From: a virus
Lineage: Duplodnaviria; Heunggongvirae; Uroviricota; Caudoviricetes; Peduoviridae
Strand: one strand, 5' to 3'
Length of the DNA stretch: 34,407 nt
Virus record (IMG/VR): IMGVR_UViG_2541047772_000007
Shown: piece by piece, positions 1 to 34,407 of the stretch
Position numbering within the stretch: position 1 is the stretch's first letter
Layout: the number at the start of each line of letters is the position of its first letter
Translations under genes and position numbers: made by a program
The notes under the pieces: generated by a model
Database searches by the model: none
What the model was told of the DNA's origin: nothing
What the model saw: the letters and a program-made list of their open reading frames with translations, nothing else

Positions 1-1362
1 ATGTTTAAACCGGAACTCCTTTCCCCGGCGGGAACGCTGAAAAATATGCGTTACGCTTTCGCTTATGGCGCAGATGCTGTTTATGCGGGCCAGCCGCGTT
101 ACTCCCTGCGTGTGCGCAACAACGAATTTAACCACGAAAATCTCCAGCTCGGCATCAATGAAGCCCACGCGCTGGGGAAAAAGTTTTATGTCGTGGTCAA
201 CATTGCACCGCACAACGCCAAGCTGAAAACCTTTATCCGTGACCTGAAACCGGTGGTGGAAATGGGGCCGGATGCGCTGATTATGTCCGATCCAGGGCTG
301 ATTATGCTGGTGCGTGAGCACTTCCCTGAAATGCCGATCCATCTCTCGGTACAGGCTAACGCCGTGAACTGGGCGACGGTGAAATTCTGGCAGCAAATGG
401 GCCTGACCCGCGTGATCCTCTCTCGCGAGCTGTCGCTGGAAGAGATTGAAGAGATCCGCAATCAGGTGCCGGATATGGAGGTAGAGATCTTCGTTCACGG
501 CGCGCTGTGCATGGCCTACTCCGGTCGCTGCCTGCTCTCTGGCTATATCAACAAGCGCGACCCGAACCAGGGCACCTGCACCAACGCCTGCCGCTGGGAA
601 TACAACGTCCAGGAAGGGAAAGAAGATGACGTTGGCAACATCGTACACAAGTACGAGCCGATTCCGGTGCAAAATGTTGAGCCGACGCTGGGTATCGGCG
701 CACCAACCGACAAAGTGTTTATGATCGAAGAGGCCCAGCGTCCGGGCGAGTATATGACCGCGTTTGAAGATGAGCACGGCACTTACATCATGAACTCGAA
801 AGATCTGCGCGCCATCGCCCATGTAGAACGCCTGACCAAAATGGGAGTGCATTCGCTGAAAATCGAAGGCCGTACCAAATCTTTCTACTATTGCGCACGC
901 ACCGCGCAGGTTTACCGTAAAGCTATCGATGACGCAGCTGCGGGAAAACCATTCGATACCAGCCTGCTGGAAACTCTGGAAGGTCTGGCGCATCGTGGCT
1001 ATACCGAAGGTTTCCTGCGTCGTCATACTCACGACGATTATCAGAACTACGAATACGGTTATTCAGTTTCTGACCGCCAGCAGTTTGTTGGTGAGTTTAC
1101 CGGTGAGCGCAAGGGCGACCTCGCGGCGGTAGCGGTGAAAAATAAATTCTCCGTTGGTGACAGCCTTGAGCTGATGACGCCGCAAGGCAACATTAACTTT
1201 ACCCTTGAGCACATGGAAAACGCCAAAGGTGAAGCTATGCCGGTCGCACCAGGCGATGGTTATACTGTGTGGCTCCCGGTCCCGCAGGATCTTGAGCTAA
1301 ATTACGCGCTCCTGATGCGTAATTTCTCCGGGGAAACCACGCGTAACCCCCACGGTAAGTGA
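1..1362 (+). CDS. yegQ: U32-family peptidase YegQ (host gene)
   Basis: Full 453-aa ORF starting at window position 1; sequence recognised as E. coli YegQ (MFKPELLSPAGTLKNMRYAFAYGADAVYAGQPRY...). Host GC and codon usage. Confidence 0.9.
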   Translation: MFKPELLSPAGTLKNMRYAFAYGADAVYAGQPRYSLRVRNNEFNHENLQLGINEAHALGKKFYVVVNIAPHNAKLKTFIRDLKPVVEMGPDALIMSDPGLIMLVREHFPEMPIHLSVQANAVNWATVKFWQQMGLTRVILSRELSLEEIEEIRNQVPDMEVEIFVHGALCMAYSGRCLLSGYINKRDPNQGTCTNACRWEYNVQEGKEDDVGNIVHKYEPIPVQNVEPTLGIGAPTDKVFMIEEAQRPGEYMTAFEDEHGTYIMNSKDLRAIAHVERLTKMGVHSLKIEGRTKSFYYCARTAQVYRKAIDDAAAGKPFDTSLLETLEGLAHRGYTEGFLRRHTHDDYQNYEYGYSVSDRQQFVGEFTGERKGDLAAVAVKNKFSVGDSLELMTPQGNINFTLEHMENAKGEAMPVAPGDGYTVWLPVPQDLELNYALLMRNFSGETTRNPHGK

Positions 1363-1446
1363 TTAATTTCGATTATTTTTCCCGGATGGAAAATTCTTAG
1401 AAACCGATCACATACAGCTGCATTTATTAAGGTTATCATCCGTTTC

Positions 1447-1533
1447 GCTGAAAAACATAACCCATAAAATGCTAGCTGTACCAGGAACCACCTCCTTAGC
1501 CTGTGTAATCTCCCTTACACGGGCTTATTTTTT
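1447..1533 (+). ncRNA. cyaR: CyaR (RyeE) small RNA, intact copy; its 3' end forms the left attachment core
   Basis: Sequence GCTGAAAAACATAACCCATAAAATGCTAGCTGTACCAGGAACCACCTCCTTAGCCTGTGTAATCTCCCTTACACGGGCTTATTTTTT recognised as CyaR; ends in a hairpin plus T-run intrinsic terminator. Lies between yegQ and ogr as in E. coli K-12 (cyaR, then the ogrK remnant). Coordinates +/-2 nt. Confidence 0.8.
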
Positions 1534-1534
1534 A
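1507..1534. repeat. attL core: 28-bp direct repeat AATCTCCCTTACACGGGCTTATTTTTTA (3' end of cyaR)
   Basis: Identical 28-mer recurs at about 32592-32619 next to int. Read directly from the sequence; +/-1 nt. Confidence 0.8.
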
Positions 1535-1596
1535 CGCGTAATTCAATGAAATAAAAGGATTTATTTCTGGTCACGTCCACACATTGACCACATCGA

Positions 1597-1625
1597 CAAA
1601 AAAGCCCCTCGACTGAGGGGCTTTC
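1597..1625 (-). terminator. Intrinsic terminator downstream of ogr (hairpin AGCCCCTC-GACT-GAGGGGCT followed by a T-run on the minus strand)
   Basis: Perfect 8-bp stem with 4-nt loop immediately 3' of the ogr stop; the A-run on the plus strand is a U-run on the ogr transcript. Confidence 0.55.
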
Positions 1626-1634
1626 TGTTTGTAA

Positions 1635-1853
1635 TTACATCCACATAATTTGCTGCCCTGACGGTAACGGGTGCGGCCTTACGGCGTGGACTTCTCCCGG
1701 CTTCACGATGTATCGCTGTACCGACTCATAAGTGATGAACGTGGCGCTGCAATTCACGTTCTGGCACTGGTGATAACGCTCTTTTGTCGTGTCAGTGATA
1801 TAGCGACTTGTACGCGCATGTGCGGCATGCTGGCATAAAGGACAATGAAACAT
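1635..1853 (-). CDS. ogr: Late-gene transcriptional activator Ogr (zinc-finger, 72 aa)
   Basis: MFHCPLCQHAAHARTSRYITDTTKERYHQCQNVNCSATF... recognised as P2 Ogr. The track ORF (93 aa, TTG start) is trimmed to the ATG at residue 22 to give the P2 length of 72 aa. Confidence 0.9.
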   Translation of the reverse strand: MFHCPLCQHAAHARTSRYITDTTKERYHQCQNVNCSATFITYESVQRYIVKPGEVHAVRPHPLPSGQQIMWM

Positions 1854-1934
1854 CGCGAGCACCTCTTCCGGTTTTGTTGATGGTGCCATTTTAGTTAATT
1901 TATCCTTATAAAACAAACAGATAAATAAATTACA

Positions 1935-3098
1935 TCACTCATCATCTTCTGTTTCGTACTCCACATCAGAAAGCCTGACCTCAAGCTCTAAGGACGTCGT
2001 GAAGCCGCTATTATTCAGAAAATGTGTCACCTTAGTGATTGTCCAGTCCTGCTCGTCTATGACGCGCTTAAAGCCTGATACTTTAACCGGTGTTTCCGTG
2101 TAAATATCAGCACGACCGGTAGCCAGGCTGATGGAGAACTCCGCAACGCCCCGTTGCAGTTTATCCCACTTCGCCTGAGCGGCACGCATGGCCTGTGCTT
2201 TCGTGGCATATACCGTGGTCAGGGCAAAAACGTTGTCAGCCTCACCGGCCATGTATTCACCTTCGCGCGCTTCCGGTACTTTTGGCGCTTTCTTCTGCCT
2301 GACCGGTTTTGCTTTCGGGTGCTCCAGTGCGCGCAGGTGTTTTTCTTTCTTTTTGCGTTTCAGTTTTACCTTCTGCTTTTGCGGCTTCGGGTCTTTGGTG
2401 TGTAACCACTTTGCCGTTACGCCGGTATAGGCTCCACGGTCAGCAATCGCAAAATGATGGCGGTCGCCGTCGCTGCGGGTGATGGTGACCTGCGGGATTT
2501 TTTTACCGCTGGCCGTCACCCCCTGCCCCGCTTTGAGAAACAACAGTTTTCCCATTTTTACCGACACCTCACCGCCGTTGCGTTCTGCAAGACGGGTCAG
2601 GAATTTCGCATCAGACTCCTGCGACTGGTCGATGTGCGGGATTTTAATTCCGGCCAGTGACGGAGCGACACTGGCTTCCAGCCTGTTACGGGAGGCTATC
2701 GCCTCAACAATCGCACCGAGCGTGGTGTCATGCCAGGAGCCTTCCCGGCGGGAATTGAGCGTCCCGCGGAAATCTGCACTCCGAGCGCGGATGGTGACCA
2801 CATCCGGCGCGCCCCGGTGTTCAACCTCATCAACGGTGAATTTCCCTTTGCATACCAGGGCAAAACCTTTCCAGCCGATATACACCGTCAGGACAGCGCC
2901 ACGAACCGGCAGCCCGACCTGCCCGTCGGCATCGTTCAGTTCAATATCAAGCTGGTCAGCTTCAAAGCCCCGGTTATCCGTCAGAGTCATGCTCATCAGA
3001 CGGTCGCTGATATTGCCGGTAATATCCCTGCTGTCGAGCATCAGCATGTAATCCGGCGTCAGCGTACTGCCTGCATCAAATGTCAGCGCATCCAGCAT
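1935..3098 (-). CDS. D: P2 gpD-like tail/late protein (387 aa)
   Basis: Length and position (between U and ogr) match P2 D; lysine/proline-rich linker in the middle; start overlaps the U stop. Confidence 0.85.
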   Translation of the reverse strand: MLDALTFDAGSTLTPDYMLMLDSRDITGNISDRLMSMTLTDNRGFEADQLDIELNDADGQVGLPVRGAVLTVYIGWKGFALVCKGKFTVDEVEHRGAPDVVTIRARSADFRGTLNSRREGSWHDTTLGAIVEAIASRNRLEASVAPSLAGIKIPHIDQSQESDAKFLTRLAERNGGEVSVKMGKLLFLKAGQGVTASGKKIPQVTITRSDGDRHHFAIADRGAYTGVTAKWLHTKDPKPQKQKVKLKRKKKEKHLRALEHPKAKPVRQKKAPKVPEAREGEYMAGEADNVFALTTVYATKAQAMRAAQAKWDKLQRGVAEFSISLATGRADIYTETPVKVSGFKRVIDEQDWTITKVTHFLNNSGFTTSLELEVRLSDVEYETEDDE

Positions 3099-3577
3099 TA
3101 TCCCGCCCCCATCATACCTGTGAATCTGGTCGCCAGACTGCCGGCCTTACCGATGAGCGACTCCGCCTGTTTACCGATATCGCCATAAAGCGCGGCCAGT
3201 GATTCATCAACGCGGGTGAGCGACAGCGTAAAATCAATTTTCCGGGGTGTGCCGTCTGCAAAGAAAATACTCCCTGTTTCACTCACCTTGCTGATGACAT
3301 ACATACCGTAAATCATGCCGGTGCCATCCAGCAACGGCCACGCCCGGCCTTCCTCTGCCATCAGTCTGAGCGTGGTCATCGTCAGCTTGCCGCCGGTCAG
3401 TTCGGGATAAAGCACACCGGCAAGCGTGATGTTTTCCTCGCCCACACCGAGAAACTGAAAGGCATCCCGTTTACCGATACGGGAATTTGACGGCCAGCGA
3501 TAATCTGATTCACGCTGCATGGTCTGGTGTGGCAGCGTCTGGCGCATAAAAACAAACATACCTAACGCGAGCATCAT
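3098..3577 (-). CDS. U: P2 gpU-like tail protein (159 aa)
   Basis: Synteny downstream of T; length matches P2 U. Confidence 0.85.
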   Translation of the reverse strand: MMLALGMFVFMRQTLPHQTMQRESDYRWPSNSRIGKRDAFQFLGVGEENITLAGVLYPELTGGKLTMTTLRLMAEEGRAWPLLDGTGMIYGMYVISKVSETGSIFFADGTPRKIDFTLSLTRVDESLAALYGDIGKQAESLIGKAGSLATRFTGMMGAG

Positions 3578-3591
3578 TTTTCGTCACCTCC

Positions 3592-6039
3592 TTAACCGTC
3601 ATGCATCATGCTGGCACGGGCGCGCGCACGTTTATCCCGCTCGTATTTTTCGAGCGCATCCTGTAACTGGCAGTCGAGCTGAGTCCCCGGCGCAGTACCG
3701 CCCGTCAGACTGATGTGATATTCGTTTTTACTCTGGTCCACATAAGAGCGGCCAGCCGGTGCCGTAACCGGCTGATAAGCCTGATAGCCTGCATAAGAGC
3801 TGGTCGCCGGAATATAACCACCGGTGCCATACGTGGCGGCATGAGTTCTGGCGGCGGTCTGGTCAAGCGTGCCTGACTCTTTGTTGATAACACCGAGTTT
3901 TTCCAGTACCCAGTCAATACCGCTGCGCAGTTTGTTGAACGCATTAAGCGGCAGCATCAACGCGTCAGCCAGTGCCTGCCCGAACATGACGCCTGTATCA
4001 CGGCAACGGTTCAGGGTGTCCCGGGTGGCTTTGACCGGGGCAATCAGGTTTTTAAACCACTGCCACGCGGCCTGTAACTTTTCGCCCAGCCAGTCAAACA
4101 CCGGCTTAAGTGGCGTGAACAGTTCCCCCACCGGCGCAAATGCCGCTTTCAGCCCTTCAACCACACCGCCAAAGAATGCGCTGACAGGCTCCCAGTATTT
4201 ACGGATAAGTAACGCCCCGGCGACAATGGCGGCCACCACGGCCACAACCGGCCAGCTAATCGCCCCGATGGCCGTCATAACAGCACTGCCAACCGTCGTG
4301 AAGATTGCTCCCATTGCGCCTGCTGCCGCGATGATGGCATTGATGCCGGTGATAACCGGCCAGGCTACGAGGCCAATGGCACCGATGATGCCAGTCAGCA
4401 CCAGTGCACCGCCGGCAATGATGCCGATGGTTGACGCCAGTGATTTGTTTTTCTGTATCCAGCCGTCGAGTTTTAACACATACTTTGTGGCCGTCTGCGT
4501 GAGCTTACGCAGTGCGCCTTCCTGCTGGTCAAACAGGTCAGTCCCTACCGCCTCATAAGCGGACTGAAACTCCTTAAAGTCACCGCCGAGGTTGTCCTGC
4601 ATGATATTTACCAGCTCAGCGGTCTTCCCGTCTGAGGCTTTAAACGCAGCGGTCAGTTTGTCCAGATTTCCAGTTGAGGCGGCAGTCATCAGCACGGCGG
4701 CGGCTGAGCTGGCCTCCTCCCCGAAAATAGTTTTCATGTATTCAGCCTGCTGGGCAGTACCGAGCCGGTTTTTCTCAAAACTGGCCTGCATTTCTTTCAG
4801 AATGGTAAATACTGGTCGGGTGTTTCCCTTGCTGTCTGAGGTTTTCACACCAAGCTCTTTGAGTGCATCCCATGCTTTTCCCGTCGGTGCCTGCAGGCGG
4901 CTTAACACGGCACGGCTTCCCGTCCCCGCCATTGAACCAGTAATTTTTGCGTCATGCAGCGCCCCGACCATTGCGGCGGTTTCTTCAATGCTGACACCGG
5001 CATTTTTTGCCACTGGTGCGGCATAGGTCAGCGCATCGCTCATACCGTCAAAATCGGCGGCGGTTTTGTTCATCGTCATGGAGAGAACATCCCCGATATG
5101 AGCGACCTTATCGTTTGAAAGCTGAAAGGCGGATTTCATCCCCATCAGCAGGGCGGCGTTTTCTTCCATCGTGCGACGGTTCGCCAGCGCCATATTCAGC
5201 GTGACCGGCGTTGCCGCCTGAATGGCATCAACATCCCCACCGGCTTTCGCAATAATAATCTGCGCACCGGCTGCATCATCTGCCGAGGCTGCGGTATTGT
5301 CGCCGAGCTGGCGCGCCTGCTTGCGGAGTGCGGTCATTTCGGCGGAGTCTTTTGCCACACCGAGCACGGCCTGTAATTCTGAGTTTTTCTGCGCAAACTC
5401 ATAACCGGGCATCAGCAACTTAACTCCGGCCATCGTTCCCGCAGCAGCAATCCCCACACCGGCAGCGCCCACTGAGGCCATATTTCCGGCCAGCTCCTTT
5501 CCTGCCTGATAACGCTGTTTTACTGCGTTAAGTTTTGCCTGTTGCGCACTGACACGCGCCAGCGCGTCACGCTGCCGGTTAAGCTGTGCGGTGGTTTCAC
5601 TGATACGGTTTTTCAGCCCCTGCTCATCATGTGCAAGATTGCGGGTATTAATTCCCACAGCGGCCAGTTCCCGCTGCTGGCGTTTAACGGAATCCGTCAG
5701 GCGGTTATATTTCGCCTGTAAGTCCTCCGCCGCACGCTTTGCGGATTCCAGCACTTTCGCCTGAGCACGGGTCGGACGTTCAGTGTTTTTAAACTGTGTG
5801 GCAAGGGCTTCGGCCTCCTGCCGTGCCTTTTCAAGTGCATGACCAGTCACGGCGAGCTGTGCGCTGGTCTTGCGAAATCCCTCAATACGGGATGCGTGAC
5901 CGTTCAGCTCGCGCAGTGATTTTTGTGTTTCCCGGATATCCCCCGACAGCGACTTGCTCGCTGTGCGGATGGATTTAAACGGGCGGGATGCCTGGTCAAC
6001 AGCCCTGAGCAATACCTGTAATTTTACATTGTTACTCAT
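3592..6039 (-). CDS. T: Tail tape measure protein (815 aa)
   Basis: 815 aa, Ala/Gly-rich with a hydrophobic central segment and coiled-coil N-terminus; located after E/E' as in P2. Confidence 0.9.
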   Translation of the reverse strand: MSNNVKLQVLLRAVDQASRPFKSIRTASKSLSGDIRETQKSLRELNGHASRIEGFRKTSAQLAVTGHALEKARQEAEALATQFKNTERPTRAQAKVLESAKRAAEDLQAKYNRLTDSVKRQQRELAAVGINTRNLAHDEQGLKNRISETTAQLNRQRDALARVSAQQAKLNAVKQRYQAGKELAGNMASVGAAGVGIAAAGTMAGVKLLMPGYEFAQKNSELQAVLGVAKDSAEMTALRKQARQLGDNTAASADDAAGAQIIIAKAGGDVDAIQAATPVTLNMALANRRTMEENAALLMGMKSAFQLSNDKVAHIGDVLSMTMNKTAADFDGMSDALTYAAPVAKNAGVSIEETAAMVGALHDAKITGSMAGTGSRAVLSRLQAPTGKAWDALKELGVKTSDSKGNTRPVFTILKEMQASFEKNRLGTAQQAEYMKTIFGEEASSAAAVLMTAASTGNLDKLTAAFKASDGKTAELVNIMQDNLGGDFKEFQSAYEAVGTDLFDQQEGALRKLTQTATKYVLKLDGWIQKNKSLASTIGIIAGGALVLTGIIGAIGLVAWPVITGINAIIAAAGAMGAIFTTVGSAVMTAIGAISWPVVAVVAAIVAGALLIRKYWEPVSAFFGGVVEGLKAAFAPVGELFTPLKPVFDWLGEKLQAAWQWFKNLIAPVKATRDTLNRCRDTGVMFGQALADALMLPLNAFNKLRSGIDWVLEKLGVINKESGTLDQTAARTHAATYGTGGYIPATSSYAGYQAYQPVTAPAGRSYVDQSKNEYHISLTGGTAPGTQLDCQLQDALEKYERDKRARARASMMHDG

Positions 6040-6459
6040 TCGTGTTTCCGCTTCGCCGGAGCGCCTTTTCGCGCCATGTGATGAGTTCGGTCAGGCTCAT
6101 GGGATACAGTTCTGATGGCGGCCAGTGAAATATCACTGCCACATCCGCCATCAGGTCATCGACCGACAGATTTTTCGGGAACGTTACTGCACCGAGTTCG
6201 GCGACAAAAAACCGACCACCTTACCGGCCAGCGCCACAAGGTCAGGCAGTTCCAGCGCGGCGACTTCCTGCTCGGTCAGCATCGGTGCCGTCATGCGCGG
6301 CAGCACCTTAATCAGTGCATCGACTTCTGAGTTTGCGACCGCAGCCAGACTGACACCGCGCAGCGTCCCCGCACTGGGTTTCATCAGCGTGACCTGTTCG
6401 ATAACCTGCTCACCACGCTTGACCGGATTGTCCAGGGTAATGACATTTTCTTTGTTCAT
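6032..6459 (-). CDS. E+E' tail assembly chaperone produced by a programmed -1 frameshift (about 141-142 aa)
   Basis: After the T6G slippery site (plus-strand about 6205-6213) the -1 frame stays open for about 58 codons (...MADVAVIFHWPPSELYPMSLTELITWREKALRRSGNTNE) and stops at 6032-6034, overlapping the T start codon. This matches the known P2 E/E' arrangement. Confidence 0.75.
6184..6459 (-). CDS. E: Tail assembly chaperone E (91 aa)
   Basis: 91 aa ending ...GKVVGFLSPNSVQ; contains the GGTTTTTTG slippery heptamer near its 3' end. Confidence 0.9.
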   Translation of the reverse strand: MNKENVITLDNPVKRGEQVIEQVTLMKPSAGTLRGVSLAAVANSEVDALIKVLPRMTAPMLTEQEVAALELPDLVALAGKVVGFLSPNSVQ

Positions 6460-6515
6460 GGTTTTCTCACTTCTGAATCAGGGTTAACCGGTCAGCCAGG
6501 CTGACCGGATGAAAA

Positions 6516-7034
6516 TCACAGGCCGATATTTCGGCGGTGTTGCTCCAGCCGGTCGACGCCGTTCACCTTCTCAATCATGTTGATGGTGTCGATTTCGACC
6601 AGCTCCTTACCGTCCATCGTCAGCCGGAAATAGGTGCAGACCACGGAGATTTTCGACTCGGTGTCTTCTCCCTGTTTACCCTCGCCGGTATCGATTTCTT
6701 TCTGACGTCCACGCATGACCACTTCGACGGCCACCGTTTCGCCGGTATCGTCGCGCTGGTAAGAGCCTGCAAAACGAATCGGCACGGCATCCACACCGGT
6801 TGCGGCGTAAAGCTCCCAGATAACCGAATCCGGGAAGCCCCCGAGCGACCACTCCATTGACAGCGCATCGTCATCAAGGCCGAGGTCTACCGGTGCGCTG
6901 CCGTTCATCCCCGCACCGCGATAGTTTTCGAGCTTACGGGTCAGTTTTGGTAGCGTGACGGACTTCGCGACGCCCTGATAGCTGTAGCCGTTCAGAAAGA
7001 CGTTCATTAACTTGAGTTTGCGCGGCATTGCCAT
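6516..7034 (-). CDS. FII: Tail tube protein FII (172 aa)
   Basis: Length and synteny with P2 FII, directly downstream of FI. Confidence 0.9.
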   Translation of the reverse strand: MAMPRKLKLMNVFLNGYSYQGVAKSVTLPKLTRKLENYRGAGMNGSAPVDLGLDDDALSMEWSLGGFPDSVIWELYAATGVDAVPIRFAGSYQRDDTGETVAVEVVMRGRQKEIDTGEGKQGEDTESKISVVCTYFRLTMDGKELVEIDTINMIEKVNGVDRLEQHRRNIGL

Positions 7035-7046
7035 CGGTCAGGCTCC

Positions 7047-8237
7047 TTAATTGCTGTTAACCGAGGTGACCAGATTTGCCAGGTATTTATCGGTAATACG
7101 CTGGCGCAGGGTCAGGTTTTCAAGAGGAGGCACCGGTGTATAGTCGTAGTCGATATACAGTTTTCCGGCCTTGAGGGTTTCCGCATCGTTGGATTCTTCA
7201 CTGAACCAGCAGGTCGCATCCACGATATAGCCGTTTGTTTTCAGCTCTCGGAATTTGGCATTGATGCCGTCAACGATGTCGCGAATCAGCGTTGCGGTGA
7301 TGGGCTTGTCCACCGCCCACATGTGCGCCTCAGCCATCGTGTCGGCCAGCACCTGCGCGGTGCGGGTGTAGTTTTCAAAGAGGAACAGCGGGTCATCAGA
7401 GCAGGTACGGTTACCCCAGAAGCGGAAACCGTCACGACGAATCAGCGTTGTGACGCCTGACTCGTTCAGCAGGTCAGCATCGGTGCCGGACTCCTGCAAA
7501 TCCCAGAATACAGATGCGCTGATGCCGGTAACACCGTTCACCCCGACGTTGGACAGCGTTTTATGCCAGCCCTGCTCCTGGTCGATTTTAGAGCGCAGCC
7601 CCAGCGCACGGGCGGTGGCATACGCGGTGGCGGTGGTACTGGTGACAGTATCCCATGCGAGGAAATCCGGCCAGATGACCATCAGCTCACGCTGGCTGAA
7701 ATTCTGGCGGTAAGCTTTCACCTCGGAAATGGTTTTACATCCCCATGCGCTGATATACCCGAAAGCGCGCAGCTTCTGACAGACTGATGCCAGTGCAACA
7801 GCCACCTCTTTGGTATCCAGTCCCGGCACGCCGAGAATACGCGGTTTAACACCGGTTACCGACTCTGCCGCCAGCAGGGCTTTCAGTCCGGTATACTGAC
7901 CGTTTTCGTCGGTGGTGCCGATGATATTGGAAACGGTCTGCGCGAGTTTCGTTTCCTCGTCATCACCGGTGCCGTCTTCCACGCGCACGACAACGGTGAC
8001 CGGTTTTGACTGGTCTGCGATGGCCTGCAACGATGCCGCCAGCGTGCCTTTTTTACCGGCCTTTGCAATTGCGCTCTGCACATTGGTAATCAGCACAGGT
8101 TTATTGAGGGGGAAGGTTTCCGCATCCGCATCGCTGGCCGTGCAGATCATGCCGACAATGGCAGTGGATACGGTGGAAATGACGCGGGTGCCGTCGTTAA
8201 TCTCCAGCACCTGCACGCCGTGATGATAGTCACTCAT
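7047..8237 (-). CDS. FI: Contractile tail sheath protein FI (396 aa)
   Basis: 396 aa, same length as P2 FI; N-terminus MSDYHHGVQVLEINDGTRVI... is sheath-like. Confidence 0.9.
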   Translation of the reverse strand: MSDYHHGVQVLEINDGTRVISTVSTAIVGMICTASDADAETFPLNKPVLITNVQSAIAKAGKKGTLAASLQAIADQSKPVTVVVRVEDGTGDDEETKLAQTVSNIIGTTDENGQYTGLKALLAAESVTGVKPRILGVPGLDTKEVAVALASVCQKLRAFGYISAWGCKTISEVKAYRQNFSQRELMVIWPDFLAWDTVTSTTATAYATARALGLRSKIDQEQGWHKTLSNVGVNGVTGISASVFWDLQESGTDADLLNESGVTTLIRRDGFRFWGNRTCSDDPLFLFENYTRTAQVLADTMAEAHMWAVDKPITATLIRDIVDGINAKFRELKTNGYIVDATCWFSEESNDAETLKAGKLYIDYDYTPVPPLENLTLRQRITDKYLANLVTSVNSN

Positions 8238-8330
8238 CCGTTTAACTCCGTGGTTAATGGGTGCAACTATTTTCTGTTGTGCAGAGCATGAGACGCTATT
8301 TGACCTGGCTGGTCAGTGGATGAAACAACA

Positions 8331-8360
8331 GATAAAGAAAAGGCGGGCAATTCGCCCGCC
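8331..8360 (-). terminator. Putative intrinsic terminator downstream of the Z/fun-position moron
   Basis: GC-rich hairpin GGCGGGC-loop-GCCCGCC followed on the minus strand by a T-rich run; sits about 200 nt past the moron stop and before the FI start. Confidence 0.4.
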
Positions 8361-8566
8361 TGTCCTGATTTGAACTCACTCATTTTCCGACTGACAATTT
8401 ACATAGCCCAAAAGTTATCAAATCTGACGGTCTGCTTTGAACAAGAAGCGGACATTTGCCTGTCAGGGTATATGCCGCTCTGCGGTTATTATCCAGAATC
8501 AATAATTCATCTGAGTTGGATTACATATAAAACATAGTTACCCCATGAATAACCATTAGCAGATTA

Positions 8567-9160
8567 TCAATTATGTAAATCTTTTGTTTTATGTTCTTTG
8601 GCGTGTTGTGACAACAAATGGCTATAGCGTTTAAGCAAAATATTAGAAAGATTAAGCTCATTCATGAAGTGTTCTTCTAATAAGTAACCATCAATATCAA
8701 CTTTAATATCATTACCACTTTTCATCTTCTGTAACGTAGATTTTACACGCTCCAGCAGGATGCTTTGCTCATGGTAATAGTCCATAAGAAGAGTAACATC
8801 CTCTTTATCAAGCTTACTTAATTCGCTGAAGTAGGATTTAAACACTTTATCAGTCTGGTTTAATGCAATCTGTAAGCGAGGCCCCCCTAATGATTTGACA
8901 TTAATGGCAAAAGGCTCGCCAACAAAATGCTCCGAATTTTCGTCAAAGCCAATATATCTCGTTTTATCAAGAAAAGTGAGAGCGCGATGGTTATTAGCGA
9001 TTTCATATGCAAACATTGTTCTGATACTGTCCCTCTCAGCCTCCATGCTTATATCATCACGATGATTTGTATAAAATATATTTCCAACAAAGAGAACCAT
9101 AGCAAGAATCACTGAACTTGCCTCCCAGTTAATATTTTTTAATCGTCGCTTAGTAAACAT
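8567..9160 (-). CDS. Hypothetical membrane-anchored protein (197 aa), moron at the Z/fun position between G and FI
   Basis: ATG start preceded by an AAGGTG Shine-Dalgarno; N-terminal basic stretch plus one hydrophobic helix (SSVILAMVLFVGNIFY); strongly AT-rich compared with flanking phage genes; flanked by AT-rich intergenic regions. No family recognised. Confidence 0.7.
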   Translation of the reverse strand: MFTKRRLKNINWEASSVILAMVLFVGNIFYTNHRDDISMEAERDSIRTMFAYEIANNHRALTFLDKTRYIGFDENSEHFVGEPFAINVKSLGGPRLQIALNQTDKVFKSYFSELSKLDKEDVTLLMDYYHEQSILLERVKSTLQKMKSGNDIKVDIDGYLLEEHFMNELNLSNILLKRYSHLLSQHAKEHKTKDLHN

Positions 9161-9381
9161 ACCGCACCTTAATTATCAAAAATATTCCTTCAGTGTTATC
9201 TGGTTAGCCTAAACCAAGTCATTAAAGTCTGCAGGATATCATATACATAAAATGTATTGATTAGAATTTGCACTAATAAAATAATGCTTTACTAAAATCT
9301 ACTCCAGACACAGAGCGGCCTGTCAGATTAGGCTTTACTCTGTGCCATAGATATGTTTGCTCACTCCAGAGATCATACAAC

Positions 9382-9909
9382 TTATTGCGGCATTTCCGGC
9401 CATTCAGGATTTGCAGGATCCACACGACTGACCAGAACGCTGTAACGCTCCCATGCATCCAGTCGGCTACGCTCCTCATCTGTTGCCATGTTCAGTCTGA
9501 CCGCGCGCTCCAGCGGCAAAATCACGGATTCAGCATCTGCAAGAAGTCTGGCTTTCCGGTTTTCTGCCTGCTGCAGCAATTCCTCTGCCGTATAAATGCG
9601 TTTAATCACTTTGCCGTCCTTAAACATCCAGCCCCCTGAAATGTCCGCCCGTCGGTTAGCAGTAATATCCGCCACTTCAACAACACTTAATCCATCCGGT
9701 CTGATAGCTGTCACATCCTTTTCCACATAGCGGATAATATTATCTTTGTCGTACGCTATTTTTATCGTGTCATCAGCAAAATACTTTTGTTCTTCGTACC
9801 AGTTCTTACCATCTTCTGAAAAAAACCAGACAACATCAAAACCCTTTGTCAATTGATATTGTTCAACCGTTTTTGGATTACCCGCCGTAATATTTTTTAA
9901 ATGCTGCAT
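9382..9909 (-). CDS. G: Tail fibre assembly chaperone G (175 aa)
   Basis: Immediately downstream of H; length matches P2 G; C-terminus ...[27 protein letters not shown] is typical of Tfa chaperones. Confidence 0.85.
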
Positions 9910-9912
9910 AAA

Positions 9913-12666
9913 TTATACCTGCGCCACGTTATACCATGTCCCGTTAATGTATTTCTGAACCGGCCTGTAATATACACCACCAATGTTATCGGCAGAGTTT
10001 GAGCCGGTATCCTGAACAATAATGCCGGAATATACACACCCGGACGGTGCCTGATGTGTCCATGTCATGCCATTGTTCGCAGGTTTGTATGTGGCAGCAC
10101 CACCAAGCCGGATATCCCGGACATAGCGGGAATCAAAGTTACCGTAATCCGAGGGATTAACACGCCCCGTAATATTTATGGTTTTATTACTTTGAATACT
10201 TCCCGAGACAAAGCGCATAATATGGACGCTATTAGCATAAACATCCAGATTACCATCACCATTTTGTTTAAAGCCCGTGTCATTATCACCCAAAACAATC
10301 GAATTACCGCCAAGAGCACTGGATGTTCCTATACCCAGAGCACCATTCAATTGACCACCAGATAACGGCAGTGCACCGACATCTCCCGCTGTAGGTTTTC
10401 GCGTTGTGGTATAAAACTCAGACCAGTCAGCCTCGAATCCGTAACCGTCACGAGCAGAACGATAAAAAATACCACCGTTCTTATAATTAACGCGAAACTG
10501 GGCGGCGGGACAACTTCCTTCCCCGATATTAAAATGAAGAATTAACGTTGATGCCCCACCAATAGTTGCGTTATAGGCTCCGCTACTCCAGTTCCATCCA
10601 ACGGCTTTATCATTCGCAACGGTGTCTCCTGTTTTTCCTGAAGCAAATGCACCAATATTTTTCGGCGTCAGGTTAATATCTGATGTTCCATCAAACGAAA
10701 CGTTATTAATTTTACGGGCTGTTTTCAGCTTTGTTGCTGTCGCCGCATTGCCGGACAGTTCACCAGAAAGGCCAGCACTGAATGTCTGTTTCGCGCCCCA
10801 TGTCTGGGCTTCGTCGATAATTGGCACACGTCTTGTCGTGATCGTGCGGCTTCCCGGATTTCCTGAAATACGCACCATAAAAAAGCGGTAGTTGGCTTTA
10901 CTTACAGTGCTGCGCCATACATGCATTGAGCGTCCCGAACCAGAATCATCACTCGGACCGACTGAGATGTTTATCAGGTTGCCATCAATGACGCCCCAGT
11001 CCATACCGTCGGGAATATTGGTCATGTTATCCAGCCGAACGGTTATCAGACTGCCCGGCACAAAATCGTATGTCTGCCAGTCCAGGCTGGTGAGTTTTGC
11101 CACTGCGCCACCGATACCCAACTCTAACGGCAAAGAGTTTGAGTTATAAATCTGTCGCCACTCCCCCCACGCGTTAAATGAGCCACCAAGAAACACTCGC
11201 TCATATAAACGGTCTTTTGTAGCTGCGCTGGTTCCTGTGGTCGTGTAACGTTGCAAAACATAGACACCATCCTTGCGCCTGATGACTTCCAGAAAACCAG
11301 ACTGCCCCTGGATTGGGGTGTGGGTCGCTTTGCCTGTCACACTGTAAATACCTGGAGACATCAAATCATCCAGGTCATCCTCATAGAAGGTACTACTGGT
11401 CTGATAACCAATTTGGATCCAGTCTTCCCACTGTGGATTTTCTGCATCCCATTTGGCTGTCAGGCCGCGAATATACATAGTCCCGTTACGGGTTGTATAA
11501 CGCTGTGTGCGTCCATATAGCCCACCTTCGAAAATTTCCAGAATGCCCTGCGCGTCTCCTCCCTGCTCGGGGTAATGTCGTTCAAAAGAAGCTATTGCTG
11601 AACTGCTGTTTCTCCATAGACCTAAATGTTCTGCGCCACCGAGAGAGTTAAGGTCAATGGTCGTACTTAGAGCTCGCGTTACAGCCTGAACATGGCGCCA
11701 TGCTCCCCATGGTCCATCATTACCATTCCATGTTCCAATGAGTTTGCGGATATACAAATTTCCGTCACGTGTGGTATAGCGTTGCGTGCCTGCAAAATTG
11801 CCGCCAGTAAAAACCTCAAGCACACCGACAGCATTATCTTCAGGGAAGTTTTTCTCCAGTGTTGCGTTGGTGGACGTTGCTTTAGACCAGATACCTGAAT
11901 AAGCCTTAACAGAACCAAACGTATTCAGATCAGCATCAACCGGCATTTCGCCATTGTTTTTCATAAACGTCAGGCTGGTAACGCCAACATTGTCCAGAAA
12001 AGCTGATTTATCCTGGATATCTGCACCATTCTGATTTTTCGCCAGACGTGAATTTGCGTTGTCATTTGCTGCCTTGACCGCTTTTGGCGTTGCTGCCAAT
12101 GACTCACTGGTGCTGTTTGTTGCACTGCTTAACTGAGTAAAACCTTTTTCTGTCAGCGTGGCGTCAGGATGGCGGCGGGACTGCTCATGCTCTGCGATTT
12201 TGTCATCGACGTAATCCTGCGTCGCCATCACTGTGCTGGCATCAATACTCAGCTCAACGGACGCCACGTTACTGACAATAATAACCATGCGGCAGGTCTG
12301 CGCACGCCCGGAGCCTTCAGCCAGTTCTGGCTTATAGCTTTCAGCCATGTTGGATACCGCAATCAGTGTTCCGGCATCGTCATACAGACCAAGCTCACGC
12401 ATCCAGAAGCCGCCCACTTCGGGCGGTACAACCAGTTCAGCCACGATATAGTTTTTATTCTTGTTATCCACGCTGACTTTATTCAGAGCGTGACGCCAGA
12501 CCTCATGCACCAGTTTCGTCTGACCGGCATCCGGCACCGGCAATTTGCCATTACCGTCACCCACGGCCATTGCAGACAGGGTTACTTTTTTCCCGCCGGG
12601 GACAGTGGCGGCTGCCAGCTTTGCGGCTCCGGCAGTAGTGATAACGGTTTTAAATTTCGTGCTCAT
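9913..12666 (-). CDS. H: Tail fibre protein H (917 aa), mosaic, longer than P2 H
   Basis: The conserved P2-type N-terminus (MSTKFKTVITTAGAAKLAAATVPGGKK...) attaches to the baseplate; the central and C-terminal parts diverge and contain three internal repeats. Confidence 0.85.
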   Translation of the reverse strand: MSTKFKTVITTAGAAKLAAATVPGGKKVTLSAMAVGDGNGKLPVPDAGQTKLVHEVWRHALNKVSVDNKNKNYIVAELVVPPEVGGFWMRELGLYDDAGTLIAVSNMAESYKPELAEGSGRAQTCRMVIIVSNVASVELSIDASTVMATQDYVDDKIAEHEQSRRHPDATLTEKGFTQLSSATNSTSESLAATPKAVKAANDNANSRLAKNQNGADIQDKSAFLDNVGVTSLTFMKNNGEMPVDADLNTFGSVKAYSGIWSKATSTNATLEKNFPEDNAVGVLEVFTGGNFAGTQRYTTRDGNLYIRKLIGTWNGNDGPWGAWRHVQAVTRALSTTIDLNSLGGAEHLGLWRNSSSAIASFERHYPEQGGDAQGILEIFEGGLYGRTQRYTTRNGTMYIRGLTAKWDAENPQWEDWIQIGYQTSSTFYEDDLDDLMSPGIYSVTGKATHTPIQGQSGFLEVIRRKDGVYVLQRYTTTGTSAATKDRLYERVFLGGSFNAWGEWRQIYNSNSLPLELGIGGAVAKLTSLDWQTYDFVPGSLITVRLDNMTNIPDGMDWGVIDGNLINISVGPSDDSGSGRSMHVWRSTVSKANYRFFMVRISGNPGSRTITTRRVPIIDEAQTWGAKQTFSAGLSGELSGNAATATKLKTARKINNVSFDGTSDINLTPKNIGAFASGKTGDTVANDKAVGWNWSSGAYNATIGGASTLILHFNIGEGSCPAAQFRVNYKNGGIFYRSARDGYGFEADWSEFYTTTRKPTAGDVGALPLSGGQLNGALGIGTSSALGGNSIVLGDNDTGFKQNGDGNLDVYANSVHIMRFVSGSIQSNKTINITGRVNPSDYGNFDSRYVRDIRLGGAATYKPANNGMTWTHQAPSGCVYSGIIVQDTGSNSADNIGGVYYRPVQKYINGTWYNVAQV
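11146..11850 (-). repeat. Three tandem repeats of about 60 aa, spaced about 90 aa apart, inside the tail fibre gene H
   Basis: Protein segments at about aa 273-325, 364-420 and 445-507 share the pattern G.LEVF.GG......QRYTTR.G..YIR.......W..W. Seen in the translation. Confidence 0.6.
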
Positions 12667-12676
12667 TGTTTCTCAC

Positions 12677-13207
12677 TTATCCGGGATAAACAGTAATAAC
12701 ATCACCATCACAGACCACACCGCCTGTATACAGACAGCCGGGAATGTCCTGGATAATGTTCAGACCGATAAGGTGGCGACTTGCGGGTTTGGCATCGGCA
12801 ATAAGCCGTTCCATTTCCAGATACATCTCCTCCGTGATGCCGCTTTCCAGCACACCGATATCAAGGCGAAAGGTTCCGGGCGGGTCGTTTGTCTCCCACC
12901 ATTCCTTTACGTTAATGAGATAGCCGAGCGGCTCCACCACACGCCGGATTGCGCCTATAGTGCCCTTATGGCAGTGAATGAAATACGCATCGCGGATAAC
13001 GGCGCGTTTTGTTGCTTCCGGCCACTTTTCATCCCACCTGTCAACAGAAAACGCCCACGCCAGCCACGGCAGCAGATTTGCCGGACAGGTGTCCGGGTTC
13101 CACAGCTCACGAATACTGACCGGCGTTTTTTCAATTTCCGCACAGGCTTTTGCGGCGGCAACTTCAAGCGGTGATGAGCCGGTCGGCAGCAGGCGCGAAT
13201 CACTCAT
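12677..13207 (-). CDS. I: Baseplate protein I (176 aa)
   Basis: Length and synteny with P2 I. Confidence 0.85.
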   Translation of the reverse strand: MSDSRLLPTGSSPLEVAAAKACAEIEKTPVSIRELWNPDTCPANLLPWLAWAFSVDRWDEKWPEATKRAVIRDAYFIHCHKGTIGAIRRVVEPLGYLINVKEWWETNDPPGTFRLDIGVLESGITEEMYLEMERLIADAKPASRHLIGLNIIQDIPGCLYTGGVVCDGDVITVYPG

Positions 13208-14108
13208 CAGAGCCTCCGGTCACGACGCGGTATTCGGTACAGAAAGACGCCTGCGTACTGTTGAGCACGATGTCGGCCAGCGGTGCAGTCAGTTCGACAC
13301 GCTGCACGCCTTCCACATGCAAAGCGGCATAAATGGCAGACAGACGGATGTCGCGCCCCAGCCGGTGCTGTGCCGTGATATACGCTTCCAGTTTTTTTAC
13401 TGCGGCCGCGCGGATGGGTTCGCTTTCGGGACCAGGGTAAAGGTAAAGCGTGGCGTTTATCTGGTATTCAACGATGGCGGCAGACTGCACGGTCACGCGG
13501 TCGGCCACCGGCCTGACATCCTCGCCATTAAGGGCGTTACGTACCACCGCCAGCAGGTCTTCGGATGCCACACCGTTATTCTCACGTGACAGCACAGAGA
13601 TGGTGACGCAGGCCGGAGACGGACTGGTGACAGAGATATCCGCGACACGCCCGTCGGCACTGCGGCCATGATACTGATAGGCACCCACCGACCCGGCGAC
13701 GCTTAAGCCTTCAAACGCCTGCTGAATACGCAGACGATAATCGGTGTCAGATTCCATCACTGCCGGTGTCGGCGGGATGGTCGAATCATCTGCCGGGGTG
13801 ATAATCAGGCGCGTGGTGTTGTAATTGGCACCAATCACATCAAGGTCATTACCGGCAGCACAGGCCAGCATCACCGCCCGTGCGGCCTCATTCACACGCT
13901 GACGCCAGATAAGTTCACGATAAGCATTTTCCTCCAGCAGTTTGACGAGAGGCTCGGATTCCAGCGTCAGGGTACGGGCGACCGCCTCCTGCTGGTCTTC
14001 CGGGTAAAGGGAAATCAGTGTCGCCTTGCGTTCGGCAAGAATGGTTTCAAAGTCCAGCTCCTCGACCACATCCGGTGCGGGTAGCTGGTTCAGGTCGATA
14101 ATCGGCAT
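13200..14108 (-). CDS. J: Baseplate assembly protein J (302 aa)
   Basis: Length and synteny with P2 J; overlaps the I start. Confidence 0.85.
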   Translation of the reverse strand: MPIIDLNQLPAPDVVEELDFETILAERKATLISLYPEDQQEAVARTLTLESEPLVKLLEENAYRELIWRQRVNEAARAVMLACAAGNDLDVIGANYNTTRLIITPADDSTIPPTPAVMESDTDYRLRIQQAFEGLSVAGSVGAYQYHGRSADGRVADISVTSPSPACVTISVLSRENNGVASEDLLAVVRNALNGEDVRPVADRVTVQSAAIVEYQINATLYLYPGPESEPIRAAAVKKLEAYITAQHRLGRDIRLSAIYAALHVEGVQRVELTAPLADIVLNSTQASFCTEYRVVTGGSDE

Positions 14109-14112
14109 GGTT

Positions 14113-14460
14113 TCAACTCACAGGGATGGTTAACGAAAGTGGCTGGCCGGTGTCGTTGTGCTGACCGGTTAACGTGACCGTCATTCGCCCGTCAAAACTG
14201 CGCTCAGTGGTGACGGATGACAGGGTGACGCGGGGTTCCCATTTCAGCACCGCCATGTAACAGGCGACCTTAATCTGCAACTCAAGCGCCGGAGTCTGCG
14301 GCTGGTCAATCATTGACGCCAGCAACGAGCCGTAATCACGACGCATCACCCGCGAGCCGACCGGTGTGCGCAGGATATCGCCGATACTCTGGCTGATATG
14401 CTCAAGGTCAGTGACAGTCAGGCCATCACTGCGATTCATTCCGAGATAACGCGCAGTCAT
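14113..14460 (-). CDS. W: Baseplate wedge protein W (115 aa)
   Basis: Length and synteny with P2 W. Confidence 0.85.
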   Translation of the reverse strand: MTARYLGMNRSDGLTVTDLEHISQSIGDILRTPVGSRVMRRDYGSLLASMIDQPQTPALELQIKVACYMAVLKWEPRVTLSSVTTERSFDGRMTVTLTGQHNDTGQPLSLTIPVS

Positions 14461-15092
14461 AGAGGTCCCCCGGTTGTGCCGCCGCTGTCGCCGGGGTGTT
14501 TATGGGTATGCAGTACCTTACCGTTTGATGAGAGTTCACCGCCGGTGTGTTCAATGTTGCCGCGCATCGTCCCGCCCTTCTGCACTTCCAGCGTGCCGGT
14601 AATCAGCCTGTTGGTGCAGACCACCTCCGGTGTGTCCAGGGTGACGCGGGTTGATGCTTTCACCATGACCACCGGCACCGTGGCAGTAACAGAATCAGAA
14701 GCCGTCACGCTGGCCGTTTTAATTCCGCTTACCGTAAGTGCACTGGTTTCGGGTTCATATTCAATCACCGCCCCGTCAGGGAAACGGATATGCAGGGCAT
14801 CCGCCGACGCAGACGGCGCGGGGTTATCGCCGGAATAAATCCCCGGCAGAACGAACGCCGTGTCGAGTTCACCGCCCACGGCCAGAATCAGCACCTGTTC
14901 CCCCACGGAAGGTGCCCACCATGTGCGCGAACGTCCGGCGCGATGGGTCAGCCACTGAAGCCAGTCGGTGCACATGCCGCCGGTCTGCACACGGCAGCGA
15001 CCGGCATTAAGGTCGGTTTCGACGATAATGCCGGAGCGGATCATGTTGCGCAGTGCGCGCGCGAGTTCCTGAATATTTGCGAGAGTGTTCAT
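14457..15092 (-). CDS. V: Baseplate spike protein V (211 aa)
   Basis: Length and synteny with P2 V; stop overlaps the W start. Confidence 0.85.
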   Translation of the reverse strand: MNTLANIQELARALRNMIRSGIIVETDLNAGRCRVQTGGMCTDWLQWLTHRAGRSRTWWAPSVGEQVLILAVGGELDTAFVLPGIYSGDNPAPSASADALHIRFPDGAVIEYEPETSALTVSGIKTASVTASDSVTATVPVVMVKASTRVTLDTPEVVCTNRLITGTLEVQKGGTMRGNIEHTGGELSSNGKVLHTHKHPGDSGGTTGGPL

Positions 15093-15158
15093 AACGGGAA
15101 GGATGCCGCCGGGTCATACCGGCGGCAATGTGACGATGAGGTGTCGGGAATGGCACAA

Positions 15159-15611
15159 CTAACGGTCGAGGTGAGCCAGGACAATCTCTTCAATCATCTG
15201 CACATCCTCACCGGTAAAGCCGAGCAGAGGACGCGCCGGATAATCAATTTTCTTACCGCCTTTCCGGGTTTCTTCCGACAGACCGAACTGATGCACGCTG
15301 GCGATTTTCGGTGACTTTCCGCCGTAGAACTCCATTGATGCCTGTTCAGGGCTGGCGCGGATATGCAAAAAACGACTGGTGATAAGTTTCGCAAACATTT
15401 TTCGCTTAACACGACCGGTCTTTTTTCTGGCGCTCTGCTGCTGGCGTGGCGCATAGGGTGTGCCATCCGGGGCTTTCTGTGCCATCACCCGACGCTGCTG
15501 ACTCTGCCGCAGACGTTTCGCCAGTTCGGAGCTCAGTCGCCGACGCCCTGACGGTGACAGCGATTCAGTCAGTCCGGTCAGCCGGTCTTCAAAACGCTTA
15601 AACTCATTCAT
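15159..15611 (-). CDS. S: Tail completion protein S (150 aa)
   Basis: Length and synteny with P2 S. Confidence 0.85.
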   Translation of the reverse strand: MNEFKRFEDRLTGLTESLSPSGRRRLSSELAKRLRQSQQRRVMAQKAPDGTPYAPRQQQSARKKTGRVKRKMFAKLITSRFLHIRASPEQASMEFYGGKSPKIASVHQFGLSEETRKGGKKIDYPARPLLGFTGEDVQMIEEIVLAHLDR

Positions 15612-16071
15612 CCCACTTACTCACCAGTTCGCCATTGATATAAAGCTCCATCGGGCGGGTGACCGGCTCCGGCGGCGGAGGTTCCGGGATATTCTTCACA
15701 TGCAGCGCACCGTCAACCTCACTGACCAGCGTGCGCTCGGTCAGCATCAGGCTGATGCTGATATCAAAGCTGCTGTCATTGTTGATGTCCGCATAAAACG
15801 TGAAGCCCTTTTTCTGGCCTTCGTCGGTGGTCATGATGTCGGGCTGATTTTCCCGCAGCCACGCCAGCACCGGCACGATGAGCAGGTCAAAATCACCGGT
15901 AAAGTCGGTCACAATGACATTGAGCGTGTAACGCTTTTCAAATGACAGCGACGTCGCCAGTGTGGAGGCAATACTCCCGTTATCCACGAATATCCGCAGC
16001 ATCTCGGGACTGGTTTTCAGCACCGTGACGGCATCAGTCAGCGCCCTGCGCAGGCTGTCGGGTTTGAGCAT
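15604..16071 (-). CDS. R: Tail completion protein R (155 aa)
   Basis: Length and synteny with P2 R. Confidence 0.85.
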   Translation of the reverse strand: MLKPDSLRRALTDAVTVLKTSPEMLRIFVDNGSIASTLATSLSFEKRYTLNVIVTDFTGDFDLLIVPVLAWLRENQPDIMTTDEGQKKGFTFYADINNDSSFDISISLMLTERTLVSEVDGALHVKNIPEPPPPEPVTRPMELYINGELVSKWDE

Positions 16072-16324
16072 CGTTTTCGTCCTGACAGTGTTTAATCATT
16101 TTTATCTGGCTGGCACAGCGTGCCAGCGCGTTCTCAAGCTGCCGGATATCGGCACTTAAATCACCGTTCGTCTCCGGGTCACTGCCCGGCATCGGGCAAA
16201 GGCTCACTTTCGGGCAGGCGTTGGGGACAATCACTGGCGTCGGTGCAGGCCGGGCGCTGGTGCAACCGGCGCACAGCATCAGGCAGGTCAGCACCGTACC
16301 AGCGGCGAAAATCTTCGTTTTCAT
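16034..16324 (-). CDS. lysC: LysC, outer-membrane lipoprotein spanin (Rz1-like, 96 aa), nested in the +1 frame of lysB
   Basis: MKTKIFAAGTVLTCLMLCAGC... carries a lipobox and is Pro-rich; it lies inside a longer track ORF that overlaps lysB; start placed at the ATG giving 96 aa. Confidence 0.8.
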   Translation of the reverse strand: MKTKIFAAGTVLTCLMLCAGCTSARPAPTPVIVPNACPKVSLCPMPGSDPETNGDLSADIRQLENALARCASQIKMIKHCQDENDAQTRQPAQGAD

Positions 16325-16604
16325 TGAGTAACCTCGTGATGGTTTTCTCGCGCTGTGCTTCACGCTTCGCGGCGTTCTCCAGTTCCTGACGCAGTGCCAC
16401 CTGCGCCAGCTCGTTTTTGTCTGCCCTGGTGAGGGCAACATGAAGCTGATTTTTCAGCATGGTGATGGTCGTCTGTTGTTCACTGGCGACGTTGTTCACC
16501 CTGTCCAGCGAGGCGCGCAGGCTGGCGTTTTCATGCTTCGCCAGAAACAGCCCCGCCACCGCCAGCGATAACAACACAACCATCACAATCATCAGCCTTG
16601 ACAT
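16179..16604 (-). CDS. lysB: LysB, inner-membrane spanin (Rz-like, 141 aa)
   Basis: N-terminal transmembrane helix followed by a coiled-coil-like region; position in the P2 lysis cassette. Confidence 0.85.
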   Translation of the reverse strand: MSRLMIVMVVLLSLAVAGLFLAKHENASLRASLDRVNNVASEQQTTITMLKNQLHVALTRADKNELAQVALRQELENAAKREAQREKTITRLLNENEDFRRWYGADLPDAVRRLHQRPACTDASDCPQRLPESEPLPDAGQ

Positions 16605-17017
16605 GGTTCCCGCCCCTCAAAACGCTGACAGCAGGCCGTACGTATCAGCCGGAATAACAGCGCCGCCACGAGATAAATCAGCGCGGTAAAAATCCACCCG
16701 GCAGCGACCAGCGAGATAAACGTCGCCACCATCACCACCAGACCCATCGCCCGTCTGCACCACGGCACCGGCTGCAAATACAGCGACGTGACAATCTTCA
16801 CGGCCAGCGATTCCGGCGGCAGCTCCCGCCCGTAGCGTTCCAGCACATACTCAGTGGCATACACGCCGACACCACCGGCAACCACACAGATAACCGTCGC
16901 CAGAATCGCCCAGGCAGCGACAAAATTGACGGCCACGCTCTGCGGGTTAATCAGGGACAGTGCCAGCATCAGCGCCAGCGACACGTTCAGCATCAGTGAA
17001 AGGAATAATTTCTTCAT
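16592..17017 (-). CDS. lysA: LysA, hydrophobic lysis-timing protein (141 aa)
   Basis: Multi-helix hydrophobic protein at the P2 lysA position. Confidence 0.8.
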   Translation of the reverse strand: MKKLFLSLMLNVSLALMLALSLINPQSVAVNFVAAWAILATVICVVAGGVGVYATEYVLERYGRELPPESLAVKIVTSLYLQPVPWCRRAMGLVVMVATFISLVAAGWIFTALIYLVAALLFRLIRTACCQRFEGREPCQG

Positions 17018-17031
17018 GGTGTTTACTCCGT

Positions 17032-17529
17032 TTAAGCCGGTACGCCGCCAGCGGTACGCCAGACGGTGACCAGTTTTTCCAGTGAATGCTCACGCTGACC
17101 GTAACCGGCTCCCGGCAGGGATGCCCAGATATTGCGACAGCGTGAAATGGCGCGCTCAATGCGTCCCGCCCGGATGTCATCCAGCGCACCGCGTTCACGG
17201 ATCAACTGAATGGCAAGTCTGTCCTGTGACAACGGACTGAAATCCGGCAGGGCAAGCTGTTTGCGGTAGTGCGGCCAGAACAGGTAAAGCTGCTGATAGC
17301 GACCGGAGGCCGTGGATTTTTCACCGCGACGGTTAAACACCTTCGCCGGTCGGCCATGCGCGAACGGGTGGTCACTGTAGTCGGTGAAAATTTCCGGCTT
17401 TCCGTCCAGTCCGGTGACTATCACGTCATAGCCCCGGTTTTTCGTCAGCGGATGATTCGCCGTCCCTTCGGACACGGCCAGCATGTCGAGAAAGGCGGCG
17501 ATATTCTGATGCGTGTTAATAACCGGCAT
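17032..17529 (-). CDS. K: Endolysin K (lysozyme, 165 aa)
   Basis: Length and position match P2 K. Confidence 0.85.
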   Translation of the reverse strand: MPVINTHQNIAAFLDMLAVSEGTANHPLTKNRGYDVIVTGLDGKPEIFTDYSDHPFAHGRPAKVFNRRGEKSTASGRYQQLYLFWPHYRKQLALPDFSPLSQDRLAIQLIRERGALDDIRAGRIERAISRCRNIWASLPGAGYGQREHSLEKLVTVWRTAGGVPA

Positions 17530-17810
17530 TACGGTTTCCCCCTGCCCTTAAAGCGGCGCTGAATGGCAATCTCAATCACCTGATAACCGGCGATACCCAG
17601 CATGGAGCCGATGCCGCACACCGCAGGCAGTGACAGGTCAGGAAACTGCACCAGAACAACACCGGCAACCATCGAGACAAAACCACCGAGCAACATGCGC
17701 CCGATAAACAGACGCGGGGTGATGGGTTCACCACCGGCAAGCACCTTGCCGACAACAATCAGCACCCCAATCATGAAAAGCGACAGGACGCTTTTTTCTT
17801 CTGCTGTCAT
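17529..17810 (-). CDS. Y: Holin Y (93 aa)
   Basis: Small protein with hydrophobic helices and a charged C-terminus; P2 Y position. Confidence 0.85.
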   Translation of the reverse strand: MTAEEKSVLSLFMIGVLIVVGKVLAGGEPITPRLFIGRMLLGGFVSMVAGVVLVQFPDLSLPAVCGIGSMLGIAGYQVIEIAIQRRFKGRGKP

Positions 17811-17813
17811 GCG

Positions 17814-18017
17814 TTACTCCCACAGATTGACAGTTTCAGCCACGGGGGCGGTCTGAACGTCGGGCAGCTCGACGACGGTGCCGTGCGGCAGCACCGCACC
17901 CAGTTCAGCCAGTCCCGGATTTGCGGCGAGCACAGCCTCGACCACGCCCTCAGTGCGCCCGTAATACCGGACACAAATGGCGTCGAGCGTGTCGCCCTGT
18001 AGCGCAAAGGTCTTCAT
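17814..18017 (-). CDS. X: Tail protein X (67 aa)
   Basis: MKTFALQGDTLDAICVRYYGRTEGVVEAVLAANPGLAELG... recognised as P2 X; track ORF trimmed to the ATG giving 67 aa; start overlaps the L stop (ATGA). Confidence 0.85.
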   Translation of the reverse strand: MKTFALQGDTLDAICVRYYGRTEGVVEAVLAANPGLAELGAVLPHGTVVELPDVQTAPVAETVNLWE

Positions 18018-18526
18018 CAGATTTGACTCACGATGCAGCGCGGCTTGTCCTGGATGCGCGCCACTGCCCAGCGCATATCCCGCCATAGCTCATCAATGGT
18101 GCTGTCAATGCTGTCGGCCTTCTTGTCGCCTTTGGCACTGGCATCCACGCCGCGATAACGCTCATAAAGCGATGCGGTCGCCATCGCACACACGGCGCGC
18201 TCGTAGTAAAAAACTTTGATGCTTTCACCGTCGATGTCGTCCGCCGGGACGTCCGCCAGACGCGTAAAACCGGCAGCAATTTTCTGTTCGCGGTACTCGT
18301 ACAGCTCCGCATTCGTCTCCGCCATGCCTGACTTGATGGCCTCACGCAGACGGGCGGGGGCGACGGTCTGCTCAAGGCGCATACGTTCCCGGACGCGCTT
18401 CGGGTCGATATCGGGAAAAAAGAACGTGTTTTTAATCACCGGCTCGTCGCCTGCCGGTTGCGGGATGACCACCGTACCCTCACCGGACACGGGAGCCTCC
18501 TTTCGCGGAATAATCAGCGTCATCAT
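18017..18526 (-). CDS. L: Head completion/stabilisation protein L (169 aa)
   Basis: Begins MMTLIIPRKEAPVSGEGTVVIP... as in P2 L; track ORF trimmed to give 169 aa. Confidence 0.85.
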   Translation of the reverse strand: MMTLIIPRKEAPVSGEGTVVIPQPAGDEPVIKNTFFFPDIDPKRVRERMRLEQTVAPARLREAIKSGMAETNAELYEYREQKIAAGFTRLADVPADDIDGESIKVFYYERAVCAMATASLYERYRGVDASAKGDKKADSIDSTIDELWRDMRWAVARIQDKPRCIVSQI

Positions 18527-18625
18527 GACTACCTCTGAAAAGTCGGGCGGTGGACGCCGGTGCAGTGTCAGGTGATTCACCCTCACTGACCGGCGTGCCG
18601 CCCTGGCGCGGGGCGCATTCGGTTG

Positions 18626-19369
18626 TTAACTGGCTTTCTTTTTCGGGCGTCCACGTTTTGCCGGTGTCACGCTCCGGGTCTTACGCGGGGTACGGGTGGC
18701 CGCTTTGGGCTGCGGCTCCGGCTTCGGTTTCAGCTCCCGCTCCAGTCGTTCAATCTCTTTTTTGACGCCTGCCTGACAGTCGAGCTGTGTCGCACGTTGC
18801 AGGTGCGCCAGCGCACCGGCGGCATCACCACCGTCACGCAGAAACAGACCGGTGATTTTGTGCAGCTTTGCGCGCACTTCATCAGGCATGTCAGCCGTGG
18901 CGGTCAGTTCAAGGGTCTCCGTCAGCAGGCGGGGATCCACAGACTCACCGGCAGCGTGAGCGCGCATGGCCGCGAGCGCCACCTCCTCGGTGAACATGTA
19001 CGGCGGGGTGCGGCGGTGTTTACCCGGCATGGTCAGACCGTACTTCAGGGCATAACGGGCAATCTCCAGCGCACCGGCAATATCGCCGGTATCCAGACGC
19101 CACAGCATGACCGTCATCAGAATGTCATCCTGTGCACCTTTGCCCTGCTCCAGCACGCCGTTCACCCACGGCAACCAGAACGGCAGCAGTTCGCGTTTTT
19201 TCGCGGCCTTCAGCTCTTTTGAATAAATCGCTTTCAGTGTGCGCTGGTCTGCGGCCAGCTTGACCAGCATCTGCTCATAGACAGTTGCATGTCGCAGCGG
19301 GGCGGCGTCCCGCTGCGCGGTCATCGCTGCCGAGACCCGCATCATGTGGCGCTGTGCGGGACTCGTCAT
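18626..19369 (-). CDS. M: Terminase small (endonuclease) subunit M (247 aa)
   Basis: Length and synteny with P2 M. Confidence 0.85.
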   Translation of the reverse strand: MTSPAQRHMMRVSAAMTAQRDAAPLRHATVYEQMLVKLAADQRTLKAIYSKELKAAKKRELLPFWLPWVNGVLEQGKGAQDDILMTVMLWRLDTGDIAGALEIARYALKYGLTMPGKHRRTPPYMFTEEVALAAMRAHAAGESVDPRLLTETLELTATADMPDEVRAKLHKITGLFLRDGGDAAGALAHLQRATQLDCQAGVKKEIERLERELKPKPEPQPKAATRTPRKTRSVTPAKRGRPKKKAS

Positions 19370-19372
19370 CGG

Positions 19373-20446
19373 TTACGCTCCCGGCTCTGCGGTCACTTTA
19401 GTCGGTGTGGAGAAGTCACCGACCTTAATTTTTTCCACCAGACAACCGGCGGCGTAGTCTTCCACCACGTAATCAATGTTCATTGACTCGTAGTTCTCCA
19501 CGCGGTCGAGTTTCGGGTTTTCCACAATCACGCGGCGATGGCTGTCATCCATGTAGTAGATGGACAGGTTTTCCAGCTTCGTGATGAGCATCGCATCCGC
19601 CGGGAAGTACGGGACGCGTACCGCCGGCAGGTTACCGATGCGTTTCTGGCTGATGATGACGTCAGCGGCCAGCATCTCGCTGTTGTCCTGCTCCTTGTTG
19701 ACGATGGGGAAATACTTGTCCGCCAGTAGCTGACGCCCCACAATCACCACAAGGTCAGGGTCTTCCTGATACCACGGCTCAATCAGGTTGTTGGTCGCAT
19801 CCATCACCAGTGCATCGAGGCTGGCATAATCACCGCCCTTACCCACGCGGATGACCTCAGAGGTCGTGTGACCTTCCTCGTCAGTAACCTTGCTCATCAC
19901 GCGCGCCGGGGCTTCATTGCGGTATTTCTGCAGCCAGCCGACCGCCACATCCTGCAGCATCGGATTGCTGCTGCGGTCAGAGGTTTCGGCACGCCTCACG
20001 CCGTTAAAACCGGCCATGATTAAATCAAGGGACTGGCGTTTGATAATGGCGTTACGGACACGGAGCTGGAAATCCTGATAACGCGCCCACAGGTCAAGCG
20101 TTTTGTAGCGGATATAAAAATCGAAGTTAATCTGGTCGCATTCGTACTTGTTTGACGCCAGCTTCGAGAAGTCCTTCGGCTGACGCTCGGTGCCACCGGC
20201 GGTGTCTGTGGTGCTGGCGATGGAGCCGGTGACACCAATACCAATTTTTTCCCCTTTCATTTCGCTGACCGGCACAATGTTGATGCGGGTCAGAAAGTCA
20301 GAGGACTCCTGCATGGTGTTCATCAGGGTCTGGGTGACCGACGGTTCAACGGTGAATTTTTTCGACACATCACCGGCGTCGATGCCGTTCAGTTCGGCAA
20401 CACGGGACAGGTAGGCATTAAATTTAAAGCGGGTTTCCTGGCGCAT
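19373..20446 (-). CDS. N: Major capsid protein N (357 aa)
   Basis: Length and synteny with P2 N. Confidence 0.9.
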   Translation of the reverse strand: MRQETRFKFNAYLSRVAELNGIDAGDVSKKFTVEPSVTQTLMNTMQESSDFLTRINIVPVSEMKGEKIGIGVTGSIASTTDTAGGTERQPKDFSKLASNKYECDQINFDFYIRYKTLDLWARYQDFQLRVRNAIIKRQSLDLIMAGFNGVRRAETSDRSSNPMLQDVAVGWLQKYRNEAPARVMSKVTDEEGHTTSEVIRVGKGGDYASLDALVMDATNNLIEPWYQEDPDLVVIVGRQLLADKYFPIVNKEQDNSEMLAADVIISQKRIGNLPAVRVPYFPADAMLITKLENLSIYYMDDSHRRVIVENPKLDRVENYESMNIDYVVEDYAAGCLVEKIKVGDFSTPTKVTAEPGA

Positions 20447-20504
20447 AGTTTTTCCTGAAATTAAGGGTTAATCGTGAAGGTTTTCCCGGACTGGCTGACG
20501 CCGG

Positions 20505-21359
20505 TCAGCAGTTCGTCATCAGGGCGTCACCGCCACCGCCGGTGGCCTTGCTGCGGCGCTGCTGGGTCAGACTTTCGGTGTGGTCGAGACTGTTTTTCAG
20601 GCGGGTGAATGCCTGACTGGTTTCATCAGCCCTGTGAGTCACATCCTGCTTAAGTGCGGAAAAGGCGGTTTCCATCTCAGCAAGGCGCTGCTCAGTGGTG
20701 CTCAGTTTTTCCTGCACATGTTCAGCAACAGCGGTCACCGCTTCATGCACATCATTCAGACGGGCGTCATCGCTGGCCTGTTTGCGGCCAAAAATGGATT
20801 TCACCTTTTCGGTCAGGGCGGTGAACACGGTTTCAGGCAGGTCTTCAAATTCCAGCTCAACAGGCGTTGCCACTGAAATCAGGTTTTCAGGGCTTAATTT
20901 GAAGCGGTTCAGGGGGTTGTGTTTTGCCGTGCGGCAGAATTCCAGGTATTCCGTGCCAAGGCTTGCCGGGTCATCGGTGACGGCCAGCCCCACCAGATAA
21001 CATTTGCCGGTATTGGCAAAGTTCGGCTGAATTTCCATTGAGGTATAGACCTTCTGCGCGGCCTTGTTCATCGCGATAAGGTCATCGGTCGGGGTGATTT
21101 TCGCAAACAGCGCCCATTTGCCTTTCAGCGCCGAATCGTCATCAATCTTTTCGGCCTTCAGTTCGGCCACATCGCCATAACGTTTAAAAATGCCGTCAGG
21201 CAGGATGCCGCGCAGATGTTCCAGGTTAATGCGGCAACCATAGACTCGCGGGTCAAAGGTTTCGGCCATTTCCTGAATATCCTGCGCACTGATGACACGC
21301 CCGTCACAGGTGTCACCCTCAACGCCGATACGAAAGAATTTTGAGACTTTTTTTGCCAT
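20505..21359 (-). CDS. O: Capsid scaffolding protein O (284 aa)
   Basis: Begins MAKKVSKFFRIGVEGDT... as in P2 O; track ORF trimmed to this ATG. Confidence 0.85.
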   Translation of the reverse strand: MAKKVSKFFRIGVEGDTCDGRVISAQDIQEMAETFDPRVYGCRINLEHLRGILPDGIFKRYGDVAELKAEKIDDDSALKGKWALFAKITPTDDLIAMNKAAQKVYTSMEIQPNFANTGKCYLVGLAVTDDPASLGTEYLEFCRTAKHNPLNRFKLSPENLISVATPVELEFEDLPETVFTALTEKVKSIFGRKQASDDARLNDVHEAVTAVAEHVQEKLSTTEQRLAEMETAFSALKQDVTHRADETSQAFTRLKNSLDHTESLTQQRRSKATGGGGDALMTNC

Positions 21360-21532
21360 TGTCAGGAGTCCTGAATAGTGAGTAGAGGAGTCACATGTCG
21401 GCATCAGTTTCCCGACGATGCGCATCCTCCGCCATCAGTCCCGGATGGCTTATCACTGACACAACAGCACCTTAGCGAATCGCGGGGCGCGACTCAGTAG
21501 CCTTGCCGTGTATTCATCACGGCGAGGTATTC
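21360..21532. promoter_or_regulatory. Divergent late-promoter region between O (minus) and P (plus)
   Basis: Intergenic region separating the two divergent late operons; P2 late promoters of this kind are Ogr-dependent. The exact promoter elements were not resolved by eye. Confidence 0.4.
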
Positions 21533-23305
21533 ATGACCATCACCACAGACACCACTCTTTTACACGACCCGCGTCGTCAGGCGGCGCTGCTGTACTGGCA
21601 GGGGTTTTCCGTGCCGCAGATTGCCGCCATGTTGCAGATGAAACGCCCGACGGTGCAGAGCTGGAAACAGCGCGACGGCTGGGACAGTGTTGCCCCCATC
21701 AGCCGTGTCGAAATGAGCCTGGAAGCGCGGCTGACCCAGCTCATCATCAAACCGCAGAAAACCGGCGGTGACTTCAAGGAAATTGACCTTCTGGGACGCC
21801 AGATTGAACGACTGGCACGGGTAAACCGTTACAGTCAGACCGGCAACGAGGCAGACCTTAATCCGAACGTCGCTAACCGCAACAAAGGCGGGCGTCGCAA
21901 ACCGAAAAAGAATTTTTTCAGTGACGAGGCCATCGAAAAGCTGGAGCAGATTTTCTTTGAGCAGTCTTTCGACTATCAGTTGCACTGGTATCGCGCCGGG
22001 CTTGAGCACCGCATCCGCGATATCCTGAAATCCCGCCAGATTGGCGCGACGTTTTATTTTTCCCGCGAGGCGCTGCTGCGTGCCCTGAAAACCGGTCATA
22101 ACCAGATTTTTCTGTCGGCCAGTAAAACGCAGGCGTATGTATTCCGCGAATACATCATCGCCTTTGCCCGGCTGGTTGACGTTGACCTGACCGGTGACCC
22201 GATTGTCCTGGGCAATAACGGCGCAAAACTGATTTTTCTCGGCACCAACTCCAACACCGCGCAGAGCCATAACGGCGACCTGTACGTCGACGAGATTTTC
22301 TGGATCCCGAATTTTCAGGTACTGCGTAAGGTGGCATCAGGTATGGCCTCACAGAGTCACCTGCGCTCGACCTATTTCTCCACCCCGTCCACGCTGGCGC
22401 ACGACGCCTACCCGTTCTGGTCGGGTGAACTGTTCAACCGGGGACGCGCCAGCGCCGCCGAACGCGTGGAAATCGATGTCAGTCATAACGCCCTTGCCGG
22501 AGGTCTTCTCTGTGCGGACGGCCAGTGGCGACAGATTGTCACCATTGAGGACGCCCTGAAAGGCGGCTGCACGCTGTTTGACATTGAGCAGCTCAAACGC
22601 GAAAACAGCGCCGACGATTTTAAAAACCTGTTCATGTGTGAATTTGTTGACGACAAGGCATCGGTGTTCCCGTTCGAGGAGCTGCAACGCTGCATGGTCG
22701 ACACGCTGGAAGAATGGGAAGACTATGCGCCGTTTGCCGCCAATCCGTTCGGCTCCCGCCCGGTCTGGATTGGTTACGACCCGTCACACCGTGGCGACAG
22801 CGCCGGATGCGTGGTACTGGCACCGCCGGTGGTGGCCGGTGGCAAATTCAGAATACTTGAGCGTCACCAGTGGAAAGGCATGGACTTTGCCACTCAGGCG
22901 GAATCCATCCGCAAACTCACCGAAAAATACAACGTCGAATACATCGGTATTGATGCCACCGGCCTCGGTGTCGGCGTGTTCCAGCTCGTGCGCTCGTTCT
23001 ACCCCGCCGCGCGCGATATCCGCTACACGCCGGAAATGAAAACCGCAATGGTGCTCAAGGCAAAAGACGTCATCCGCCGTGGCTGTCTGGAATATGACGT
23101 CAGCGCCACCGACATCACCAGCTCGTTTATGGCTATCCGCAAGACCATGACCAGCAGCGGACGCAGCGCCACCTATGAGGCCAGCCGCAGCGAGGAAGCC
23201 AGCCACGCCGACCTCGCCTGGGCGACCATGCACGCCCTGTTAAATGAGCCACTCACCGCCGGTATCAGCACCCCGCTGACATCCACCATTCTGGAGTTTT
23301 ACTGA
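21533..23305 (+). CDS. P: Terminase large (ATPase) subunit P (590 aa)
   Basis: ATG preceded by a GAGG Shine-Dalgarno; begins MTITTDTTLLHDPRRQAALLYWQGFSVPQIAAMLQ...; 590 aa as for P2 P. Confidence 0.9.
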   Translation: MTITTDTTLLHDPRRQAALLYWQGFSVPQIAAMLQMKRPTVQSWKQRDGWDSVAPISRVEMSLEARLTQLIIKPQKTGGDFKEIDLLGRQIERLARVNRYSQTGNEADLNPNVANRNKGGRRKPKKNFFSDEAIEKLEQIFFEQSFDYQLHWYRAGLEHRIRDILKSRQIGATFYFSREALLRALKTGHNQIFLSASKTQAYVFREYIIAFARLVDVDLTGDPIVLGNNGAKLIFLGTNSNTAQSHNGDLYVDEIFWIPNFQVLRKVASGMASQSHLRSTYFSTPSTLAHDAYPFWSGELFNRGRASAAERVEIDVSHNALAGGLLCADGQWRQIVTIEDALKGGCTLFDIEQLKRENSADDFKNLFMCEFVDDKASVFPFEELQRCMVDTLEEWEDYAPFAANPFGSRPVWIGYDPSHRGDSAGCVVLAPPVVAGGKFRILERHQWKGMDFATQAESIRKLTEKYNVEYIGIDATGLGVGVFQLVRSFYPAARDIRYTPEMKTAMVLKAKDVIRRGCLEYDVSATDITSSFMAIRKTMTSSGRSATYEASRSEEASHADLAWATMHALLNEPLTAGISTPLTSTILEFY

Positions 23306-24339
23306 TGAGTAAGAAAAAAGGGAAAACACCGCAGCCAGCGGTGAAAACAATGACTGCCAGCGCCCCGAAAATGGAGGCATTCACCTTTGGCGAGCCGGTG
23401 CCGGTACTCGACCGCCGTGACATTCTGGATTATGTCGAGTGCATCAGTAACGGCAGATGGTATGAGCCACCAATCAGCTTTACCGGTCTGGCAAAAAGCC
23501 TGCGTGCTGCCGTGCATCACAGCTCCCCGATTTACGTCAAACGCAATATTCTGGCCTCGACATTTATCCCGCATCCGTGGCTTTCCCAGCAGGATTTCAG
23601 CCGCTTTGTGCTGGATTTTCTGGTGTTCGGTAATGCTTTTCTGGAAAAGCGATACAGCACCACCGGTAAGGTCATCAGACTGGAAACCTCACCGGCAAAA
23701 TATACCCGCCGTGGTGTGGAGGAGGATGTTTACTGGTGGGTGCCGTCCTTCAACGAGCCGACACCTTTCACGCCCGGCTCCGTGTTTCATCTGCTGGAGC
23801 CGGATATTAATCAGGAGCTGTACGGCCTGCCGGAATATCTCAGCGCCCTTAACTCTGCCTGGCTGAATGAGTCGGCCACGCTGTTCCGCCGCAAGTATTA
23901 CGAAAACGGCGCACATGCCGGATACATCATGTACGTCACTGATGCCGTGCAGGATCGCAACGATATCGAAATGCTCCGCGAAAACATGGTGAAGTCGAAA
24001 GGCCGCAACAACTTTAAAAATCTGTTTCTCTATGCCCCACAGGGGAAAGCCGACGGCATTAAAATTATCCCGCTCAGTGAAGTCGCAACGAAGGACGATT
24101 TTTTTAATATCAAAAAAGCCAGCGCCGCTGACCTGCTGGACGCGCACCGCATCCCCTTTCAGTTGATGGGCGGCAAGCCGGAGAACGTCGGGTCGCTGGG
24201 TGATATTGAGAAAGTGGCAAAGGTCTTTGTCCGCAATGAGCTTATCCCGCTACAGGACAGGATCCGCGAGATAAACGGCTGGCTCGGTCAGGAGGTCATC
24301 CGCTTTAAAAACTACTCACTGGACACTGACAACGGCTGA
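23305..24339 (+). CDS. Q: Portal protein Q (344 aa)
   Basis: 344 aa as for P2 Q; start overlaps the P stop. Confidence 0.9.
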   Translation: MSKKKGKTPQPAVKTMTASAPKMEAFTFGEPVPVLDRRDILDYVECISNGRWYEPPISFTGLAKSLRAAVHHSSPIYVKRNILASTFIPHPWLSQQDFSRFVLDFLVFGNAFLEKRYSTTGKVIRLETSPAKYTRRGVEEDVYWWVPSFNEPTPFTPGSVFHLLEPDINQELYGLPEYLSALNSAWLNESATLFRRKYYENGAHAGYIMYVTDAVQDRNDIEMLRENMVKSKGRNNFKNLFLYAPQGKADGIKIIPLSEVATKDDFFNIKKASAADLLDAHRIPFQLMGGKPENVGSLGDIEKVAKVFVRNELIPLQDRIREINGWLGQEVIRFKNYSLDTDNG

Positions 24340-24343
24340 ACAT

Positions 24344-24367
24344 CGCCGCCTGCGGGCGGCTTTTTTA
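24344..24367 (+). terminator. Intrinsic terminator after Q (GCCGCC-TGC-GGGCGGC followed by TTTTTT)
   Basis: GC-rich hairpin followed by a T6 run immediately after the Q stop. Confidence 0.6.
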
Positions 24368-24508
24368 CAACCCGCCATCACGCCCTCACACGCTCACCAC
24401 CGCACAAAACATCCCACAGACACACCAACGCCCCGGCGAACAATCTAAACGCCATCACGACGCGCTCAGACGCTGAAAAAATAAAATCAGCACCACCGCC
24501 AGCGCGCA

Positions 24509-24527
24509 GTGCTTTCCCCGCCTCGCC
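24509..24527. other. cos site: 19-nt cohesive-end sequence (reverse complement of GGCGAGGCGGGGAAAGCAC)
   Basis: GTGCTTTCCCCGCCTCGCC matches the P2 cohesive-end sequence as I recall it; located just beyond Q as in P2. +/-1 nt. Confidence 0.75.
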
Positions 24528-24949
24528 CGCCCGCTTCATGGGTCGGTTTTAATGCAGGTGCATGACCACCATGGTGTCGCGCCTATTCTGACGGAGCACG
24601 ATCTAAACTAGCAGCTCCAACGCATGCAAAACAATGCGCCTAATGCTTGCACATCTGAAAATAAAAATCGTGTAGAAAGATATAGCAAAGTCTGCATATT
24701 AAAGCTGGCTGGCACGCAACTCATATCGCAGTGATTTGCCAATTACATTGCGCAAAATTTACACTAACAACGGTTATCAAGAAGCAGGCGCAAATTGATT
24801 ATCAAAAACTCGATCTAATCTATTGATCTAGACACGAATATTTATGCATCCTGATATTGTTTTAAAGGTCTTTGATTGCCTAATCAAGTCCTGCACTACT
24901 TTGGCGTACAACACTTACATAAAGTTGAAAACTACAGAAGGGCACAAGA

Positions 24950-26035
24950 ATGGGTTACGAAGTTGATTTCTTAGCAGTTGGAGAAAAAAAAAGTGGAGAT
25001 GCTATCTGCATAAGATGGGGCAACCTCCACGGAACAAGAGCAGAGCAAAAAGTTGTCGTAATTGATGCGGGGTACGCAAGCACTGGTCCACAAATAATTG
25101 AACATTTACAGAAATACTATCATACAAATACTATTGACTTACTCATATCCACGCATCCAGATAGCGACCATGCTGGCGGCCTTGAGCATGTGATTGAGAA
25201 TGCGGAAGTCAAAGAGTTCTGGATTCACCAGCCTTGGGAGCATAATGAAAATCTCGCGCAGGAATTTGCTGATGGAAGGATAACAGATGCAAGTATTGCC
25301 AGACGTATACAAGATAATCTACAAAAAGCCTATGATGCCGTCAAATCAGCGAAAAAAAAAGGAATAGAAATTAAGGAGCCTTTTCAAGGCAGGACTTGGG
25401 ACAATTCTAAACTGGTTGTTATTGGACCAACACAAGCATACTATGAAACATTAATCCCCGATTTTGCAAGAATGCCTGAAAAAGCAGAAACAACTGCAAC
25501 CAGTGGTACAGATGCATATAACTACTTTTTTGAGAAAGCCAAAGAACAAGTCGAGTATATTGCTGATTGGTTCTCTGATGAGGGAATTGATGACAAGGAC
25601 ACAACTACTGCACAAAACAATTCAAGCGTTATATTAAAAATTGAAATTGACAATAAAACACTAGTATTTACAGGTGATGCAGGAATAACTGCATTAGATA
25701 TGGCTGCTGATCATATAAATAATAACTCATTATCATTTATTCAAGTGCCCCACCATGGAAGCAGGAGAAACATCGGTCCAGCGGTGCTAAATAAGCTCGT
25801 TGGAAATATTGTAAGCGAAGGAGGAAGAAGTGGTGTTTGTGCATTTATATCATGCGCACCGGATTCCGATAAACACCCTCATCAAGCGGTCATTAATGCT
25901 TTTACAAGGCGTGGAGCCAAAGTAGTCGCCACAGAAGGCACCAATAAACGCCATTCTAGTAATGCCCCCGCCAGAGATGGCTGGACTGCAGTCACCCCAC
26001 GCTCATACGCAAGGAGTTATAAGACTGAAGAATAA
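24950..26035 (+). CDS. ComEC-like metallo-beta-lactamase-fold hydrolase (361 aa), putative nuclease; cargo gene at the P2 tin/old position
   Basis: Motifs in the translation: FLAVGEKKSGDAICIRWG....VVVIDAGY, STHPDSDHAGG (HxDxDH metal-binding motif), LVFTGDAG, VPHHGS. Strongly AT-rich. This ORF is distinct from P2 tin and old (the P2 old product is an OLD-family ATPase-nuclease). Confidence 0.75.
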   Translation: MGYEVDFLAVGEKKSGDAICIRWGNLHGTRAEQKVVVIDAGYASTGPQIIEHLQKYYHTNTIDLLISTHPDSDHAGGLEHVIENAEVKEFWIHQPWEHNENLAQEFADGRITDASIARRIQDNLQKAYDAVKSAKKKGIEIKEPFQGRTWDNSKLVVIGPTQAYYETLIPDFARMPEKAETTATSGTDAYNYFFEKAKEQVEYIADWFSDEGIDDKDTTTAQNNSSVILKIEIDNKTLVFTGDAGITALDMAADHINNNSLSFIQVPHHGSRRNIGPAVLNKLVGNIVSEGGRSGVCAFISCAPDSDKHPHQAVINAFTRRGAKVVATEGTNKRHSSNAPARDGWTAVTPRSYARSYKTEE

Positions 26036-26041
26036 TTCGTT

Positions 26042-26061
26042 AAGCTGCCTTAGGGCAGCTT
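26042..26061. terminator. Bidirectional hairpin between the convergent cargo genes (AAGCTGCC-TTAG-GGCAGCTT)
   Basis: Perfect 8-bp inverted repeat in the short gap between the MBL gene stop and the membrane-protein gene stop; overlaps the last codons of the latter. Confidence 0.5.
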
Positions 26062-26538
26062 ATTATTAGCCTTACTCACTCTTAATGTAATAAACTTAAT
26101 TTGCTTAACGTACGACACAATAAAAACAAAAATCAAAAACAATGAAATCCATTTCGACGCCATGTAATCACCACCAACTACAAACGAAACAAAAAACAAA
26201 GAAAACAAAAAAACCAAGGACATAGAGAATAACGTCCTATACATATTTGCAGTTTCTTGAAGAAGCTCTATTTTATTATCCTTTCTACATGCTGAGATAT
26301 ATTCCTCATATGGAACAAATTTTACCAGCCCCAAAAACTTCAACACAGGCTCAAAAACAATAGACCCAATCCTTCCGATAATTATCCCCGTAAAATAGTA
26401 AAGTACCACATTCTTAACAACATCATCTGTGGATAATATCACATTGGTTGCCCGCTCAAACAAATAAATAAACAAAGCACCGGGAAAGAGATTGTTAAAT
26501 ATATTATAAGACGATATTTTTTCCCATAAACCATCCAT
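26050..26538 (-). CDS. Hypothetical small integral membrane protein (about 162 aa, about four predicted transmembrane helices); second cargo gene
   Basis: ATG (MDGLWEK...) preceded by an AAGGTG Shine-Dalgarno; the track ORF starts 3 codons earlier at a GTG. Hydrophobic segments LFPGALFIYLF, VVLYYFTGIIIGRIGSIVF, LFSMSLVFLFSLFFVSFVVGG, WISLFLIFVFIVSYV. AT-rich, convergent with the MBL gene. Confidence 0.7.
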   Translation of the reverse strand: MDGLWEKISSYNIFNNLFPGALFIYLFERATNVILSTDDVVKNVVLYYFTGIIIGRIGSIVFEPVLKFLGLVKFVPYEEYISACRKDNKIELLQETANMYRTLFSMSLVFLFSLFFVSFVVGGDYMASKWISLFLIFVFIVSYVKQIKFITLRVSKANNKLP

Positions 26539-26653
26539 ACAACACACCTTTTAACCAATTTTAAAGACGCCATTTTCATCAAAAGAAACAAAAATAGCAA
26601 GAACATCAGAACAAACTCTTTGAACACCTGAAAATATTATGTTCCGACACCAT

Positions 26654-28933
26654 TCATTTTGTAAAAGCAGAATATCCCAAACACACATCGATTGTAGGAT
26701 ATATAAACGTCTTCCTGCCATATGTTATGGTAGCCCCTCGCGCCAGCGCCTCAAGCTCCCATCGCTGCGGCCTGATACCGTTCTGAGCAAGGTCAACGCG
26801 GATACGGGTAATTTGCATTCGTTCCGACCGGGTCAGTCTGGCCGATGGCGCTATTTCATGCGGTTTTAACGGGCTTCCGTTTCTTTGCTGACGGTTTGGT
26901 CTTCTCAGGCCGTGTTTTAATGCGCTTCTGAGCGCCCTCACGACCTCCGGGTCATTCCATTCGATAACACCGTCATCAACCAGATTAAGCACTGCTGCGG
27001 CGTGCTCAGAAGGCGTGGGAGCCGGTAACGAAGTATCACCACCGGTGAGCTTTCCACAGTTATTGACAGGACTCCGAGGCGCGGCGATGCCGCTTTTTAA
27101 AGTCAAAGGCTCAACGACCGGAACTTTCGGCACAATGCGCCAGTCCGTCGTTCTGGTGATATGAATATGACGCGCGCCGAGATGCGGCGCGTAAATGCCG
27201 ACCACTCTCTCGACCTCTTCCTCGTACTCGTTAACATCATCCGACGGGCTACGGGCAACCCTGACAGTCTGACAATCACGCGGGACATTTGCCCCACCCT
27301 GCGCGCTGATATACAACGCAAAATCACCACTGTCTGCGGCAGCGCGAGCAGCCTCGACGCGTTCGTCAAACTCATCAGCAATACTGACGCCGCGAGGCAA
27401 TTTGCGTAGTTCACGGTAAGCCCCCATTGTCGGCAGTCCAACCGTTTTAAATTGCGGGATGCGCCACGTTGACGCCCATGCGGTAACAGCCGCGGCAGTA
27501 TCTTTAAGCGGCTTACCGGTATCGTTATCGAGCTGACCATCCAGTGCATAGCCGTCGATATTTTTTGAAATGTATTTCGCGATATATCCCGCAGCACCGC
27601 CCCGGTTAAGGTGTTTTGCCTGAAAACGGTTTCGCGCGGCTCCTCTTTCGTCGCCATCCTCTTTGAGCGCATAGCGGCGCATGATTTCGATAATCTGGTT
27701 ACGCTGGCGTGGATTACAAAAAAGCATCATATGCCAGTGCGGCGTTCCGTCGTGGTGTGGCTCGACGACTCGCAAACCGTAGACCTGTAAATCATTATCC
27801 TTGAATGCCGTGCGCATCAGGCTCCAGATACGGCAGAGATAACGCTGCGCATCCTTTGGATTGAATGCCTCATCATTCCAGCCGTGATTAAGCTGGACGG
27901 TTTTACTTTCGCCTTTTCCGACCTGACGTGTCGGGTGATACTTTGACGGCGCGGTCAGCGTGATAAACATCCCCACATCACCCTCTGCGGCGGCGTAACG
28001 CTCAATACCGGCAATGGTGTTCATCAGCTCCATCCGGCGAATTTCAGGATTAGAAATACTGCCCATCACCTTACTGATAAGGTCGATGCGCTCGCCGGTT
28101 TCCCTGTTTTCAAGGTCACACGATTTAAGAAATTCCAGATTTGCCTGGCGGCGCGCACGCACATCACGAATGGCGTGTTTACTGGCATAAGGAGAACGGT
28201 CTTTATTGACCTCCCCGACAGCTATCAGTAACGCTTCATGCCAGCGCATACGCTGGCCTTTAAGCTGATGAGTCCACCACTCATCGTTAAACAGACGGGC
28301 AATGGCAGAATATGCCTGCCTCGTGGTCATCAGCCCTTTACGGTATTTTTTCCAGTAGAGAGGGGAAATATTGAAAGCACGTGCAGCGCCAGCAACATGA
28401 CCATAGAGGTGAGCCTGCGCCTCATCCGTAAACAGCGATTCTTTTTCGCCATGCGCATCCACCCAGGCATCGCTGAGTTCCTCATACATCATGAAAAGCT
28501 GCGATGAGATACGGGCAGCAAACTTTTTCAGCTCCTTGTCATTCATTCCCGGCAGGCGCGCATAGTGGTCACGCTCTGCCAGAAACAGTAACGACGCGTC
28601 GGTGTTCATTTCATGGCGCTGATTCACACGCTCAATGCGCGGCCATAAACGACGCTGAAAAGTGGATGTGAGGAAATAAAACCCGTGCACCGGGCTTTTA
28701 TTGCGCCGGATGTAGTCATAGCGTGAAGTAAACAGCGAGCGCAAAAAGTAAGGCAGGCGGTTAATCGTGGATAAAACACCTTGCACCTGACGCATCTCGT
28801 CACGTGTAAGAGGTCTTTCGCGCCCGACAGCCTCGCGTGGCGCGTTCCATGCATAAGCACCGGTAAACGCCTTACCGGTGCCTGCGGCAAATGCTGACGG
28901 AGGGACAAAACGCCCGGAGGCTTTAACGGCCAT
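26654..28933 (-). CDS. A: Replication initiation protein A (rolling-circle nickase, about 759 aa)
   Basis: Begins MAVKASGRFVPPSAFAAGTGK... and contains the PHHDGTPHWH HUH-type motif; P2 A-like. The track ORF starts 14 codons upstream (alternative start 28975). Confidence 0.85.
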   Translation of the reverse strand: MAVKASGRFVPPSAFAAGTGKAFTGAYAWNAPREAVGRERPLTRDEMRQVQGVLSTINRLPYFLRSLFTSRYDYIRRNKSPVHGFYFLTSTFQRRLWPRIERVNQRHEMNTDASLLFLAERDHYARLPGMNDKELKKFAARISSQLFMMYEELSDAWVDAHGEKESLFTDEAQAHLYGHVAGAARAFNISPLYWKKYRKGLMTTRQAYSAIARLFNDEWWTHQLKGQRMRWHEALLIAVGEVNKDRSPYASKHAIRDVRARRQANLEFLKSCDLENRETGERIDLISKVMGSISNPEIRRMELMNTIAGIERYAAAEGDVGMFITLTAPSKYHPTRQVGKGESKTVQLNHGWNDEAFNPKDAQRYLCRIWSLMRTAFKDNDLQVYGLRVVEPHHDGTPHWHMMLFCNPRQRNQIIEIMRRYALKEDGDERGAARNRFQAKHLNRGGAAGYIAKYISKNIDGYALDGQLDNDTGKPLKDTAAAVTAWASTWRIPQFKTVGLPTMGAYRELRKLPRGVSIADEFDERVEAARAAADSGDFALYISAQGGANVPRDCQTVRVARSPSDDVNEYEEEVERVVGIYAPHLGARHIHITRTTDWRIVPKVPVVEPLTLKSGIAAPRSPVNNCGKLTGGDTSLPAPTPSEHAAAVLNLVDDGVIEWNDPEVVRALRSALKHGLRRPNRQQRNGSPLKPHEIAPSARLTRSERMQITRIRVDLAQNGIRPQRWELEALARGATITYGRKTFIYPTIDVCLGYSAFTK

Positions 28934-29198
28934 ATGAGCCAAAAGCCTCAGAACAACGCTTGCTGAGTTGCTCAACCTGCGCGTTTAAATCAGCAAAAGA
29001 CTTTGCGCTTCCGGTCAGAATATCGTGATGCATCAGGCCGGAAACGAGCTGGCTTAATTTCGGGTAATAACCAACCACCGCCAGCCATTCCTGACCGGCG
29101 TTTTTACCGCTTTCCGCTCTCTTTTTCTCGTGGAGAATAAACTGAAAGCTGTCACTGGTAACGACATAACGTTCGCCAATTTCGATACGAATACTCAT
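28923..29198 (-). CDS. P2 orf83-like early-operon protein (91 aa)
   Basis: Position immediately upstream of A in the early operon; length as for P2 orf83. Confidence 0.6.
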   Translation of the reverse strand: MSIRIEIGERYVVTSDSFQFILHEKKRAESGKNAGQEWLAVVGYYPKLSQLVSGLMHHDILTGSAKSFADLNAQVEQLSKRCSEAFGSYGR

Positions 29199-29419
29199 GC
29201 CATTCTCCGGTAATGCTTGTTTTTTGCTTCAAAGACTGACTGGCAGGAAACACAACGCGTGGCTGACGGATAAGCTGCACGACGGGCAGCAGGTATTGGC
29301 GCGTCACACTCTTCGCAAACCAGCGCAGAAACACCGCTATGTTTTACCCTTGCCGCGTTAATCTGGCGCTCCAGTAATTCAGCCTGTTGTTCCTGAATAA
29401 AATCTATGTTGTCCGGCAT
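29195..29419 (-). CDS. P2 orf82-like TraR/DksA-type C4 zinc-finger protein (74 aa)
   Basis: CEECDAPIPAARRAAYPSATRCVSCQ is a DksA/TraR-type zinc-finger motif; early-operon position. Confidence 0.7.
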   Translation of the reverse strand: MPDNIDFIQEQQAELLERQINAARVKHSGVSALVCEECDAPIPAARRAAYPSATRCVSCQSVFEAKNKHYRRMA

Positions 29420-29724
29420 TACCAGCTCCTTTTGTCGTTCAGCTTCTTAAATTCATCAGCGCAATAGCTGGCGATTTCTGTCGTTAATTTTGTCAGTTCA
29501 TCCACGGATGAAATTTGCTTATGAAATACAGCGCGTTTAACAAGTAAATTGACCACATCAGACAGGAGGTTTAATTCATTCTGATAAATCGCGATAACAG
29601 ATTCAGTTATGTCGCGTTTTTCTTTATCAAGACAAAGTTGAATAAGAGACAAATCGCCATTTTTCATAACGGCGATTTTTAAGGCGTTATTCAGTAATAC
29701 AACTGAATGAGAACAGGACATCAA
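29419..29724 (-). CDS. P2 orf81-like hypothetical protein (101 aa)
   Basis: Early-operon position; tightly packed with neighbouring genes (start/stop overlaps); AT-rich. Confidence 0.55.
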
Positions 29725-29945
29725 AGCACCTCCCCGCGAGACAATCCGATATTGTGAAATTTTTCCGACTCCTGACTGAGCAGCTCGACTATCTCCACGC
29801 GGGATAACTCCGCCTTTGTGATATGGCGAATCATGGCGTCAAGATGAGAAGAAAAGCGCGTCGCAGCATCAGCCTGTGCTTCGGTTCTGGCCTGTTGCAG
29901 CAGTAATGCGTATTTACCGCACTGATTTTCAGAAACTGTATGCAT
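29721..29945 (-). CDS. P2 orf80-like hypothetical protein (74 aa)
   Basis: Early-operon position; track ORF (TTG start) trimmed to the ATG (MHTVSENQ...). Confidence 0.55.
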
Positions 29946-30008
29946 GACTTTCTCCAGGCAAAAAGAAGCCCCGCACAATTAAGTGCGTTAAAAACTCTGG
30001 TTAATTAC

Positions 30009-30509
30009 TTAATGCAGATATTGCTCTGGTTTTACCGACGTCAGAATTGTCGGTGCATACTCAAACAGGCTGAATAATTCACGTAATGCACGGAATAAAG
30101 CATCACGCCAGTAACATGATTCTTCATTAATGCGCCAGTACGGCTGATTGAATTCTTTTTCTGTCAATCCCGCATGCATAAATAAAGTACGACGCTGACT
30201 GACTGTTAAAAAACTAATATATGCATACTCACTTGCACCGACCTGACGGCGTTTTGAGAATGCCCCGCGCAGTTCATCAATTGCACAAACCAGCCGTTCA
30301 CGTTCGACGTCGTTCATTTCTTCAAAACGCATCGTTGCGTGACGTTGTTTTAACTGCGCATGGAAGCAAACCGTTAACCGTTCGCGTTCCATCATCTGAT
30401 TATAATAATCACATGTATCCTGCCAGCGAGGAACGGCAAGATGCTTACCAATTATCCGACGCATGGTTGCTGGCTGTTTTTCAACGAGATTGAGCGTCAT
30501 CACTGTCAT
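30009..30509 (-). CDS. B: Replication protein B (about 166 aa)
   Basis: Length and position match P2 B; the start could equally be the ATG two codons upstream (30515). Confidence 0.8.
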   Translation of the reverse strand: MTVMTLNLVEKQPATMRRIIGKHLAVPRWQDTCDYYNQMMERERLTVCFHAQLKQRHATMRFEEMNDVERERLVCAIDELRGAFSKRRQVGASEYAYISFLTVSQRRTLFMHAGLTEKEFNQPYWRINEESCYWRDALFRALRELFSLFEYAPTILTSVKPEQYLH

Positions 30510-30676
30510 TTCCATACCCTCCGGCTTTTCAGAAAGGTCAGAGCCTTTTTTAACGGACTCTGTTTTTTGGTGCGGATAATGATTCCCTTGCGTCCCTTCC
30601 CGTGGGTGATGGTGAAGTCAATCGCCCTGGGGCTTTCGTTACGCAATAACTGAGCAATACAACGAGGCTCGTTCAT
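30506..30676 (-). CDS. P2 orf78-like small basic protein (56 aa)
   Basis: Between cox and B; track ORF (GTG start) trimmed to the ATG (MNEPRCIAQLL...). Confidence 0.55.
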   Translation of the reverse strand: MNEPRCIAQLLRNESPRAIDFTITHGKGRKGIIIRTKKQSPLKKALTFLKSRRVWK

Positions 30677-30686
30677 ACGGTTCTCC

Positions 30687-30962
30687 TTAACGTGGTTCAC
30701 CGAGACCTAACCACATCAACCAGCCGTCACGAATCTCTTTAGGACGGCTTTCATAAGCCAGTTTTAGTCCGTTATTCCATGCCGGAAGGTATACCCAATA
30801 TTCACCAGCACGCCCCGAAACTGACTGAGGGTCAGTAATCTCAATAACTGGTAATTTCCCTTTCTCAATCATGCCCCTTACAGCTCTTGGAGTTTTACCA
30901 ATGAGTTTTGCAAACTCCTGATAAGGCACGGCATCAGTCACGCTTACAAGCTGTCTATTCAT
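30687..30962 (-). CDS. cox: Cox (excision control / Pc repressor, 91 aa)
   Basis: 91 aa; C-terminal ...SGRAGEYWVYLPAWNNGLKLAYESRPKEIRDGWLMWLGLGEPR recognised as P2 Cox-like; first gene of the early operon. Confidence 0.85.
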   Translation of the reverse strand: MNRQLVSVTDAVPYQEFAKLIGKTPRAVRGMIEKGKLPVIEITDPQSVSGRAGEYWVYLPAWNNGLKLAYESRPKEIRDGWLMWLGLGEPR

Positions 30963-31083
30963 CTGCTACGATTCTCCCTTAGTGCTTCTAATGGCTCCTA
31001 ATGGCTAATTATTGCCTAAAAGGATAACTCCAGAAGCACAACATTTTACACTATCAGCAAGAAATTACGCAATCGGAGTAATT
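30963..31083. promoter_or_regulatory. Immunity switch region (divergent Pe/Pc promoters) containing tandem direct repeats CTAATGGCT-c-CTAATGGCT
   Basis: Intergenic region between divergent cox and C. Two 9-bp direct repeats with 10-bp periodicity at about 30989-31007, consistent with direct-repeat operator half-sites for a P2-type C repressor. Confidence 0.55.
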
Positions 31084-31383
31084 ATGTCAATAGACGTTTC
31101 GGAGAAGTTGAAGCTAATCCGTGAATCTGAAAGGTTAAACCGTAAAGAATTCAGTGAATTAACTGGTGTAGCCTACAGCTCACTTTCGAGCTATGAGAGC
31201 CGGTCAAAAAACGCTGGAGTTGAAGCCATAATGAAGGTCTTACAACATCCTAGATTTACTAAATATACTTTGTGGTTCATGACTGATCAGGTAGCTCCAG
31301 AAGCCGGGCAAATTGCGCCCGCTCTCGCACACTTTGGGCAAAACGAAACAACGTCGCCCCACTCCGGTCAAAAGACTGGTTAA
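31084..31383 (+). CDS. C: Immunity repressor C (99 aa)
   Basis: C-terminal half ...FTKYTLWFMTDQVAPEAGQIAPALAHFGQNETTSPHSGQKTG is P2 C-like; the N-terminal DNA-binding half diverges from my recollection of P2 C. Track ORF (alternative start) trimmed to the ATG giving 99 aa. Confidence 0.8.
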   Translation: MSIDVSEKLKLIRESERLNRKEFSELTGVAYSSLSSYESRSKNAGVEAIMKVLQHPRFTKYTLWFMTDQVAPEAGQIAPALAHFGQNETTSPHSGQKTG

Positions 31384-31498
31384 CAATTTATCGTGAATAT
31401 ATTCATCACAAGTGCCTACTATTGGTGGCTAAATTTCAGCCACCACGAAAAAAGCGATTAGTAGTAGCAAAAAAAAGTACCACTCGGAGGGTTTTCTG

Positions 31499-32512
31499 AT
31501 GGCAATCAAAAAACTCGATGATGGTCGATATGAAGTGGACATCCGCCCTACTGGACGTAACGGAAAACGCATCCGTAGGAAGTTTGATAAGAAAAGCGAA
31601 GCTGTCGCTTTCGAAAAATACACGTTGTACAACCACCACAATAAAGAATGGCTATCAAAACCAACAGACAAACGACGTCTGTCGGAACTGACACAGATCT
31701 GGTGGGATTTAAAGGGTAAACACGAAGAGCATGGGAAATCTAATCTTGGAAAAATTGAAATCTTCACAAAAATAACGAATGACCCATGCGCATTTCAAAT
31801 CACGAAATCCCTTATCAGCCAGTACTGCGCCACCCGAAGAAGTCAGGGTATTAAACCTTCGAGTATCAATCGTGATTTAACATGTATTAGCGGCATGTTT
31901 ACAGCCCTGATTGAAGCGGAGTTATTCTTTGGTGAGCACCCTATCAGAGGGACAAAGAGGCTTAAGGAGGAAAAACCAGAAACAGGCTATCTCACACAGG
32001 AAGAAATTGCCTTACTGCTTGCAGCACTTGACGGCGACAATAAAAAGATTGCGATTCTTTGCCTGAGTACAGGAGCACGTTGGGGAGAAGCAGCTCGTTT
32101 GAAAGCAGAAAATATCATCCATAACCGCGTCACGTTTGTTAAAACGAAAACAAACAAACCACGCACCGTCCCGATTTCAGAGGCTGTTGCCAAAATGATC
32201 GCGGATAACAAACGAGGTTTTTTATTCCCTGATGCTGATTACCCTCGCTTCAGACGAACAATGAAAGCAATAAAACCGGATTTGCCAATGGGGCAAGCCA
32301 CACATGCACTAAGGCACAGCTTTGCCACTCATTTCATGATTAATGGAGGAAGTATTATCACGCTACAACGGATACTAGGTCACACGCGGATTGAGCAAAC
32401 TATGGTTTACGCTCATTTTGCGCCAGAGTACCTTCAGGACGCCATTTCTCTTAATCCGCTAAGAGGTGGTACTGAGGCCGAGAGTGTCCACACAGTGTCC
32501 ACAGTAGAGTAA
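31499..32512 (+). CDS. int: Tyrosine integrase (337 aa)
   Basis: GGAGGG Shine-Dalgarno then ATG; C-terminal catalytic motifs HALRHSFAT and LGHTRIEQTMVYAHF; ends about 80 bp before the att core. Confidence 0.9.
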   Translation: MAIKKLDDGRYEVDIRPTGRNGKRIRRKFDKKSEAVAFEKYTLYNHHNKEWLSKPTDKRRLSELTQIWWDLKGKHEEHGKSNLGKIEIFTKITNDPCAFQITKSLISQYCATRRSQGIKPSSINRDLTCISGMFTALIEAELFFGEHPIRGTKRLKEEKPETGYLTQEEIALLLAALDGDNKKIAILCLSTGARWGEAARLKAENIIHNRVTFVKTKTNKPRTVPISEAVAKMIADNKRGFLFPDADYPRFRRTMKAIKPDLPMGQATHALRHSFATHFMINGGSIITLQRILGHTRIEQTMVYAHFAPEYLQDAISLNPLRGGTEAESVHTVSTVE

Positions 32513-32591
32513 CGTTTAAGGGCTTTCAGTGGTAATTTATGCCGCTCAAACCCGCATTGTACCGTTGAAAGCCCCTACTGGTGACACCCTA

Positions 32592-32619
32592 AATCTCCCT
32601 TACACGGGCTTATTTTTTA
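32592..32619. repeat. attR core: second copy of the 28-bp repeat AATCTCCCTTACACGGGCTTATTTTTTA (displaced cyaR 3' end)
   Basis: Identical to the cyaR 3' end at about 1507-1534; lies between int and yegR. +/-1 nt. Confidence 0.8.
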
Positions 32620-32775
32620 TGCATAAGCCGTATCCTGGTCACCGTCTTCCATTGACCACATCGATAGAATCCCCCTTCATAACACGATGCCTTTCACGTA
32701 ACGGCATCGTGCTCGTACAGATTCCGGCTACGCACAACCAGAACGCGCATGTTTGACGCTTACCAAAAAATATTC

Positions 32776-33093
32776 TCACTCTCCACATTTGAATGTCAGA
32801 CGAGCGACGCCATGTAATCCTGCACCTTCTGTCTTCAGGTCAACTATCTGCATTTTTTTGCCCTGAGTAACACAGAAATGAGCTGCATCATTTTTTACTA
32901 TATTTTCTGCACCAGAAATTCTGCCCCTGGCTAAAGAAGCTTCGGCTTCGGTGTAGTATTGGTTATCGAGTTTACGCTGAATATTACTTTTATATGCAAG
33001 ACCAAATTTACCGATACTTGTCTCATCATTATGTACAGCACACCCAGACATAAGAAAAACACTAATTAATGATATAGCAGCTATCTTTTTCAT
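32776..33093 (-). CDS. yegR: Lipoprotein YegR (host gene, 105 aa)
   Basis: MKKIAAISLISVFLMSGC... carries a signal peptide and lipobox; recognised as E. coli YegR. Track ORF trimmed to this ATG. Confidence 0.8.
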   Translation of the reverse strand: MKKIAAISLISVFLMSGCAVHNDETSIGKFGLAYKSNIQRKLDNQYYTEAEASLARGRISGAENIVKNDAAHFCVTQGKKMQIVDLKTEGAGLHGVARLTFKCGE

Positions 33094-33507
33094 CTTACCT
33101 TCCCCCATTAAATACCAACGACACGCTCTGGTGTTAAAATATAATAATGGCATGATTATTATAATTGAATAGGATTATAATAAATGTTCTGTACAACATT
33201 TCCTACATAAGTAGGAATTACATACACGGAGGCCCTTCCGGGTAACCCCATGGGGGGGTTAATATATTTTTAATAGTATATTGAAGATGCCACTGTTTAG
33301 TTGAATATTAGGTATATGCTCTTTTTTGAAATTTACCTATGGCTACCGTTAACATTCACTGTCCCCATTGCAAGCTCCTGGTGGTAACCACTGAATCCTC
33401 TATACTTGAACTGATTTTTTATCCTCCGACTTTCATCCTGTTCTGACTCCACCTTTTCTTTTCTGCTCTACACTATCTACAGACCAATCATAAAGGCACA
33501 TACGATC

Positions 33508-34407
33508 ATGGCAGAATTTCCCGCCAGCTTACTGATTCTTAATGGCAAAAGTACTGACAATTTACCATTGCGCGAAGCAATTATGCTGTTGCGTGAGGAA
33601 GGAATGACGATCCATGTGCGGGTCACCTGGGAGAAAGGCGATGCCGCACGATATGTAGAGGAGGCCCGGAAGTTGGGCGTCGCAACGGTGATTGCCGGTG
33701 GTGGCGATGGCACCATTAATGAAGTTTCTACGGCGTTGATTCAGTGTGAGGGGGATGACATACCCGCGCTAGGAATTTTGCCATTAGGAACCGCCAATGA
33801 TTTTGCCACCAGTGTAAGGATTCCTGAGGCACTGGATAAGGCGCTGAAACTGGCAATTGCCGGTGACGCCATTGCGATAGATATGGCGCAGGTCAACAAA
33901 CAAACCTGTTTTATTAATATGGCGACAGGCGGATTTGGGACGCGTATTACCACAGAAACGCCGGAAAAATTAAAAGCCGCGCTGGGTGGCGTCTCTTACA
34001 TCATTCATGGCTTAATGCGCATGGATACTCTGCAACCGGACCGTTGTGAGATCCGCGGTGAAAACTTTCACTGGCAAGGTGACGCCCTGGTCATTGGTAT
34101 TGGTAACGGGCGTCAGGCCGGTGGCGGTCAGCAATTGTGCCCGAACGCGTTAATTAACGATGGCTTGCTGCAACTGCGCATTTTTACCGGCGATGAAATT
34201 CTTCCGGCTCTCGTATCAACATTAAAATCTGACGAAGATAACCCGAATATTATCGAAGGCGCTTCGTCGTGGTTTGATATACAAGCCCCACACGAAATCA
34301 CTTTTAATCTTGATGGCGAACCGTTGAGCGGACAAAACTTTCATATTGAAATACTTCCGGCGGCGTTGCGTTGTCGATTACCACCAGATTGCCCATTGTT
34401 GCGTTAA
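33508..34407 (+). CDS. yegS: Lipid kinase YegS (host gene, 299 aa)
   Basis: [49 protein letters not shown]... with the DAG-kinase-like GGDGT motif; the ORF ends with a stop at the window end. Confidence 0.9.

Follow-up and report, generated by a model that had tools for sequence, protein, structure and literature searches.

Positions 1535–32619 of the window (the whole stretch of 34,407 nucleotides analysed here) very probably represent a sequence-intact temperate phage of the P2 group (Peduovirus), inserted by its integrase (Int) at the classical P2 site at cyaR. The original prediction of an intact P2-like prophage holds up against alignment to P2 (NC_001895) in its gene complement, junctions, cos, ori and E/E' frameshift site. 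The features of the element and its chromosomal flanks are collected in Table 1.

Table 1. Features of the prophage and its flanks (window coordinates; identities are to P2)
Feature	Position	Strand	Basis
yegQ (trhP), left chromosomal flank	1–1362	+	453-aa ORF; annotated yegQ/trhP in matching genomes
cyaR sRNA gene, full length, terminator completed by attL core	1445–1533	+	Rfam RF00112; promoter and gene match K-12
attL core	1507–1534		27-bp P2 core plus one shared base
attP P arm (IHF-site region, Int arm sites) and ogr/F-operon terminator	1535–1634		aligned to P2 24265–24355
ogr, late-gene activator	1635–1853	-	72/72 aa identical to P2 Ogr
F operon	1935–8237	-	all full-length, ungapped, 98–100% identical
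F operon genes D, U, T	1935–3098, 3098–3577, 3592–6039	-	tblastn
F operon genes E, E+E', FII, FI	6184–6459, 6032–6459, 6516–7034, 7047–8237	-	tblastn
fun(Z) hotspot, non-P2 DNA, 36–42% G+C	8453–9308		gap in P2 alignment
197-aa ORF in fun(Z) hotspot, function unassigned	8567–9160	-	phrog_3829, 2e-137
Tail-fibre module: G 9382–9909, H 9913–12666	9382–12666	-	tblastn, Pfam
Baseplate genes: I 12677–13207, J 13200–14108, W 14113–14460, V 14457–15092	12677–15092	-	full-length, 93–99% identical
Empty orf30 locus	15093–15156		64 bp in place of P2 9370–10307
O operon: S, R, lysC, lysB, lysA, K, Y, X, L, M, N, O	15159–21359	-	full-length, ungapped, 91–100% identical
P (terminase ATPase) 21533–23305, Q (portal) 23305–24339	21533–24339	+	P 100%, Q 98.5% identical
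cos, 19-nt cohesive-end sequence	24509–24527		exact reverse complement of P2 GGCGAGGCGGGGAAAGCAC
ComEC-type metallo-beta-lactamase (MBL)-fold hydrolase, 361 aa (PDC-M48B), old/tin hotspot	24950–26035	+	Pfam, PADLOC, fold
Hydrophobic membrane protein, 162 aa (PDC-M48A)	26050–26538	-	PADLOC PDC-M48A 7e-49; phrog_11864; hydropathy segments
Early/replication operon: A 26654–28933, orf83, orf82, orf81, orf80, B 30009–30509, orf78	26654–30676	-	93–100% identical, ungapped
ori within gene A, 50 nt around P2 nick site	27050–27099		exact match to P2 29868–29917
Immunity switch: cox 30687–30962 (-), Pe/Pc spacer, C 31084–31383 (+)	30687–31383		tblastn
int, tyrosine integrase	31499–32512	+	337/337 aa identical to P2 Int
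P' arm side of attP, Cox-binding region	32513–32591		core-adjacent 70 nt identical to P2
attR core, displaced 3' fragment of cyaR terminator	32592–32619		repeat
Chromosomal DNA right of attB, resembling decayed P arm	32620–32700		repeat family D3 and comparisons
yegR, right chromosomal flank	32776–33093	-	ORF and annotation match
yegS	33508–34407	+	ORF and annotation match

The element is flanked by a perfect 28-bp direct repeat, AATCTCCCTTACACGGGCTTATTTTTTA, at positions 1507–1534 and 32592–32619, as had been predicted. The two copies lie 31,085 bp apart from start to start, and the element proper has the same length when one core copy is counted, compared with 31.1–33.6 kb for the matched P2-like genomes. 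Bases 1–27 of the repeat are the annotated attP core of P2 (P2 24356–24382). Base 28, an A, is common to both copies by coincidence, because the flanks diverge directly after it, into ACGCG at attL and ATGCA at attR; the prophage-free E. coli C derivative WG5 has a seventh T at this position. The P and P' arms are both located on the inner sides of the two cores, and the P2-type integrase adjoins attR. The Int arm sites of the P arm are identical to those of P2, while its IHF stretch is a variant also present in K-12 and 720R8; on the other side, the 3' end of int extends into the start of the Int P' site. No significant structure of its own is predicted for the 86-nt stretch around the attR core (fold, z = +0.67).

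That the repeat arose by chance or as an assembly artefact, with no discrete inserted element, has virtually no probability, and this reading was rejected. By our own arithmetic, the chance expectation for a given 28-mer pair in 34.4 kb is about 1e-8. Furthermore, the repeat matches the attP core of P2, and its two copies mark exactly the limits of P2 homology; removal of the interval restores a natural empty site. Hundreds of independent complete genomes show the same junctions, with int–attR–yegR found in 808 of the 5,426 complete genomes of E. coli (about one in seven).

Deletion of the element in silico yields yegQ–cyaR–yegR–yegS, collinear with WG5 over 3,322 of 3,322 nt at 96.7% identity, in agreement with the predicted insertion between yegQ and yegR. 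We take this site to be locI, the preferred P2 site in E. coli C. CyaR (RF00112) is detected at 1445–1530 with 100.7 bits against a gathering score of 47, over positions 1–85 of the 85-position model. Its terminator folds into an 11-bp stem (1498–1508/1515–1525) followed by the U tract. The first bases of the repeat form the 5' side of the two uppermost base pairs of this stem, and the loop, 3' arm and U tract all lie within it. The left core completes CyaR and the attR core is the displaced 3' fragment on the right, both as originally proposed. The start of 1447 given at that time corresponds to the 5' end of cyaR but not to the end of the prophage.

The same locus in K-12 holds a cryptic P2 remnant (ogrK and a D' fragment, yegZ), another expectation borne out by alignment, which shows attL–ogrK–D' there with the attL junction after cyaR as in the window. 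The ogr gene and the 3' end of D of this remnant (747 nt) are 96.8% identical to window positions 1401–2147. Only about 0.6 kb is left in K-12, with all sequence from D to int lost and the D fragment joined to part of an att core (…CTACACGGGCTTATTTTTTT).

The P2-identical Int very probably inserted the phage between yegQ and yegR at the 27-bp core, from which the cyaR terminator takes its loop, 3' arm and U tract, and recombination within the shared core left one core copy at each end. Since at attL cyaR continues through the core into the phage P arm and ogr, CyaR is predicted to be unchanged. At attR, int and the P' arm lead into the core and from there into the old chromosomal sequence.

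The 42 P2 proteins were queried against the window by tblastn with a hit cut-off of E ≤ 1e-5. Matches were obtained for 37 of the 42, all but one of them (36/37) full-length and without gaps, and the full-length proteins are 65–100% identical to P2. All essential P2 genes are present in P2 order and are full-length except for the mosaic H; comparison with P2 reveals no frameshift, stop or truncation in them. The product of the -1 frameshift, E+E', is identical to that of P2, the A protein aligns over 755 of 761 aa, and the P2 50-mer matching ori ends 25 nt past the annotated nick at 29892. The O operon comprises tail completion, lysis and head genes, and the pO/pP activator site is exact at 21439–21469. 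In addition, Int, the 27-bp core, the P' arm, cos, ori and the chromosomal target are identical to those of P2.

At the DNA level, the P2 alignment blocks are collinear, and only three hotspots and the fibre tip are left uncovered. Five non-essential P2 proteins (Orf30, Fun/Z, Orf91, Tin and Old) have no tblastn match at this cut-off, and the old, tin and fun(Z) loci are filled by other DNA; two hotspots carry cargo different from that of P2. The initial statement that all P2 structural, lysis, replication, immunity and integration genes appear full-length is supported: the essential genes are ungapped and free of frameshifts, and H is intact but mosaic. Its claim that cos is present stands, the 19 nt being exact. 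Internal differences from P2, which had been named as evidence against intactness, do occur at orf30, fun(Z), old/tin/orf91 and the tail-fibre tip. They are confined to non-essential, known hypervariable loci and the fibre tip, and the same layout is seen in phages 12W, D8 and P24E6b. Gene order, cos and unit length point to a P2-like phage (Peduovirus, Peduoviridae), and the closest records are Peduovirus.

In the tail-fibre module, G is 74% identical to P2 G, and H is an intact mosaic ORF of 917 aa, compared with 669 aa in P2, with a different distal part. It resembles P2 only in its N-terminal 207 aa (84%) and contains tail-collar and gp37_C domains (Pfam). In the PDB, its sequence matches the S/S' fusion of the Mu tail fibre (8ju3; E 2e-70 for the whole sequence, with the best stretch at residues 668–765) and a short tail fibre (9cuy, residues 847–913). 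By tblastn, H is matched only at its ends.

The immunity switch differs from that of P2. Cox is 83.5% identical to its P2 counterpart, with 15 of 91 residues changed, mostly N-terminal; C is 64.6% identical, with its divergence in the N-terminal half; and the Pe/Pc spacer is unalignable with P2. By the criterion taken from PMC3448106, members of one immunity class share a C at least 95% identical and an alignable operator spacer, and assignment to the P2 class was rejected on both counts. 720R8 and FDAARGOS_1289 encode Cox and C proteins identical to these two, and 349 of 5,426 complete E. coli genomes carry the Cox/C module. Judged from these comparisons, the switch represents an immunity class other than that of P2, and one common in E. 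coli. The Cox-binding DNA beside attP is identical to P2 despite the divergent Cox, and we assume from the frequency of this combination that the two are compatible.

The repressor is of the short, 99-aa P2 C type. The window contains no Tum-like gene, the early-region ORFs all being accounted for (the ORF beyond A encodes the hydrophobic 162-aa protein, without a Pfam match), and zero LexA boxes of the form CTGT-N8-ACAG. On these grounds an SOS-inducible phage of the 186 type, which would have a 186-type CI repressor, a Tum antirepressor gene and a LexA box, was rejected, and the sequence offers no support for the earlier description of the prophage as potentially inducible. Since a P2 C-type repressor is present without a Tum gene or a LexA box, P2 biology leads us to expect spontaneous rather than SOS-driven release; as in P2, the phage might also be released via satellite derepression, without the SOS response.

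Among 50,697 phage records, C was found only in 720R8, whose record retains host flanks, and no virion-derived genome with this C/Cox switch was found, although 349 E. coli genomes contain it. This could indicate a prophage that is cryptic or defective despite its intact frames, owing to a regulatory or missense defect, for instance weak late promoters, inactivating substitutions or a Cox that does not fit att boxes of the P2 type; its retention would then be due to cargo that benefits the host. The annotated pV activator site of P2 is missing along with orf30, the pF site diverges, and many proteins carry 1–9% substitutions relative to P2, all of which would fit such a defect. We nevertheless consider it unlikely. 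The essential genes are undamaged, and cos, ori and the frameshift site match P2 exactly. The deposited genomes of phages 12W and D8 can be aligned to the window in its late genes and in the promoter regions that diverge from P2; of the two, 12W shares the short S–V gap and aligns across both the pV and the pF regions. Furthermore, the uniform preservation of about 40 genes is unexpected under long-term decay, which is exemplified at this site by K-12. We therefore favor a sequence-intact phage, and infer that the element can still excise, replicate and package.

In their late and replication genes and at both cargo loci, phages 12W, D8 and Peduovirus P24E6b are 96.7–98.3% identical to the window. 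They also have the long H fibre (919 aa in 12W), the 197-aa gene and the pair of MBL and 162-aa genes. In contrast, their integrase (331 aa), C and Cox (123 aa) are different, and they presumably use another attachment site and immunity. The collections searched lack the exact combination of modules seen in the window, their best whole-length match reaching about 98%. Of these modules, the late, replication and cargo genes are of the 12W/D8/P24E6b type (~97–98%), int–attP is of the P2 type, and Cox/C is of the non-P2 class.

This patchwork of 12W-like late and cargo genes, P2-like int and 720R8-like switch may suggest that the mosaic was built at cyaR itself, when an incoming P2-like phage recombined homologously with a P2-like prophage or remnant already resident there, the repeat then reflecting an older integration. 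Remnants and prophages are common at this site, and the attL-proximal IHF stretch is of the K-12 remnant type and not of the P2 type. However, such mosaicism is general in P2-like phages and has been reported for the regulatory region (PMC3448106), which makes an in-situ route unneeded, and we regard it as quite improbable. Both routes would lead to the same structure, so that assembly in place is no real alternative to the identity of the element as a P2-group phage.

The two loci with non-P2 cargo are documented defence-gene hotspots of P2-like phages (PMC9122126, PMC9519451). The 197-aa protein at fun(Z) has no Pfam, PADLOC or NCBIfam family match, and phrog_3829 carries no function; its gene is also found in 12W and in 29 IMG/VR loci. 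At old/tin, the 361-aa protein matches Pfam Lactamase_B (2e-13) and PADLOC PDC-M48B (6e-99), with HxDxDH, D243 and HH invariant. Its AF2 model (pLDDT 90) has the ComEC MBL domain 9ic4 as the best PDB fold (E 3e-15). RefSeq names this protein ComEC/Rec2, and its MBL domain is of the ComEC type by both sequence (TIGR00361, 7e-14) and fold. Unlike ComEC/Rec2, it consists only of a soluble MBL domain of about 360 aa; it scores 50.9 bits against a TIGR00361 cutoff of 190 and matches only the C-terminal MBL end of the 663-position model, and a role as competence protein was rejected.

The gene for the 162-aa protein and the MBL gene are convergent and separated by 14 bp, and a promoter-like site (score 10/12) is located at 26665–26636. 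Together, the adjacent genes match both the A and B profiles of the PADLOC candidate PDC-M48 end to end, but their convergent arrangement is not an operon. The pairing is observed in 12 of 12 complete IMG/VR loci and also in Yersinia, and PDC-M48 is present in 22 of 5,426 complete E. coli genomes. We found neither experimental support nor a naming paper for PDC-M48 in the literature searched, where PDC systems are described as unpublished candidates. A P2 relative at the cyaR site is an ordinary finding and the cargo is the less common part; the cargo of the two hypervariable loci most likely serves the lysogen against other phages.

A 28-bp sequence, AATCTCCCTTACACGGGCTTATTTTTTA, is found at positions 1507–1534 and again at 32592–32619, exact over its whole length and with a spacing of 31,085 bp (repeat finder and direct reading). 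We calculate that chance alone would yield about 1e-8 such pairs in 34 kb. The first 27 bases of the repeat are the annotated attP core of P2 (P2 24356–24382). The 28th, an A, is shared by coincidence: the flanks diverge after it (attL, ACGCG; attR, ATGCA), and in WG5, a prophage-free derivative of E. coli C, this position is a seventh T. The perfect flanking repeat of the original prediction is recovered, as is the right end of the element at 32619. The predicted start at 1447 marks the 5' end of cyaR, and the element itself starts at 1535.

The left copy of the repeat falls at the end of the CyaR sRNA gene, which is full length, as predicted (1445–1530; Rfam model positions 1–85 of 85, 100.7 bits in the window against a gathering score of 47). 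In the predicted fold, the repeat covers the 5' arm of the CyaR terminator stem from its top two pairs onward, then the loop, the entire 3' arm and the U tract. The literature searched nowhere explicitly equates the P2 core with the cyaR terminator; the site is known as locI. A tRNA as the integration target is ruled out, as there are zero tRNA or tmRNA genes in the window. Nor does the fragment at attR look like a terminator for int, since the folding of the 86 nt around the core is no more stable than that of shuffled sequence (z = +0.67). CyaR has been characterised in K-12, and because the cyaR promoter, the gene and the attL junction in the window are the same as in that strain, the lysogen should make normal CyaR.

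Both attachment arms resemble those of P2. The 70 nt inside attR that adjoin the core are identical to the P' side of P2, a region in which the P2 record annotates Cox binding and the Int P' site. In the P arm inside attL, both Int arm sites are identical to P2, and the IHF stretch is a variant that is also present in K-12 and in record 720R8. When the element is removed in silico, by joining 1–1534 to 32620–34407, the resulting 3,322 nt align end to end with the yegQ-cyaR-yegR-yegS region of WG5 at 96.7% identity, indicating that the insertion is clean and site-specific.

The locus is, as predicted, the one at which K-12 retains its ogrK remnant. A 747-nt stretch of K-12 W3110 is 96.8% identical to positions 1401–2147; at this junction in W3110, ogrK comes after the core, and then a D fragment of the final ~70 codons that is fused to a partial core (…CTACACGGGCTTATTTTTTT). 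The prophage in the window is the intact counterpart to this decayed remnant.

To assess integrity, all 42 annotated P2 proteins were searched, in translation, against the window, and 37 were matched. Full P2 length without gaps was found for 36 of these (for A, 755 of 761 residues): Q, P, O, N, M, L, X, Y, K, lysA/B/C, R, S, V, W, J, I, G, FI, FII, E, T, U, D, ogr, int, C, cox, orf78, B, orf80–83 and A. H, the exception, is matched at its two ends only and is an intact mosaic ORF. Orf30, Fun(Z), Orf91, Tin and Old have no match in the window in this search, and each is annotated as non-essential in the P2 record. The predicted integrity of the P2 genes is supported, with H as a mosaic and with these five non-essential genes missing. 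The E+E' product of the programmed −1 frameshift is identical to that of P2 at every residue. The predicted cos site is present, and cos, the ori stretch and the pO/pP activator site are all exact.

At the DNA level, the window and P2 are collinear at 92–97% identity, apart from five intervals that are included in the table. In one of these, the orf30 locus, 938 bp of P2 are replaced by 64 bp with a hairpin, and the annotated pV activator site of P2 is absent from the window, gone along with orf30. The pF activator site also diverges from P2 (region 8238–8340). Because phage 12W, a close relative, has the same short S–V gap and aligns across both the pV and pF regions, we do not count either change as a defect.

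Features of the prophage and its flanks (window coordinates)
Feature	Position	Strand	Remarks
yegQ	1–1362		window start
fun(Z) locus	8453–9308		exception in P2 DNA alignment
197-aa ORF	8567–9160	minus	same strand as tail genes; phrog_3829 match only
G interval	9309–9967		aligns with P2 DNA at 77% identity only
G, chaperone	9382–9909		74% identical to P2 G
H	9913–12666		917 aa (669 in P2)
Distal tail fibre	9968–12060		exception in P2 DNA alignment
orf30 locus	15093–15156		empty; exception in P2 DNA alignment
cos	24509–24527		19-nt cohesive-end sequence, exact
old/tin/orf91 locus	24557–26711		exception in P2 DNA alignment
361-aa MBL protein	24950–26035		Pfam Lactamase_B; PADLOC PDC-M48B, 6e-99
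162-aa hydrophobic protein	26050–26538		PADLOC PDC-M48A, 7e-49; 14 bp past MBL gene, convergent
ori	27050–27099		50-nt stretch adjoining nick site, exact
int	31499–32512		337/337 identical to P2 Int
yegR	32776–33093	minus	right of attR core
yegS	33508–34407		right flank, after yegR

The original prediction described the prophage as potentially inducible and functional. That it is functional is a reasonable prediction. The repressor has a helix-turn-helix domain and is of the short P2 C type, the element encodes no Tum-like gene, and the LexA box CTGT-N8-ACAG has zero sites in the window. P2-type prophages are not known to be induced by SOS and are released only spontaneously. Taken together, these points mean that 'inducible' is not a reasonable prediction and that this half of the claim is not warranted; in all other respects the original interpretation is supported. 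SOS control is rejected on the present evidence, given a window without a LexA box. SOS-inducible and non-inducible phages have been contrasted before (PMC7708051), and a tum gene is listed for a P2-like prophage of E. coli HS (PMC11195241).

Sequence comparison shows a mosaic element. Over both cargo loci and the late and replication genes, phages 12W, D8 and P24E6b are 96.7–98.3% identical to it, but they carry another integrase, C and Cox. The int-attP module is that of P2. Compared with P2, C is only 64.6% and Cox 83.5% identical; both differ in the N-terminal half, and the operator spacer cannot be aligned. C proteins of one immunity class are at least 95% identical (PMC3448106); with C at only 64.6%, the element is placed by this criterion outside the P2 immunity class. 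The same C and Cox proteins are found in 720R8 and in E. coli FDAARGOS_1289, and the DNA of the Cox/C switch (30860–31250) is present in 349 of 5,426 complete E. coli genomes. Among 50,697 phage records, a single one encodes this C protein, and it is prophage-derived, with host flanks still attached. One match to the switch is strain AS19, an E. coli B derivative, so the switch may be of the P2 Hy dis class. FDAARGOS_1289 shares the switch, the int module and, at 100% identity, a flank with the window, but carries an IS1 between yegR and yegS (corresponding to 33094–33507).

The tail fibre is composite as well. The N-terminus of H is P2-like (84% identity over 207 aa) and the distal part is different: residues 668–765 resemble the Mu tail-fibre proteins S/S', and parts beyond them are like gp37 and short tail fibres. 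The receptor specificity is likely to differ from that of P2.

Both segments of non-P2 cargo have 36–42% G+C, against ~55% for the backbone, and lie at the fun(Z) and old/tin loci, which earlier studies describe as hotspots for defence genes in P2-like phages (PMC9122126; PMC9519451). Promoter scans around the cargo gave counts not above the shuffled expectation. The 197-aa protein at fun(Z) has a short N-terminal hydrophobic stretch and belongs to no family in Pfam, PADLOC or NCBIfam; phrog_3829 carries no assigned function. It is present at 94–100% identity in 29 P2-like loci of IMG/VR and in phage 12W; its relatives are all close ones, from P2-like coliphages.

The old/tin locus encodes a metallo-beta-lactamase (MBL)-fold protein and a small hydrophobic protein, which match the two components, B and A, of the PADLOC candidate system PDC-M48. 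The MBL protein has weaker matches to LmuA, RTasMBL and Avs1a, MBL-fold components of defence systems. Residues H69-x-D71-x-D73-H74, D243 and H268-H269 are invariant among 42 homologues, down to 47% identity. Among PDB structures, the AlphaFold model (pLDDT 90) is closest to the ComEC MBL domain (9ic4, E 3e-15) and then to the pneumococcal phosphorylcholine esterase Pce. The RefSeq name of the product, 'ComEC/Rec2 family competence protein', is misleading: the protein consists of the MBL domain alone, and its score of 50.9 bits against the ComEC model is far under the cutoff of 190.

Hydropathy indicates several membrane segments in the 162-aa protein. The MBL gene is its convergent neighbour in 12 of the 12 complete IMG/VR loci that encode the small protein, including phages with gpA only 37–43% identical. 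A P2-like prophage of Yersinia enterocolitica carries the same pair at 50% and 54% identity. Outside phages, in Chromobacterium, Microbulbifer and Aeromonas, MBL homologues ~50% identical are instead followed by a co-directional gene for a similarly hydrophobic membrane protein of 207–221 aa; in Microbulbifer, the MBL homologue adjoins a type I restriction-modification system. These partners show no similarity to PDC-M48A by BLASTP or PADLOC profiles, and a remote relationship is possible.

Only 22 of 5,426 complete E. coli genomes have PDC-M48, an unpublished candidate system. No paper in the literature searched names it, no experimental test of it was found, and the main texts of Rousset 2022 and Vassallo 2022 mention no MBL or ComEC-like gene. 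It is possible, if somewhat short of probable, that a ComEC-type MBL phosphodiesterase and the polytopic membrane protein form a real two-gene anti-phage module; the constant pairing across divergent phages and the membrane partners of MBL homologues outside phages speak in its favour. Our working hypothesis is a membrane-associated nuclease defence, in which the membrane partner would position or gate a nuclease similar to that which ComEC applies to incoming DNA, and injected phage DNA would be degraded at the inner membrane, or the cell killed.

The chromosomal DNA just right of the core (32620–32700), with CTGGTCACCGTCTTCCATTGACCACATCGA… at 32635–32678, resembles the phage P arm at 1567–1610 (repeat finder and alignment). 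Prophage-free E. coli C, other E. coli and Shigella share this stretch, and a longer version, including the IHF-site stretch, is found in Escherichia sp. MOD1-EC7003 of the cryptic clade. In Kluyvera and Enterobacter hormaechei, cyaR ends in the identical 27-bp core, but the DNA beyond it is unrelated. Taken together, this distribution suggests that the 'empty' attB of Escherichia may be the fixed, decayed attL of a much older P2-like prophage, a reading for which we found no statement in the literature searched.

Other loci show further arrangements at this site. One contig of Escherichia ruysiae has both attL-type and attR-type junctions; the attR core directly abuts the region upstream of yegS, and yegR appears to be absent there. 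In Kluyvera intermedia and in a locus labelled E. coli ECDA1023, a Kluyvera-type cyaR is followed by a divergent P2-like P arm, so Kluyvera is another genus in which P2-like elements use this core. For the ECDA1023 locus, the label E. coli looks doubtful.

The int-attR-yegR junction is present in 808 of 5,426 complete E. coli genomes, as detected with a 701-nt query that spans the 3' end of int, attR and the yegR side and can be covered to 80% only where both sides are present. At least 80% of positions 1–25000 is found in one place in more than 1,000 complete E. coli genomes. The whole element at above ~98% identity is in none of the complete E. coli genomes searched; the best matches are large pieces at ~97–98%, and each single module is found somewhere at 99.9–100%. 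The element is thus ordinary, a very common kind of prophage in the place where it is classically found.

That P2-type prophages occupy the cyaR site is textbook knowledge, and ~15% of complete E. coli genomes have one there; in this respect the finding matters little. The main use of the prophage is as a clean, fully annotated example, here of a phage that targets an sRNA terminator without damage to the sRNA. Only the cargo genes and the relic arm beside attB hold some potential. The practical value lies in the cargo, the element being a rare carrier of the candidate MBL and membrane protein pair at the main P2 defence hotspot; either this pair or the 197-aa gene at fun(Z) could be cloned for direct testing.

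Follow-up and report, generated by a model that had tools for sequence, protein, structure and literature searches.

The window, by which we mean the whole stretch of 34,407 nucleotides that was analyzed, holds a complete P2-like prophage that runs from ogr at about position 1635 to the integrase gene at 31499-32512, with host genes on both sides. Its tail genes include a G-like tail fiber assembly gene (9382-9909, minus strand; Pfam Caudo_TAP, E=3e-34) and the FI tail sheath gene (7047-8237, minus strand; Pfam Phage_sheath_1, Phage_sheath_1C, and Gp18_domIII_N), the latter followed downstream by the tube gene (6516-7034). G and FI form the upstream and downstream boundaries of a hotspot for accessory genes, and the hotspot is occupied here by a single open reading frame at 8567-9160 on the minus strand. 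This frame, referred to as ORF197, starts with ATG and encodes 197 amino acids, and a Shine-Dalgarno sequence (AAGGTG, 9165-9170, minus strand) can be read four bases before the start codon. The homology of the flanks to P2 and the Pfam assignments of the neighbors both place the gene between G and FI of a P2-like phage. Its base composition sets it apart, with a GC content of 0.35 as compared with 0.52 for the window and 0.56 for FI, and a GC3 of 0.34 as compared with 0.67 for FI. A sequence-only reading of this DNA had described an AT-rich ORF with a good Shine-Dalgarno sequence at the position of P2 Z/fun, and both points were borne out. ORF197 is an insert of one gene, foreign in composition, at the place of P2 Z/fun. 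Judged from its place in the list of open reading frames, its match to a phage protein family (PHROG), homologues that extend down to about 25% identity, and dN/dS values of 0.12-0.15 between genera (about 0.13), it is also a genuine gene under selection. Values in this range indicate that the family is under purifying selection and thus that its function is selected.

The borders of the insert were taken from blastn searches and alignments of the region against the annotated P2 genome (NC_001895). Homology to P2 extends from FI up to window position 8452 and resumes at about 9305-9309 in the direction of G. The DNA in between (8453-9308, a segment to which no strand is assigned) is a cargo module that has been swapped; it measures about 850 bp, has a GC content of 34%, and stands in for 2.1 kb of P2 that comprise the annotated V-operon terminator and fun(Z). 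The flanks are all that other P2-like phages share with this region, whereas the cargo itself differs. In two respects, then, the insert looks like a moron: its two flanking genes adjoin one another in relatives or enclose something else there, and its composition is deviant. An inverted repeat around the cargo (8421-8439 and 9311-9329, 15 of 19 positions) was considered and attributed to chance, as 27 of 60 shuffled sequences equaled it.

Whether ORF197 is P2 Fun(Z) itself had been left open by the sequence-only reading. The best BLASTP alignment to Fun(Z) (NP_046777.1) has an E-value of 3.3 and covers 19 residues, so ORF197 is a different cargo and not a homologue. The two genes share the slot between G and FI, the same backbone flanks, and the status of nonessential cargo. 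They differ in length, with 528 amino acids for Fun(Z) and 197 for ORF197, and in orientation, with fun(Z) antisense to G and FI in P2 and ORF197 codirectional with the late genes. According to the P2 record, Fun(Z) is a lysogenic-conversion gene that blocks growth of T5 and confers sensitivity to FUdR. The T5 phenotype of Fun(Z) is not transferable to ORF197.

The transcriptional setting of the slot differs from the one first proposed, in which the gene was embedded in the late tail operon. In P2 (NC_001895), the V operon (V-W-J-I-H-G) ends after G, and the Ogr-activated promoter pF drives FI-FII-E-T-U-D. Carried over by alignment, this annotation indicates that the cargo slot is between two late operons and not within one. 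The counterpart of pF was assigned by P2 homology only, to 8261-8330 on the minus strand, with a predicted Ogr site at about 8305-8330 and a predicted transcription start at about 8261-8263. Just upstream of pF lies an intrinsic terminator (8331-8361, minus strand) made up of the hairpin GGCGGGC-GAAUU-GCCCGCC at 8341-8361, with 9 pairs, a folding energy of -20.1 kcal/mol, and a z-score of -5.6, followed by a U-run. It is found 206 nt beyond the ORF197 stop codon and would stop any transcript spanning the gene. The element belongs to backbone DNA common to P2 and lies outside the cargo module, and a terminator scan combined with folding revealed no terminator-like element on the coding strand within 8453-8566. 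A terminator inside the inserted DNA, as a self-sufficient moron would have, was therefore not found.

For a dedicated promoter, the one candidate near the gene is a sigma-70-like match (ATAACA-16-GATAAT, 9172-9199, minus strand) that agrees with the consensus at 9 of 12 positions and has a -10 element that abuts the Shine-Dalgarno sequence. The region contains two promoter-like sites as compared with 4.1 in shuffled sequences, which is not above chance. When the upstream regions of copies from five contexts were compared, alignment was confined to roughly the final 30 nt, and the features common across contexts are limited to a GATAAT-like element, a run of T, and the Shine-Dalgarno sequence. 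The idea of a promoter traveling with the gene was rejected on this basis. The initial proposal of a promoter and a hairpin terminator belonging to the cargo thus holds in part: the terminator is real, but it is part of the backbone, and the promoter comes down to a single 9/12 match. Because the promoter does not rise above chance and the terminator is backbone DNA, ORF197 is not established as a self-contained transcription unit. A stable hairpin at 9304-9350 (minus strand; -22.6 kcal/mol, z-score -3.25), which lacks a U-tract, lies immediately downstream of the G stop codon; it is conserved in P2 and was not called by the terminator scan. This hairpin may attenuate read-through from the V operon into ORF197. 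As it is the only hairpin between the G stop and ORF197 and it lacks a U-tract, late read-through from the V operon into the gene is possible. An Rfam scan of the two noncoding flanks returned only chance matches below threshold.

These features raise an explanation in which ORF197 serves the element that carries it. The protein would be made late as an envelope component and might, for instance, adjust lysis or keep newly made virions from injecting their DNA into debris or lysing cells. The gene is oriented like G and FI, it is not separated from G by a canonical terminator, and the V-operon terminator annotated in P2 falls within the segment that has been replaced here. Weighed against this are the other carriers of the family, since P4-like satellites, a conjugative element, a plasmid, and chromosomal islets all lack P2 late transcription. 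Moreover, the copy in a Pectobacterium phage is antisense to the tail genes, and the cargo is absent from most P2-like phages. We consider a role in the life cycle of the element very unlikely.

Searches with the protein returned a family but no function. ORF197 matches phrog_3829, a family of unknown function, over its full length (residues 1-197 of 197, E=2e-137), and the same PHROG scan gave only one other family, which is weak and also of unknown function. In RefSeq the protein is WP_000494502.1, and NCBI names within the family are either "hypothetical protein" or "lysogenic conversion protein" (the latter also for WP_097766104.1); no source for the second name was found in the literature. 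No Pfam family was found at E≤0.1 and NCBIfam gave no match. The check with a defense-annotation tool that had been suggested from the sequence was carried out with PADLOC-DB v2.0.0, where no family appeared at E≤1, so ORF197 does not count as a catalogued defense protein. When 20 family members were scanned one by one against Pfam, NCBIfam, and PADLOC, single weak matches were scattered among them and none was consistent. Superinfection-exclusion families were covered through Pfam and PHROG models assumed to include Imm, SieB, SieA, gp15/YebO, and Cor, and none of these models matched. A sequence profile run against the PDB gave nothing below E=0.1, with a best E-value of 0.13. In the literature, no paper was found that names WP_000494502 or phrog_3829. 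The supplements searched for Vassallo 2022 and DefensePredictor contain neither WP_000494502, WP_097766104, nor the phrase "lysogenic conversion", and ORF197 is not among the 21 systems that Vassallo et al. obtained by selection with T4, lambda-vir, and T7.

The family is very small, narrow in its hosts, and broad in its vehicles. Among 1.84 billion representative proteins, a profile search produced 29 matches, and the members that bear an organism name all come from Enterobacterales (Escherichia, Salmonella, Pantoea, Kosakonia, Pluralibacter, Enterobacter, Dickeya, Pectobacterium, and Proteus). The identical protein occurs on 744 contigs, and the sequence falls in a cluster of 569 members at 90% identity. 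Among complete E. coli genomes, 201 of 5426 (3.7%) carry the complete cargo, always on the chromosome, and it fills about one fifth of the 1018 E. coli genomes that match the flanks. It is also present in 13 Peduovirus records. Species-representative genomes contributed two loci only, in keeping with a rare accessory gene. The cargo assorts independently of the content of hotspot 1, which is PDC-M48 in the present prophage and cdtABC in strain A10. Linkage to one type of tail fiber was ruled out, as the cargo adjoins H genes of 2046, 2319, and 2760 nt.

Outside P2-like phages, homologues were found as a single gene in every context examined. In P4-like satellites of Pantoea ananatis, Kosakonia sp., and K. 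oryzendophytica, the gene is the last one after the alpha primase and before the end of the element. In a lambdoid prophage of Salmonella it lies at one end, beside a DNA methylase gene and a DUF4928 gene, and the Pectobacterium copy lies inside the tail module of a siphophage. Other homologues are located among the Tra genes of a Salmonella conjugative element, near IS91 and VapC on an IncFII plasmid, next to SIR2 and DUF87/HerA genes in Dickeya, and next to genes for a putAbiC protein and an HD-domain protein in Proteus mirabilis. Two of these positions have a reputation of their own. The Z/fun slot is the second defense hotspot of P2, with three validated systems (PMC9519451), and it accounts for 16% of P2 defense systems (PMC13586616). 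The P4 slot between primase and att has likewise been named a defense hotspot (PMC13586616); taken together, the literature recognizes the two slots independently (PMC9519451; PMC13586616; 10.1101/2024.10.15.618418). The strongest case for an anti-phage role comes from the association of the family with the P2 and P4 hotspots, and we read ORF197 as horizontally acquired accessory cargo of defense hotspot #2, the Z/fun slot.

The architecture of the protein provides a further line of argument. ORF197 has a single hydrophobic segment (residues 12-30) with a moderate Kyte-Doolittle score of 1.54, and the runner-up segment reaches 0.38. Four Lys/Arg residues and no acidic residue precede the segment (+4/0), and the first 20 residues after it carry +3/-5. 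One hydrophobic helix combined with a positive-inside bias is the pattern of a type II protein, and by the positive-inside rule only, ORF197 is predicted to be an inner-membrane protein with its N-terminus in the cytoplasm and its C-terminus outside. These charges and hydrophobicity values agree with the basic N-terminus, single hydrophobic helix, and soluble domain of about 165 amino acids that had been proposed at the outset. Distant members have N-terminal tails that are even more basic, and three of them have a CxxxxC pair at the C-terminus; both features fit a C-terminal domain in the periplasm.

An AF2 model calculated from a more diverse alignment (pLDDT 81.8, pTM 0.71) contains helices at residues 12-66, 89-100, 105-116, 119-148, and 151-178, and in the first of these the membrane helix continues into helix 1 of a bundle. 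The modeled domain is a four-helix bundle of about 150 amino acids that probably faces the periplasm, and the model points to a protein without a catalytic or enzymatic fold. A four-helix bundle says nothing specific about function. Periplasmic four-helix sensor domains of chemoreceptors and histidine kinases (4HB_MCP type: PcaY, PilJ, and Tsr) were rejected as relatives: the match is generic at 6-12% identity, and designed helical bundles obtain scores at least as high. ORF197 also lacks the second transmembrane helix and the cytoplasmic signaling module of these sensors.

Conservation within the family is, unexpectedly, concentrated at the membrane. No region is better conserved than the transmembrane helix, NWEAxSVIxAMxLFxxN, which scores 2.76 bits per column as compared with 2.2-2.6 for the other helices and is up to 62% identical in relatives in which the rest of the protein is at about 26%. 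The helix carries S16xxxA20 and N27 and is followed by a conserved stripe of R47, E53, and N57 in the membrane-proximal helix. Read with general knowledge of how transmembrane helices pack, these residues suggest that helices make a specific contact with each other within the membrane or at it.

Our preferred reading, to which we assign a probability of roughly 0.45, is that ORF197 excludes phages at the cell envelope. In this mechanism, the protein would be expressed in the lysogen and would sit in the inner membrane with a short basic tail in the cytoplasm, the conserved transmembrane helix, a rigid stalk, and the bundle in the periplasm. There it would protect the lysogen, or the host of whichever element carries the gene, at the level of the envelope. 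The membrane helix and the membrane-proximal bundle would bind a phage component, such as the tape measure protein or ejection proteins, that moves into the periplasm or the inner membrane during genome delivery. Alternatively, the target could be the host conduit in the inner membrane that these phage proteins use. Either way, binding would block DNA entry, and exclusion would proceed through binding and not through catalysis. The location of the only globular domain, predicted to be periplasmic, favors exclusion at the envelope over the cytoplasmic sensing of classic abortive infection.

An abortive-infection effector nonetheless deserves consideration, particularly given where the conservation lies. 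Under this explanation, ORF197 would sense a cue, its conserved helices would oligomerize, and the inner membrane would be depolarized or permeabilized so that the cell dies before phage release. The most conserved part of the family would then be the part that acts, with the Asn and the small-xxx-small motifs driving oligomerization. Rousset et al. note that transmembrane proteins of known defense systems are believed to be suicide effectors, and the occurrence of the family as single-gene cargo in defense hotspots and islets, once beside an AbiC-like gene, is compatible with such a role. The predicted periplasmic domain, however, is badly placed for sensing phage events in the cytoplasm, a gene for a partner sensor is absent from the contexts examined, and one helix of moderate hydrophobicity would be a weak pore former. 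We regard an effector of this kind as quite unlikely.

Exclusion at the envelope has precedents that ORF197 resembles in part. HK97 gp15, a YebO-like protein, is a moron-encoded exclusion protein of the inner membrane that blocks genome entry and spares outer-membrane receptors (PMC3594210). Like gp15, ORF197 appears to be a small inner-membrane protein and is encoded by a single gene of foreign composition in a tail gene region, and one of its relatives is placed as gp15 is, inside the tail module of a siphophage. In contrast to gp15, to which it has no homology by Pfam or PHROG, ORF197 has a large four-helix bundle in its model, and its exclusion role is putative. Similar comparisons can be drawn with T4 Imm and Sp, P22 SieA, lactococcal Sie2009, and Ltp, all of them membrane-anchored proteins of phages or prophages that act at the DNA-injection step, as we propose for ORF197. 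Among these, Sp and Sie2009 have an N-terminal anchor and an extracytoplasmic domain, whereas SieA and Imm are polytopic or smaller. ORF197 differs from the whole set (SieA is described in PMC10883804) in matching no Pfam or PHROG family of these proteins at E≤0.1-1.

That defenses do station themselves at the site of injection is indicated by SNIPE, a membrane-bound DUF4041 nuclease of E. coli. It is described as a single-protein defense that works where the genome is injected and associates with the tape measure protein and ManYZ (PMC13190303). SNIPE and ORF197 have in common that each is a single protein with a predicted or known membrane anchor. SNIPE, however, has a nuclease domain and cleaves DNA, whereas ORF197 has no modeled enzymatic fold, no PADLOC match, and a globular domain whose predicted location is the periplasm.

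Some phage challenge data on carriers of the gene already exist. The published phages AC1 and SIDE7 carry it, with 95% and 99.5% amino acid identity, respectively. Rousset et al. 2022 exposed four P2-like lysogens in E. coli C to lambda, T4, P1, 186, T7, CLB_P2, LF82_P8, and AL505_P2, a set that does not include T5. The AC1 lysogen alone was protected, against lambda and LF82_P8, and the cloned TIR system from hotspot 1 reproduced this protection; the result for SIDE7 is not explicit in that study. As the TIR system accounts for the protection by AC1, nothing is attributable to ORF197 for those eight phages.

This outcome is also what would be seen if the gene conferred a benefit unrelated to phages. 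ORF197 could be a lysogenic-conversion gene that raises host fitness by changing envelope physiology, or an orphan immunity or protection factor against bacteriocins, tailocins, or periplasm-acting toxins of contact-dependent or T6SS systems. Immunity proteins of the periplasm, too, would be compatible with an N-terminal anchor followed by a small helical domain on the periplasmic side. Besides the lack of an anti-phage phenotype attributable to ORF197 in the AC1 and SIDE7 lysogens, the unsourced NCBI family name agrees with lysogenic conversion, and P2 hotspots also hold nondefense cargo such as cdtABC. The genomic contexts argue in the other direction, because none of those examined has a toxin or bacteriocin gene beside the homologue and the recurrent surroundings are genes of the phage-defense type and defense hotspots. 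Similarity to a Pfam immunity family is likewise absent. On balance, conversion without an anti-phage role strikes us as unlikely.

Exclusion at the envelope would carry a further implication for the family as a whole. We propose, tentatively and at somewhat less than even odds, that ORF197 founds an unrecognized, Enterobacterales-only family of single-protein envelope immunity that would intercept the machinery of phage genome delivery, or the host conduit it uses, at the inner membrane. Its members, which show no homology to known exclusion or defense proteins, would be passed on as a lone gene between phages of the P2 type, P4-like satellites, further prophages, conjugative elements, and plasmids. 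What has been described here is the uncharacterized cargo of an orphan family in a well-known hotspot and not a new kind of system, and ORF197 is plausibly regarded as a reasonable candidate exclusion protein.

The Z/fun slot is a recognized P2 defense hotspot that is much less explored, and ORF197 occupies about one fifth of the matching slots, yet it is assigned to no known defense family by PADLOC or by the other libraries scanned. With one gene on an 850-bp construct, the proposal is cheap to test. If no phage were affected, the result would be a reminder that a hotspot position and a membrane anchor alone do not predict defense. If exclusion is true, ORF197 would represent a new exclusion family that acts by binding rather than catalysis. 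It would also open a way into how phage DNA passes the inner membrane, a step that is poorly understood, with escape mutants naming the target.

The most conserved segment of the ORF197 family is the transmembrane helix of this predicted membrane-anchored protein (residues 11-31, window ~9068-9130), where identity among family members reaches up to 62% vs ~26% in the remaining protein. Such conservation is unusual for a passive anchor. The same region is affected by the annotation of start codons, which is inconsistent among the records of ORF197 homologues. In the records of the P2-like phages SIDE7 (locus L014, 1549-2094) and AC1 (locus L015, 1549-2094), the start is placed at the internal Met21 to give a protein of 181 aa that retains only half of the transmembrane helix. 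The copy on an Enterobacter plasmid (locus L009, 5001-5486) is annotated as 161 aa; tblastn covers ORF197 residues 2-197 in this copy, and the conserved N-terminus is regained with a TTG start.

In E. coli EECO1006 (NZ_CP090319.1, 1937241-1939161; H27 among the genome matches to the G-FI segment), the 1144-bp G-FI intergenic segment matches in two pieces with an IS1 transposase gene between them, an arrangement seen in this one genome that represents an IS insertion within or adjoining the ORF197 module. An identical ORF197 gene is also present on two E. coli records labeled as plasmids, CP083533.1 (3714 bp) and CP088669.1 (730 kb). Our guess is that these represent mis-assigned or mis-assembled chromosomal prophage sequence and not true plasmid carriage.

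Two DNA elements bordering the module were considered. An imperfect 19-nt inverted repeat (15/19; window 8421-8439 and 9311-9329) lies in the backbone DNA on either side of the cargo and was rejected as a meaningful feature, since at least 15 matches were obtained in 27 of 60 shuffles, which is chance level. On the minus strand, a stable hairpin (window 9304-9350; -22.6 kcal/mol, z -3.25) directly follows the G stop codon on its 3′ side. This hairpin has no U-tract and is kept in P2, in whose annotation the V-operon terminator is not assigned to its counterpart. It might serve in transcription attenuation or RNA-end protection.

Elsewhere in the window, a 125-aa ORF (window 32776-33153, minus strand) sits just outside the integrase gene and before a host yegS-like gene. 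The integrase-att interval is reported to be a minor P2 defence hotspot (PMC13586616), and Pfam and PADLOC scans of this ORF returned zero matches. A convergent gene pair (window 24950-26547) at hotspot #1, which is bounded by portal Q and replication gene A, encodes a 361-aa metallo-beta-lactamase-fold protein matching PADLOC PDC-M48B (E=6e-99) and a 165-aa protein matching PDC-M48A (E=7e-49), making the two a candidate defence pair. In the prophage of E. coli A10 (NZ_CP028764.1; locus L013, 36843-38985), hotspot #1 is instead occupied by cdtABC, which encodes cytolethal distending toxin type V. Because an identical ORF197 module accompanies cdtABC in A10 and the PDC-M48 pair in the window, hotspot #1 and the ORF197 slot assort independently.

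What the first reader, a model, noticed from the sequence alone, without database searches (positions are those of the whole stretch)
9913..12666. Mosaic, extended tail fibre H with three internal repeats
H has a P2-type N-terminal baseplate-attachment region, but the rest is longer than P2 H (917 aa) and contains three repeats of about 60 aa spaced about 90 aa apart (about 11146-11850) and a distinct C-terminal receptor-binding region, followed by a cognate Tfa chaperone (G). This points to host-range module exchange, and the repeats could mediate recombinational length variation of the fibre.
Basis: partly seen in the sequence, partly recalled or inferred. Interest (0 to 1): 0.45.

Follow-up and report, generated by a model that had tools for sequence, protein, structure and literature searches.

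The report
L-413C-type P2 tail fibre, three knobs
This is an ordinary, already catalogued tail-fibre gene of a P2-like prophage of E. coli: its three internal repeats are real but are ancient protein domains ("knobs"), not DNA repeats, so they do not drive changes in fibre length, whereas swapping of whole modules between related phages does occur.

Summary
H (9913-12666, minus strand) is 917 aa and is followed by a Tfa chaperone, G. It has a P2-type N-terminus (aa 1-207, 84% identical to P2 H).

It contains three tandem units of about 90 aa: aa 243-335, 336-428 and 429-517 (window 11116-11940). These are far above chance at protein level. By profile search and by fold they are pyocin-knob-like domains.

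H is not a new mosaic. It aligns collinearly over its full length with Yersinia phage L-413C H (77%), whose hybrid architecture was published in 2008, and with about 30 deposited Peduovirus genomes (up to 93%). It is present in 163 of 5426 complete E. coli genomes, and the exact protein is already in NCBI.

Module exchange is well supported:
- Among 68 related H proteins the N-terminus forms one allele.
- Knobs R1+R2, knob R3, the middle region and the tip reassort into 25 combinations.
- Each tip type always pairs with a single type of G N-terminal domain.
- The window copy combines phage-899-type knobs with a P24E6b-type tip plus G.

Repeat-driven length variation is not supported. The units share only 48-54% DNA identity, with exact runs of at most 8 nt. 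All 63 complete relatives carry exactly three knobs.

The parts
9913..12666 (-). Gene H, tail-fibre protein, 917 aa, of the L-413C type found in Peduovirus
   Evidence: ORF. Full-length collinear matches: 93% to Escherichia phage 899, 90% to P24E6b and 77% to L-413C. The exact protein is already in NCBI.
12214..12666 (-). aa 1-151: N-terminal collar, the baseplate-attachment domain (P2 type)
   Evidence: Pfam Phage_tail_fib, E 1.7e-57. It lies within the 84%-identical match to P2 H over aa 1-207. All 68 relatives fall into a single 90% cluster over aa 1-242.
12034..12159 (-). aa 170-211: one Phage_fiber_2 repeat
   Evidence: Pfam PF03406, E 1.6e-20. It also matches Mu S residues 110-176 of PDB 5yvq.
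11662..11940 (-). Knob R1, aa 243-335: pyocin-knob-like domain, hypervariable between alleles
11383..11661 (-). Knob R2, aa 336-428: pyocin-knob-like domain, the least variable of the three
   Evidence: Same evidence as R1. Identity to relatives is 64-100%. It co-varies with R1.
11116..11382 (-). Knob R3, aa 429-517: divergent pyocin-knob-like domain that reassorts independently of R1+R2
   Evidence: R1/R3 z=6.7. It scores 17.5 bits against a profile built from R1 and R2 only, versus a shuffle maximum of 10.0. Identity to relatives is 43-100%. Five allele clusters reassort against R1/R2.
10831..11115 (-). Domain X4, aa 518-612: a fourth beta-rich domain, conserved, not detectably related to the knobs
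   Evidence: The AF2 model shows strands here, with 10-residue pLDDT block means of 68-91 over this stretch. There is no similarity to the knobs (z about 0; hhalign probability 0.1%). Only 2 allele clusters.
10369..10662 (-). aa 669-766: module of the Mu S' (G-minus fibre) type
   Evidence: PDB 8ju3 residues 320-417, domain E 5.7e-49. 83-86% identical to Mu-like phages and P88. Pfam gp37_C gives a weak hit.
10126..10365 (-). aa 768-847: glycine-rich distal shaft shared with P2 H and with T-even and S16 gp37
   Evidence: 39% identical to P2 H 472-669, with a 68-residue segment of P2 H absent here. Pfam gp37_trimer is below threshold. PDB 6f45, E 2.9e-4.
9916..10125 (-). aa 848-917: fibre tip, the presumed distal receptor-binding end, an exchangeable cassette
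   Evidence: 100% identical to P24E6b but 41% to phage 899, P24B2 and L-413C. Matches the phiTE short tail fibre C-terminus (9cuy, E 2.8e-18) and the Mu S C-terminus (5yvq, E 1.6e-12).
9382..9909 (-). Gene G, tail-fibre assembly chaperone (Tfa), 175 aa; its N-terminal half co-segregates with the tip
   Evidence: Pfam Caudo_TAP, E 3e-34. 74% identical to P2 G. Its DNA is 100% identical to P24E6b, against 56-91% for phage 899. Tip and G N-terminal clusters associate perfectly.

Best explanation
H is the long, L-413C-type allele of the P2-family tail-fibre gene, carried by a complete P2-like prophage of E. coli.

From N- to C-terminus the fibre consists of:
- a conserved collar that plugs into the baseplate (aa 1-151);
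- one Phage_fiber_2 repeat (aa 170-211);
- three tandem pyocin-knob-like beta domains (aa 243-517);
- a fourth conserved beta domain (aa 518-612);
- a Mu-S'-like module (aa 669-766);
- a gp37/P2-like distal shaft (aa 768-847);
- an exchangeable tip (aa 848-917).

The downstream chaperone G presumably folds the tip, by analogy with Mu Tfa.

The three repeats are old domain duplications, retained as protein fold and motif only. The same knob triplet, in the same order, occurs in some T-even gp37 proteins.

Diversity does not come from unequal recombination among the repeats. The pattern fits homologous recombination between different alleles within the nearly identical DNA stretches that flank the variable cassettes. 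Those conserved stretches are CDS nt 1-720, nt 1530/1890-2520 and the 3' end of G. The independently assorting cassettes are R1+R2, R3, the middle region, and the tip together with the N-terminal domain of G.

Shown here: the anatomy, the domain homology, the breakpoints, the reassortment and the tip-chaperone linkage.

Inferred: the knob loops face outward and help recognise LPS sugars alongside the tip, as proposed for R-type pyocin fibres; the receptor is the LPS core, as for L-413C; and homologous recombination is the exchange mechanism.
For: Identity and architecture:
- Pfam domains and I-H-G gene order.
- Full-length collinearity with L-413C H (77%), with 30 phage records and with 163 E. 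coli genomes.
- The exact protein is in NCBI.
- The hybrid L-413C H, with its N-terminal 207 aa and C-terminal 137 aa resembling P2 H, was described by Garcia et al. 2008, as summarised in PMC7460101.

Knob assignment:
- AF2 model of aa 225-630, mean pLDDT 76.6.
- Foldseek hit to the R1 pyocin fibre 6cl5, E 6e-7, and to phi11/80alpha RBPs.
- A sequence profile of the units hits pyocin fibres 6cl5 (E 7e-5), 6ct8 (E 7e-4) and 6cl6 (E 1e-3) and Pa193 gp47 (E 6e-5).
- NCBI names near-identical proteins 'pyocin knob domain-containing protein'.

Cassette exchange:
- Per-segment identities and DNA breakpoints.
- 25 allele combinations among 68 proteins that share one N-terminal allele.
- One-to-one mapping of each tip cluster onto a G N-terminal cluster. 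This agrees with the published model in which the variable N-terminal domain of Tfa binds the fibre (PMC9608196).

Surface role of the knobs:
- Variation is concentrated at non-strand positions (Mann-Whitney p=0.0016). [quoted passage not shown]

Receptor: L-413C uses the terminal GlcNAc of the LPS outer core.
Against: - No experiment shows that the knobs bind anything. PMC6116203 also suggests a folding role for knobs.
- The structural evidence comes from a monomer model of a protein that is expected to be a trimer. Inter-domain geometry is unreliable (pTM 0.37).
- The C-terminal model failed (mean pLDDT 43), so the tip fold is assigned by sequence matches only.
- Allele clusters were defined with a simple greedy 85-90% threshold.
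- The IMG/VR loci were recruited with peptide patterns from the knob/X4 region (aa 225-630) itself, which biases the sample towards three-knob fibres.
Confidence: 0.82

Rival explanations
1. One reading: the three repeats act as recombination substrates, and unequal or intragenic homologous recombination adds or removes units and so changes fibre length.
For: Repeats of the same family lie in tandem. One natural variant with a single knob exists, P0080 of 679 aa.
Against: - DNA identity between units is 48-54%, with longest exact runs of 5-8 nt. From general knowledge this is far below what RecA-type recombination needs.
- There are no tandem DNA repeats, and none of the short direct repeats found links the units.
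- All 63 complete fibres, plus 5 reference phages and a T-even gp37, have exactly three units.
- H lengths of 840-928 aa differ through the C-terminal modules.
- The P0080 deletion joins the end of R1 to the middle of the unrelated domain X4, with about 3 nt of overlap, in a prophage with a truncated gpI.
Confidence: 0.03
2. The knobs are purely structural. They would act as spacers or folding nuclei that set fibre length and stiffness, without touching the receptor. Host range would be decided by the tip alone, and knob diversity would be neutral drift or hitch-hiking during exchange.
For: - PMC6116203 notes that knob-like domains, with their multiple hydrophobic cores, probably help trimer folding.
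- The same knob triplet sits in the N-terminal part of a T-even gp37 (residues 123-398 of 982).
- The beta-strand cores and the WxxW/QRYTT motifs are strongly conserved.
Against: - Knobs R1 and R3 fall to 43-46% identity in proteins whose neighbouring segments stay at 94-98%. Drift alone does not readily explain this.
- Variation is enriched in predicted loops.
- Knob alleles reassort as discrete cassettes.
- In R-type pyocins Knob2 is the most diverse region and binds ligand mimics.
Confidence: 0.25
3. The apparent repeats are chance or compositional similarity in a glycine-, threonine- and serine-rich fibre protein.
For: Default BLASTP of H against itself reported only the identity hit. R2/R3 alone is weak (z=3.6).
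Against: - R1/R2 z=30 and R1/R3 z=6.7, with 0 of 1000 shuffles reaching either score.
- R3 scores 17.5 bits against a profile built without any R3, versus a shuffle maximum of 10.0.
- The predicted strand pattern is similar in all three units.
- The unit profile finds pyocin knobs in the PDB.
Confidence: 0.01

Closest known systems
Yersinia phage L-413C gpH/gpG (Peduovirus L413C; Garcia et al. 2008, as summarised in PMC7460101)
   Same: It is collinear over the full length (913 vs 917 aa, 77% identity) and has the same junction with P2 H at aa 207. It carries the same three knobs, the X4 domain and the Mu-S'-like module, and has a 175-aa G. It is experimentally shown to be the receptor-binding protein, and its receptor is the LPS outer core.
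   Different: Knobs R1 and R3 are only 46% and 43% identical, and the tip is 41% identical. The L-413C tip and G N-terminal domain fall in the cluster shared with phage 899 and P24B2, and its G N-terminal cluster also includes P2. The window carries the P24E6b type.
Bacteriophage P2 gpH (669 aa) and gpG
   Same: The genomic position V-W-J-I-H-G is the same. The N-terminal 207 aa are 84% identical, the last 150 aa are 39% identical, and G is 74% identical.
   Different: P2 H has no knob units (no hit). It has two Phage_fiber_2 repeats and a Gp34_trimer segment instead. Aa 208-767 of the window protein have no P2 counterpart.
Knob1/Knob2 domains of R1/R2 pyocin fibres (PDB 6CL5, 6CL6, 6CU2; Buth et al. 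2018, PMC6116203)
   Different: There are three knobs rather than two. [quoted passage not shown] Ligand binding is untested here.
Distal long-tail-fibre subunit gp37 of some Tequatrovirus phages (vB_VIPECOOM01, Shigella phage JK23)
   Same: The same block (end of the collar region, three knobs in the same order, X4) is 49-56% identical over H aa 121-634.
   Different: The phage family differs, as do the attachment end and the tip. The gene downstream of gp37 in vB_VIPECOOM01 is annotated 'tail fiber protein; host specificity' rather than a Tfa. The divergence is too great for a recent donor.
Mu tail fibre S/S' with Tfa (PDB 8JU3, 5YVQ)
   Same: Aa 669-766 match the S' fibre at domain E 5.7e-49, and 83-86% identity to Mu-like phages is seen by tblastn. 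The C-terminal tip and the Tfa principle are shared: a variable N-terminal domain binds the fibre tip and the C-terminal domain is conserved.
   Different: No invertible G segment or second S'/U' gene pair is evident here: G is followed downstream by the 8567-9160 cargo ORF and then the tail-sheath gene.

Membership tests
P2-family tail fibre gpH (Peduovirus) | N-terminal tail-collar/baseplate-attachment domain (Pfam PF12571) | tested here: met
   PF12571 covers aa 1-151, E 1.7e-57. Aa 1-207 are 84% identical to P2 H.
P2-family tail fibre gpH (Peduovirus) | Position in the V-W-J-I-H-G operon, with a Tfa gene immediately downstream | tested here: met
   gpI (Tail_P2_I) lies at 12677-13207 and G (Caudo_TAP) at 9382-9909, on the same strand. 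The P2 order is given.
P2-family tail fibre gpH (Peduovirus) | Collinear with canonical P2 H along its whole length | tested here: not met
   Only aa 1-207 and aa 768-917 align. The 560 aa between them have no P2 counterpart.
L-413C-type long gpH | Full-length collinearity with L-413C H, including the junction with P2 H at aa 207 | tested here: met
   77% identity over 924 aligned columns with 18 gap positions. The published architecture is summarised in PMC7460101.
Pyocin knob domain (R1/R2 pyocin Knob1/Knob2) | Fold of an antiparallel beta-sheet domain of about 85-90 aa, similar to solved pyocin knobs | tested here: met
Pyocin knob domain (R1/R2 pyocin Knob1/Knob2) | Sequence-profile homology to a solved knob | tested here: met
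   Profile A2 against PDB sequences gives 6cl5 E 7.3e-5, 6ct8 E 7.3e-4, 6cl6 E 1.1e-3 and Pa193 gp47 E 5.7e-5. No knob family hit was found in the Pfam or NCBIfam copies available.
Pyocin knob domain (R1/R2 pyocin Knob1/Knob2) | Forms a trimeric knob with loops outward and binds saccharide | not testable with these tools
   Only monomer prediction is available. The indirect support is that variability is enriched in non-strand positions (p=0.0016).
Tfa / Caudo_TAP tail-fibre assembly chaperone (gene G) | Caudo_TAP domain, gene directly downstream of the fibre gene, and a variable N-terminal domain matched to the fibre tip | tested here: met
   PF02413, E 3e-34. The gene lies 3 nt downstream of H. 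Each of 8 tip clusters maps to a single G N-terminal cluster among 67 pairs. The published model is in PMC9608196.
Recombinogenic tandem DNA repeats (contingency-type length variation) | Enough DNA identity between units for homologous or slipped recombination | tested here: not met
   48-54% identity, with longest exact runs of 5-8 nt. TRF and the repeat finder report nothing that links the units.
Recombinogenic tandem DNA repeats (contingency-type length variation) | Copy-number polymorphism among close relatives | tested here: not met
   All 63 complete fibres have three units, as do all the references. The single one-knob variant is an out-of-register deletion with about 3 nt of overlap at the junction.

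The most novel reading that the evidence does not exclude
The knob block may be a second receptor-recognition site that can be exchanged independently of the tip. It comprises two cassettes, R1+R2 and R3. P2-like fibres of this type would then read the cell surface combinatorially: knob loops would recognise one LPS or O-antigen feature laterally and the tip another distally, and phages would re-sort the two by recombination at conserved linkers. This has been proposed for R-type pyocins. To my knowledge it has not been demonstrated for P2-like phages.
Probability: 0.35. Interest if true: 0.4.

Novelty: already known. Interest (0 to 1): 0.2.

Why it matters
The practical value is modest. The analysis gives a clean domain and cassette map, with window coordinates and breakpoints, of a very common E. 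coli prophage fibre. That map could guide engineering of P2-like phages, or of pyocin-P2 fibre fusions, by swapping knob cassettes or tip+G cassettes at natural junctions. It also removes a tempting but wrong idea: protein-level repeats in fibres do not imply DNA-level instability. Nothing here changes current understanding of tail-fibre evolution. It is a textbook example of the horizontal module exchange recognised for P2, Mu, P1 and T-even fibres since the early 1990s.

Tried and rejected
- Default BLASTP of H against itself returned only the identity hit. The repeats needed a windowed dot-plot and gapped alignment with shuffles.
- TRF and the DNA repeat finder found nothing relevant in the gene.
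- NCBIfam gave no hit for H or for any unit. Pfam has no model that hits the units. The 'pyocin knob' label seen on database relatives therefore had to be tested by structure and by a home-made profile.
- I tested whether the region after R3 (X4, aa 518-612) is a fourth, degenerate repeat. It showed no similarity (z about 0; hhalign probability 0.1%), so the idea was rejected at sequence level.
- The AF2 model of the C-terminal 317 aa failed (mean pLDDT 43), so it was not used for a fold search. The C-terminal assignment rests on sequence matches to solved chains.
- The single-knob protein P0080 looked at first like support for repeat-mediated length change. Its DNA junction and genomic context argue against that.
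- A text search of the BASEL collection paper for Peduoviridae or P2-like fibres found nothing useful.
- T-even gp37 was considered as a recent donor of the knob block. It was rejected because identity is only 49-56%.
Full report
**What is at the coordinates**

The ORF at 9913-12666 (minus strand) encodes 917 aa. It sits between gpI (12677-13207, Pfam Tail_P2_I) and a 175-aa Caudo_TAP protein (9382-9909), on the strand that also carries the P2-like V-W-J genes.

The window as a whole is a complete P2-like prophage. It includes an integrase (31499-32512) and the gpA replicase (26654-28975). It lies between a host peptidase-U32 gene (1-1362) and yegS (33508-34407).

Pfam finds four domains in H:
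- Phage_tail_fib at aa 1-151;
- one Phage_fiber_2 repeat at aa 170-211;
- a weak gp37_C hit at aa 677-752;
- a sub-threshold gp37_trimer hit at aa 803-849.

**The repeats are real, but they are protein domains**

- An ungapped 40-residue window at diagonal offset 93 scores 119, against a maximum of 53 in 50 shuffles.
- With non-overlapping units, gapped local scores are R1/R2 179 (z=30), R1/R3 59 (z=6.7) and R2/R3 44 (z=3.6; 6 of 1000 shuffles reach it).
- A profile built only from R1- and R2-type units scores the window's R3 at 17.5 bits, while 1000 shuffles reach at most 10.0 bits.

The units are contiguous: aa 243-335, 336-428 and 429-517, which is window 11116-11940. These are separated by variable loops of the same domain. 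The next 95 residues (X4, aa 518-612) form a further beta-rich domain in the model. X4 shows no similarity to the units.

**What the units are**

An AlphaFold2 model of aa 225-630 has mean pLDDT 76.6, and about 80-88 inside the units.

Foldseek against the PDB gives the receptor-binding proteins of staphylococcal phages phi11 and 80alpha, and the R1 pyocin fibre 6cl5 (E 6e-7).

- phi812 and phi11 proteins;
- phage K gp144;

Independently of the model, a sequence profile of 16 units hits several PDB sequences:
- R1 pyocin fibre 6cl5, E 7.3e-5;
- R2-type fibres 6ct8 (E 7.3e-4) and 6cl6 (E 1.1e-3);
- the Pseudomonas phage Pa193 fibre, E 5.7e-5.

The same motifs line up in these alignments. NCBI already names many near-identical proteins "pyocin knob domain-containing protein". 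The repeats are therefore three tandem pyocin-knob-like domains.

**Is H a novel mosaic?**

No. Against canonical P2 H (669 aa) only two regions align:
- aa 1-207, at 84% identity;
- aa 768-917, at 39% identity, with a 68-residue segment of P2 H absent here.

G is 74% identical to P2 G.

H is collinear over its whole length with Yersinia phage L-413C H (913 aa, 77%). Thirty phage records cover at least 80% of H. The best are Escherichia phage 899 at 93% and Peduovirus P24E6b at 90%.

The H-G DNA covers at least 80% of the query in 163 of 5426 complete E. coli genomes, with a best identity of 98.6%. The exact 917-aa protein is deposited under several NCBI accessions.

The hybrid nature of L-413C H was described by Garcia et al. 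in 2008. Its N-terminal 207 aa and C-terminal 137 aa resemble P2 H, and its middle is mosaic. Its role as the receptor-binding protein has been shown experimentally (PMC7460101). Its receptor is the terminal GlcNAc of the LPS outer core.

**Sources of the other modules**

- Aa 669-766 match the Mu S' fibre (PDB 8ju3, domain E 5.7e-49) and are 83-86% identical to Mu-like phages and P88.
- The tip (aa 848-914) resembles the C-terminus of the phiTE short tail fibre (9cuy, E 2.8e-18) and of Mu S (5yvq). It also resembles fibres of rV5-like and CR8-like phages at 44-61% identity.
- The block aa 121-634, including all three knobs in the same order, is 49-56% identical to gp37 of some Tequatrovirus phages.

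Per-segment identities to five relatives fall into three groups:
- the collar is 98% identical, and the shaft and middle region (aa 613-847) are 96-100% in the four relatives that share the window's C-terminal type (all except P24A7b);
- R1 ranges 46-94%, R2 64-100% and R3 43-100%;
- the tip is either 100% or 41% in those same four relatives (4% in P24A7b).

At DNA level:
- The window is 97-100% identical to phage 899 from about CDS nt 720 to nt 2520.
- It is 100% identical to P24E6b from about nt 2251 to the end of G.
- In that last stretch phage 899 falls to 32-87%.

The window copy therefore combines 899-type knobs with a P24E6b-type tip and chaperone.

I analysed 62 complete H genes recovered from IMG/VR, the window copy and five reference phages:
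- Aa 1-242 form a single 90% cluster.
- R1 has 4 clusters, R2 has 4, R3 has 5, the middle region has 8 and the tip has 5.
- These occur in 25 combinations.
- R1 and R2 co-vary, while R3 and the tip reassort.

Each of eight tip clusters pairs with exactly one cluster of the G N-terminal 110 residues. This fits the published model in which the variable N-terminal domain of Tfa binds the fibre tip and the C-terminal domain is conserved (PMC9608196).

**The repeat-recombination idea fails**

- The three units share 48-54% nucleotide identity, with longest exact runs of 5-8 nt.
- TRF and the repeat finder report nothing that links them.
- All 63 complete fibres have three units. H lengths of 840-928 aa vary through the C-terminal modules.
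- The one shorter form found, P0080 (679 aa, one knob), is a 744-nt in-frame deletion from the end of R1 into the unrelated X4 domain.
- That deletion has about 3 nt of overlap at the junction. The prophage carrying it has a truncated gpI gene and lies next to yegS/yegR.
- This is illegitimate deletion, not repeat-mediated exchange.

**Likely function**

By analogy with R-type pyocins, the knob loops probably contribute lateral contacts with LPS sugars, and the tip makes the distal contact. [quoted passage not shown] Consistent with this, variability among relatives is higher at non-strand than at strand positions of the knobs (one-sided Mann-Whitney p=0.0016). This step is inference. A purely structural role for the knobs remains a live rival.

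**Limits**

- The structural evidence uses a monomer model of a presumably trimeric fibre (pTM 0.37).
- The C-terminal model failed (mean pLDDT 43).
- The IMG/VR sample was recruited with peptide patterns from the knob/X4 region (aa 225-630), so it cannot reveal fibres that lack that region.

**Verdict**

It is the known L-413C-type allele of P2 gpH with three pyocin-knob-like domains and its cognate Tfa. It is a good illustration of cassette exchange in fibre genes, with no evidence that the repeats themselves are recombinogenic.

Noticed in passing
window 24950-26547: This is a divergent, low-GC gene pair (GC about 0.38-0.42). A 361-aa protein with a metallo-beta-lactamase fold (24950-26035, plus strand) matches PADLOC PDC-M48B (E 6e-99). 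A 165-aa protein (26050-26547, minus strand) matches PDC-M48A (E 7e-49). Together they are a candidate anti-phage defence pair, lying immediately beside the gpA replicase gene (26654-28975).
   Followed up: partly
window 8567-9160 (minus strand): A 197-aa low-GC ORF lies between G and the tail-sheath gene, the position where P2 carries fun(Z). It belongs to PHROG 3829 (function unknown), and some records name it 'lysogenic conversion protein'. It has no Pfam or PADLOC hit. The exact sequence was seen on 744 contigs.
   Followed up: partly
window 1-1362 and 33508-34407: The prophage is flanked by a host peptidase-U32 gene and by yegS. A prophage carrying the one-knob H deletion variant (P0080) and a truncated gpI lies next to yegS/yegR in another E. 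coli genome (locus L008). This suggests the same integration site is used repeatedly.
   Followed up: no
L008 1501-3540 (protein P0080): This is a natural in-frame 744-nt deletion variant of this fibre type. It keeps knob R1 and fuses it to the second half of domain X4, followed by a Gp34_trimer segment and a tip resembling those of P24B2, phage 899 and L-413C. Whether it still assembles a working fibre is unknown.
   Followed up: partly
L006 2471-5419 (Escherichia phage vB_VIPECOOM01 gp37): A T4-like distal long-tail-fibre subunit carries the same three knobs plus X4 in the same order (gp37 residues 123-398; 49% identity to H over H aa 121-634). The knob triplet therefore predates its presence in P2-like fibres, or was exchanged between the two phage families long ago.
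   Followed up: partly

Follow-up and report, generated by a model that had tools for sequence, protein, structure and literature searches.

The closest described relatives of the gene pair analysed here are two catalogue entries. PDC-M48 is a multi-gene 'phage defence candidate' of Payne et al. (bioRxiv 10.1101/2024.01.29.577857), a study which gathered 145 candidates (PDCs) found inside BREX, DISARM or type I RM systems and calls all of them untested. System #34, 'Lactamase_B', is found in Table S5B of Rousset et al. 2022 (Cell Host Microbe), with 107 occurrences and the remark '4 TM in protein 2'; it was only tabulated there, and is absent from Tables S2A and S2B. In the literature we found neither a validated system made of a metallo-β-lactamase (MBL) fold protein and a transmembrane (TM) protein nor any experimental validation of PDC-M48, and M48 is not among the candidates tested in two papers devoted to other PDCs. 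Of the PDC candidates put to the test elsewhere, about half showed no phenotype.

Two other bodies of work bear on this pair. In Avs1a (AVAST type 1), the UG9/DRT-associated MBL and VcMBL, a homologous MBL module is the terminal effector, and recent biochemistry has identified the protease-associated defence MBL as a Zn-dependent dsDNA nuclease (PMC12642450). Among solved structures, the MBL domain of ComEC (9ic4, 30bt, 9vc6; Silale et al. 2021) comes closest, in sequence as well; it is a nuclease domain which likewise works at the membrane with a TM module. As for the location, the A/Q cargo hotspot of P2 has been defined previously (PMC9122126), and is the slot that holds the genes old and tin in P2 itself.

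The window, i.e. the whole stretch of DNA analysed, is 34,407 nucleotides of a Peduoviridae virus (IMG/VR record IMGVR_UViG_2541047772_000007). It carries a convergent pair of genes, in which a 361-aa soluble MBL-fold protein (24950-26035, +) faces a 162-aa four-helix membrane protein (26050-26538, -), with 14 bp between the two stop ends according to the ORF calls. The features of the locus are as follows.

23305-24339: portal gene Q (ORF list)
24509..24527, minus strand: P2 cos, 19-nt cohesive-end sequence, an exact match to GGCGAGGCGGGGAAAGCAC (0 expected by chance)
24557..26711, no strand: variable AT-rich cargo insert at the A/Q hotspot, flanked by P2 backbone segments
24557..24949, plus strand: leader without coding (no ORF of at least 60 aa), presumed promoter region of the MBL gene
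24647..24663, plus strand: 17-nt direct repeat on either side of the cassette, left copy
24950..26035, plus strand: soluble 361-aa metallo-hydrolase of the MBL fold (PADLOC PDC-M48B), predicted to be a metal-dependent nuclease
26041..26062, no strand: hairpin common to both convergent genes (9-bp stem, 4-nt loop)
26050..26538, minus strand: small polytopic inner-membrane protein, 162 aa, PADLOC PDC-M48A
26620..26636, plus strand: 17-nt direct repeat, right copy (identical at 15 of 17 positions)
26636..26665, minus strand: best sigma-70-like match 5' of the membrane-protein gene (TTTACA-18-CATAAT, 10/12, consensus match only)
26654-28975: gene A (ORF list)

The initial annotation, made from the sequence alone, had described two real genes separated by a shared hairpin in the P2 tin/old slot, both AT-rich and probably of foreign origin, and our analysis bears it out on these points. 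The ORFs, their coordinates and the hairpin are all as it described them. The exact cos forms the left edge of the cargo slot, P2 cosR homology spans 24509-24556 in blastn, and homology to P2 (NC_001895) is lost at 24556 and regained at 26712. The pair is located between cos/Q and A of a P2-like phage, outside the backbone DNA, as befits the A/Q (tin/old) hotspot. The insert is about 2.15 kb long and has a GC content of 0.38 (0.41 in the MBL gene and 0.33 in the membrane-protein gene) compared with 0.52 in the remainder of the window, which supports the view that the pair is horizontally acquired cargo.

The proposal that this is an undescribed system, on the other hand, has to be withdrawn. 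PADLOC matches both genes: the MBL protein to PDC-M48B (PDLC04676, E 6.4e-99, residues 3-355 on model positions 5-353 of 357), and the membrane protein to PDC-M48A (PDLC04670, E 6.8e-49, residues 4-162 on model positions 1-162 of 164). The genes are also adjacent, as PDC-M48 demands, though on opposite strands. Judged by these profile matches, the cassette is a member of the PDC-M48 family. It differs from the published entry in being convergent and in residing in a prophage, whereas PDC-M48 was predicted by 'guilt by embedding' in BREX, DISARM or RM. System #34 shares with it both the P2 A/Q slot and the pair itself, in another allele whose MBL is 75% identical. With both genes flagged by PADLOC and the pair listed in the P2-hotspot catalogue, the discovery claim does not stand, and the pair, being listed as PDC-M48, is uncharacterised rather than undescribed. 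As PDC-M48 is a candidate, the match is not one to a characterised system, the finding that the initial annotation had named as fatal to its proposal.

The 361-aa protein is indeed the ComEC-type MBL that its motifs (VVVIDAGY, THPDSDHAGG, FTGDAG and VPHHGS) had suggested. It matches Pfam Lactamase_B (PF00753) with an E-value of 2.4e-13 and 50.9 bits, above the gathering cutoff of 22.7, and the AF2 model (pLDDT 91.8) finds its best PDB match in the ComEC MBL domain 9ic4 (Foldseek E 7e-14, profile E 4e-12). There were 118 PDB matches at E<=0.001, and the best 50 of these 118 are MBL-fold proteins. The metal-binding motifs are all in place (D, HxDxDH, which is the ComEC variant of HxHxDH, H, D and HH), and D39, H69, D71, D73, H74, H93, D243, H268 and H269 are invariant across 75 homologues. 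Next to the ComEC nuclease domain, the neighbours of the model are the IntS11, CPSF73, RNase J and Cas14 nucleases. This fold makes a metal-dependent nuclease plausible, and the substrate would be DNA. The phosphorylcholine esterase Pce/CbpE, however, is the second-best structural neighbour in Foldseek, so that the substrate may be a phosphodiester other than nucleic acid. The protein shares HPDxDH and PHHGS with ComEC, but in ComEC, of ~750-830 aa, the MBL, an OB fold and a competence channel all belong to one polypeptide. The MBL of the cassette stands alone as a soluble protein, carrying ~95 additional residues and devoid of any hydrophobic segment (maximum 0.89), signal peptide or TM segment, and its TM partner bears no relation to the ComEC channel.

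Profile searches (PADLOC, NCBIfam) also relate it to LmuA (5.6e-28), the RT-associated MBL (3.9e-21) and Avs1a (1.3e-15 to 2.5e-17). In terms of sequence similarity, the protein belongs among the defence effector MBLs of Avs1, a DRT system and an LmuA variant of Lamassu. It is not an Avs1a equivalog, since it scores 62.7 against a cutoff of 420. The neighbours of the cassette are cos, the portal gene and gene A, and in contrast to the Avs1 and DRT MBLs it has no protease, STAND NTPase or RT beside it, but a membrane-protein partner. Taken with the PDC-M48 match and the defence-island and hotspot context, these homologous effectors make a defence role the most likely function, as the initial annotation had supposed.

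Several other systems were compared with the cassette. Rst_Hydrolase-3TM (Rousset et al. 2022), an anti-T7 system of the P4 hotspot, also combines a hydrolase with a small multi-TM protein at a P2/P4 cos-proximal hotspot; its hydrolase is HAD-like and not an MBL, and BLASTP revealed no similarity (E 1.0 and 2.9). The match to '6A-MBL' (NCBIfam NF058524), from a Pseudomonas jumbo-phage system, is only a motif-level one over 40 residues, with 33.8 bits against a cutoff of 220, and we regard that system as unrelated. The P2 proteins of the same slot, an OLD-family ATPase nuclease and Tin, are unrelated, and PADLOC gave no match to either.

The partner is, as described initially, a small four-TM protein. 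Its ORF extends over 26050-26547 (-), and would give 165 aa if read from its GTG; translation in fact starts at the ATG at position 26538 (162 aa), which has an AAGGTG Shine-Dalgarno sequence 8 nt upstream and is consistent with all homologues. Four hydrophobic helices, two strong and two weaker, are found in the sequence, AF2 returns a confident helical bundle (pLDDT 89.6), and Rousset et al. scored '4 TM' for the homologue. It matches phrog_11864 (E 5.7e-98), and its family comprises 1224 clusters at 50% identity in the representative library; a fold search of the PDB gave no match at E<=0.001. The conserved motifs are EKISSYNIFNNLFPG, YYFxGxxxxRxGS, NNxYRT and SYxKQ. G51, R56, G58 and S59 in TM2 are invariant and E63 is nearly so, while the periplasmic loops are very short. 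The positively charged C-tail suggests an N-in/C-in topology.

The pair is found in 45 of 5426 complete E. coli genomes, lying between the portal gene and gene A in the single one examined in detail, and an identical cassette is present in the GenBank P2-like phage genomes P24E6b, D8, 11W and 12W. Beyond these, the MBL is found across at least 10 phyla, nearly always beside a small polytopic membrane protein. We compared 85 MBL loci, drawn from genomes, prophages and metagenome contigs (81 come from the genome scan); in 78 of them a 3-4-TM protein of one of three classes lies next to the MBL gene, and the adjacency also holds in most of 38 viral loci. The majority of the family is chromosomal rather than phage-borne. 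The MBL loci often adjoin type I RM or other conflict genes, and their neighbours include HsdM, HsdS, HsdR, TOTE conflict proteins, HerA, ResIII/PLD and DUF4365.

At least three mutually unrecognisable partner classes (~162, ~215 and ~245 aa) accompany this one conserved MBL. PDC-M48 as defined in PADLOC covers only the ~162-aa class, and not the ~215-aa and ~245-aa classes of most MBL homologues, which are found in hundreds of species and at least 10 phyla. These two larger classes gave no match at E<=0.001 to PADLOC-DB v2.0.0, Pfam or NCBIfam; the one hit obtained, to DUF2207_C, is weak and falls far short of the cutoff. BLAST single linkage joined the ~162-aa and ~245-aa classes, but profiles give no support to this link, and hhalign probabilities among the three classes were only 0.2-14%. 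We treat the classes, as far as their sequences can be compared, as unrelated or unrecognisably diverged, and PDC-M48 would then be the smallest of at least three. Seen across these loci, the cassette appears to be one branch of a larger, phylogenetically very broad module composed of a soluble ComEC-type MBL and a small polytopic inner-membrane protein.

The initial annotation read the convergent layout as a design suited to an effector and a modulator, and this reading is not supported by the other loci. In 70 of the 85, the two genes are co-directional, the partner lying directly downstream with a gap of ~0-20 bp or a short overlap, and only the P2-like prophage loci (all those seen) and one other viral contig, L122, are convergent. 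Across loci the adjacency is kept, but the MBL gene may come before or after the TM gene, and both convergent and divergent pairs occur. In P2, too, old and tin are transcribed from the cos side towards gene A, with an mRNA start on the cos side. In one Acidobacteriota MAG the two genes are fused in frame, which may be an assembly error.

How could such a pair work? The reading that we prefer, and about which we are evenly divided, is that the cassette, a case of PDC-M48, is lysogenic-conversion cargo at the A/Q hotspot, and that it acts as a membrane-coupled MBL DNase defence module. The MBL would be the catalytic effector, a binuclear-metal (probably Zn) phosphodiesterase cutting DNA, and the membrane protein would hold or control it on the cytoplasmic side of the inner membrane, with its conserved N-terminus, central loop and basic C-tail facing the cytoplasm. 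It could license the nuclease when infection perturbs the membrane, or place the MBL where phage DNA enters. Our analysis established the reality of the genes, the fold, the intact catalytic site, the tight and ancient linkage, the defence-island and hotspot context and the homology to effector MBLs; from these we infer that the pair protects against phage, that it acts on DNA, that its two proteins interact, and which of them senses and which kills.

Several points count against this preferred reading. The characterised related MBLs require an activating protease (PMC12642450), and none is found at this locus. The case for an interaction rests on synteny and on the single, possibly misassembled, fusion. 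In addition, in most known systems small TM proteins are killing effectors rather than sensors, and the very short periplasmic loops of the partner and the structural nearness of Pce/CbpE weigh on the same side. A more general proposal, which we put forward tentatively and as rather less probable, is that the MBL and membrane-protein pair is a widespread and mechanistically distinct form of immunity, in which a ComEC-type DNase is coupled to a minimal inner-membrane sensor or anchor, acting at or close to the point of phage DNA entry or being released upon membrane perturbation. With two genes, the pair would then parallel the membrane-sensing systems Zorya and Kiwa.

The roles could also be reversed in an abortive infection, the membrane protein being a killing pore or depolariser and the MBL its sensor or activator, which would process phage nucleic acid or a small phosphodiester and then open the membrane protein. 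The partner is interchangeable, with at least three TM classes on one conserved MBL, which is the usual pattern of swappable effectors. The invariant G51, R56, G58 and S59 and the near-invariant E63 of TM2 fit an oligomeric channel, and, according to Rousset et al. 2022, the TM proteins of many systems are regarded as suicide effectors. However, it is the homologous MBL that acts as the terminal effector in Avs1, DRT and Lamassu, and the protease-associated type studied is a DNase (PMC12642450). Moreover, the complete catalytic site is invariant, beyond the needs of a pure sensor, and the membrane protein bears no similarity to known pore formers in Pfam or in the PDB fold search. We consider this reversal of roles somewhat unlikely.

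A function unrelated to phage resistance is a good deal less probable still. The cassette could encode a membrane-associated phosphodiesterase acting on a lipid, an envelope precursor or a nucleotide signal, or could serve the phage's own use, for example the degradation of host DNA during lytic growth. The high structural rank of Pce/CbpE and other phosphodiesterases is consistent with this, as is the presence at the P2 hotspot of non-defence cargo such as partition systems and cytolethal distending toxin (PMC9122126). The membrane-protein gene also lies closely 3' of A on the same strand, and the early lytic operon could read through into it. But most relatives are chromosomal, beside RM or conflict systems and in many phyla, and the independent recovery of the family through its embedding in defence systems (10.1101/2024.01.29.577857) counts against a non-defence reading. 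Since the MBL has neither signal peptide nor TM segment, envelope substrates beyond the cytoplasm would be out of its reach.

Finally, the public labels can hardly be credited: 'ComEC/Rec2 competence protein' (the RefSeq name), in spite of a genuine homology to the C-terminal MBL domain of ComEC, is refuted as a DNA-uptake protein by domain tests (TIGR00361 50.9 against a cutoff of 190, PRK11539 27.7 against 969, that C-terminal part alone aligning, and no Competence channel domain or OB fold in either cassette protein by Pfam), the 'tail protein' label of the MBL stems from a chimeric 1077-position PHROG profile matched over 619-901 only, and the 'phosphohistidine phosphatase' label of the membrane protein has no phosphatase domain in Pfam behind it.

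Returning to the membrane-coupled nuclease, the cassette is small and native to E. coli prophages, which makes it a worthwhile experimental target. It also represents a very large superfamily of MBLs with membrane partners, mostly invisible to current defence finders. Membrane control of a ComEC-like nuclease, if shown, would be a protease-independent licensing of the MBL effector used by Avs1, DRT9 and Lamassu, and would correct the public labels discussed above.

Some finer features of the locus and its proteins deserve mention. Residues 182-194 of the MBL form a variable, low-confidence loop in the AF2 model; speculatively, this loop could be analogous to the occluding linkers of protease-associated MBLs. 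The leader (24557..24949), which would contain the promoter of the MBL gene, has two weak sigma-70-like matches (9/12, at 24736-24765 and 24829-24858) that are not enriched over shuffles. On the other side, the match at 26636..26665 overlaps the end of gene A, and read-through from the early operon may also be possible, as the membrane-protein gene follows A on the same strand at a distance of 115 bp.

An Rfam search of the cassette gave no known RNA. The hairpin (26041-26062) has a folding energy of -18 kcal/mol and a z-score of -3.0 to -3.4, and overlaps the final codons of the membrane-protein gene. We do not call it a canonical intrinsic terminator, because the terminator scan between the genes found no T-run there. 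It is probably a bidirectional 3'-end or terminator element; a hairpin with another stem sequence occupies the same position in three other convergent loci, those of Huaxiibacter (L002), E. coli allele 2 (L089) and Yersinia (L087). The 17-nt direct repeat is allele-specific, being found only in 100%-identical alleles, and at the E. coli allele-2 locus homology to the window stops exactly at 24663, the end of the left repeat.

The window represents a complete P2-like prophage, and its small RNA, integrase and yegS-like host gene together indicate an integration site between cyaR and yegS. The relevant features are as follows.

1445-1530, + strand, CyaR/RyeE sRNA (100.7 bits)
23305-24339, + strand, portal gene Q
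24509-24527, P2 cos, 19 nt, an exact copy of the P2 sequence
24950-26035, + strand, gene of the metallo-beta-lactamase-fold protein (MBL), 361 aa
26050-26538, - strand, gene of the membrane protein, 162 aa
26654-28975, - strand, replication gene A
31499-32512, + strand, phage integrase
33508-34407, + strand, yegS-like (DAG-kinase) gene, host gene beginning at 33508

When the window is compared with P2, homology ends at 24556 and restarts at 26712, so that positions 24557-26711 form a 2.15-kb insert, with a GC content of 0.38 against 0.52 in the remaining window. Read mechanically, the membrane-protein frame begins with GTG (26547); an ATG at 26538 is preceded by an AAGGTG ribosome-binding site and agrees with all homologues. 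A 17-nt direct repeat (15/17 identical) flanks the cassette at 24647-24663 and 26620-26636. It is confined to the 100%-identical alleles, homology with the second E. coli allele stops exactly at 24663, the end of the left repeat, and the repeat may be a recombination scar or a chance occurrence. In that second allele (locus L089, E. coli O25b:H4, about 73% identical) an additional 145-aa hypothetical gene, WP_001752367 (L089 3403-3840), sits between cos and the MBL gene, where the window allele has non-coding DNA; the three-gene arrangement also appears in the table of Rousset et al. 2022.

Every detail of the initial annotation concerning genes, position, composition and motifs holds. Its description of the cassette as undescribed does not, because the pair corresponds to PADLOC candidate PDC-M48 and to P2 system #34 of Rousset et al. 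2022. Indeed, when the PADLOC models were run against the window proteins, as had been proposed, both genes matched this one candidate full-length (PDC-M48B, the MBL, E 6.4e-99; PDC-M48A, the membrane protein, E 6.8e-49). The PDC candidates were released in PADLOC expressly without prior testing (Payne et al. preprint). The E. coli catalogue for the P2 A/Q hotspot (Rousset et al. 2022, Table S5B) contains a system #34, 'Lactamase_B', which consists of two proteins, is annotated '4 TM in protein 2' and occurs 107 times, and whose MBL is 75% identical to that of the window; the pair is not among the cloned systems tabulated there. Our literature search for tests of PDC-M48, or of any pair of an MBL and a membrane protein, found no such paper. 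The sequenced phages P24E6b, D8, 11W and 12W contain an identical cassette. Among 5426 complete E. coli genomes the cassette occurs in 45, in 22 of them at ≥99% identity and in 23 as the second allele, about 73% identical. The pair is thus catalogued and uncharacterised, named by a candidate number only. Rst_Hydrolase-3TM, our first suspect, was rejected: it is a HAD hydrolase of the P4 hotspot with no similarity. Names in public records (NC_049389.1, RefSeq E. coli genomes, NCBI protein entries) mislead: the MBL appears there as 'tail protein' or 'ComEC/Rec2 family competence protein', and the 4-TM protein as 'phosphohistidine phosphatase', a domain that was not detected in it.

The enzyme assignment is well supported. 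The MBL scores 50.9 bits against Pfam Lactamase_B (cutoff 22.7), and in a search with a profile built from 75 homologues its best solved relative is the ComEC beta-lactamase-like domain (9ic4, E 4e-12; also 30bt). The AlphaFold2 model (pLDDT 91.8, pTM 0.91) returns 9ic4 again as the top Foldseek match (E 7e-14, TM 0.76 on target), with Pce, the phosphorylcholine esterase of pneumococcus, in second place and a long series of MBL nucleases after it (IntS11, CPSF73, RNase J and Cas14). The ComEC-type binuclear-metal active site is intact: D39, H69, D71, D73, H74, H93, D243, H268 and H269 are expected to bind the two metals and are invariant in 75 sequences with identity down to 47%. The protein is nevertheless not ComEC, with which it has the MBL domain in common; the equivalog models score far under cutoff, and the channel and OB-fold domains of ComEC are missing from the cassette. 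Since it has neither a hydrophobic segment nor a signal peptide, the MBL is cytoplasmic.

The 162-aa protein matched no Pfam or NCBIfam family, and belongs to a well-defined family of stand-alone proteins of 160-175 aa (1224 clusters at 50% identity). AlphaFold2 predicts with confidence that it forms a helical bundle (pLDDT 89.6), and no solved structural relative of the model was found. Hydropathy gives two weaker N-terminal and two strong C-terminal membrane helices. The C-tail has five basic residues and the short loops 32-39 and 122-128 are acidic, a charge pattern which suggests an N-in/C-in topology; the cytoplasmic side would then comprise the conserved motif at the N-terminus, EKISSYNIFNNLFPG, together with the central loop (…NNxYRT) and the C-tail.

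Relatives of the MBL number in the thousands (2399 at E<1e-5) and are encoded in more than 464 species-representative genomes, from Gammaproteobacteria, Acidobacteriota, Planctomycetota, Bacteroidota, Cyanobacteria, Verrucomicrobiota, Actinomycetota, Saccharibacteria and others. We compared 85 loci: 81 came from a genome scan, and to these were added the reference phage, the second allele of E. coli, two prophage contigs of Yersinia and a locus adjoining a type I RM operon. The MBL gene lies directly beside a gene for a 3-4-TM protein in 78 of the 85; the enzyme is almost always paired with a small protein of the inner membrane. At least three partner classes can be told apart, of about 215 aa (40 loci), 245 aa (30) and 162 aa (8, the PDC-M48A class), among which profile-profile comparison detected no relationship. 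In a crude neighbour-joining tree of the MBLs these classes are interleaved, which suggests that the enzyme was conserved while its partner was replaced. Gene order varies within the 162-aa class (TM then MBL, MBL then TM, or convergent): in Faecalibacillus TM precedes MBL with a 4-bp overlap, and in one locus TM then MBL come straight after an HsdM-HsdS-HsdR operon. IMG/VR prophage contigs show the same arrangements and one divergent pair. In an uncultured Acidobacteriota MAG (L044 6001-7842), the MBL (residues 1-359) and a partner of the 245-aa class (366-602) share one 614-aa reading frame; this may be a natural fusion, weak Rosetta-stone evidence, or a stop codon lost in assembly.

The convergent layout had been taken to mean two separate promoters, which would suit an effector with a modulator or sensor. 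However, the partner is co-directional and immediately downstream in 70 of the 85 loci, the two genes either overlapping slightly or lying about 0-20 bp apart. Among P2-like prophages, every locus that we inspected, in E. coli, Huaxiibacter, Yersinia and 16 IMG/VR contigs, was convergent; elsewhere a single viral contig (L122) showed this layout. The P2 old-tin operon likewise runs from cos in the direction of gene A. The layout therefore looks like an adaptation to the slot rather than a mechanistic clue. The two stop codons are 14 bp apart, and a hairpin with a 9-bp stem (26041-26062, folding z about -3), which has no T-run of a classical terminator, spans the gap and the last codons of the membrane-protein gene. 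Huaxiibacter, Yersinia and the second E. coli allele, three diverged loci with the convergent layout, have a hairpin of different stem sequence at the equivalent position, which argues that the element is maintained by selection.

The defence-associated genomic context of the pair emerged from two independent routes. A separate finding is the homology of the MBL, at E 1e-15 to 6e-28, with MBL modules that belong to Avs1, to a UG9/DRT variant and to a variant of Lamassu LmuA. Genes near the loci encode type I RM subunits, TOTE conflict-system proteins, HerA, ResIII/PLD and DUF4365. The defence hypothesis and the enzyme call of the initial annotation are reasonable, and the feature is real; we consider a defence function of the pair probable. 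A defence MBL of the protease-associated type is a Zn-dependent dsDNA nuclease that stays latent until its occluding linkers are cut, and then kills (PMC12642450), and the ComEC domain is, as cited there, also a nuclease (Silale et al. 2021). The MBL of the window would be an effector degrading DNA, a substrate that we favour slightly. The membrane partner would control or localise it through its cytoplasmic surfaces, without a protease, either releasing or activating the MBL on an infection-disturbed membrane or placing it at the site of phage DNA entry. That the membrane protein is a sensor or anchor and not the killer is a tentative assignment, somewhat less likely than not, and the complete scheme stands in even balance. 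The main alternative reverses the roles, with a membrane-disrupting effector under the control of the enzyme; the interchangeability of the partner across MBL loci and the charged and small residues conserved in its TM2 speak for this arrangement, which we hold to be unlikely. A phosphodiesterase role outside defence, which Pce among the structural matches could suggest, is quite improbable given the cytoplasmic location of the MBL and its genomic context.

The more interesting lead is the wider superfamily of MBLs with membrane partners, mostly missing from PADLOC-DB v2.0.0, Pfam and NCBIfam. The PADLOC match is limited to the 162-aa class; the 215-aa and 245-aa partners have no PADLOC or NCBIfam model and one weak sub-threshold Pfam match, so that the bulk of the module family is invisible to PADLOC. 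These partners have 3-4 TM helices and are the downstream neighbours of most MBL homologues (loci L003-L081 and L107-L125).

The window has other AT-rich patches. A 197-aa ORF (8567-9160, - strand) in a patch of about 0.35 GC has the tail sheath gene (7047-8237) on one side and the G/H tail-fibre genes on the other, the position of the other P2 cargo slot, Z/fun; it matched nothing in Pfam or PADLOC and so appears as an orphan cargo gene. A 125-aa ORF (32776-33153, - strand), likewise with no Pfam or PADLOC match, adjoins a patch of 0.36 GC (33001-33500) near the prophage/host junction.

What the first reader, a model, noticed from the sequence alone, without database searches (positions are those of the whole stretch)
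30963..31383. Immunity region: repressor C with a divergent N-terminal half and tandem 9-bp direct repeats in the switch region
The C-terminal half of C appears P2-like while the N-terminal half (the DNA-recognition part) does not match my recollection of P2 C. The Pe/Pc region carries CTAATGGCT-c-CTAATGGCT, a direct repeat with one-helical-turn spacing. Together these suggest an immunity specificity different from P2, which bears on superinfection immunity and on inducibility of this prophage.
Basis: partly seen in the sequence, partly recalled or inferred. Interest (0 to 1): 0.4.

Follow-up and report, generated by a model that had tools for sequence, protein, structure and literature searches.

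The report
Known P2 Hy dis-type immunity switch
This is the lysis/lysogeny switch of a P2-like E. coli prophage that carries the already studied "P2 Hy dis" (E. coli B-type) repressor, and its tandem 10-bp repeats are most likely binding sites for the opposing regulator Cox, not for the repressor.

Summary
Both observations are real. C (31084-31383) is 28/60 identical to P2 C in residues 1-60 and 36/39 in residues 61-99. CTAATGGCT occurs twice, 10 bp apart (30988-31006).

The immunity type is not P2's, but it is not new. The cox-C region is 810/812 identical to the defective P2-like prophage of E. coli B, the recorded donor of the P2 Hy dis immunity region. It contains a published Hy dis primer exactly. 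Its only 26-bp-spaced 8-mer pair (TCGGAGTA/TCGGAGAA) flanks the Pe -35, which is the published Hy dis operator geometry. The cassette is in 349 of 5426 complete E. coli genomes.

The tandem repeat is very unlikely to be the C operator. It lies at the cox/Pc end, aligns with P2's cox-boxes over Pc, and belongs to a four-unit, 10-bp-phased array. That array is kept 26-47 nt from the cox start in 18 of 28 related switches from many genera, whatever their C type. The best reading is a Cox operator that occludes Pc.

Verdict: an ordinary, already characterised switch, and low interest.

The parts
30687..30962 (-). cox gene: 91 aa, the repressor of Pc and the excision directionality factor
   Evidence: Pfam Phage_Cox E=1.7e-42. 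It is 84% identical to P2 Cox, and all differences lie in residues 2-48. The DNA is identical to the E. coli B REL606 prophage cox except for one synonymous base at 30819.
30807..31303 (.). Immunity cassette that differs from P2 (54-80% identity in 50-bp windows); the flanks are 96-100% identical to P2
   Evidence: Pairwise identity profile against P2. The cassette is 810/812 identical to REL606 over 30687-31498.
30983..31021 (-). Four-unit, 10-bp-phased array, proposed as the Cox operator over Pc. On the + strand it reads TGCTTCTAA | TGGCTCCTAA | TGGCTAATTA | (T)TGCCTAAAA. On the - strand it reads TTTTAGGCA, TAATTAGCCA, TTAGGAGCCA, TTAGAAGCA.
   Evidence: Repeat. It aligns with P2's TGCGTTTAA | TGTCTTATAA | TGCCTTTTAG, which are cox-box matches of 9/9, 7/9 and 8/9 on the - strand. 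A phased TAATKGC x3 array lies 26-47 nt from the cox start in 18/28 related loci, against 0/8400 shuffles.
31007..31012 (+). Inferred Pc -10 (AATTAT); there is no good -35
   Evidence: It aligns with the annotated P2 Pc -10 TATAAT, and with a perfect TATAAT in Citrobacter/Enterobacter relatives. P2 Pc was mapped by primer extension about 50 nt from the cox start. This is an inference for the window; the simple promoter scan found nothing.
31062..31067 (-). Inferred Pe -10 (TAATTT on the - strand), 17 nt downstream of the -35
   Evidence: The spacing and position match the annotated Pe of P2. The block AAATTA is kept in relatives with a similar C.
31073..31080 (-). C operator half-site, promoter-proximal copy: TCGGAGTA on the + strand, TACTCCGA on the Pe strand. 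It overlaps the Shine-Dalgarno sequence of C.
   Evidence: It belongs to the only 8-mer pair with 2 or fewer mismatches at spacings of 24-28 bp in 31020-31135. It fits the published Hy dis operator: 8-bp half-sites, 26 bp apart, on either side of the Pe -35, with one natural mismatch.
31085..31090 (-). Inferred Pe -35 (TTGACA on the - strand), overlapping the C start codon
   Evidence: It is the same hexamer at the same place relative to the C start as the annotated Pe -35 of P2.
31099..31106 (-). C operator half-site, distal copy: TCGGAGAA on the + strand, TTCTCCGA on the Pe strand. It lies inside C codons 6-8.
   Evidence: As for 31073-31080. It lies 26 bp from the other copy.
31084..31383 (+). 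Immunity repressor C, 99 aa, identical to RefSeq WP_000020919.1
   Evidence: Pfam HTH_3. The P2 C structures 2XCJ/2L49 match at E=2.5e-39. It is 64.6% identical to P2 C. It is the same protein accession in REL606, E. coli W, O157:H7 TR01 and H10. It contains the Hy dis primer A3-44 at 31119-31134.
31499..32512 (+). Integrase, 100% identical in protein sequence to P2 Int; second gene of the lysogenic operon
32502..32575 (.). att-side Cox-binding region, identical to the annotated Cox site of P2 attP
   Evidence: Alignment to P2 and the P2 annotation. This Cox therefore has to work on P2-type cox-boxes for excision.

Best explanation
Window 30807-31303 is the immunity cassette of a P2-like prophage inserted between yegQ and yegR of E. 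coli. The cassette is of the P2 Hy dis / E. coli B type.

It is a two-repressor switch with face-to-face promoters. Pe reads leftward into cox and the early genes. Pc reads rightward into C and int.

C is a 99-aa HTH dimer. It binds two direct half-sites, TACTCCGA and TTCTCCGA on the Pe strand, at 31073-31080 and 31099-31106. They are 26 bp apart and straddle the Pe -35. This shuts off Pe and gives immunity only against phages with the same operator, so the lysogen should be sensitive to P2.

Cox is a winged-helix protein that forms filaments. It binds the 10-bp-phased array at 30983-31021, which covers the Pc core promoter, and so shuts off C and int. The two CTAATGGCT copies are two of the four units of this Cox operator.

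Shown here: the sequences, their positions, the homologies and the conservation. Inferred: the promoter positions and all protein-DNA binding.
For: 1. Identity of the cassette.
- It is 810/812 identical to the REL606 (E. coli B) prophage cox-C region, with the same 121-bp spacer.
- The Hy dis-specific primer A3-44 matches 31119-31134 exactly and is absent from P2.
- C is 64.6% identical to P2 C; the published Hy dis/P2 value is 63%.
- Cox has E33, as reported for Hy dis Cox.

2. C operator.
- TCGGAGTA/TCGGAGAA is the only 8-mer pair with 2 or fewer mismatches at 24-28 bp spacing near Pe. It flanks TTGACA and carries one mismatch.
- The published Hy dis operator has 8-bp half-sites, 26 bp apart, on either side of the -35, with a natural mutation whose correction extends the repeat by 2 nt.
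- The motif ACT(A/C)CGA is found in all 9 relatives with the same type of recognition helix. It is nearly absent from switches with P2-like or Klebsiella-type helices.

3. Cox operator.
- The array aligns with P2's three best cox-boxes over Pc.
- Cox-boxes are known to be spaced 10-11 bp apart and to overlap the Pc -10 and -35.
- Klebsiella phage ST16-OXA48phi5.4 keeps the array and the Cox helix. Its C helix 3 and the upstream half-site both differ.
- 18/28 loci from about 15 genera have three phased TAATKGC units 26-47 nt from the cox start, against 0/8400 shuffles. This holds across at least 5 C helix types, and the Cox helix ...GKTPAAVKGMIEKGKLP... is conserved.
Against: - The units of the window's array match the published cox-box consensus TTAAA(G/C)NC(A/C) at only 6-7 of 9 positions. 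That is no better than background in the window, which has 2.5 hits of 7/9 or better per 100 bp. The case rests on position, phasing and conservation.
- The array also overlaps the Pc -10, so part of its conservation could be due to the promoter.
- The half-sites overlap the C ribosome-binding site and the conserved S-E-K codons, so part of that repeat is forced by other constraints. Relatives with the same helix have TAGGAGTA/TCAGAGAA there, which match each other at only 5/8.
- The Hy dis sequence itself (AJ306907) could not be fetched.
- Two published details do not fit exactly. The literature gives T25 for Hy dis Cox, while this Cox has T24 P25. Hy dis/Wphi C identity is published as 44%, against 49.5% measured here.
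Confidence: 0.85

Rival explanations
1. One reading: the tandem CTAATGGCT repeats are the operator of this divergent C repressor, and they mark a new immunity specificity.
For: P2-family C repressors do bind direct repeats. The repeat is statistically real and lies in the C-cox spacer.
Against: - The repeats lie 56-100 bp from the inferred Pe hexamers and on top of the region aligned to P2 Pc.
- Known C half-sites are 22-34 bp apart, not 10.
- The same motif at the same distance from cox occurs with P2-like, Klebsiella-type and other C helices.
- It bears no resemblance to the 26-bp-spaced pair that fits the published Hy dis operator.
- The immunity type is already known.
Confidence: 0.04
2. 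The phased array is only Pc promoter sequence, or a neutral 10-bp duplication, with no dedicated binding protein.
For: The third unit overlaps the inferred Pc -10. The window's two units are exact copies, as a recent slippage duplication would be. The match to the cox-box consensus is weak.
Against: - Three to four units with strict 10-bp phase are kept across many genera at 70-80% overall DNA identity (0/8400 shuffles). A -10 hexamer alone does not explain this.
- In P2 the aligned units are the footprint-derived cox-boxes.
Confidence: 0.08
3. The immunity cassette belongs to a class related to, but functionally distinct from, P2 Hy dis. C would then recognise sites other than the 26-bp pair, for example the ACTCC-like sites at 31027-31033 and further left.
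For: There are small mismatches with published numbers. Relatives with the same helix carry strong ACTACGA repeats at -57/-37 from the C start.
Against: - The cassette is near-identical to the E. coli B prophage that donated the Hy dis region.
- The primer match is exact.
- The operator geometry matches the published description in four separate respects.
- The -57/-37 sites are degenerate in the window.
Confidence: 0.03

Closest known systems
Developmental switch of phage P2 Hy dis (Renberg-Eriksson et al. 2001; Henriksson-Peltola et al. 2007, PMC1904268)
   Same: - The C repressor has the same level of identity to P2 C (about 63-65%).
- The operator geometry is the same: 8-bp half-sites, 26 bp apart, flanking the Pe -35, with one natural mismatch.
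- The primer A3-44 sequence is present.
- Cox has E33.
- The origin is the E. coli B defective prophage, to which the window is 810/812 identical.
   Different: - Here the cassette sits in an apparently full-length prophage between yegQ and yegR, not in the laboratory hybrid.
- There is one private base change in the spacer (31047 T).
- Direct comparison with AJ306907 was not possible.
Phage P2 switch (C, Cox, Pe/Pc, O1/O2, cox-boxes)
   Same: - The gene order is the same, with face-to-face promoters and the Pe -35 TTGACA overlapping the C start.
- The C-terminal dimerisation half of C is 36/39 identical.
- Int and the att-side Cox site are identical.
- A homologous phased array lies over Pc.
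   Different: - The C recognition helix differs.
- The half-sites are TCGGAG(T/A)A, 26 bp apart, around the -35. In P2 they are ATCTAAAC, 22 bp apart, around the -10.
- The Cox N-terminal region differs at 15 positions.
- The boxes read TTAG.. rather than TTAA...
Phage Wphi switch (immunity class III)
   Same: It is the same family of 97-99-aa C repressors that bind direct repeats, with a convergent Pe/Pc.
   Different: C is 49.5% identical. Wphi has 10-bp half-sites 34 bp apart around the -10. Its Cox is a different type and its spacer is 152 bp.
Phage 186 Apl and other recombination directionality factors that bind direct repeats one helical turn apart
   Same: A small bifunctional excisionase/repressor binds tandem sites spaced one helical turn apart between the early promoters and at att (abstract of PMC7498355).
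   Different: 186 has a CI/CII-type switch and an unrelated immunity repressor. Apl is not a close relative of this Cox.

Membership tests
P2-type C immunity repressors | A small (about 100 aa) protein with an N-terminal HTH and a C-terminal dimerisation part, homologous to P2 C | tested here: met
   99 aa. Pfam HTH_3 scores 23.8 bits against a cut-off of 23. The P2 C structures 2L49/2XCJ match at E=2.5e-39 over residues 1-99. It is 64.6% identical to P2 C.
P2-type C immunity repressors | [quoted passage not shown] | tested here: met
   cox 30687-30962 (-), a 121-bp spacer, C 31084-31383 (+), int 31499-32512 (+).
P2-type C immunity repressors | It binds two direct-repeat half-sites at Pe | not testable with these tools
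   The sequence has a suitable pair at 31073-31080 and 31099-31106. Binding itself needs EMSA or footprinting.
P2 Hy dis immunity class | The C protein is at least 95% identical to the class prototype (definition in PMC3448106) | tested here: inconclusive
   The prototype AJ306907 is in none of the collections. Indirect evidence: C is identical to that of the E. coli B prophage, the recorded donor of the Hy dis region, and identity to P2 C is 64.6% against the published 63%.
P2 Hy dis immunity class | The operator consists of 8-bp half-sites, 26 bp centre to centre, on either side of the Pe -35, with one natural mismatch | tested here: met
   TCGGAGTA/TCGGAGAA lie 26 bp apart around TTGACA. 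It is the only such pair in the region, and it fits the published description.
P2 Hy dis immunity class | It contains the phage-specific primer site A3-44 used to amplify the Hy dis operator | tested here: met
   There is an exact 16/16 match at 31119-31134, with 0 expected by chance. The site is absent from P2.
P2 Hy dis immunity class | It is heteroimmune to P2 and Wphi and homoimmune to P2 Hy dis | not testable with these tools
   This needs plating of P2, P2 Hy dis and Wphi on the lysogen.
P2 Cox / cox-box operator | A Cox protein of the Phage_Cox family | tested here: met
   PF10743 at E=1.7e-42, covering residues 3-87. It is 84% identical to P2 Cox.
P2 Cox / cox-box operator | Several boxes spaced 10-11 bp apart and overlapping the Pc -10 and -35 | tested here: met
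   Four units start at 30983, 30992, 31002 and 31013. They are aligned with P2's boxes over Pc, and the phase is conserved in 18/28 relatives.
P2 Cox / cox-box operator | The boxes match the consensus TTAAA(G/C)NC(A/C) | tested here: inconclusive
   The window units score 6-7 of 9, which is no better than the window background. The aligned P2 units score 9, 7 and 8 of 9.
P2 Cox / cox-box operator | Cox protects the region and represses Pc | not testable with these tools
   This needs a footprint and a reporter assay. Hy dis Cox is reported to complement a P2 cox3 prophage.

The most novel reading that the evidence does not exclude
Within a single recognition-helix class of C repressors (...YSSLSSYESRSKN), the operator architecture may have moved. 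The window/Hy dis type has its ACTCCGA-like half-sites on the Pe strand at -11 and +16 from the C start, around the Pe -35. Citrobacter, Enterobacter, Scandinavium and Rouxiella relatives with essentially the same helix carry perfect ACTACGA repeats in the opposite orientation at -57 and -37, downstream of the Pe start. They keep only weakened copies at -11/+16. If both sets are real C sites, this family shows operator geometry evolving while the reading head stays constant. The degenerate ACTCC at 31027-31031 of the window could then be a relic or an auxiliary site.
Probability: 0.15. Interest if true: 0.35.

Novelty: already known. Interest (0 to 1): 0.12.

Why it matters
It matters little beyond correct annotation. 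The prophage should give immunity to P2 Hy dis-type phages but not to P2 or Wphi. Its repressor lacks a self-cleavage domain, so, like P2, it should not be SOS-inducible. This immunity type is about as common in complete E. coli genomes as P2's own: 349 against 406 of 5426. It occurs in many O157:H7 strains, E. coli W and E. coli B. The one useful correction concerns the conspicuous 10-bp tandem repeat. It belongs to the constant, Cox-side half of the switch that is shared across immunity types. It should not be used as a marker of immunity specificity.

Tried and rejected
- Simple sigma-70 scan of 30600-31550: no promoter passed its thresholds. Pe and Pc were therefore placed by homology to the P2 annotation.
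- Scoring the repeat units against the published cox-box consensus gave only 6-7/9, which is background level. I did not use consensus matching as evidence.
- Fetching the Hy dis literature and sequence failed: Karlsson 2006 (PMC1482927), Renberg-Eriksson 2001 (by DOI), Liu 1999 (PMC113030) and GenBank AJ306907.
- A full-text search for the operator, repeat and protein strings found nothing relevant.
- The supplements of PMC3448106 are not held.
- The names of cluster members for C and Cox never mention Hy dis.
- Rfam scan of 30400-31700 at E up to 1: no RNA family.
- The 8-nt inverted repeat GTGCTTCT/AGAAGCAC (30982-30989 / 31032-31039) was considered as an extra, inverted box. By rough arithmetic about 0.4 such pairs are expected by chance in a 221-bp region, so I did not rely on it.
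- I looked for natural recombinants that separate the C type from the repeat array within E. coli. All 350 records carry the whole 30900-31300 block, so E. coli alone gives no test. The cross-genus loci did.

Full report
**What is there**

The finding covers the spacer between two divergent genes and the right-hand gene.
- cox is at 30687-30962 on the - strand (91 aa; Pfam Phage_Cox, E=1.7e-42).
- C is at 31084-31383 on the + strand (99 aa; Pfam HTH_3). The solved P2 C structures 2L49/2XCJ match at E=2.5e-39.
- C is followed by int at 31499-32512, whose protein is 100% identical to P2 Int.
- The window starts in yegQ and ends in yegS. The flanks match E. coli genomes at 100%. This is therefore a P2-like prophage in E. 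coli.

**Check of the observation**

Both parts are correct.
- Against P2 C, the protein is 64/99 identical: 28/60 in residues 1-60 and 36/39 in residues 61-99.
- At DNA level, the stretch that differs from P2 is a cassette from about 30807 to 31303. It covers cox codons 1-52, the 121-bp spacer and C codons 1-74, and it lies between flanks that are 96-100% identical to P2.
- CTAATGGCT lies at 30988-30996 and 30998-31006.
- It is the only exact 9-mer repeated at a 10-bp offset in the whole window. Only 37 of 20000 shuffled spacers gave a comparable tandem.

**Which immunity type this is**

Five lines of evidence point to the P2 Hy dis / E. coli B type.
- Among 50,697 phage records, only Escherichia phage vB_EcoM-720R8 carries this region at 99% or more. 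P2 and its close relatives match only the flanks.
- The literature describes three experimentally studied C classes: P2, P2 Hy dis and Wphi. Hy dis C is 63% identical to P2 C. Its operator has 8-bp half-sites 26 bp apart on either side of the Pe -35. One half-site carries a natural mismatch, and correcting it extends the repeat by 2 nt.
- The Hy dis-specific primer A3-44 given in that work matches window 31119-31134 exactly and is absent from P2.
- E. coli B REL606 carries such a prophage between yegQ/ogrK and yegR. Its cox-C region is 810/812 identical to the window, with the same spacer length.

The window's C is the same RefSeq protein (WP_000020919.1) as in REL606, E. coli W, an O157:H7 strain and strain H10.

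I could not fetch the Hy dis sequence itself (AJ306907). Two small published details do not fit exactly. The literature gives T25 for Hy dis Cox, and this Cox has T24 P25, although E33 agrees. Hy dis/Wphi C identity is published as 44%, and I measure 49.5%. I take the class assignment as very likely, not proven.

The cassette is common. It is present in 349 of 5426 complete E. coli genomes, against 406 for P2's own cassette. The exact C and Cox proteins are each recorded on at least 1000 contigs.

**Where C most likely binds**

- By homology with the annotated P2 promoters, Pe has its -35 (TTGACA) on the - strand at 31090-31085, overlapping the C start codon exactly as in P2. Its -10 (TAATTT) lies 17 nt downstream at 31067-31062.
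- The only 8-mer pair with 2 or fewer mismatches at spacings of 24-28 bp in 31020-31135 is TCGGAGTA (31073-31080) with TCGGAGAA (31099-31106). The two are 26 bp apart and lie on either side of that -35.
- The two copies share TCGGAG and then a T/A mismatch followed by A. This fits the published remark about a natural mutation whose correction lengthens the repeat by 2 nt.
- P2's own half-sites (ATCTAAAC, twice) are absent.

One caveat applies. One copy overlaps the ribosome-binding site of C, and the other overlaps the conserved S-E-K codons, so part of the repeat is forced by other constraints.

**What the tandem repeat is**

It lies at the other end of the spacer, 21-59 nt from the cox start.

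Re-registered, it is a four-unit array with a 10-bp phase:
- TGCTTCTAA
- TGGCTCCTAA
- TGGCTAATTA
- (T)TGCCTAAAA

The array spans 30983-31021. In alignments it falls on P2's TGCGTTTAA | TGTCTTATAA | TGCCTTTTAG. On the cox strand these P2 units are the three best matches (9/9, 7/9, 8/9) to the published cox-box consensus TTAAA(G/C)NC(A/C).

In P2, cox-boxes were derived from Cox footprints. They are spaced 10-11 bp apart and overlap the Pc -10 and -35, and the crystal structure suggests one Cox protomer per helical turn. P2 Pc was mapped about 50 nt from the cox start. This places the window's Pc -10 at AATTAT, 31007-31012, inside the array.

The window's own units match the consensus at only 6-7 of 9, which is background level. 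I do not lean on consensus matching.

**Comparative test**

A scan of one genome per species returned 30 loci with Cox relatives from about 15 genera. In 28 switches I compared the Cox N-terminus, C helix 3 and the spacer. The set comprises 26 of those loci plus P2 and the window.
- The Cox recognition region (...GKTPAAVKGMIEKGKLP...) is nearly constant. C helix 3 falls into at least five types.
- Eighteen of the 28 have three TAAT(G/T)GC units (1 mismatch or fewer) exactly 10 bp apart, 26-47 nt from the cox start, regardless of C type. None of 8400 shuffled spacers does.
- The motif was read off these same sequences, so the count is not independent. The fixed position and phase are what matter.
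- The C-proximal half of the spacer differs between C types and carries type-specific direct repeats. For example, ATCTAAAC twice at 21-22 bp occurs in P2 and in a Rahnella relative with a P2-like helix.
- Klebsiella phage ST16-OXA48phi5.4 shows the same split in one pair. Its Cox is 89% identical and the array is kept. Its C is 78% identical with a changed helix 3, and the upstream half-site is changed.

The tandem repeat therefore travels with Cox, not with C.

**Mechanism**

The steps below are inferred unless marked otherwise.
- C dimers occupy the two half-sites around the Pe -35 and block early transcription. This maintains lysogeny and gives immunity to phages with the same operator.
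- Cox, made from Pe, polymerises on the phased array over Pc and shuts off C and int.
- The att-side Cox-binding region next to int is identical to P2's, so this Cox must also act on P2-type boxes. That agrees with the report that Hy dis Cox complements a P2 cox mutant.
- C has no self-cleaving domain. Like P2, it should not be SOS-inducible.

**An unresolved detail**

The motif ACT(A/C)CGA, which is the half-site read on the Pe strand, occurs in all nine relatives with the window's type of helix. It is almost absent from the other types.

In Citrobacter, Enterobacter and similar relatives, the perfect copies lie at -57 and -37 from the C start in the opposite orientation. The copies at -11/+16 are weaker there. 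Whether operator geometry differs within one helix class is open.

**Verdict**

The inference of a non-P2 immunity is right, but the type is already known and common. The repeat was assigned to the wrong protein. No RNA family matches the region.

Noticed in passing
window 31047: This is a private base change in the stretch transcribed from both Pe and Pc. The window has T. None of 321 complete E. coli genomes carrying this 61-bp segment matches it exactly. All six comparators checked have C (REL606, O157:H7 TR01, H10, W, phage 720R8, E. ruysiae). On the - strand the change turns TGAAAT into the -10-like TAAAAT (31048 to 31043), with TTGCGT 18 nt upstream. It could be a sequencing error, a neutral change or a promoter-creating change.
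   Followed up: partly
window 24950-26547: There is a cargo gene pair at the variable spot between the portal gene and the replication gene. One is a 361-aa metallo-beta-lactamase-fold protein (PADLOC candidate defence PDC-M48B, E=6e-99; Pfam Lactamase_B). The other is a convergent 165-aa protein (PDC-M48A, E=7e-49). At the same spot the E. coli B prophage carries an ABC-three-component system instead.
   Followed up: partly
window 8567-9160 (-): A 197-aa ORF between the tail sheath gene and the tail-fibre genes has no Pfam or PADLOC match. This is the place where P2 carries its Z/fun cargo (from memory).
   Followed up: no
window 32483-32503: AGTGTCCACA is repeated at an 11-bp offset at the very end of int. 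It lies inside the Int P' arm-binding site annotated in P2 (L001 3285-3311) and is identical to P2.
   Followed up: yes
window 1635-32620 versus L003 (REL606) 10409-32347: The window's prophage occupies the same yegQ/yegR site as the defective E. coli B prophage. It shows a full set of P2-sized ORFs over about 31 kb, whereas the B prophage has truncated tail, portal and morphogenesis genes. It may be an intact relative of the Hy dis donor.
   Followed up: partly
L035 (JAEYGZ010000011.1, 'Bacillota bacterium' MAG, 7 kb contig): This contig encodes a C protein identical to the window's and a Cox identical over the 70 residues that matched. It is most likely E. coli contamination in that metagenome bin.
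   Followed up: no
L026, L033, L039, L043, L037 (switch regions of Citrobacter, Scandinavium, Huaxiibacter, Enterobacter and Rouxiella prophages): These relatives have the same C recognition helix as the window. They carry perfect ACTACGA direct repeats at -57 and -37 from the C start (only the -57 copy in L039). These resemble the reverse complement of the window's half-site, but they sit at a different place and in the opposite orientation.
   Followed up: partly
L015 (E. coli W) versus window 31037-31052: Within this immunity type, the only variable stretch of the spacer is 31037-31052. E. coli W differs there at 4 positions. The phased array, both half-sites and the promoter hexamers are invariant in all six sequences aligned.
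   Followed up: yes
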